A stretch of 28,312 nt of DNA from a virus (lineage: Duplodnaviria; Caudoviricetes). Shown piece after piece: positions 1-28,312 of the stretch. The notes under the pieces were generated by a model. It did no database searches and was not told the origin of the DNA. It was given only the letters and a program-made list of their open reading frames with translations. Each line of letters begins with the position of its first letter. Positions within the stretch are counted from its first letter, which is position 1. A program made the position numbers and the translations under genes. Location of the stretch: positions 1 to 28,312 of the IMG/VR virus record IMGVR_UViG_3300027863_000141. The stretch is one strand, 5' to 3'.

Positions 1-117
1 GGGAGCGGGCGCGTGTGGCGAGTCAGGGTAGCCACGTTTTTAGCCATGGTGACGAGAAACCGGCTGAAAGCCCGAAGCCATCAACAGCCGTAATCAATTG
101 AAAATGGGGAAGATAAA

Positions 118-195
118 TGGTCGGGGCGAGTGGATTTGAACCACCGACCTCCTGGTCCCGAACCAGGCGCTCTAGCCAGGCTGAGCCACGCCCCG
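118..195 (-). tRNA. tRNA-Pro(CGG), full length with encoded CCA; probable attachment site
   Basis: Reverse complement CGGGGCG...CCTGG-TTCGGGA-CCAGG...GGTTCAAATCC...CGCCCCG-A-CCA folds as a canonical cloverleaf with anticodon CGG. Confidence 0.97.
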
Positions 196-1134
196 ATGAA
201 TCAACAACTTAACGGGAAAACAACCGGAACTGAGCCTCTGGTCAACAGCTCACCAGTTCCCAACTCGTCAACCAGCATACCAACCTTTGAAGCCTACGTG
301 CAAGACAGGAAGTACACCCGCAACGTCTCCCCCAAAACCCTGCTCTGGTACGAAGACGTGTGGCGGTCGTTCGGCCCCTACCTCCGCACAGACTCCGCTC
401 TGTCCGTCAAGGAGTCGGTCAGGGAAGGGGTCCAGGCCCTCCTGGCTAAGGGAATAAAGCCGGTCTCCATCAACTCCTGGCTCACCGGCGTTCGTGCTTT
501 CGCCCTATGGCTATGGAACGAGGGCTACCTGAAAGAGAAACCCAAAGTTCAACTACTCAAGTGCGAACAGAAGGTCATCCAAACTTTCACGCCCGAACAG
601 TCAAAGCTCATCATCGGCTACAAGGGCAAGAAGGTCTCCAGCCGACGCGCGCATGTGGTCGCCTGCGTCATCCTGGACTGCGGGCTCCGCATCTCTGAAG
701 TGCTCACGCTCCGCAAGGAGTCCTTCGACTTCAACAACTTGGTCATCAAGGTCAAGGGCAAGGGCAACAAGGAACGGCTGGTGCCAATGTCGTTTGAACT
801 CCGCAAGGTGGTTTGGAAGTGGAGTGCCAAACAGGAACACGCCCTGATGTTTGGAACCCGAAACGGGACGCCGATGACGCCCCGGAACTTCCAGCGGGAC
901 TTCGCGCGGATCTGCAAGGAACTGAAGATTGCCGGCGTCCGGTGCTCTCCACACACGCTTCGCCACACATTTGCTGCAAGCTACCTGCGGGCCGGGGGCA
1001 ATCTCTTTTACCTCTCCAAAATCCTCGGGCACACATCCGTGAAGACCACGGAACGGTACCTGCAAAGCTTGAACGTAAGCGACTTCCAGGCGGTGCATAA
1101 TGGCCTCTCCATATTGAATCGAGGCCAGGGATGA
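196..1134 (+). CDS. int: Tyrosine recombinase/integrase, short XerD-like type without an obvious arm-binding domain
   Basis: Catalytic motifs GLRISE (R), KGKGNK (K), HTLRH (HxxR), LGH, TERY (Y). ATG at 196 chosen because the GTG at 130 lies inside the tRNA antisense; start uncertain. Confidence 0.93.
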   Translation: MNQQLNGKTTGTEPLVNSSPVPNSSTSIPTFEAYVQDRKYTRNVSPKTLLWYEDVWRSFGPYLRTDSALSVKESVREGVQALLAKGIKPVSINSWLTGVRAFALWLWNEGYLKEKPKVQLLKCEQKVIQTFTPEQSKLIIGYKGKKVSSRRAHVVACVILDCGLRISEVLTLRKESFDFNNLVIKVKGKGNKERLVPMSFELRKVVWKWSAKQEHALMFGTRNGTPMTPRNFQRDFARICKELKIAGVRCSPHTLRHTFAASYLRAGGNLFYLSKILGHTSVKTTERYLQSLNVSDFQAVHNGLSILNRGQG

Positions 1135-1169
1135 TAAAACTCCGGCAGATTCGGTATGATGCTGTATGG

Positions 1170-2120
1170 ATGCGTGTTCCCCACCCAATCCCGTACCAAG
1201 GCAGCAAGCGGGCGTTAGCTCCACTCATCCTCAAGTACTTCCCAGCCGACACGAAGCACCTAATCGAGCCGTTCTGCGGAGCCGGAGCAATCACCCTAGC
1301 TGCTTCATTGCACAACAGGGCAAAAACGTTCTCCATGAACGACATCAACGCCCCATTGATGGCGTTGTGGGATAGAATCATCAACGCGCCTGAAGACACC
1401 GCTGATGCCTACGCGAAAATGTGGAACGCACAACTCGGCAACGAACGCAAGTATTACAACCAGGTAAGGGAAGAGTTCAACAAGACGAAGCGGCCAGAAC
1501 TCCTGCTCTATCTACTGCTGCGTTGCGTGAAAGCAGCGGTGCGTTACAACTCCGATGGGGACTTCAACCAAAGTCCGGATAACCGACGGCTGGGCATGAG
1601 GCCAGACACGTTGCGCCGCCACATCCTGGTGGCTTCCAACCTGCTAAAAGGTAAAACCAAACTCCAATCGAAAGACTACCGGGATATTCTGGCGGAGGCG
1701 GAAGGCAAGGACTTGGTCTATATGGACCCTCCCTACCAGGGCGTGTGCAAGAACCGGGACAACCGCTACTTCGGAACCTTCAATAGCGCAGAGTTCATCA
1801 CGTCTCTGGCTGAATTAAACCGACGCGGCATTTCCTATATCCTGAGCTACGACGGCAGGACCGGGAACAGGGTGTACGGCAAGCCAATGCCGGAATCGCT
1901 GGAACTGACGCACTTGGAAATTGAAGTGGGCAGGTCGTCTCAAGCCACACTCAACGGAGAGGAACACGTCACCGTGGAATCCATCTACCTGTCTCCGGCT
2001 TTGTCCCACCGGCTAGGCGGAGTGAAGAAAGCCCAGTTGACTGCGGCTCCTAAACAGCATAATCTGTTGGATTGCCAAACCAATCTAGAGAACTGCCAAG
2101 AGCGTTTATCGAACGTCTAA
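1170..2120 (+). CDS. N6-adenine DNA methyltransferase, D12/Dam class; M subunit of a type II R-M system
   Basis: PYQGSK, EPFCGAG (motif I), NDIN, YMDPPY (motif IV), LSYD; start could be 1131 or 1170. Confidence 0.93.
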   Translation: MRVPHPIPYQGSKRALAPLILKYFPADTKHLIEPFCGAGAITLAASLHNRAKTFSMNDINAPLMALWDRIINAPEDTADAYAKMWNAQLGNERKYYNQVREEFNKTKRPELLLYLLLRCVKAAVRYNSDGDFNQSPDNRRLGMRPDTLRRHILVASNLLKGKTKLQSKDYRDILAEAEGKDLVYMDPPYQGVCKNRDNRYFGTFNSAEFITSLAELNRRGISYILSYDGRTGNRVYGKPMPESLELTHLEIEVGRSSQATLNGEEHVTVESIYLSPALSHRLGGVKKAQLTAAPKQHNLLDCQTNLENCQERLSNV

Positions 2121-2788
2121 AACGCGTGACGGCCAAGAGGCCGCGCACCGTTATTGACCATATCCTTGAGCATGGCTTCATCACCACCGACGAACTGAAG
2201 ACGAAGTACGGCTACAACCATCCGCCGCGAGCGGCTATGGACGTAAAGGACCAGGGCATCCCCCTGGTACGCTTCAAAGTCACTAATGAACAAGGACGTT
2301 CCATAGCCGCCTACCGCTTTGGGGACGTGACCAACATCCGCAAAGGATTCGAAGGCAGGCAGGCTTTCTCAAAAGCGCTCAAGGAACAGGTCAGCGCAGC
2401 TAACGGAGGAAGATGCAATATCTGCCTCTCCGAACATGAGCTACAAATCGACCACCGTGTGCCCTACGTCGTGGCCGGCGATGTTGGGTTCGCCGATAAG
2501 GACGTTACCGAGTATATGCTCTTATGCCGGATGTGCAATCGAGCGAAATCCTGGTGCTGCGAGCATTGCCCCAATTGGTTGGAGTTGAAAAAGGCCGCAG
2601 TCTGCCAGACCTGCTATTGGGCAAGTCCGGGAAAATATAGCCACGTGGCTATGAGAAACGAAAGACGCCTGGATATAGTCTGGAGTGAAGGTGAAACGGA
2701 AGTCTATGACCGACTCAAACAGAAGGCGGATGCAGTTAGTCAAGAAATGCCGGATTTTGTTAAACGCATCCTTCGGAAAACAATCTAA
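2072..2788 (+). CDS. HNH type II restriction endonuclease, SphI-like (probable site GCATGC)
   Basis: CNIC...QIDHRVP...CRMCNRAKSW HNH/Zn motifs; HPPRAA.D.KD.G and NRAKSW.CE.CPNW...C.WASP..Y.HV match my recall of R.SphI; overlaps the MTase 3' end. Confidence 0.8.
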   Translation: MPNQSRELPRAFIERLKRVTAKRPRTVIDHILEHGFITTDELKTKYGYNHPPRAAMDVKDQGIPLVRFKVTNEQGRSIAAYRFGDVTNIRKGFEGRQAFSKALKEQVSAANGGRCNICLSEHELQIDHRVPYVVAGDVGFADKDVTEYMLLCRMCNRAKSWCCEHCPNWLELKKAAVCQTCYWASPGKYSHVAMRNERRLDIVWSEGETEVYDRLKQKADAVSQEMPDFVKRILRKTI

Positions 2789-2946
2789 TCCTTTTTCACA
2801 GCCCAAGCCATCGCAACAACCCATCCGATGAACGTCCATCCCAAGAACAGGTTGATGACGGCAATGGAGGCCGCGTTCTTCTTCTTGGCCGTGAGAGCTT
2901 GGATTGTTGGCAGGAAGTATACTCCCAACACGAAAATGGTCAGCAT
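2785..2946 (-). CDS. Superinfection immunity protein (T4 Imm-like), 53 aa; not in ORF track
   Basis: MLTIFVLGVYFLPTIQALTAKKKNAASIAVINLFLGWTFIGWVVAMAWAVKKD; YFLP...NLFLGWT.IGW signature. Confidence 0.88.
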   Translation of the reverse strand: MLTIFVLGVYFLPTIQALTAKKKNAASIAVINLFLGWTFIGWVVAMAWAVKKD

Positions 2947-2957
2947 TGTAGTTCGAG

Positions 2958-3104
2958 TTAATGTTTAGAGCTTTTATCTGATACCGTTAGGTACCAGTCG
3001 ATAAATTTAGCAAGAGCATGGACCGTCTTAATTTTAGGGTCCTCCAAGGCGTGCTTAAGGGCGCGTTTAATTCGCTGTCCTCTTGGAGTGATAGCCTTTT
3101 CCAT
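2958..3104 (-). CDS. Small hypothetical protein
   Basis: MEKAITPRG... fills the operon between DUF1064 and Imm genes. Confidence 0.5.
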   Translation of the reverse strand: MEKAITPRGQRIKRALKHALEDPKIKTVHALAKFIDWYLTVSDKSSKH

Positions 3105-3462
3105 AGTGGTAAGTCTGTTTACTGGTGATAACGACATAACTGATATTAGGATAATTATCTTCAAACAAGTTTCTCTTTAGCCTCCACACTTCAGTTGCCA
3201 CCCCTTTCGCTTCCCACACTTCCTGGTGGCCATCTTTGAACGTCAACAAGAAGTCAACGCGATGACTACATATCTTCCCGCCGTTCTTACCATACAGTAC
3301 AAACGTCCGTTGCGGTTCCACGCTAACAACTTCCCCTGCCTTGCGTAAGACCTCAATCTCTTGGGCAACTCCAGCTTCAAGCTTTGAGTCATACTTCCTG
3401 CCATTCCAGACCGTTTTCTTTGCGCCATACTTATTTGCCCTTCTTTGATACCAGACCATCAA
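3067..3462 (-). CDS. DUF1064-family phage nuclease
   Basis: NKYGAKKT...YDSKLEA...VDF...EAKGVAT motif pattern. Confidence 0.85.
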   Translation of the reverse strand: MMVWYQRRANKYGAKKTVWNGRKYDSKLEAGVAQEIEVLRKAGEVVSVEPQRTFVLYGKNGGKICSHRVDFLLTFKDGHQEVWEAKGVATEVWRLKRNLFEDNYPNISYVVITSKQTYHYGKGYHSKRTAN

Positions 3463-3625
3463 GGTTGTTGTTAATTGTGTTCTGCTCCACCTTCAAACCA
3501 GCCCAGACGGCAATCCAGAAAGAAATAACTATCCATAGCAGGATGCCGATGGCGGCGAGAAGTAGGATGATGGCAAAGATTTGGCTAACGATTTGGCTGG
3601 CAAGTGCGGGGGTGTCGGCGGTCAT
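3431..3625 (-). CDS. Small membrane protein
   Basis: Long hydrophobic segment; start overlaps the upstream stop. Confidence 0.65.
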   Translation of the reverse strand: MTADTPALASQIVSQIFAIILLLAAIGILLWIVISFWIAVWAGLKVEQNTINNNLDGLVSKKGK

Positions 3626-4014
3626 AGTTTTACTTCATTAGGGTCTGGGATAATAATGTTCAATTCCTCTGCCGCCCATTGGCGGACTTTCTCGATGTAG
3701 GTAATGAAATCTATTGTGTCTAGTCTTTTTGTTGTGGCAGGTGCGACCAAGTTGCCGATAAAACGTTTAGGAGAAAACTGGTACTTGAGGGCGATGTGTA
3801 CTTCCTCGGGGTCGGCTCCAGTATGGTCTGCGATTAGTTTGTAGCACACGCCCCATAGATAACGATTTTGCTCATTGCTGCGGCGCCGGGTCTGCTTTTC
3901 CACGGTCACATTTACCCGTTTGCCGTTAAGGGTGTGGAGGTGGGCGATGAACTCGGGCTTGTTGTCAAGCAGAAGTTTGCCGTCTTGGATTGCGCCGGGG
4001 AAAGTGGGGGTCAT
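3622..4014 (-). CDS. NinB/Orf-like recombination accessory protein
   Basis: RRSNEQNRYLWG...EEVH..LK...TTKRL...F..YIEKV..WAAE...IPDP pattern. Confidence 0.75.
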   Translation of the reverse strand: MTPTFPGAIQDGKLLLDNKPEFIAHLHTLNGKRVNVTVEKQTRRRSNEQNRYLWGVCYKLIADHTGADPEEVHIALKYQFSPKRFIGNLVAPATTKRLDTIDFITYIEKVRQWAAEELNIIIPDPNEVKL

Positions 4015-4355
4015 TGCTGCGGGGTTAATGCTTTGCTGATGGTGTTGTCTGCGAAGTTGAAGTTTTCAAACGGCCCGAACTCTTTCCCAGCATATGGTCC
4101 CTTCAGGAACCTAATCTTAAACGCTGTATCCCAACTCTCAACAGTGAACATCTCAAACGGAAAACCAACAATTATCTCTATCTGTGGCTCAAAGTCCGGA
4201 CCACCCATCACCATCCACTTTTCCAAAAAGTGCAACGATGTAATTTCGTCTTTCCATTCGCCCGTATAGTTATACTGCGTGCGCCCACAGAACCCACATT
4301 GCCGGTAGTGATATTTTAAATTGTTCTGCCAATATTTGCAGTCGTGACGGCTCAT
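4011..4355 (-). CDS. Hypothetical protein with N-terminal Cys/His cluster
   Basis: HDC...CGFCG; ATGA overlaps at both ends. Confidence 0.7.
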   Translation of the reverse strand: MSRHDCKYWQNNLKYHYRQCGFCGRTQYNYTGEWKDEITSLHFLEKWMVMGGPDFEPQIEIIVGFPFEMFTVESWDTAFKIRFLKGPYAGKEFGPFENFNFADNTISKALTPQQ

Positions 4356-4537
4356 TGGATTGTCTTATATGAATGATTAAAGTAAACATCCAGGGCAGTC
4401 CTGCGGAACAGCCAATTACGAAATCCCGGTAGGTGCCTATAAACCAACACCGTCTCGCCTTGATTTATGTCTATAACATCACCTGGATAAATAATGCATG
4501 TTTCCTTATCGGAGTTTGTATGAAATAATATTTTCAT
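4352..4537 (-). CDS. Small hypothetical protein
   Basis: Operon position, TTAAAC leader, ATGA overlap with next gene. Confidence 0.6.
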   Translation of the reverse strand: MKILFHTNSDKETCIIYPGDVIDINQGETVLVYRHLPGFRNWLFRRTALDVYFNHSYKTIQ

Positions 4538-4583
4538 TGTCGTAGTTGTTTAATGTTAATACCCACACTTAAGGGGATAGTTT

Positions 4584-5084
4584 TCATTTTGAATTGCTTA
4601 ATTGTTTTGACAGAACCCAGAACGGCTGGCTGTTCGCCTTCACCGTCTTCCAGTCCAATAACATTCCCCTGTTTGAAGCCTGGTCGCCTCCGGTCAAGTG
4701 CCGGTATAAATCTCTTTCCATGTAGCTTCCGTCTGCCCGGCGTGTTCGCTGTTTAGCGTGGTACATCTCCAAGAGGTGCTGGCGGTCAAAGACATTAAGG
4801 AAGAGGCGGCCATAGACGAACTTGTGAGCCTTGCTGTTTCTGATGGCTTTTTCTTCTACAAAGATGTTGCCCGTGAATGCTGAACCCCAGTCCATCTTCA
4901 CTTCCAGGAGTAGGGGGTTGTCTTCCGGCTGGCCGACGTAAATATCAAAGTCTTCTCTGCGTGGGTCTTCGGTGCCGGAAAAAGGATTGAAGCCAACCGG
5001 AATACCTTGGGAGTAGAGGTGCTGAACTATCAGCTCTTCAAGGGGTGCGCCTCGCTGGTCGCGGTCGCGGTAAAAATCTGACAA
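4584..5084 (-). CDS. PD-(D/E)XK nuclease-fold protein
   Basis: E...FDI...LLEVKMD...TGNIFVE motif. Confidence 0.7.
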   Translation of the reverse strand: MSDFYRDRDQRGAPLEELIVQHLYSQGIPVGFNPFSGTEDPRREDFDIYVGQPEDNPLLLEVKMDWGSAFTGNIFVEEKAIRNSKAHKFVYGRLFLNVFDRQHLLEMYHAKQRTRRADGSYMERDLYRHLTGGDQASNRGMLLDWKTVKANSQPFWVLSKQLSNSK

Positions 5085-5112
5085 GAGAGTGGGGTTAAAA
5101 ATCTCTACTTAA

Positions 5113-5155
5113 ATTATCTCAAAGAAAAAACTAACGCGCAAACGAGTTATCCACA
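5113..5155 (-). promoter_or_regulatory. Sigma70-type promoter with upstream DnaA box
   Basis: TGTGGATAA (5155-5147), TTGCGC (5141-5136), 17 nt, TGA-GATAAT (5118-5113). Confidence 0.7.
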
Positions 5156-5156
5156 G

Positions 5157-5348
5157 TCAAGCGCTTAAAGTGTGCGCCAACTTTTCTCTATAGGTCTTAA
5201 CTGCTTTTTGGTATCCCTTACCAGTTTCTACTTTGCCGTCTTCCTTCCTTTCCTTCCTTCCTTCTCTTCCTTCCTTCAGGTTCCATCTGGTTTCCATTTG
5301 GAAGACAATGGTTTCCAAGTACTCCCAAGAGTCCTTCGGGTGCGCCAT
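5157..5348 (-). CDS. Small charged hypothetical protein
   Basis: ORF track; overlaps upstream gene. Confidence 0.45.
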   Translation of the reverse strand: MAHPKDSWEYLETIVFQMETRWNLKEGREGRKERKEDGKVETGKGYQKAVKTYREKLAHTLSA

Positions 5349-5596
5349 TTCTCGTTCTTCAGTAGCTTAAACAATTCCTTTGTCCGTGGTACACACTTCT
5401 TCCGCCCACAGAGGTCGCATACTTCCTTGTAATGAAAGCTCTTCCCTTGCGCCTTCCCGTTGTGGACCCACTTCTCATAGTGGAAGGTTGGGTGCTCACA
5501 CTTTGGTTTCCGCTGACGGGGCGGCTTGGGTGGTTTTAAGTCGGACTCGGTTAGAGGGTGTTCGTTGAGTTGCTGGATGGTGTCTAATATGCTCAT
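5276..5596 (-). CDS. Hypothetical Zn-binding protein
   Basis: CEH...CDLCG; starts 2 nt after the initiator stop. Confidence 0.65.
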   Translation of the reverse strand: MSILDTIQQLNEHPLTESDLKPPKPPRQRKPKCEHPTFHYEKWVHNGKAQGKSFHYKEVCDLCGRKKCVPRTKELFKLLKNEKWRTRRTLGSTWKPLSSKWKPDGT

Positions 5597-5598
5597 AT

Positions 5599-6057
5599 CT
5601 ACATGCTTTTAATTGGTGTTCTTGTTTTCAAGTTATTTAACTCCCCTTTTCTTTTGTATAGTTTCTTTTGTATAGTTTCTTTTGTATGTCCCTGTTTAGG
5701 GACATGGTAATTCCCTGTTTGGGGACTACCTACGTTCCCTGTTTGGGGAATAATCCAAGTATGATAATTTTTGTTAAAATGGTAGGCTGTCTCGGTCTTG
5801 GACATCTTAGACTTGTCAATAAGCTTCTTTTTTACCAGTTTATTAATAGACCGACAAATGTGTTTTTTGTCAAGCTGCGTCCCGTTCACAAACTGCGATA
5901 ATGATATTACGTCCGTGGACTTTTTCCAACCATATGTTTTTCTTAAAAGGTAATGCAAAATCCGCCACTCATAGGGCGAGAGGTTGAGCATAGCAAACGC
6001 CTCCATTAGTTCGTTGGCTATCGGCGTGTAGCCATTTTCTTTTTGTGGGCTTGCCAT
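5599..6057 (-). CDS. Lambda O-like replication initiator (N-terminal DNA-binding domain, short)
   Basis: MASPQKENGYTPIANEL...RKTYGW.K..D.ISLSQF...NKNY..W pattern; contains iterons. Confidence 0.88.
   Translation of the reverse strand: MASPQKENGYTPIANELMEAFAMLNLSPYEWRILHYLLRKTYGWKKSTDVISLSQFVNGTQLDKKHICRSINKLVKKKLIDKSKMSKTETAYHFNKNYHTWIIPQTGNVGSPQTGNYHVPKQGHTKETIQKKLYKRKGELNNLKTRTPIKSM
5648..5750. repeat. Probable replication origin: three quasi-palindromic iterons plus AT-rich repeats
   Basis: TCCCTGTTT(A/G)GGGA at 5689, 5712, 5736; TTTCTTTTGTATAG nearly x3 at 5648-5687; same layout as lambdoid ori inside O. Confidence 0.85.
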
Positions 6058-6071
6058 AAGAGAATAAAAAT

Positions 6072-6181
6072 CCCCGCTACCAGTCTCTTGTGCAAGAGGG
6101 AACGAGATGCGTTCCTGGTAGCGGGGGTCTTTTGCGAATTCGCCTATTCAAAAATCTCGTTACCTAAACCTCTTGCACAAG
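6072..6181 (-). ncRNA. C4/CI-like antisense RNA element with upstream target boxes
   Basis: 12-bp outer stem (6072-6083/6115-6126) enclosing two hairpins whose sequences complement boxes at 6154-6161 and 6169-6181. Confidence 0.72.
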
Positions 6182-6189
6182 GTGAGGTA

Positions 6190-6219
6190 AGCATAAAGGA
6201 TTGGCCGGACATCTGTCAA
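6190..6219 (-). promoter_or_regulatory. Leftward promoter for the replication operon
   Basis: TTGACA (6219-6214), 18 nt, TATGCT (6195-6190). Confidence 0.7.
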
Positions 6220-6229
6220 ATCACCTACC

Positions 6230-6272
6230 TGTGGATAACTGGCCTTGCCAGAAAATATAGATGTGCCACAAT
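6230..6272 (+). promoter_or_regulatory. Rightward promoter with upstream DnaA box
   Basis: TGTGGATAA (6230-6238), TTGCCA (6245-6250), 16 nt, TGC-CACAAT (6267-6272). Confidence 0.65.
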
Positions 6273-6315
6273 ACAGATATAAAAGGTCGCTCTTTATAAA
6301 CCAACATTTACAATC

Positions 6316-6735
6316 ATGCAAGCTGAAGTTAAACGGCTTGTAGAGCTACGCCGCCAGATTGCGGAATACGATGAAGCCTATGAACAGGCTGTATCTCCCC
6401 TAAAGCTGGAACGGGACGCTCTGCAAACCAAGATAACCGAGGAGCTAAAAATGGCTGGTGTGTTATCCCAGCGGTTCCAAGATGCTACGGTTACCAGGTC
6501 AGTCCGCAAGACTGTCCAAGTGCTTGACGAAGCGAAAGCCGTGGCTGCCCTAAAAGCCAAAGGGTTGACCGACTACGTTTCCGAAAGCATCAACAAGCTG
6601 TTCTGGGACAGTGCCGCCAAAGAGATTGCCAAATCCGGCAAGACTGATATTGACGGCCTGGCTATCCAGGAAAAGGAATACCTCTCCGTCCGTGAAAGCG
6701 ACAAAGAGGAACGTAGAAAAGTAACGGTGGACTAA
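6316..6735 (+). CDS. Coiled-coil phage protein, Gp157/Gam-like
   Basis: N-terminal coiled coil, C-terminal IDGL...E.E.LSVR; sits before SSB. Confidence 0.65.
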   Translation: MQAEVKRLVELRRQIAEYDEAYEQAVSPLKLERDALQTKITEELKMAGVLSQRFQDATVTRSVRKTVQVLDEAKAVAALKAKGLTDYVSESINKLFWDSAAKEIAKSGKTDIDGLAIQEKEYLSVRESDKEERRKVTVD

Positions 6736-6758
6736 ACCACCAGAAACATAACTGGCAT

Positions 6759-7415
6759 ATGCCATTAGATCCAAAACAAACCGTTTTCAAGGAGCCATCC
6801 GGAAAAGACTGGGCGCTCCTTCCAGAAGACACCTACCAAGTGCAAATCCAGGACATCACCCAAGATGTGACCGAATGGAAAGGCGAAAAGAAAGACGTTC
6901 TCAAGTTCAAGTTCGTCATTATCGAGCAGCACCAGTTCGAAGAAAATGGACGCAAGTGCTATACCTACGGCAGAGTCTTGTTCAAACGCGGGTCCATAGT
7001 CCAGCCGATTCCTTCCGCGAACAACAAAGACCCGCTTACCTACAAAATCTGCTCGGCGGTTGCCGGCAGGAAACTTACCGAAGAGCAGGGTAAGAAAATC
7101 ACCATCGCGGACCTCAACCGCCTAATTGGAAAACAACTCCGAGTGGGCGTTTCCATCAGCGCGCCGAAGCCGGACGGGAAGCAATTCAATAATGTGGACA
7201 CCTTCTACTCCATCAAGCAAACACTGCCACCGTTCGATGAGAATAAGGTGGTCAAGGATGAGGAACCGGCGCATTCGCCGGCAGCTCCTGCCATCCCGAC
7301 CCAGCCTGACGGTGTGGTTTACCAGCCGGTCGCCCCAGTCGCCGCACAGATGCCTGCTGCTGAATCCGGCGAACTGGAAACCGAAGACATCAATGTCGAG
7401 GATATTCCGTTTTAG
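6759..7415 (+). CDS. Single-stranded DNA-binding protein, DUF669-like
   Basis: LLPEDTY.V.I...LIGK.L.V...FNNV; acidic tail ending EDIPF. Confidence 0.8.
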   Translation: MPLDPKQTVFKEPSGKDWALLPEDTYQVQIQDITQDVTEWKGEKKDVLKFKFVIIEQHQFEENGRKCYTYGRVLFKRGSIVQPIPSANNKDPLTYKICSAVAGRKLTEEQGKKITIADLNRLIGKQLRVGVSISAPKPDGKQFNNVDTFYSIKQTLPPFDENKVVKDEEPAHSPAAPAIPTQPDGVVYQPVAPVAAQMPAAESGELETEDINVEDIPF

Positions 7416-7526
7416 ACACCATGCCCCTGACTCTGGTCGGGGGCTGAATTGGGCAGGCGTGGCGGACAACACGCGAAGGGCCGCAAAGTAGCTACCCGCC
7501 TGTCCTATTTAGCAAAACAAACCCGC

Positions 7527-8087
7527 ATGGAAAACCAAAATGAACCAGCACAACCAAGAAACTGGTGGAACAAGTATTCGCAAGAACGGAAATGCGCCCG
7601 TTGCCCCCGGACCTTTATAGCCAAGTCGCCCAACTCGCTGTATTGCCAAAATTGTCGCGAAGCGAAAACTAAGGAAAATAGGGCCACGTACCTTTTGCGG
7701 AAAAAGCTGCACTTGACGGAAAAGCGAAAGACAAAACAGAGGCTGCCCAGCGCTGACGTCTGTTGGTGGTGTTTAGGCGTCTGCAAGCCGGGGGAAAACT
7801 GCCCGGACTGCGGCACGCCGTATGATTTAGAGAAAGCCACAAAAGCGCAAAGCAGGCAGAATGTGAGCTACCTGGACATTGTTGCCCAGAACGCCAAAAA
7901 GGAAGGCAAAAACCCCAAAGCGGAACTGGAGCGTATCCGCAGCCTTCGGATGACAGGCACTTATGGAAACAAGCAATATTGGAAGGACGTGAATAATATA
8001 CTTGACAATTACTTGTCAAAAAAAGGCTACCGGGTAATGTATAACGGGGTGGTGGTGGAAAAGAAACCTAAAAACGTCAAAAATTAG
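7527..8087 (+). CDS. Hypothetical basic protein with four CxxC pairs
   Basis: CARC, CQNC, CWWC, CPDC; ATG at 7527 after an A/C-rich leader. Confidence 0.7.
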   Translation: MENQNEPAQPRNWWNKYSQERKCARCPRTFIAKSPNSLYCQNCREAKTKENRATYLLRKKLHLTEKRKTKQRLPSADVCWWCLGVCKPGENCPDCGTPYDLEKATKAQSRQNVSYLDIVAQNAKKEGKNPKAELERIRSLRMTGTYGNKQYWKDVNNILDNYLSKKGYRVMYNGVVVEKKPKNVKN

Positions 8088-8104
8088 ATATTAATAAAAC
8101 AACT

Positions 8105-8350
8105 ATGTCAAAAGGAAGAAAAAAAGGACAGAAAACAAATCAAGGCGTGGTTTACGAAACCGCCGCCTACAAGATTTCAGTCATCCCTTTGAACTATCAA
8201 ATTGAGTGCAAGCTCATGAAGTCGGGGAATGCCAGATTTGAACAGGTCAAGCTCATCTCAGAACCATTCTACTCCTACTTTGGCTGGGGGCTGGAATACG
8301 CCAAAAAGACGGCAGAGATGATGGTAAACAAGTACCAAAACGCTCTGTGA
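8105..8350 (+). CDS. Hypothetical protein
   Basis: ORF track; A-rich leader; followed by terminator. Confidence 0.7.
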   Translation: MSKGRKKGQKTNQGVVYETAAYKISVIPLNYQIECKLMKSGNARFEQVKLISEPFYSYFGWGLEYAKKTAEMMVNKYQNAL

Positions 8351-8380
8351 GCGGTATAGATAAGTTTACAGACGAGATAA

Positions 8381-8417
8381 GCCGGGGGTGCGAGGATTGC
8401 ACCGCCCGGCTTTTTTT
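8381..8417 (+). terminator. Rho-independent terminator
   Basis: GCCGGG-GGTGC loop GCACC-G-CCCGGC followed by T7, between convergent genes. Confidence 0.85.
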
Positions 8418-8443
8418 CGTGGCTCTGAGAGCCAATTTTAGGG

Positions 8444-8791
8444 CTACGCCTTCTTGAGGTTCAAGGCGGCAAGTTCCGCCTCGGTGAACGGGGCTTTGGA
8501 CTGTTGAGACCTGTGTGCCCTGCCATCGTGCGGAGGAACGGTGATAAAACCGCAAATACTGCACGGTTTCGGTTCCCCGTCTTTCTTCGGTGCGGGTTTG
8601 GCCGGTTTAGGGGGTGCTCCAGCTTCAACTAACTGGTAGTGGAAGCCGAGTTTGGCAAGCTGGGCAAGTTGTTCCTGGATGCCGGTTATCGTTTCTTCCT
8701 TTGCCTGTTGCCTGATGGCGTCGCGTTTGGTTTCAAACTCCAGAGCTTTCTGGAGTGAGGTTTTCAGTTCGGTGGGTTTCGGTTCAGCCAT
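8444..8791 (-). CDS. Putative nucleoid-associated/silencer-like protein (coiled coil, P/K linker, Zn finger)
   Basis: H-NS-like N-terminal helix, PKPAKPAPKK linker, CSIC...H...H. Confidence 0.65.
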   Translation of the reverse strand: MAEPKPTELKTSLQKALEFETKRDAIRQQAKEETITGIQEQLAQLAKLGFHYQLVEAGAPPKPAKPAPKKDGEPKPCSICGFITVPPHDGRAHRSQQSKAPFTEAELAALNLKKA

Positions 8792-8828
8792 AATCTTCTT
8801 CATCCCTATCACCTTCCGTGTGTCGCCG

Positions 8829-9074
8829 TCAAGCGGCTTTCCTTAACGGCTGGTGCCGCTTCATTCTGTCCAGCCGCTGAAGAAGGGCGATAACCTCGCC
8901 CAAACTTCTCAGGCCGAAAATGCGATGCCAGGCTTCGTGCTTCTCAATGTCTATGAGGAGCAAGTTTCTGTCGTTGTTTTTCCCGCCGCGGGCGCGGGGC
9001 AGAAGATGGTGCAGGTTTCTGCCGGGACGGCGGCGGTTCTGGGTTTTCTGCCAGCGGTTGCGCTTGCGAAACAT
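8829..9074 (-). CDS. Minimal HNH-fold protein
   Basis: HHLLPRARGG.N...N.......H..WH; SD GGGAGG. Confidence 0.75.
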   Translation of the reverse strand: MFRKRNRWQKTQNRRRPGRNLHHLLPRARGGKNNDRNLLLIDIEKHEAWHRIFGLRSLGEVIALLQRLDRMKRHQPLRKAA

Positions 9075-9262
9075 TAGGCAACCCTCCCGTAGCGAAGCTG
9101 GTTAAACAGCTTCATCTTTTCGGCTTCGGCCTTTTGGTCTTCCGCCTGCTTCTTGCGGAGGCAAGGGCGGTGGTAGACGCAGAGGTCTTTTTGGACTCTT
9201 TCGGGGTCAAACGGGGCCACGGTAATGTGGCACACGGGACAAACCGGATGCGTAGCGTTCAT
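9074..9262 (-). CDS. Small Zn-finger protein
   Basis: CPVC...HRPC; SD AAGGAGG 8 nt before ATG. Confidence 0.75.
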   Translation of the reverse strand: MNATHPVCPVCHITVAPFDPERVQKDLCVYHRPCLRKKQAEDQKAEAEKMKLFNQLRYGRVA

Positions 9263-9397
9263 ATATCAGCCTCCTTTTGGCTGGAAGCCTTTGCTCGGTA
9301 AGCAAAAGCCCCCAGCCACAAGGGCAAGGGGGCAAACTCCTGTTATGGTGAACCATAATAGCGGCAAACGTAGCACAAACCTTCATCACCGGCTTGC

Positions 9398-9568
9398 TCA
9401 CGCTGGCATCGGCGGCACAGCTTGACCCGGCACGGGCACATCTTGCCTTTTCGCGTCTTTCTTTTGCAATTTTTGCATTTGTAATAAATGCTCATTGGTG
9501 CCAAGGTGTTTAGCCAAGTCTGCTTGATGCACGTCCATTCCGCAAAAGCAGTGAACCCAGCTTCTCAT
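9398..9568 (-). CDS. Small C2H2-like Zn-finger protein, 56 aa; not in ORF track
   Basis: MRSWVHCFCG...LAKHLGTNEH...; ATG immediately after the holin stop. Confidence 0.6.
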   Translation of the reverse strand: MRSWVHCFCGMDVHQADLAKHLGTNEHLLQMQKLQKKDAKRQDVPVPGQAVPPMPA

Positions 9569-9814
9569 TTAAGTAACATTAGTGGGTAAGTTGTCAATCG
9601 TCCCCGTGGTAGGTTGGGTAAACACAATGCCTTTGTTAGTCAGCCACCTTAACACTAGGTTCACCGCCCCGATAAAGAACGGGTTGGCGAATATCGCTTC
9701 AACGTTGGCGGTTACCACGTCATTAGGCTGGTAGCCGAAGTGAGCGACTACAGCGACAATTACAGTCAAGACGTTGAACCACAGTGTCTTGGACTTGTAC
9801 CATTGTTTGTTCAT
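9569..9814 (-). CDS. Holin-like membrane protein
   Basis: WYKSKTLWFN..., two hydrophobic segments, NLVLR..T. Confidence 0.7.
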   Translation of the reverse strand: MNKQWYKSKTLWFNVLTVIVAVVAHFGYQPNDVVTANVEAIFANPFFIGAVNLVLRWLTNKGIVFTQPTTGTIDNLPTNVT

Positions 9815-10332
9815 TGGTTTGTTTGTTTAATGATTTGAAAATTAGTTTTTGCGAATTCACCATATCGGAAGGTTGCCCAGAAGTCATAGAAGAGTGCGGC
9901 TAAGTGTTCATTCTTGAAAAAGCCAAGGTCTTTCTGTTCAAGACGAGCTCGCCATCGTTGATGCTGTTTGTTCCACGAAACTCCTTTGTGTATGGATGAT
10001 TTATTGTGAGCTTTTTTGGTGTTCCTGCAATTCTGAAGTGTTGTCGCAAGGCGTAGATTTGCCTTTTGGTTGTCCACACCGTCACCATTGATATGGTCTA
10101 CAATCAGGTCATCTGGTGCGTTGAGAACAAGCCTGTGCATGTGAACGGCAACTTTCTTTATGTACTCACGGTCTACTGGATGCCTAATGTATGTCCATCG
10201 TTGCGCGTAGCCTCCGATAGCGCGGCCTTGAGATATCATTGGCTGGTAGTGCCATTTCCACTGGTTGAGGTAGTCGTAGCTCTCATCATCTACTTTGGCG
10301 AAGTATCCTTTGGAGAGCTTAATCAGCTTCAT
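9811..10332 (-). CDS. HNH-AP2 homing endonuclease
   Basis: MHRLV...VDHINGDGVDN...NLR plus AP2 domain KGVSW...WRA...AA..YD...GEFA..NF. Confidence 0.92.
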   Translation of the reverse strand: MKLIKLSKGYFAKVDDESYDYLNQWKWHYQPMISQGRAIGGYAQRWTYIRHPVDREYIKKVAVHMHRLVLNAPDDLIVDHINGDGVDNQKANLRLATTLQNCRNTKKAHNKSSIHKGVSWNKQHQRWRARLEQKDLGFFKNEHLAALFYDFWATFRYGEFAKTNFQIIKQTNQ

Positions 10333-10780
10333 CTATTTCATGAATTAGTTTTAAGACTCTGCTTGGGTAGGTTGGATTTGGGCAGTAGGTGGCTAACTTC
10401 CGTTCTGTCGTTTTGCCAGCGTAATAACGAGAGTTTGCAAGCTGTCCGGTGATGTAATCAATTCCACTTGGTATTGAGTCAAATCCAATTCGAGCGCTTC
10501 CCCACCCAAAGGGATTGTTAGTTTTACGGGGATAGATTTTCCCACATTGACTTTCAATCGTTGATATAGCGGGCAGGAGCCGGTAGTCGATGTCATATTT
10601 GTCTGCGGCGGTTATAAAGTCGTCAATATAAGGTATGAGCGGACACTTGTGAGCTTCGAAGTATCTGCCAAGCTTGACAGCTCGCACGTCCATTAAGCGA
10701 ACGGCTGGTTCAGGAATACAGAGAGCTGTTTTGGGGATAAGAAAGAGAGTGATTACGCATAGGGTGATGAGATATTTCAC
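10319..10780 (-). CDS. Secreted lysozyme-fold hydrolase (glucosaminidase/transglycosylase-like)
   Basis: Signal/anchor N-terminus; DYRLLPAISTIES..GK...NNPFGWG...Y.P...Y...V. Confidence 0.78.
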   Translation of the reverse strand: MKYLITLCVITLFLIPKTALCIPEPAVRLMDVRAVKLGRYFEAHKCPLIPYIDDFITAADKYDIDYRLLPAISTIESQCGKIYPRKTNNPFGWGSARIGFDSIPSGIDYITGQLANSRYYAGKTTERKLATYCPNPTYPSRVLKLIHEIDEAD

Positions 10781-10896
10781 GGGTTAAGTGGTTTGCCCAC
10801 GACAGTCTGCTTTGTCGCTCCTCCGTCAGTTCAGGCAGGATTTCGGTGGGTTAAAGGTTGTGGGGCGGCTCTTAGGTGAAAGTCGCCCCGAGACAT

Positions 10897-11622
10897 CTAC
10901 AACTTGTGGGCTTCCAGGAAACCGGCAAGTGCGTTGGTCGCGCGAAATTGTGGGACGGGTTCCAGTTCCTTAAACGCAGAGGTGAAGGCGTTGGAAAGGC
11001 TCCACATGGTTCTCGGCTGAAAGTCGTCATGCTGCGGGTTGAAGTAGTGGTCGTGGACAATCCTGTCCATGTGCCGCGGGGCTTCCAGAGCCCCTTCGAT
11101 GAATGCTTCGTAGATGAGCAGTTTGGCCGAGACATCGGAGAGCTGGCTGTTGCGCCAGACTTCTACTGCCTTGACCATTGGCTCAAAGTTCCGCTGCATC
11201 TGGTCCACTCCGTAGGCGAGAGCCTGGAGCAGATTGAAATGCTTGGAGTGCTTGGCGAGTAACGGCTCAAAATCGCCGTGGAATGCCATATTCTGGCAGA
11301 CCATGACTCTGTAGCCTACCGTGAGGGCGAGCCTCATTGACTTGTCGTGGCTGTTGCGGATGCCAAGTGCGAACCTGGCGCCGGTGAAGCCCTGGTCAAG
11401 CTCCATGAGGCCGAACATCTTGTTGCCCGTTCGGTCAACGGCGAATTCCATGTTGTGGACGCCGATGTGCCGGAAGCCGAGGGTTTCCACCAGGGCCTGG
11501 ACCACCTCGTGGTGGGGAATGGGCCGGTGGGTTGAAGTGCCGAGCGGACACGGGACGAGAGAAAGTTCCTCAAGCCCGATTTTGCGGTCGCTGGCTATCA
11601 GCACGCTGGGTGTGGTTGCCAT
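10897..11622 (-). CDS. DUF932-family protein
   Basis: T.THRPIPH...GIRNSHDKS...G.RV.VC.N..F...W.L.NAFT; SD GAGGAGG. Confidence 0.85.
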   Translation of the reverse strand: MATTPSVLIASDRKIGLEELSLVPCPLGTSTHRPIPHHEVVQALVETLGFRHIGVHNMEFAVDRTGNKMFGLMELDQGFTGARFALGIRNSHDKSMRLALTVGYRVMVCQNMAFHGDFEPLLAKHSKHFNLLQALAYGVDQMQRNFEPMVKAVEVWRNSQLSDVSAKLLIYEAFIEGALEAPRHMDRIVHDHYFNPQHDDFQPRTMWSLSNAFTSAFKELEPVPQFRATNALAGFLEAHKL

Positions 11623-11806
11623 TGGTTGCCTCCTCGTTTGCGTCGGACTTGTTCTCGCGGATCTGGAAGGTGACGCTGGGAAATAAATCCAGCTTGAAAT
11701 TCATGGAACCGTCTTTGTTGTGGCCAAAAGCTACGCCTGCGCGGTTCCAGAAAGTGCGCTGGTTGTTCCCCTCGCCGACTTTGGTCAGCAGGTAGATGGT
11801 GTACGT
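11570..11806 (-). CDS. Small ssDNA-binding-like protein lacking a canonical start codon; not in ORF track
   Basis: TYTIYLLTKVGEGNNQRTFWNRAGVAFGHNKDGSMNFKLDLFP...; perfect SD AAGGAGG followed by CATATACG. Confidence 0.65.
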   Translation of the reverse strand, partial: TYTIYLLTKVGEGNNQRTFWNRAGVAFGHNKDGSMNFKLDLFPSVTFQIRENKSDANEEATNGNHTQRADSQRPQNRA

Positions 11807-11931
11807 ATATGAAGTCCTCCTTGGGCTTCCCCCTCAACCGCATCTGCGGCTTATTTTGAGCCGTAGCGAAGTGTGGTTAAGAGGTAAGACAATGTCCCCA
11901 CTCTGCGAGTGAGGGGGAAGGAAAGGAGTTT

Positions 11932-12006
11932 TGGTGGCGGGGGTGGGAGTCGAACCCACCTATACGGCTTATGAGGCCGTCGAGTAAACCGATTCTCTAC
12001 CCCGCT
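11932..12006 (-). tRNA. tRNA-Met(CAT), initiator-like, CCA encoded
   Basis: AGCGGGG...ACGGC-CTCATAA-GCCGT...GGTTCGACTCC...CCCCGCC-A-CCA; 1:72 mismatch. Confidence 0.9.
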
Positions 12007-12007
12007 A

Positions 12008-12083
12008 TGGCAACAAGCCTAGGAATCGAACCCAGCCAGCCGGATTTGGAGTCCAGCTCGCCAGCCTTGGAACCTTGCCGACT
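12008..12083 (-). tRNA. tRNA-Trp(CCA), degenerate acceptor stem (possible pseudo-tRNA)
   Basis: CTGGA-CTCCAAA-TCCGG anticodon arm, CTGGG-TTCGATT-CCTAG T arm, CCA end; acceptor AGTCGGC/GCTTGTT has three G-U pairs and one mismatch. Confidence 0.75.
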
Positions 12084-12099
12084 ATTTAGAAGGAAAAGA

Positions 12100-12176
12100 A
12101 GGGCTGAAAACTTTTACTTGGAATTAGAACCGCTTTGCGGAGTATGGTTGGCGCTATGGAGAGCCATTCCAGCCCT
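12100..12176 (-). ncRNA. Unknown 77-nt structured RNA at the head of the tRNA operon
   Basis: 10-bp terminal stem AGGGCTGGAA/TTTCAGCCCT starting at the expected transcription start; inner hairpins. Confidence 0.45.
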
Positions 12177-12182
12177 GTCTAA

Positions 12183-12226
12183 AGCATACACCTGCTAAAG
12201 AAAAGTGCAAGCTTAGGTTATCCACA
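12183..12226 (-). promoter_or_regulatory. Promoter with upstream DnaA box driving the RNA/tRNA cluster
   Basis: TGTGGATAA (12226-12218), TTGCAC (12210-12205), 16 nt, TATGCT (12188-12183). Confidence 0.7.
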
Positions 12227-12229
12227 GGG

Positions 12230-12493
12230 CTACTTCAGTCCTTGCATCAGCCGTTCCCACACCTCTATCGCCTTCGGGTGAGTAAGATACGGCCTTATTT
12301 GTTTAAGCTGGTGGATAATGGCGTAGTAATACTGCCATGCGTCTATGAGTTCCCCTTTCAGCTCATTCAAGAGTCCGGGGGCAACAGTTAAGCCGCAACC
12401 ATGCTCCTTGAAGCCTGCCTTGACTTTCTTGTCGCTTTCCACCATGAAGTGGGCGAGCGACTGGGCCAATAAATCTTTGTCTTGCTTATTCAT
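12230..12493 (-). CDS. Small helical protein, possibly MazG-like nucleotide pyrophosphohydrolase
   Basis: G.KEHG...LNELKGELIDAWQY resembles the ExxE(E)xxD motif. Confidence 0.6.
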   Translation of the reverse strand: MNKQDKDLLAQSLAHFMVESDKKVKAGFKEHGCGLTVAPGLLNELKGELIDAWQYYYAIIHQLKQIRPYLTHPKAIEVWERLMQGLK

Positions 12494-13263
12494 CCCGTGT
12501 AAAGTTTGCCGTTAAAAAACGTCTTATAAAACGAAGCAGAGCCGTTCTTGATTTCCGCTATCGGATGCTGGGAAACAAAGAAATAATCGCTGTCTTGGTC
12601 TTTGTAAACGATGGAGAACCCCAAACCCCAATTCGGGTGGTCGGTATAGTCGGGATTGCGGTCGCAGAGGCAGAAGTTCTCGTAGCCGACTATATCCCTG
12701 TCGTATAGTCTCCTAAAAGAACTTCCGCCCCTGTGCGTATGGGCTTGTATCAGCGAAATGGATTTGTCATCTATCAGGTTTTTGGCCGTCATGCCGGAGT
12801 GCTTGTTTACTCTGTCAAAGTGTCCTATCAGCAGTTTGCCCCACAGGTAGGAATTCTCCCGGTTACCGGAGTTCACCACTAGGATGTCGGTTTCGTTTAG
12901 GCCCAATTGTTCCTCAAGCGAAAGCCCCCTCAGTTTGACCAGCTTGTCGGCGTGTGTGACGATGTATTTGACCCATCTGTACTCATGGTTGCCGAAGATG
13001 TAGATTATTCTTGCTTTGGGAAACCGCCAGCGGAGGTTATAGAGAAATGAGCTTGTCCGCTCTATCTCATAGGAGAAGTCTGTGTTGCTGGTCTTTGGGT
13101 TTTTTACGAAGTCAGAGATGGCCCAGCAGTCAATGATGTCGCCATTTAAGAAGATAATATCCGGTTGAAGTTCTTCGGCGATTTTAAGGGTAAGGCCGAT
13201 GGCCCGTGAATTCTCGTGGGGAAAGTGCAAGTCGTTAAGAACAAGCGCCTTTTCAAACTCCAT
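12490..13263 (-). CDS. Calcineurin-like metallophosphoesterase
   Basis: DLH, GDIID, GNHE, H, AHTH motifs. Confidence 0.92.
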   Translation of the reverse strand: MEFEKALVLNDLHFPHENSRAIGLTLKIAEELQPDIIFLNGDIIDCWAISDFVKNPKTSNTDFSYEIERTSSFLYNLRWRFPKARIIYIFGNHEYRWVKYIVTHADKLVKLRGLSLEEQLGLNETDILVVNSGNRENSYLWGKLLIGHFDRVNKHSGMTAKNLIDDKSISLIQAHTHRGGSSFRRLYDRDIVGYENFCLCDRNPDYTDHPNWGLGFSIVYKDQDSDYFFVSQHPIAEIKNGSASFYKTFFNGKLYTG

Positions 13264-14141
13264 TACTGCGGCAGGTTAATGGTCTGCGCGTCTGCCGGCA
13301 CTTCAAAAGCGTCTTTCAGTTCGGCTAACGCGGCTTCCGTTTTGGCAAAAGCGACAGTGCCGGTGAAACCCTCCAATATCAGCACGCCGATTTTGCCGTT
13401 GTCGTTGATGAGGAATTTTTTTGGCATGGGTTGTTGTTCCTTAGGGATTAACGTCCAGGCGTTGAACGTGTTCCCGGTTAAAAAATAATCTTCTTTAATG
13501 TGGTGCTCCTTTATCCCGGTGTTGCACCAGCTTGATTTGGCGATGATGCATTTCTTGCCATCGTGCAGGTGGTAGCCCATGGCGTAAAGGGCGTGCCCCC
13601 AAGTGCTTTCTCCGGTTTTAGGCGGTCTGGGCTCCGACATATTCTGCCAGCCTGCATCACTGCCCGTTACGCCAAAGACTACGCCCTTGTAGTTTTTAAC
13701 CCCCCACGCCACGCCGTCTATGGAGTTGTCGGGCAGGACGAAATAATTCTGTTCGGTGTCGTCTTTGGCAAGGTCTAAGCACAGCCCGGTCTTGTCTCGC
13801 ATGTTCTGCGGGGTCTTGGGGTTTGGGTCTGGGGCTTCAACAGCCGTTTCTTGCCCGAAGCTGGTAATCCGCCAACCGCCGTCTCTAATAAACGCCCCAT
13901 ACGCTTGGGCAATGTAAGCGAAAACGGAACGGACGGAGAATGTATAGCCTTTAAGTTGCCAGTGGTAATAGCTCCACGCCTCGCCTACGCAGCAATCGGC
14001 CTGGGCCTGGTCAGAGTCCGGGGGAACGGGAAGTTGGAATGGAGTGTGCCAATCCACTTTTGGCGCGCCTAAGAATTCGGCTTTGAAATCGCGGGGGTCG
14101 GGAGGGTCGGGTAGTGCGCCTTTGGGAAGTTGGGTAATCAT
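13263..14141 (-). CDS. Papain-like (C1) cysteine peptidase, candidate endolysin
   Basis: DPRDF, Q....CCVG.A (Cys), WGHAL (His), KSSW in place of NSW. Confidence 0.75.
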   Translation of the reverse strand: MITQLPKGALPDPPDPRDFKAEFLGAPKVDWHTPFQLPVPPDSDQAQADCCVGEAWSYYHWQLKGYTFSVRSVFAYIAQAYGAFIRDGGWRITSFGQETAVEAPDPNPKTPQNMRDKTGLCLDLAKDDTEQNYFVLPDNSIDGVAWGVKNYKGVVFGVTGSDAGWQNMSEPRPPKTGESTWGHALYAMGYHLHDGKKCIIAKSSWCNTGIKEHHIKEDYFLTGNTFNAWTLIPKEQQPMPKKFLINDNGKIGVLILEGFTGTVAFAKTEAALAELKDAFEVPADAQTINLPQ

Positions 14142-14161
14142 TGGAAGAGAAAATCAAAGGA

Positions 14162-14431
14162 TTAAGTCTTGATGATAAAGTTCAGGGCAATGTAGGGCTG
14201 GAGGTTGTTGTGGGCGGTGTGGCTACCAGCATTTGAAATTGTTATTGCAGCCGGGACTCCATTTGAGCCACCACCGGCACCATACGAACTTCCTGAAGTA
14301 AACCCACTTATTCCACCCGTGACGCCATGCGAGTGGCTTGCCAATTCGGCTAGGGCCTCAGCCCAAGCCGCGCACTGCCCACCATAGGAGCCGTCCGGAT
14401 ATAGGTTTTGTAAAACAGGCGTCAGGTTCAT
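14162..14431 (-). pseudogene. Chimeric relic: CHAP-like N-terminus fused to tail-collar fibre C-terminus
   Basis: YPDGSYGGQC joined to AELASHSH...AHNNLQPYIALNFIIKT. Confidence 0.65.
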
Positions 14432-14450
14432 TGGAAGGGAGAGTTAATGC

Positions 14451-15665
14451 TTAGTCAATGACAACGGAATTGTCGGCAATCGTTCCCTTGTCATAGTAGA
14501 GCCTAAAATTCCTCACCAGAACGCCAACTGATGTGGTTGGCGATTTGTAATATAAGTCAATCGTATCCCCTGGAGCGAAAGTCAGGTCTTCACTGAATGT
14601 TACATAAGTAGTACTCAATGTACTTTGCTCAGTTCCATACGCAACACCGTTCTTATAAATTCTGGCATAAACGGTTTGAGAGGTTGAGTCGGATCTCAGG
14701 TCAAACTTTATTCGATATACGCCTGGAAGATGAACTCTTATTGATTTGACAAGAGAGTAGTTTGGATCTGCGCCGCCATTAACTTTAGTCCTCTCAGTAT
14801 CCGCGCTCTGTTTGAGGTTAACGGAAGCAGTCGTACCCATAAGCGTATTTGTTAACTGCGAACCGTCAAGTGTTGGAAGTTTCCCTGTTCCGTCAAGCCG
14901 CAATACTTTGTTGGCTCCGCTTGTTCCGGTATCCGCGTTGTCTACTATTTTGTTGGTGGCTGAGATGGCCGTGCCAGAGGTGGACAATGCGGAATTTATA
15001 ACCACAGTCACACTCGTGCCGTTGTAATACTTCAGCTCGTGCGTCGTCGAGTTGTACCAGAGCAGTCCTTCCACCAAGTCGGCGCCGGTTGGGTCCGCGG
15101 TGAGGGTGATGAAGGCCAACTTCTTCGTCGCCGGGCGGAACGAATCGTTTGTTTTCACCTGCGCCCGCTTGTCCGCAATGTTGCCGGTGACAATAGATGA
15201 AGCGGCGTTGGCAACCGTGATATCGGCAAGGCGAATCCAGCCGTCAGAGCCTACGGCGGTGTCAATGGCGCCGTCCGTGAGGGCTGATGTCCCGGTGCCC
15301 TGCACCAATTCAATGGTGGCGATGTTGTTCTTGAGCGCGTTCGGTTCCGCGTCCTTGTCCACTCGCAGGATTACCGCATCCACCCTGTTGGAGCCGGAGT
15401 TGTTCGCCGGCACGGTAACAGTGGCCTGGGCATTGGATATGACCACGACTTTCCAGGTGGTGCCGTTCTTAGTGAGTTCCACCAGGGCATTGCCGGCAGA
15501 GACCAGAACACTCATTCCGGTCGGGCTGTTTTGCGTTACCTGGAGCCCCAGCGTGCCGGCGTTGTCGCCGAATACGCCCTCCTCCATCAGCAGGCTTTGG
15601 AGCCATGAAAACTCGGAGCTGTTGTAGTCCGCAAGGGTACTGTCTATGAAAAATGTTTTGAGCAT
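14451..15665 (-). CDS. Tail fibre/receptor-binding protein
   Basis: N-terminal baseplate-anchor pattern (GMSV.VSAG.A...NRVD.V...LA.I.V), LWYNST fibre motif, lower-GC beta-rich C-terminus. Confidence 0.82.
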   Translation of the reverse strand: MLKTFFIDSTLADYNSSEFSWLQSLLMEEGVFGDNAGTLGLQVTQNSPTGMSVLVSAGNALVELTKNGTTWKVVVISNAQATVTVPANNSGSNRVDAVILRVDKDAEPNALKNNIATIELVQGTGTSALTDGAIDTAVGSDGWIRLADITVANAASSIVTGNIADKRAQVKTNDSFRPATKKLAFITLTADPTGADLVEGLLWYNSTTHELKYYNGTSVTVVINSALSTSGTAISATNKIVDNADTGTSGANKVLRLDGTGKLPTLDGSQLTNTLMGTTASVNLKQSADTERTKVNGGADPNYSLVKSIRVHLPGVYRIKFDLRSDSTSQTVYARIYKNGVAYGTEQSTLSTTYVTFSEDLTFAPGDTIDLYYKSPTTSVGVLVRNFRLYYDKGTIADNSVVID

Positions 15666-15684
15666 GAAAGCTGTTGGTTAATGC

Positions 15685-16725
15685 TTAGACCTTGCTCTCT
15701 AAAAGAGAAAGGCGGGAATTGATGTCCCCGATGTTGTAAACAATGCTTTGAATGAGGGAATTAACCCTGACGGTGATGTGTTTCTCCAGGCCGGCGACGC
15801 GGACCTGCTTTTCCAGAATCTGGTAGCTGTCGTCGAGATTGATAAGTTTGTTTTTGAGCTGAATCCGTACCACGTCGCCAACCTTGAAATTGTCAGCTAC
15901 CGTAGGTGTTAGTTCGATGCTGGGCGAAAAGAGGGGGCCTTGGCAGAGACTGGACGTAAGGCCGTCAAGCGAAGCCTGGGTGTTGGCTACCCTGAAGTCT
16001 CTAAAGCCCTCCAGGACGCCAAAATTGGCCTTCAGGGACGTGTTTTCCTGGCTGGACGATAAAGTACTCGACTTGCCGTAAGCCTTGGTGATAATCGCGT
16101 CCCCGTCGTCCTCAACCTCAAAGCGCAAGATGTTGGCCTGGCTTACCTGGCCCGAATTGTAGCGGAACACAACCGAACTGGAAAGGTCGCTGCCGACCTG
16201 AGTCTTGAAGTTCAGTTTTCTGGTCGTCGTTACCTCGAACTGCGCGCCTACCGTGTCCGCGATTTTCTTAATGGCATCAAAGGCGCTCTGCCTCTCAAAG
16301 GTGAGGTTGACGGAGTTGATGATGTCTTCCTCGCCGAAGGTGATGCCGGTATCCTCGGTTGCGTTTATCGTGCCAAGCAGCGAGCTTACGGCTAAGCCGG
16401 CGTCGCCCGAAGCGGTATAGCCAGAGCCTACCAGCCTTTTCTTTAGAAGGCCGATGAGTCCTTTGGCTTTAATTTCAACCACGCTGAGCTTGACTGTCTT
16501 TTGAGTAATGAAGCCCACCCACTGCACAACGCCGTCCTCAATGACTTCAAGGCGGTTATAGTGCCGCAAGTTGGCGTCAGTGACTTTGGGGTTTGAAAGG
16601 TCGAGCACGAAACCGCAATCACCAACCTCGCCAAGAGTCTGGCGATATTCAAGGCCGGAGTATTCACCTTCCAGAAACGTGGTCAACGGTGAAAATCCTT
16701 TGTCGTAGATTTTGAGAGTTCTCAT
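15685..16725 (-). CDS. Tail tip/baseplate hub protein (Tal-like)
   Basis: Follows Dit; WVGFI...GLIGLL..R...F.VGD.V.I pattern. Confidence 0.8.
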   Translation of the reverse strand: MRTLKIYDKGFSPLTTFLEGEYSGLEYRQTLGEVGDCGFVLDLSNPKVTDANLRHYNRLEVIEDGVVQWVGFITQKTVKLSVVEIKAKGLIGLLKKRLVGSGYTASGDAGLAVSSLLGTINATEDTGITFGEEDIINSVNLTFERQSAFDAIKKIADTVGAQFEVTTTRKLNFKTQVGSDLSSSVVFRYNSGQVSQANILRFEVEDDGDAIITKAYGKSSTLSSSQENTSLKANFGVLEGFRDFRVANTQASLDGLTSSLCQGPLFSPSIELTPTVADNFKVGDVVRIQLKNKLINLDDSYQILEKQVRVAGLEKHITVRVNSLIQSIVYNIGDINSRLSLLESKV

Positions 16726-17651
16726 ACGATGGCGTCACGGTGGTTAATGCTAAAAGCTGCGGCGGGGAAAGTCCAGGTGTTTACCGGGCTTTGCGCGCCG
16801 GAAGATTCGCTGGACAAGTAGACCAGTTCGTTGCTGCCCACCTGGAGCAGAATGTATTCACTGGCGCCGTCAACAAGTCCGGAAACGTCGGTGCCGGCCT
16901 GGTCTTTCACGATGCCGGTTTTGCTGTTTATCTCCACATATTTGGTGTCGTCGGTAAGGGTGGTGTTTACCTGGAACGTTTTGCCAGTGGTCACGTTCTT
17001 GATGGCCGGGTTGGTGATTCCTCCGGCTTCTCCGTAGAGCCTGATGATGGTGTGGGCCTGAGCGTTGCCGTTGTTCGTGATGGTGATGGGGTTCTTGTAA
17101 ATCAGGTTGAACTTCGCCGGGAGCTTGGAGGCAAGCTTGAGGCTACCCGTCTGCCAGCCGCGCGTTCCGCTGTGGGTCTGCTCGGTCTGCGATTCAATAA
17201 GCGGGTCGGGGCACTTAAGGCTCATGACAAAAGCAAGCCGCTGCTTCTGTTTAATCTGGCGGTCGAACCTGATGGCCCGTTCCAGCTTGGCGTAAATCTG
17301 CCATGCGTCGCCGTTGGCGTCAGTCCATTTCACCAGCACCAGGCCGTCGTTTGCCGTGTCGGGCTGGGCGGGCAAGGCGGTTACCTGGAGCAGTTGCCTT
17401 TTCAGGGTTTCAACGTGGGCCTCGTCTTGGCCGATAATCAGGCCGGAGAATGTCAGCACCCGTTTGCCGTAAAAGGAAGCGAAGTCCCAAATGCCGTGCT
17501 GGCCTTCCTTGTCCATCTCGGAGTTTTTGATATCCACGTCAAAGACCGGATAGTCCTGGAGGGCTATAAGGTTGCTCGGATCCGTCGTGAAGTCGTTGAT
17601 GGTGACGGACTGCCCGGTTCTGGATGTGATTTGGAATTGGTAGCCAATCAT
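16722..17651 (-). CDS. Distal tail protein (Dit)
   Basis: YGKR.LT.SG...L.CPDP...N.GN...NP.I.N...L..G.N. Confidence 0.85.
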   Translation of the reverse strand: MIGYQFQITSRTGQSVTINDFTTDPSNLIALQDYPVFDVDIKNSEMDKEGQHGIWDFASFYGKRVLTFSGLIIGQDEAHVETLKRQLLQVTALPAQPDTANDGLVLVKWTDANGDAWQIYAKLERAIRFDRQIKQKQRLAFVMSLKCPDPLIESQTEQTHSGTRGWQTGSLKLASKLPAKFNLIYKNPITITNNGNAQAHTIIRLYGEAGGITNPAIKNVTTGKTFQVNTTLTDDTKYVEINSKTGIVKDQAGTDVSGLVDGASEYILLQVGSNELVYLSSESSGAQSPVNTWTFPAAAFSINHRDAIV

Positions 17652-18091
17652 ACTTTGTTGAGCTTTTCTTCTAAATAGGCGTTTATCTTTGCTTCAATAG
17701 CCTTGGCGTTCTTGAAGCCCAAGAGCGCGGAGTTTTCAAGGATTGACTTCAATTCCGTTACGGTGACGAAGGCTTCAATGAAGTCATCCAAAAAGCCGGG
17801 GATAAAGTTGACTCTTACGGCCTGCTTTGCGGCAATCAGCAGGAGCAGGTAAAGCAGAACCTTATACAGCGTCCGTGAAAGATGGAGCGAAGAAAGACGC
17901 TTGTATTTGGCCGCCGCGGTGATGCCGAGAACCCAGTCAATGCAAATCAGGTAAGCCAGAACCTCAACGATGAGGCGGTCGTTGTCAAGCGAGTAAGCAA
18001 CGAAGGTGACGATGGCTGATACCAGGGCCTTGGCCCCGGCTGAAGAAAAGATGTAGCGCAGAGCTTCGCTGGTTTTCTCGTAGAACGTCAT
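17648..18091 (-). CDS. Phage holin family protein
   Basis: IDW.LG..AA...LSS...K...E..SILEN...LG; hydrophobic segments. Confidence 0.82.
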   Translation of the reverse strand: MTFYEKTSEALRYIFSSAGAKALVSAIVTFVAYSLDNDRLIVEVLAYLICIDWVLGITAAAKYKRLSSLHLSRTLYKVLLYLLLLIAAKQAVRVNFIPGFLDDFIEAFVTVTELKSILENSALLGFKNAKAIEAKINAYLEEKLNKV

Positions 18092-18092
18092 A

Positions 18093-20369
18093 TCAGATTC
18101 TGCCGAGTTCCCATGCCATCTCACGGCTTATGGCGCGAAAATCCACTTGGCTGTCAACTCTGGCGTTAATGCTTATTGGGGCGTTGATGGTTCGGTTAGA
18201 AATGCTGGAGCCTGTCCGCACACCTTCCAATTGGCTAACCAGCCCGGAGAAGGTATTGACCATCCATGCGGGCATGACCCATTCGCCGGGGTGCACCATT
18301 TCCCCGCCCATGGTAAAGCCGCCCATGGCCTTGCCTTTGCCAGTTCCGGCATTGGCCCTGGCCTGGACGGACTGGAGGGAATTTAAGGCGCTGATGGCCG
18401 AGTTGGCTTCAGTGCCCAGTTTCTGAAGGGTGGCGATTTGGCCGGCGGCAAAAGTGTCCAGCGCGGCCTGGCGCAGGTTCAGGTTGTTTTGATAGAAGGT
18501 GGTGATGTCGGCCTCCACGCTCTTTGCGATTTCCAGCTTCTCGCGGAGCTTGGTAACTTCAGTGACGAATTCCGTAGTGGCAAGGTCAATCCGCTTGAAA
18601 GTTTCTTCCTCCATGCGGCTGAATTCGTCCAAGGCGGCAAGCCGGCGTTCTTCCGTTATTTGCTTATCCAGACCGCCCAATTTCTGCACCTGCTCAAGGG
18701 CGGTCTTCCTGGCTTCAATTTCCGTTTCAAGCGTCGCCTTCTTGACGGGGTCGGTTTCCTGTGCCTGCTTGGTGGCAAGCTCGTCAATGGCTTTTTGCCG
18801 GTCTGCAATCTGCGCCCTTAGGCGCGTCTCATAACCAGCGGAGGCGGTGAGGATGGCCTGCTTCTGGTTGATTTCATCCTGCAAGCTCTTAATACGGTCG
18901 GCGCTTTGCTTATCAGCTTCTTTGGCCTGCTCTTCGGCAAGTTGGGTGCGCAAGTCTTTCAGGTCGGTTTCGGACTTGACCACCAGTTGCGCAAGGTTGG
19001 TTTGGGATTCCTTTACGATGTCGCCAATGCTGTTCTTGAAATCGCTGAAGGCCGTCGTGAGCTTGTCTTTGATAGAAGCAGCCAGTTCGGTAATTTTGTC
19101 CTTGGCGTCGATGACGCTTTTTTGCATATCCTCCAAGTCCTTGGCGTGCTTTTGCGCGGCCTCCGCTGCGTCTACCTGGGCCTGGGTAAGTTCTTTAACT
19201 CCCAGCTTTGTTTTGGCAACTTTGGCATCCGCATCTTCCATACGCTTCAAGGCGTCGTTGATGCCGTCGCCCGTAATCGCTTTACTGAAGCTGTCCTTGG
19301 CGGATTTCAGGGTGTCGGCGATGTCGTTGGCAATCTGGCCTTGTTCGAGGACGTACTTGTCACTGTTTTTGCTGAGTTCCTTTATGCGTGCGTCCATCTC
19401 GGCCACTCGTTTGCTGTCGCCGGTGGTCTCGGCCATTGATTTTGCAACCTCGGCAGCATGGAGTTGTATGGCGTTTTTGGAACGTAGGAGCAAAGAGGGA
19501 ATAAGCTGGATTTCCTTGGCGGCAACTACGGCCATGGCACCGACTGCCATGATTGCATTAGCCAAGCGATAAGCCAGTGCGGAAGCTTCGTCCATCAGTT
19601 TTTGGTTGTCCAACATTTCTCCGGAGGCATTGCCCACCTTTTGGGTAAGGTCAGAGAAGGCCGCAATCACGCCTTTGCCCATGGCGGATTTCAGTTCCTG
19701 TTGGACAAGGCTCATTTTCTGAAACTGTCCTTCCGTAGTGTTGGCAAGGTCTTCGGCACTGATAGTCACGCGCTTCGTGATGGCGTCCAATTGTTCGGTG
19801 ATGGTAGCGTTCGATTTCAGGGCTACGCCATACTTCACCAGAGCACGCGCCCCTTTTCCGGAAAGTATTCTCTCCAGGTCATCGGAAGTTTCCGCAAACG
19901 TGCCAAAGCCGCTGGCAGCAAGGTCAGCGGCAAGCTTTGCGGTTTCAAATGATTTCTTCAGGTCGCCCCCTAAGCGTTGGGAAAAGCGGGCAACCTGAAG
20001 CTCGGCGGTCTCGTCGTCAATGCCGAACTGGAGCATCTTCCTGCCGAAAGCAGTCACCTGTTCACCCACATCCTTCCATGCCTTGCCCTGGGATTCCAGA
20101 ATGGCGCGGGTCTCGTTTAGCTTCACCATGTCCTGCCGGGCTTCGTCCACGCCGGATTTCAGCACGTCAAAAGTCTTGAGCGCGGCGTTCTTGAGGATAT
20201 CCCAAGCGGCCACTCCTTTGAACATGGAAGCGGCCTGGCTGTCCGACATTGCCTTTATCTTCGTGCCGAGGCTTTGGACGGAGTTTTCAGTTTCTTTGAG
20301 CTTGGCGCCAAAACTGCCGGTGTCAGCCTTGATTTCGTATACAAGCTCGCCAATGGACTGCTTGGGCAT
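18093..20369 (-). CDS. Tail tape measure protein
   Basis: 758 aa Ala/Lys-rich helical protein, IGEL...I.ADT start, AMGG...VHPGEWV.P end; follows the frameshifted chaperones. Confidence 0.92.
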   Translation of the reverse strand: MPKQSIGELVYEIKADTGSFGAKLKETENSVQSLGTKIKAMSDSQAASMFKGVAAWDILKNAALKTFDVLKSGVDEARQDMVKLNETRAILESQGKAWKDVGEQVTAFGRKMLQFGIDDETAELQVARFSQRLGGDLKKSFETAKLAADLAASGFGTFAETSDDLERILSGKGARALVKYGVALKSNATITEQLDAITKRVTISAEDLANTTEGQFQKMSLVQQELKSAMGKGVIAAFSDLTQKVGNASGEMLDNQKLMDEASALAYRLANAIMAVGAMAVVAAKEIQLIPSLLLRSKNAIQLHAAEVAKSMAETTGDSKRVAEMDARIKELSKNSDKYVLEQGQIANDIADTLKSAKDSFSKAITGDGINDALKRMEDADAKVAKTKLGVKELTQAQVDAAEAAQKHAKDLEDMQKSVIDAKDKITELAASIKDKLTTAFSDFKNSIGDIVKESQTNLAQLVVKSETDLKDLRTQLAEEQAKEADKQSADRIKSLQDEINQKQAILTASAGYETRLRAQIADRQKAIDELATKQAQETDPVKKATLETEIEARKTALEQVQKLGGLDKQITEERRLAALDEFSRMEEETFKRIDLATTEFVTEVTKLREKLEIAKSVEADITTFYQNNLNLRQAALDTFAAGQIATLQKLGTEANSAISALNSLQSVQARANAGTGKGKAMGGFTMGGEMVHPGEWVMPAWMVNTFSGLVSQLEGVRTGSSISNRTINAPISINARVDSQVDFRAISREMAWELGRI

Positions 20370-20604
20370 TACGTGCGGGGTTTAAGTGTTTTGATTTGGC
20401 TCCGTAGTTGGTCCAGAGGCGAATCCGCCGTTTCGGCGGATGTTCCAGGCTTGAGCACGCCTTCCTTTTCCAAAAGGGAAATAAGCTGCTCGAAGTAGGA
20501 AATCACCTCGTCTATGTAAAGCTGGCGGATCTCGGAAAGAGCGAAGCCGTAGCGGACCATGAATACTACGGTTGCCCTAAGCGCCTTCAGCTTTTCGGTT
20601 GCTG
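20369..20604 (-). CDS. Tail assembly chaperone, -1 frameshift extension (GT)
   Basis: -1 frame after the A9 run reads TATEKLKALRATVVF-MVRYGF... in frame with ORF 20369..20560. Confidence 0.85.
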
Positions 20605-20955
20605 TTTTTTTTTATCTTCTGCCTCGCCTTCCGCATCCTTCTTGGCAATCGCGGTGGTATGTTCTGCAATAAAATTGATGATACGGACAGCATCCAACCA
20701 GGTAAACATCGCCTTGACCTGTTCCAATGTTATTTCTGGCTGGTAGCGGGAAAGCAAAATGTGGATTTGGGCAAATACAAGACTGCGCCTGGCCCTAATG
20801 TCTTTGCTGTCTTCCAGCTTCGCCTCAAGCTCCAAAATGCGTTCAACTTCTTCCTCGGTGTAGTCGGTGGGAAGTTTGAATTGTTTTTTCTCACCGCGTA
20901 CATCAAGCTCCACGATGTGGGGCTCGCGTCCGGTGTATAGGTCAAGTTTGGCCAT
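20587..20955 (-). CDS. Tail assembly chaperone (G)
   Basis: Between tail tube and tape measure genes; ends DKKKQQPKS. Confidence 0.85.
   Translation of the reverse strand: MAKLDLYTGREPHIVELDVRGEKKQFKLPTDYTEEEVERILELEAKLEDSKDIRARRSLVFAQIHILLSRYQPEITLEQVKAMFTWLDAVRIINFIAEHTTAIAKKDAEGEAEDKKKQQPKS
20605..20613 (-). other. Programmed -1 frameshift slippery site (A9)
   Basis: GAT AAA AAA AAA CAG on the coding strand. Confidence 0.85.
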
Positions 20956-20976
20956 AAGTGATATCTGGCTTAGTTA

Positions 20977-21711
20977 TCAGGAAATTTGCTGTTCATCAGT
21001 AACAGAGACGAAGTAACCCTCCAAGGTGATAGGCAGGGTAGCCACATCGGCAGCCTTGTCCGAAGCGAAGTCGATTGCCGGCGCGTTGATGTTCGTGCAG
21101 TCCTTGATATCAACCTGGAACACCTTGCCGTTGGCATCGGTGTTGATGACGCGCAAGGCTTTCAATGTCTTGGTGCCGGAGTTGTTGAAGGTCAGTTTCT
21201 TGGAAGCGTTCGGAGTGTAAGTATAGCCTGCGTTAGCGGTAAAGCTGCCGGTTCCTATTTTTGTCAGACAGGTGTAGCCATTTTGGTCAACGAACACTTC
21301 GTAATCTGTGCCTTCGACTTTACCGGTAACGGTGAGGGAAGCAACCCTGGTACCGTCGCCGTTCTTGTTGGCAAGGCGGGTGATGGTGTCAGCGGCGACT
21401 GTGACGGATTCGGCGGAAACTACCACCGGCGTGCCGGCGACGTTCTGCAACGTAACCAAACCGCCGTCAAACTTGGACAGGTTTGTCAGGTTGATTTCAG
21501 TAAGGACAAAAGAGAACTCCACCTTATCGCCGTCCGAGAATTGCTTGATTTCAGGAGCGTTGTCAAAGGTGATGGTTTGGGTTTCCGCTTTGGAAGTAAG
21601 CTTGGGCGTGCGGATAGCGCCGATATCAACAAGGGTGGCGAAATCGTCGCCGATTTGAACTTTTACCGAACCCTTTCGGATGGCTTCGGGTTTTTGGACT
21701 GTGGTTTGCAT
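20977..21711 (-). CDS. Major tail (tube) protein
   Basis: Position; QTTVQ...IR.GS...DIGA...F.L.EI...Y.YTP pattern. Confidence 0.85.
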   Translation of the reverse strand: MQTTVQKPEAIRKGSVKVQIGDDFATLVDIGAIRTPKLTSKAETQTITFDNAPEIKQFSDGDKVEFSFVLTEINLTNLSKFDGGLVTLQNVAGTPVVVSAESVTVAADTITRLANKNGDGTRVASLTVTGKVEGTDYEVFVDQNGYTCLTKIGTGSFTANAGYTYTPNASKKLTFNNSGTKTLKALRVINTDANGKVFQVDIKDCTNINAPAIDFASDKAADVATLPITLEGYFVSVTDEQQIS

Positions 21712-21716
21712 AGTTG

Positions 21717-21929
21717 TTAGTTAAGGATTGTGAAGCTGGGATTTTGTTCCTCGGCAACCCTCTTAGCATAGTCGGAATCGACCCAGATCCGGCTCTTGGC
21801 TGCTATGAAGGTGCCGTCCGGAAGAAAGGTGTTGCGGACGCATAAAAGCTCCACTTGCCTTTCTTTCCCGGCTTCGGAGTTAATTGTTTGAACTTTTTCA
21901 ATAGTATTGGGTTTGACATTCTTGGCCAT
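21717..21929 (-). CDS. Small hypothetical protein
   Basis: Fills the gap between terminator and tube genes. Confidence 0.7.
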   Translation of the reverse strand: MAKNVKPNTIEKVQTINSEAGKERQVELLCVRNTFLPDGTFIAAKSRIWVDSDYAKRVAEEQNPSFTILN

Positions 21930-21932
21930 AGG

Positions 21933-22325
21933 CTAGTAGTTAATGGTGACTTCGACGGCGAAGTACCAAAGCTTGGCATCGCTGTCATAAAGGGCTTGCC
22001 TGCCCTCAAAAGCGGAATAGGTGATGGGGTACAGGCCTCCAAGCTTGGAGGCAGACAAGTCGTTGAGGCAGTCGTCCACATCGTTGGCAAGGTCGCGCGC
22101 TTTCTCAAAGGTGTCGCCGAAGCAATTGAGCTGGAAAAGAGATTGTCTCGCGGTGGGATAAGTGAGACTCTGGCTAATTTCTGTATACGTTATTGCATAG
22201 CCACTTGTCAAAGAAAAGCCATCGGGAAGACGTAATGGGTAGATATGGTATGCACCCCCGTTTATGGTTTTTGCTGCTATTCCCGCGTGTGCTTTCAGCG
22301 CGGCGTATAGTCCTTCTTCAATCAT
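21933..22325 (-). CDS. Tail terminator/completion protein (DUF3168/gp17-like)
   Basis: MIEE.LY..L...IYP..LP...ITY..IS...FQ..C...A..LA..V...L. Confidence 0.85.
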   Translation of the reverse strand: MIEEGLYAALKAHAGIAAKTINGGAYHIYPLRLPDGFSLTSGYAITYTEISQSLTYPTARQSLFQLNCFGDTFEKARDLANDVDDCLNDLSASKLGGLYPITYSAFEGRQALYDSDAKLWYFAVEVTINY

Positions 22326-22654
22326 GCGAGTTTGCTTAGTTTGTCTTTGATGAATTCCAATCCTTTTTCCTTCATCGTTTCGGCGGCTTTGCGAATCATT
22401 GCCCTGGGCTCCATGCGGGATGTTCCGAACTCCACGAAGGGCGCGTATTCCACGTTGTTGGCAAGTTCGGCCTTCAGGAAGCCTACCCTGCGGCCTGTCA
22501 TTGCGTTCCTGAGCCGGCCCGTTATCACCGGAGTGTTCCTTTTGGCTTCGGTCTCAAACATCAGGGCAAGGGCCGGCATCAATTCATCAACCGCCTGGGC
22601 GGTCTTCCGCTCGGCGTTAATTTTTTGCACGAATTTGACGGTGCTGCTGAACAT
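22322..22654 (-). CDS. HK97 gp10-family protein
   Basis: AK..TPV.TG.LR...NVEYA.FVEFGT.RM. Confidence 0.9.
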   Translation of the reverse strand: MFSSTVKFVQKINAERKTAQAVDELMPALALMFETEAKRNTPVITGRLRNAMTGRRVGFLKAELANNVEYAPFVEFGTSRMEPRAMIRKAAETMKEKGLEFIKDKLSKLA

Positions 22655-22981
22655 CTATTTGAAAGAAACTTTATTGGCGCCAACTTCAATGTGGTGGCCA
22701 GAGCTATCGGGGTAGGCAATCACCACGTCGTAGGTTTCGCCGTTAAGGACAATGCGGTCGGCTTCGGTGATATCGGTGCCCGTGAGGAAGTAGAATTTAA
22801 AATCGGCAACGGTGTAGTGGCCCAAGGTTCCAAACACCTGCGGGTTCTTCTGGGCAACCATCCGGGTCTTTACGTTGGTCGCCTTGTCCACCCATGCGCT
22901 CGAAACTTGCCCGGTCGCCGTTTGGCTGTCGGTTTTGGACTGTATGGAGCAAAGCTGGTTCAGTAGATTCTCAAATGACAT
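22655..22981 (-). CDS. Head closure/stopper protein (SPP1 gp16-like)
   Basis: DI...DRI...GETY.V...HHIEV; position. Confidence 0.82.
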   Translation of the reverse strand: MSFENLLNQLCSIQSKTDSQTATGQVSSAWVDKATNVKTRMVAQKNPQVFGTLGHYTVADFKFYFLTGTDITEADRIVLNGETYDVVIAYPDSSGHHIEVGANKVSFK

Positions 22982-22986
22982 GGCCG

Positions 22987-23628
22987 TTAGAGGGTTATAA
23001 TTCCAACGCTGGGCCGGCCGTCGTCCTTGATGAAGGGTTTTAGTAGGTCTTCAATTCCGAGGGCGTGGGCAATGTCTTGTACCTTGACGTAGCTGGCCTG
23101 GTAGTCGCCAAGCGTTTCGCTGGTCAGCTCTTTGATATCTTTGTCTCCGACCGATTCCTTGATGATTCCGCCCACAAGCTTCGTAGCCGCAAGCTCAATA
23201 ACGGCTGGCACGGCGGCACCATAGCCGAATTTCGCCGTCACTTCCACGTTCTGCTGGCCATCGGTAAATTGGTAAAAACTTTGCGTAATCACCTGGCGGG
23301 AGTTGCGGGCCAATCCGGTCTTTAATTCAATGGCAGTCTTTGGCAGCCTGTTCGCGGGGTACGTAAAATAGTCGTTGGCTGAAATCTCAACCCCGTCAAC
23401 GACCAGCTTTTGGATTTCAATAAAGTCGTCAACGGTCAGGCGTTCGTTTCCGTTACCGTCAAATGTTCTGGTCTCAAAGTTGGTCGGCGGGGTGAAGAAC
23501 CTGCCGGTGAACTTTTCAATGTAATCGGAAACCGCTTCTATCCACGCCGTCACGGAAGCGTCGAGGGCGGCGTTTATGGTGATGGCAAGATAGTCTTCAA
23601 CTTTTGCCTTGGTGGTAAATTGTGGCAT
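22987..23628 (-). CDS. Head-tail adaptor (gp15/gp6-like)
   Basis: I.A.S..IE..TGR.F...FDG.G...G.QNV.V....GY...VP..I..A...SE.LGDY. Confidence 0.85.
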   Translation of the reverse strand: MPQFTTKAKVEDYLAITINAALDASVTAWIEAVSDYIEKFTGRFFTPPTNFETRTFDGNGNERLTVDDFIEIQKLVVDGVEISANDYFTYPANRLPKTAIELKTGLARNSRQVITQSFYQFTDGQQNVEVTAKFGYGAAVPAVIELAATKLVGGIIKESVGDKDIKELTSETLGDYQASYVKVQDIAHALGIEDLLKPFIKDDGRPSVGIITL

Positions 23629-23640
23629 TGCTTTTGGGGG

Positions 23641-25281
23641 TTAAGATTTGGGCGTATACAGGTCTTTGGGAGTAGACCTGGATGTGTGGGTGAACTTCTT
23701 GGCTGGAGTATACAGGTCTCTGGCGGTGTAGGAAAGTATCCGGCTCAGGGCCGTGATGAATTCCTGCGCTGTGGCAAGGTCTGAAACCGCAAGGCGGGCA
23801 AGTATGGACAGGGCATCGGTCGCACTTCCCGTTTCCCTGACCAGCAGGGCTGTGAGGATGGCAAGCGTTTCTGTGGCGTGGCCGGTGTCCGTGGCCGCGA
23901 TTCTGCGGATGATATTTAGAACGTCGGCTCCGGCCCCGGCGTCGCCTTGTTGGATTTTCGCTACGACGCGGGCGATGTCTGCGCTAAAACCTGAATCGGA
24001 GAGTAGCAGTCTGGTTAACACGTTCATTGCCTCGCTGCCAACTGCGGTATCCGTAAGGGAGAGTCGGAACAGCAAGAGCAGGGCGTCCACTCCGGCCCCG
24101 TTGTCTGACACGCTCTTTTGCAGGAAGCTGGCGGTTGAAGAAACGGCCTCTGTGCCGCTTCCTGTTTCGTGGACGGCTGTCTTGGCCTTGACGCCCAGAA
24201 TCTCGCTTCCTAAGCCCGTTTCTGAAGCGTAAACGCGGCTTAAAAGGGCTATGAGGTCGGCTGCAAGGCCGGAATCCGAGTTCAGAACGCTTACCAGGGC
24301 GGAAACCTGGTCTGCGCCGCTCCCGGCGTCTGAAAGTGTCAACCGGGTGAGCAGGGCAAGCGCTTCGGCTCCCTGGCCTGTCTCATGGACAGCCAAGCGG
24401 ATAAGGGCTGAAATAAACTCCGCTCCGGCTCCCGCGTCGTGCTGCATGATTCTGGCAAGGGCGTTTACGGAATCGGTAGCAAGCCCGCTGTCCGAACGGC
24501 TGATGCGGAAGAAAAGGGAAACCAAGTCTGCGCCGGCGCCTGTTTCGTGGAGTGCAAGGCGAATAAGGGCTGTCAGCGCTTCGGTGGCTGTCCCTGTGTC
24601 ATGCTGGGCCACTTTTGCAAGCGCGCTGATGGTCTCCGCTGCCGTCCCGCTGTCGCTCCGGGTAATCTTGGCAAATACGCTTACCACGTCGGTAACAACG
24701 CCGCTGTCTGACTGGGCGAGCCTGATGAGCATGGCCACGGCGTCGGCTGCGGAGCCGGTATCATGCAAAGCCATCCTGGTGAGGATGGAAACAAGCTCGC
24801 TACCTGTCGCTGCATCGCTTCGCGCCACGCGAATGAGCACACTTTGTAATTCTGCCCCGTGGCCGGTGTCCAACAGGGCCATCCGAGCAAGAGTCGTGAG
24901 CGTTTCGCTTGCGTGCCCCGTGTCGGAAAGGGCGGCGCGGATGAGCATGGAGAGCAAGTCATTGCCGCTTCCAGCCTCATGCAAAGGAATTCTGGCTAAA
25001 GAAGAAAGAAGCTCGGCTGCTGAGCCTGCGTCTGACGGGGTGATTTTGTGAAGAACGGCGGAGATGTCTGCTCCTGTGGTGGTGTCAAAAATTCCAATAT
25101 GTGAAAGCAAAGCGATGAGTTCAGCCCCCACGCCTGAGTCGGTACGGTTTATCTTTGCCACCACGCCAGCCAGAGAGTCGGAGCCAGAGCCGGTGTCTGA
25201 GATAGTGACGGGGGTATTGCCTCCGGCAACGGTTCCAAGAAACCCTATTAACTTGATGGTTAAACCTGATGGTGGTGGCAT
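23641..25281 (-). CDS. Repeat protein with 27 tandem ~18-aa units; putative fibre scaffold
   Basis: Consensus [S/H/T][D/E]xGx[G/A]x[D/E]x4LxRx3; duplicated DLYTP at the C-terminus. Confidence 0.85.
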   Translation of the reverse strand: MPPPSGLTIKLIGFLGTVAGGNTPVTISDTGSGSDSLAGVVAKINRTDSGVGAELIALLSHIGIFDTTTGADISAVLHKITPSDAGSAAELLSSLARIPLHEAGSGNDLLSMLIRAALSDTGHASETLTTLARMALLDTGHGAELQSVLIRVARSDAATGSELVSILTRMALHDTGSAADAVAMLIRLAQSDSGVVTDVVSVFAKITRSDSGTAAETISALAKVAQHDTGTATEALTALIRLALHETGAGADLVSLFFRISRSDSGLATDSVNALARIMQHDAGAGAEFISALIRLAVHETGQGAEALALLTRLTLSDAGSGADQVSALVSVLNSDSGLAADLIALLSRVYASETGLGSEILGVKAKTAVHETGSGTEAVSSTASFLQKSVSDNGAGVDALLLLFRLSLTDTAVGSEAMNVLTRLLLSDSGFSADIARVVAKIQQGDAGAGADVLNIIRRIAATDTGHATETLAILTALLVRETGSATDALSILARLAVSDLATAQEFITALSRILSYTARDLYTPAKKFTHTSRSTPKDLYTPKS

Positions 25282-25303
25282 TACGTGTTTGCGTGTTACA
25301 AGT

Positions 25304-26431
25304 CTATGGAGTAATTAGTCTTGTATTGATGAGGTCATTGATAACGACAGAGTCAGTGTTAACAGTATCTTCAAATAAACCGGTGCTGTTAACAGGTATT
25401 GAAATAATTTGATTGCCATTAGTGGCATTCTTGCGGAACGCAAAAGTGGAATTAGAACTCAATCCGCTGTTGGCGGAAATATAAATTTGCATATTGGAAG
25501 CCGTAAACGCCATGGGGCTTATTGATTGGCCACCATAGTATGGGTCGCCAGCAAATGCATAACTTGTGGTAGTCGCGGGGTTTTGTAAAAGGCCTTCCGA
25601 TTCCGAAGCGATTGTATTGAACTTATTATTGGTTGTGTACATCTCAACACCCAACACATCAATCCTGGAAGTAGAAGCTGACGCCCCTCCCGTGATTGAG
25701 AAGTTAATCAAGTCGCCCGAAGCTACCGAATCGGTATTCGTCGTATTCTCAAATAGTCCTGTTGCACTCGCCCCACGGCTGATTACCACATTGCCGTTGA
25801 CTCCGTTGATGCGAACCCTAAATGTATCCGTTACATTCCTTGAATTACTGCTGGTATACAGGCACATGTTTTTCAAGGTGCCAGCCGTTCTACACTTGAA
25901 TTGTGCGTATGCCTCTGTCGCGGTGCCCAAAACATATGTACTTGAACCAGGATAACCACCAAGTCCGCAGTAAACAGTTGAACTATTTGGGCCGGACATA
26001 TCCCACCCGGCACTTCCCTGTGCAATGTATTTTGTCATCGTGCCAGATGTTGCCTCAAAGACTGTGTTGACACAAGAACAATAAATGCTGTAGGAGGAGC
26101 CTACAACTGCCTTGATGGCAAGATAGTCTCCAGCAGCAACAGAATCGGTATGGATGGTATCACTATAATTTCCAGTTGTTCCGGCCGGGATGGAAATTGT
26201 CATATTGCCATTTGCCGAGTTCTTGCGTGATGTGAACGTGGTAGACGACGTAGTGCTATTAGTAGTGCACTTAATTGACAAGTTGCTGAGTGTTCCGGCG
26301 GATTGAAACCTTACGCGCTTATTCGCTTCTGTTGAGTCAACAAAGCATGGACAATTACCAACGGAAATATAATACGTTGTTGCTGGAGGGAGAAACACAT
26401 ACATGCTCCCAAATTGTACTGCCTTGGCCAT
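25304..26431 (-). CDS. Ser/Thr/Asn-rich protein with three tandem beta domains; putative fibre tip
   Basis: Three copies of T..N.....NS....F..R.N..NGN..IS.....TG...D...TDSV...D; lower GC than neighbours. Confidence 0.8.
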   Translation of the reverse strand: MAKAVQFGSMYVFLPPATTYYISVGNCPCFVDSTEANKRVRFQSAGTLSNLSIKCTTNSTTSSTTFTSRKNSANGNMTISIPAGTTGNYSDTIHTDSVAAGDYLAIKAVVGSSYSIYCSCVNTVFEATSGTMTKYIAQGSAGWDMSGPNSSTVYCGLGGYPGSSTYVLGTATEAYAQFKCRTAGTLKNMCLYTSSNSRNVTDTFRVRINGVNGNVVISRGASATGLFENTTNTDSVASGDLINFSITGGASASTSRIDVLGVEMYTTNNKFNTIASESEGLLQNPATTTSYAFAGDPYYGGQSISPMAFTASNMQIYISANSGLSSNSTFAFRKNATNGNQIISIPVNSTGLFEDTVNTDSVVINDLINTRLITP

Positions 26432-26433
26432 TG

Positions 26434-26832
26434 TCAGAATGCTTTATGTGCTCGAAAAACGCTGTCAGCAAAGCTTTGCAGCTCGGCGCGGCGGACAGTA
26501 GAGAGCTTGGGAGCCGTCACTTTCAGGTTTCGGTCCTTGTCAAACGACCATTGCACCTCGCCGTCTTTGATGACCGAATTGCCATTAGCATCAACCTGGG
26601 CAAGCTCAGGAAAAGATTCCGCTATGCGGGCTAGGGTGATGTTCTTGCCCTGGTTCTCTTTCACTATGGTCGCGTAGTGCGCCACGTCGTTGGGTGTGCT
26701 GGCATGCGCCGGGCATTTGGTTATCACCTTGGACACGGTATGCACTCTCTGGTCCTGGGGAATGCTGTCGTCCCATTTGTATTCCAAAACGCACCCGCAA
26801 GTGTCGGGGCTCCATTGTGTGGTTTGAATCAT
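26434..26832 (-). CDS. Hypothetical Cys/His protein, possible fibre chaperone
   Basis: WSPDTCGC...CPAH; stop is 2 nt before the next start. Confidence 0.7.
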   Translation of the reverse strand: MIQTTQWSPDTCGCVLEYKWDDSIPQDQRVHTVSKVITKCPAHASTPNDVAHYATIVKENQGKNITLARIAESFPELAQVDANGNSVIKDGEVQWSFDKDRNLKVTAPKLSTVRRAELQSFADSVFRAHKAF

Positions 26833-26933
26833 AGGGGTTGTGAAATGAATAATAACAGAGCACCGCTAACGACGTTGACGGCGGTTTAGGCTGAGCGGGG
26901 CCAAGAATAGACCGCCCGTGTCGGCGTGTGCTG

Positions 26934-27097
26934 TTAGCTCAAAGTGATGTCTAAGGTCTTAGAATGAACGTTCCTATGACACTTCAGACACAAGGTCATT
27001 CCATTATCTAAGGCAAATCTCAACTCTGGGAAGTGAGCAAACTCCTTTGTAGTTGTGCTTGAGGCGATACTTTCCAGTGTTTTCCGAGAGTTGTCAT
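26934..27097 (-). pseudogene. Internally deleted NUMOD3-HNH homing endonuclease
   Basis: [11 protein letters not shown] in one frame; [28 protein letters not shown] in another. Confidence 0.82.
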
Positions 27098-27103
27098 CCC
27101 GGA

Positions 27104-27616
27104 CTAACTAAGTGAAATGTCTAAGCTAAGCTCCCAAGTTTGGCCGGAAGTCTTCGTACCCTGGCTGGATACTTTGCGGTTCAGCATGATACCACCGCTG
27201 GAAGCGTTGAAAACGCCGAACTCGTTCCAGGCGAAGTTGGCGTCAGTGCCGCCAAAGGTGGATTTCCAGGTGGCTTTCTGGCTGGTGCCATAGGTCGGGT
27301 AGGAAGCGTCCATGGCCTTGCGGAGCTTGTTGGTCGCGGCCTGAAGGTCGGTTTGGGTTGCGGCTTCGGCGGTGGAGCTGTCGCCTACGCCCAAATAGGC
27401 GTTGGTGTTGTCAAACTTCGTACCGCCCGATGAACAGAGAATTGTCCAAAGCTGGTTGATGCCAGCATTGAGCAGCATGTTCATGTCAAACTTGGAGACT
27501 TCGTAAGGAGAGGTGTGGGTGCATACCGCGTCAGGGCCGCACGCCTCGCAGTTCTTGTGCTTGGCGATGGCCCACTGGGTGCGGTAATGCGCCTTGTCAG
27601 TGGATAGTTTTTCCAT
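27104..27616 (-). CDS. Beta-rich virion protein, putative fibre subunit
   Basis: N.LLN.G...YLGVG...TA....QTDL...F....ANF.W.EFGVFN...G.MLNR; start reassigned to ATG at 27616. Confidence 0.8.
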
Positions 27617-27629
27617 TGAAGTGGTTGGA

Positions 27630-27773
27630 TTACTGTTCTTCTTCTGCGGGAGCGTTAAGGCGGGCCTCAAGCTCCTTGGCGCTCTCGATGAACTTGAGCG
27701 CGACTTCGAGCGGCACCTCGCGGTAGGCGTTGGCTGTCGGGTCGAAGATGGAAACCATTTGCTGTTTTGGCAT
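27630..27773 (-). CDS. Small protein, 47 aa; not in ORF track
   Basis: MPKQQMVSIFDPTANAYREVPLEVALKFIESAKELEARLNAPAEEEQ fills the gap exactly. Confidence 0.75.
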   Translation of the reverse strand: MPKQQMVSIFDPTANAYREVPLEVALKFIESAKELEARLNAPAEEEQ

Positions 27774-27777
27774 GGGT

Positions 27778-28125
27778 CTATTTCTTAACGACTAAGGTGG
27801 CGAGGATTTCCTCGGCGGGTTTGATTTTGCGCTTGCCGCCCTTCACGGTTTCCGTGGCGACGCCGTAGCGCTTGGCAATTTCAGCCAAGATGACTTCGGG
27901 GATTTCATCCTCGTAAACTTCCACGTAGCTCATGGGCGACTTATCCAGGCGGGCGATTCTCTCGCCGGTCTGGTACAGGCCGGGCTTCCAGGTCTCGGTT
28001 TCTGAGACGTAGCTCTCAACCTTGAGCCAGTAGAAATAAAGGCCCTTGGGGGCTTTTGTTTTAGGAGCCTTGGTCGGCTGCTCTACGCCTTCGGCAGACG
28101 GCTCCTGTTTGGGTTGTTTTGTCAT
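27778..28125 (-). CDS. Hypothetical protein downstream of capsid gene
   Basis: ORF track; A/C-rich leader. Confidence 0.75.
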   Translation of the reverse strand: MTKQPKQEPSAEGVEQPTKAPKTKAPKGLYFYWLKVESYVSETETWKPGLYQTGERIARLDKSPMSYVEVYEDEIPEVILAEIAKRYGVATETVKGGKRKIKPAEEILATLVVKK

Positions 28126-28151
28126 GTTTGGGTTCGCTTAATGATGGAAAG

Positions 28152-28176
28152 AAGGCCGGGGTATTAAGCCGGCCTT
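28152..28176 (-). terminator. Hairpin after capsid gene (weak terminator/stabiliser)
   Basis: AAGGCCGG/CCGGCCTT 8-bp stem followed by CTTTCC on the minus strand. Confidence 0.6.
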
Positions 28177-28188
28177 TAGTCAAACGAT

Positions 28189-28311
28189 TTAGGTGAGGCC
28201 TACCAAAGCGCCGTGGTCGGTGCCAATGCCTTCAACCGCCAAACCAAACTTGCCTTGCAAGGTCTGCTTGTTTTCACGGCTGTTGCACGGCTCCGGAGCG
28301 AAGCGAAGTTC
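28189..28311 (-). CDS. Major capsid protein, C-terminal fragment
   Basis: ELRFAPEPCNSRENKQTLQGKFGLAVEGIGTDHGALVGLT*; resembles HK97-fold (DUF5309-like) C-termini, followed by a hairpin. Confidence 0.6.
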   Translation of the reverse strand, partial: ELRFAPEPCNSRENKQTLQGKFGLAVEGIGTDHGALVGLT

Positions 28312-28312
28312 A

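Follow-up and report, generated by a model that had tools for sequence, protein, structure and literature searches.

Temperate phages of the lambdoid type that integrate into tRNA genes combine a tyrosine integrase, an att core formed by the tRNA 3' half, divergent early operons, RepO, Nin-type genes, lysis genes and HK97-like tail genes, and the cI and cro genes of lambdoid phages occupy the divergent gap between the early operons. The element described here shares this equipment, but no cI or cro was found in its divergent gap, island genes occupy fixed places within it, the integrase gene lies beyond the Nin region and the phage core is devoid of the translation signal of the host. Integrative mobilisable elements of the Acidobacteriota (G457, G009, G951) likewise carry DUF932, primase-like, coupling-protein and small coiled-coil genes, often led by a Shine-Dalgarno (SD) motif, but no virion genes between these island genes. 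A canonical SD motif is reported for most phages (PMC7162821). The literature searched contained no description of this hybrid provirus family.

Organisation and integrity of the element

The window, that is the whole stretch of 28,312 nt analysed (IMG/VR record IMGVR_UViG_3300027863_000141), is a single metagenome contig of about 5x depth and represents the integrase-side two thirds of a tailed-phage provirus of about 43.7 kb that targets an acidobacterial tRNA-Pro gene (Table 1). Approximately 15 kb of the element, comprising the head genes, the terminase and the far end, falls beyond the contig, which runs out within the late block before the capsid and terminase genes. The tRNA-Pro named in the original prediction was identified as tRNA-Pro(CGG); an att repeat was not found within the window, and an Rfam scan of the window detected two tRNAs and nothing else. 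Positions 2-197 share 90% identity with G195, in which this stretch forms the end of a 397-aa integrase.

The origin of the window from one contig of such depth would be compatible with an assembly chimera, but the probability of this is practically negligible: a single 43,793-nt contig (X3) from an independent rhizosphere run bridges the module junctions and is colinear with window positions 295-14147, so that the chimerism named as a refuting condition is ruled out for this region, and the layout is common to nine other records. The terminus of the X3 contig is the tRNA-Pro 3' half (57/58 match). Near-identical integrase, lysozyme and 292-aa proteins are listed on contigs of up to 45,835 nt, and the integrase copies among them differ from the window integrase at the N-terminus. 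Run X4 (share 0.08) provided weak coverage of both modules, in pieces of 150-250 nt at depth 2-3. Tail, Dit, neck and adaptor matches indicate that the element has virion genes of its own, in addition to an integrase and an att site. A phage satellite of the PICI or P4 type is ruled out by these tail genes and by the complete virion sets of relatives.

Table 1. Features of the 28,312-nt window
Feature	Position	Strand	Remark
3' end of another island integrase next to the element	1-100	+	left flank, outside the element
att core, tRNA-Pro 3' half	111-168		core recurs at the distal end of the X3 copy
tRNA-Pro(CGG), integration target	118-195	-	100% identical in G350, G136, G262, G093
Short tyrosine integrase, acidobacterial family	196-1134	+	homologues of 275-300 aa
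Type II R-M pair (Dam-like MTase, HNH REase), acidobacterial cargo	1131-2788	+	PADLOC MTase_II, REase_II; 62-66% identity to genomes G440, G441
SD-less early/replication operon	2785-6057	-	superinfection immunity, DUF1064 resolvase, NinB, RepO
Conserved 166-aa nuclease-like gene	4584-5084	-	inside early/replication operon
DnaA box	5147-5155	+
DnaA box, then the region's best sigma70-type promoter	6190-6238	-	in divergent gap
SD-less early operon	6316-8350	+	Gam-like, SSB-like, two genes without assigned function
SD-led block	8444-9262	-	conserved coiled-coil protein (8444-8803), two small genes
SD-less lysis block	9398-10780	-	small membrane protein (putatively holin-like), HNH-AP2, glucosaminidase-type lysozyme (hydrophobic N-terminus)
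SD-led island genes	10897-11806	-	DUF932 (10897-11622), small conserved gene (ACG start at 11806)
Phage tRNA-Met(CAT) and tRNA-Trp(CCA)	11932-12226	-	behind DnaA box (12218-12226)
SD-less late block, tail/neck	12230-28125	-	fibre/hub, Dit, holin, tape measure, major tail, head-tail adaptors
Metallophosphoesterase and conserved 292-aa gene (13263-14141)	12230-28125	-	in late block

Translation-start signals and the family of hybrid elements

Start codons were predicted by a simple in-house gene caller, and a strong SD was defined as pairing with the anti-SD at dG <= -7 kcal/mol, both in 49 hand-picked ORFs and in 49 called genes. The proposed coexistence of two expression grammars was confirmed, since strong SD motifs precede 4 of the 49 called genes, namely those starting at 9074 (-10.8), 9262 (-13.2), 11622 (-11.8) and 8803 (-12.6), and none of the 23 genes of the virion block (12230-28312), whose leaders show 13% upstream G and contain TTAA in 48% of cases. 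The GGAGG motifs claimed for 9074, 9262, 11622 and 11806 were recovered, the first three with strong pairing, but the ORF at 11806 starts with ACG instead of the ATG found in its homologues of G936 and L319, and the SD-led gene at 8803 had been overlooked. The integrase (-4.1), MTase (-5.9) and REase (-0.1) genes lack a strong SD in the window copy; their predicted place on the carrier side is therefore retained on account of their acidobacterial kinship and not of SD motifs.

The same fusion, in which an acidobacterial island module is interleaved with SD-poor phage genes, was detected in nine further IMG/VR records (G001, G002, G006, G007, G008, G936, G937, G1022, G1023). All four records retrieved via the core gene 4584-5084 contain both integrase and DUF932; the closest early-gene relatives were recovered only as hybrids (4/4), and two relatives are without the island module. 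When genes of eight elements were classified by kinship, a strong SD was present in 14 of 22 island genes versus 0 of 19 core genes (Fisher p 9e-6, with recurring gene families and hence non-independent counts), and those SD-led genes that can be placed are acidobacterial island genes, as expected for the predicted carrier type. Complete gene sets were found in G001, G007 and G936 (CheckV 99-100%), and capsid, portal and terminase genes were identified in relatives. Relaxase and/or coupling-protein domains are encoded by G001, G007, G008 and G937 beyond the terminase, in the part missing from the window, and neither was matched in the window itself. In a DUF932 tree of 18 rows (G273 omitted as short) the hybrids are intermixed with islands, and a single hybrid clade was not rejected (p-AU 0.33). 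In G009, however, a DUF932 island adjoins a virion module that does not show the SD-less/TTAA grammar, which counts against a two-cell life cycle.

Within the window and seven relatives, TTAA occurs at positions -22 to -8 of 69 of the 177 virion genes, with a peak at -16/-15, and 60 of these 69 motifs are not a stop codon. The corresponding values are 6.6% in control windows, 3/208 in the host and 37/108 in module-free phages. All seven capsid leaders lack an SD, and only one pair of the seven capsids can be aligned, which indicates at least six virion lineages, all from an SD-less pool. The virion genes are under purifying selection (dN 0.13-0.33, dS 1.3 or more). Selection acts on the virion proteins and on the non-host TTAA(-16) leader motif. 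Among cultured phages no match was obtained for the 292-aa protein, the lysozyme or the adaptor, and the major tail protein shows 28% identity to a Methanoculleus virus. Viral scans with a single integrase and with the lysozyme yielded no match, a metagenome scan gave a single weak match apart from record L169 of the window itself, and the ESM Atlas contributed unnamed clusters only.

These data bear on the view that acidobacterial mobilisable islands take up phage DNA of SD-less neighbours as passengers or domesticated parts, the hybrid making no virions. Such one-way capture would be in keeping with the chromosomal remnant in G054, which consists of a broken integrase, a core-gene fragment, a tRNA and a DnaA box, with the ordinary island of G457, which holds a lone SD-less, box-led tail-fibre-chaperone gene, and with the ACG start at 11806. 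It is nevertheless improbable in view of the complete gene sets, the purifying selection on virion genes, an interleaved gene order that is fixed across elements, and copies of 97-99% identity that were recovered in separate studies with swapped accessory genes.

Acidobacterial carrier and putative second host

Judged by sequence kinship, the tRNA, the left flank, the integrase, the R-M pair, DUF932 and the SD-led gene 8444-8803 are acidobacterial, which bears out the proposed acidobacterial carrier. In G495, from a genus represented by one genome, an integrase of this family and a gene 85% identical to the core gene 4584-5084 are linked to rpsL-rpsG-fusA. Of the core-gene homologues, the single one that bears a taxon name likewise comes from an acidobacterium (Pyrinomonadaceae). 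Profile searches of 401 sampled Acidobacteriota genomes with two core genes gave 0/401 each, with no positive control included; the P0001 search at E<=1e-60, with six candidates scored per genome, yielded 2/401 genomes of the class, and a genome-collection scan with the integrase alignment was swamped by generic integrases (best 33%). As to the anti-SD check proposed, an acidobacterial 16S rRNA was found to end in ACCUCC. According to the same rule as above, 64 of 236 and 61 of 208 acidobacterial chromosomal genes (27-29%) have a strong SD, which makes it quite plausible that the carrier translates messages without SD.

It is a serious possibility, albeit one that falls short of probable, that the elements now complete their full cycle in a single acidobacterial host after old host jumps, with cores derived from phages of SD-less bacteria, probably Patescibacteria. 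Unstructured A/C-rich TTAAC leaders would then work without SD, hybrids would exchange virion modules, and host DnaA and the island coiled-coil protein would act in place of cI. All host evidence found is acidobacterial, strong SD motifs are often absent from host genes, the same DnaA box is located at the host oriC (G054 dnaA-dnaN), and a TTAAC-like 'epsilon' enhancer is active in E. coli, all of which speak for a single host. So does base composition, as core and island GC3 co-vary (r 0.90 in eight elements), which fits long residence in the carrier, and GC content is higher in the hybrids (0.47-0.53) than in relatives without the module (0.39-0.40). Yet a single host presupposes that capsid lineages were imported independently at least six times, with no exchange with native SD-led virion modules in eight elements, and the maintenance, even at capsid genes, of a positioned motif that is nearly absent from host leaders. 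Moreover, a spanin for a diderm host was not found, as the lysis blocks of the window and its relatives showed no family match and no lipoprotein gene. Candidates from the lipobox scan lie outside the lysis blocks, mostly in non-coding frames.

With close to even confidence, we tentatively favour a provirus that is stored in Acidobacteria and lytic in an SD-less epibiont, probably a member of the Patescibacteria. Expression in the carrier would extend to the integrase, the R-M pair, DUF932 and the coiled-coil protein, with the core kept quiet without cI by poor initiation at its leaders and by host DnaA and/or the coiled-coil protein on its promoters. Transfer of the excised DNA to the second cell might rely on the relaxase/coupling-protein module that relatives encode, or else the attached cell might take up the DNA itself. 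There the core would be read natively, virion modules would be swapped with resident SD-less phages and lysis would follow; virions or DNA could then return to acidobacteria and reintegrate.

The originally proposed Patescibacteria-type core received indirect backing. The TTAA leader motif was compared with a count published for one Roizmanbacteria genome, in which a 'TAA' ribosome-binding site is listed for 353 of 946 ORFs (10.1101/448639), and an anti-SD is reported in just 48% of Parcubacteria (PMC9297842). Paceibacteria prophages of about 44 kb have also been reported (PMC12455944). The suggested link of the lysozyme family to the CPR, by contrast, found no named support, with a taxon name on 0/27 homologues. 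The signals characteristic of Bacteroidota, namely TAnnTTTG promoters and an A at -3 in leaders, were absent from the elements: TAnnTTTG is not enriched (31 versus 28 expected) and A at -3 shows no preference (28%). A Bacteroidota phage was rejected on both counts, which adds to the indirect backing for a Patescibacteria-type core, and the good promoter matches are of the TTGACA type. A second cell from another SD-less lineage such as Bacteroidota is accordingly very improbable, although the best cultured match of the G001 terminase is to Flavobacterium phages (47%).

As to the silencing presumed in the favoured epibiont reading, three TTATCCACA boxes are present in the window (5147+, 6230-6238- and 12218+) versus 0.11 expected, and 0 of 100 shuffled windows reached this number. 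The boxes of all three predicted DnaA-box promoters were thus recovered, but a good sigma70 match (TTGACA-18-TATGCT, 10/12) lies only beside the box at 6230. Across the elements, 32 boxes were counted in 288 kb versus 2.2 expected, 25 of them intergenic. Three whole acidobacterial genomes contain 1, 7 and 1 copies of GTTATCCACA, and the remaining GTTATCCACA boxes in G054, G495 and G195 (7 regions) do not mark element remnants. The asserted lack of a visible protein repressor holds for the 49 window proteins, which gave no match to a repressor family in Pfam and PHROGs, with about 15 kb of the element lying outside the contig; likewise, no lysogeny repressor was found among the 52 proteins of G001 and 44 of G007 scanned. 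G936 possesses an Xre-type HTH gene that could encode a repressor. The coiled-coil protein 8444-8803, with homologues in ordinary acidobacterial islands, is a candidate silencer; its predicted structure (pTM 0.32) matched only coiled coils (Z up to 4.3) and gave no support for a silencer fold.

Comparison with known systems

Published links of phages with Patescibacteria likewise tie one phage to both a member of this group and a conventional bacterium, and decoy or hyperparasite roles have been proposed. Their basis is spacers and genetic code, whereas here the genome is split into two expression grammars and carries an integration module; the main texts of these papers are silent on Acidobacteria, and that of the first also on Shine-Dalgarno motifs. 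Most Patescibacteria have no known host, and phages have so far been linked across phyla through a few spacer matches, so that a recurring genome with one acidobacterial module and one in a foreign grammar gives a lead, open to testing, on which host and epibiont may belong together and on a phage that may divide its life cycle between two phyla. Even with a single acidobacterial host, the family would attest to repeated jumps between hosts of different phyla and to a lysogenic state for which no cI is apparent, and host-prediction tools will split on such phages.

The prophage CGP3 is silenced by CgpS, a small nucleoid protein of its own, instead of cI (PMC5137423), as proposed here for the protein 8444-8803, for which, however, no sequence or fold link to CgpS, Lsr2 or H-NS was found. 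It is rather doubtful, but conceivable, that these proviruses of acidobacterial tRNA genes, their lytic programme being blocked in the carrier, are passed to attached Patescibacteria, multiply there and kill the epibiont, thereby acting as a virophage-like defence and as a cross-phylum DNA shuttle. If this is true, the family would also identify Acidobacteriota as hosts of soil and sediment Patescibacteria. The provirophage Mavirus of Cafeteria belongs to a eukaryotic system in which the parasite is a giant virus and not a cell. In both cases a virus is stored in the genome of the host to be protected, here at an acidobacterial tRNA-Pro site with its flank and att core, and would multiply at the cost of the parasite of that host, the protective step being putative for the present element.

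Architecture and integrity of the element

The viral class was assigned to the record, all of which is represented by the contig. Its left edge carries the end of another island's integrase, followed by tRNA-Pro(CGG), a tyrosine integrase that is short, and the two genes of a Type II R-M system. A lambdoid-type phage part comes next, in which genes for early functions and replication precede the lysis genes, a pair of tRNAs and, last, the tail and neck genes; the right end is reached before capsid, portal and terminase. The deduced RepO protein consists of just 152 aa with the N-terminal domain, and no helicase loader could be recognised next to it. The 546-aa protein of the neck region is composed of low-complexity repeats of about 18 residues and is shorter in the related loci L001 and L002. 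The phage tRNA-Met(CAT) shows an initiator-like A1-C72 mismatch and two G-C pairs in the anticodon stem, initiator tRNAs usually having three.

Coordinates of features in the window and in related genomes and IMG/VR records
Source	Position	Feature
Window	1-100	End of another island's integrase
Window		tRNA-Pro(CGG), minus strand
Window	4584-5084	166-aa core gene
Window	5599-6057	RepO
Window	8444-8803	Coiled-coil gene
Window	11573-11806	Small conserved island gene
Window	11932-12006	tRNA-Met(CAT)
Window	13263-14141	292-aa core gene
Window	23641-25281	546-aa repeat protein
Window	1-117	Second island
G937	38098-39363	Second island
G936 (L282)	within 659-800	Whole tRNA, antisense
G937	within 37157-39363	Whole tRNA, antisense
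G054 (C2)	within ~578,430-579,400	Whole tRNA, antisense
G495:C37 (L253)	5090-5200	tRNA-Pro 5' half
G457:C1 (L257)	17455-19281	578-aa gene
G935	16934-26423	Glycosyltransferase-like block
G008	18943-23869	Glycosyltransferase-like block
G938	31260-34737	Glycosyltransferase-like block

The first 10 kb of the window were present in four metagenome runs, X1 and X2 being possible sources. In X3, a rhizosphere run from a different study and year, a single contig of 43,793 nt matched window 295-14147 colinearly in eight pieces with 95-99% identity (comparison confined to window 1-14500). One piece extends uninterrupted from the integrase through the early genes (295-3607), another joins the SD block to the lysozyme (8343-10777) and a third joins DUF932 to the tRNAs and late genes (11270-13086), with the accessory genes between matching pieces swapped for others. 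As this single contig crosses the module junctions, the window is no chimera over 295-14147, an objection that the original prediction had anticipated. The contig terminates in the tRNA-Pro 3' half (window 111-168; 57 of 58 letters), which points to an element of about 43.7 kb with this half as att core. In protein tables, the longest contig listed is 45,835 nt for each of the near-identical integrase, lysozyme and 292-aa proteins; for each of their more distant homologues it is 52,458 nt, the equal lengths suggesting the same contig behind each set.

Two att geometries exist for nearly the same element (window 118-294 versus X3). In the window, in the hybrid records G936 and G937 and in genome G054, the integrase and a whole antisense tRNA face each other head to head, and the 3' half lies at the far end in X3, sense to the integrase. 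The near-identical integrases P0001 and P0121 have an N-terminus unlike that in the window and, since the X3 match begins only at 295, the att arm and first integrase codons were exchanged. Tandem occupancy was detected in the window and G937: a second island, encoding a long integrase, is in each case convergent on the same tRNA at its 3' end. In a third arrangement, genome G495 has only a tRNA-Pro 5' half, which ends in the anticodon loop and is located upstream of the integrase in sense orientation. The targets vary across hybrid records between tRNA-Pro, tRNA-Ala and tRNA-Thr.

The acidobacterial carrier and the hybrid provirus family

As predicted for the tRNA and integrase, the tRNA, left flank, integrase, R-M and DUF932 genes have matches in acidobacterial genomes, and on these matches the carrier is an acidobacterium. 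Among 401 genomes from the class of an 'Acidobacteriia' record, tRNA-Pro was 100% identical in G350, G136, G262 and G093, and G195 was 90% identical to window 2-197; window DNA was matched in 31 of 201 genomes of the G195 family, mostly by DUF932, R-M and integrase. A named integrase homologue belongs to Bryobacteraceae. A G495 contig bearing rpsL, rpsG and fusA (names read from sequence) ends with an integrase of the same family, a cargo gene resembling R-M genes and, at 85% identity, a copy of the 166-aa core gene. A decayed element copy adjoins purC in G054. The anti-SD is kept in the acidobacterial 16S end (one end seen). Homologues of the SD-led coiled-coil gene occur in 2 of 161 genomes of the order, with no SD-less core nearby; that on the 8.55-Mb contig of G951 lies in an island beside a coupling-protein gene. 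In an ordinary acidobacterial island of G457, a 578-aa gene encodes a Peptidase_S74 tail-fibre chaperone domain; its leader is SD-less and a DnaA box lies upstream, so that the foreign grammar occurs here in the absence of a phage core. The coupling-protein gene of this island presumably resembles one common in Parcubacteria.

IMG/VR scans with the integrase, DUF932 and two core genes as queries revealed the same fusion of SD-less core and island module in nine further records (G001, G002, G006, G007, G008, G936, G937, G1022 and G1023), six of them of the provirus class; G006 is a fragment in which no integrase was found, and the G008 integrase differs. The island module accompanied the 166-aa gene in 4/4 records and the 292-aa gene in 4/6, being absent from G938 and from G935, which is complete with terminal repeats. 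DUF932 was linked to an SD-less core in three of four records, the exception being G009, in which an island adjoins a virion module whose leaders are host-like. Leaders are also ordinary in G003 and G004, which are related through the integrase but lack DUF932. Relaxase, coupling-protein or primase domains are encoded beyond the terminase in G001, G007, G008 and G937. The hybrid provirus family is real and recurrent and apparently undescribed, no description having been found in the open-access literature. The podovirus-type records G935, G008 and G938, module-free and hybrid alike, contain glycosyltransferase-like blocks amid virion genes (read from sequence), and G935 a GroES/GroEL-like pair.

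Expression grammar and gene ancestry

The predicted scarcity of SD motifs was borne out: strong pairing (dG <= -7 kcal/mol) was detected in 4 of 49 called genes (minus-strand starts 8803, 9074, 9262 and 11622) and in 0/23 of the virion block, these and the following fractions being approximate since starts came from our own gene caller, with an identical rule on all genomes. At 11806 the proposed GGAGG is present, as a perfect SD upstream of the small island gene, but the start codon is ACG; relatives have ATG. Strong SDs are absent at the integrase, MTase and REase of this copy. Three perfect DnaA boxes, likewise foreseen, compare with 0.11 expected.

In the window and seven relatives, expression grammar tracks gene ancestry. 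A strong SD precedes 14 of the 22 genes with their best match in acidobacterial chromosome or island stretches, none of the 19 matching module-free phages only, and 49 of the remaining 368; virion blocks reach 0-9%, compared with 27% of 236 host genes. Of 177 virion genes, 69 have a TTAA that starts at -22 to -8; 37 of the occurrences fall at -16/-15, and in 60 the motif is distinct from the upstream stop codon. The corresponding values are 6.6% in control windows, 3/208 in host genes and 37/108 in module-free phages. None of seven capsid leaders has an SD (L001 representing the window, the G002 start being uncertain), and G002-G007 is the only aligning capsid pair. Nine virion genes differ from L002 with dN of 0.13-0.33 and dS of at least 1.3, four being saturated. 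DnaA boxes number 32 in 288 kb versus 2.2 expected; 25 are intergenic, and nine stand beside a sigma70 match of at least 9/12, compared with 4.9% of intergenic positions. Such promoters may be a Patescibacteria-like trait; no paper on them in Patescibacteria was found in the open literature. Bacteroidota expression signals were absent; two cells with a second host other than Patescibacteria are very improbable. According to published reports, TAA serves as RBS for 353 of 946 ORFs in a Roizmanbacteria genome (10.1101/448639) and the anti-SD is present in 48% of Parcubacteria (PMC9297842).

One cell or two, and known systems

Storage in an acidobacterium with lysis elsewhere, probably in a patescibacterial epibiont, is the slightly better reading, unproven and close to an even call. 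The strongest argument for it is that the pairing has stayed exclusive under selection: the acidobacterial module has been joined to no fewer than six capsid lineages, each bearing a positioned motif that is almost absent from carrier genes. A native SD-led virion module was the replacement in 0/8 elements, although native SD-led phages share the integrase family. Module swapping would require a cell shared with SD-less phages; against this, hybrids inside acidobacteria could swap modules among themselves. Neither a cI-type repressor (49 window proteins, Pfam and PHROGs) nor a spanin (lysis blocks) was found, which together with the relatives' mobilisation genes fits an element that is kept in the carrier and lyses a different cell; the second-cell steps are all ones that we infer. 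Against two cells, all host links found are acidobacterial, strong SDs are absent from most host genes by the same rule, GC3 has shifted along with the carrier (r 0.90 across eight elements) and G936 contains a repressor-like HTH gene. A single host with a core acquired by old jumps is a serious, less probable alternative, and passenger capture is improbable. That the carrier is also protected, a further step beyond two cells, is doubtful.

A phage satellite was rejected in view of the window's own tail genes and the complete virion sets in relatives. Phages linked by spacers to CPR as well as non-CPR cells have been reported, with proposed roles as decoys or hyperparasites (PMC10746230; PMC12960796). 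Among known systems, the element works like a fusion of a tRNA-targeting temperate phage and a mobilisable island.
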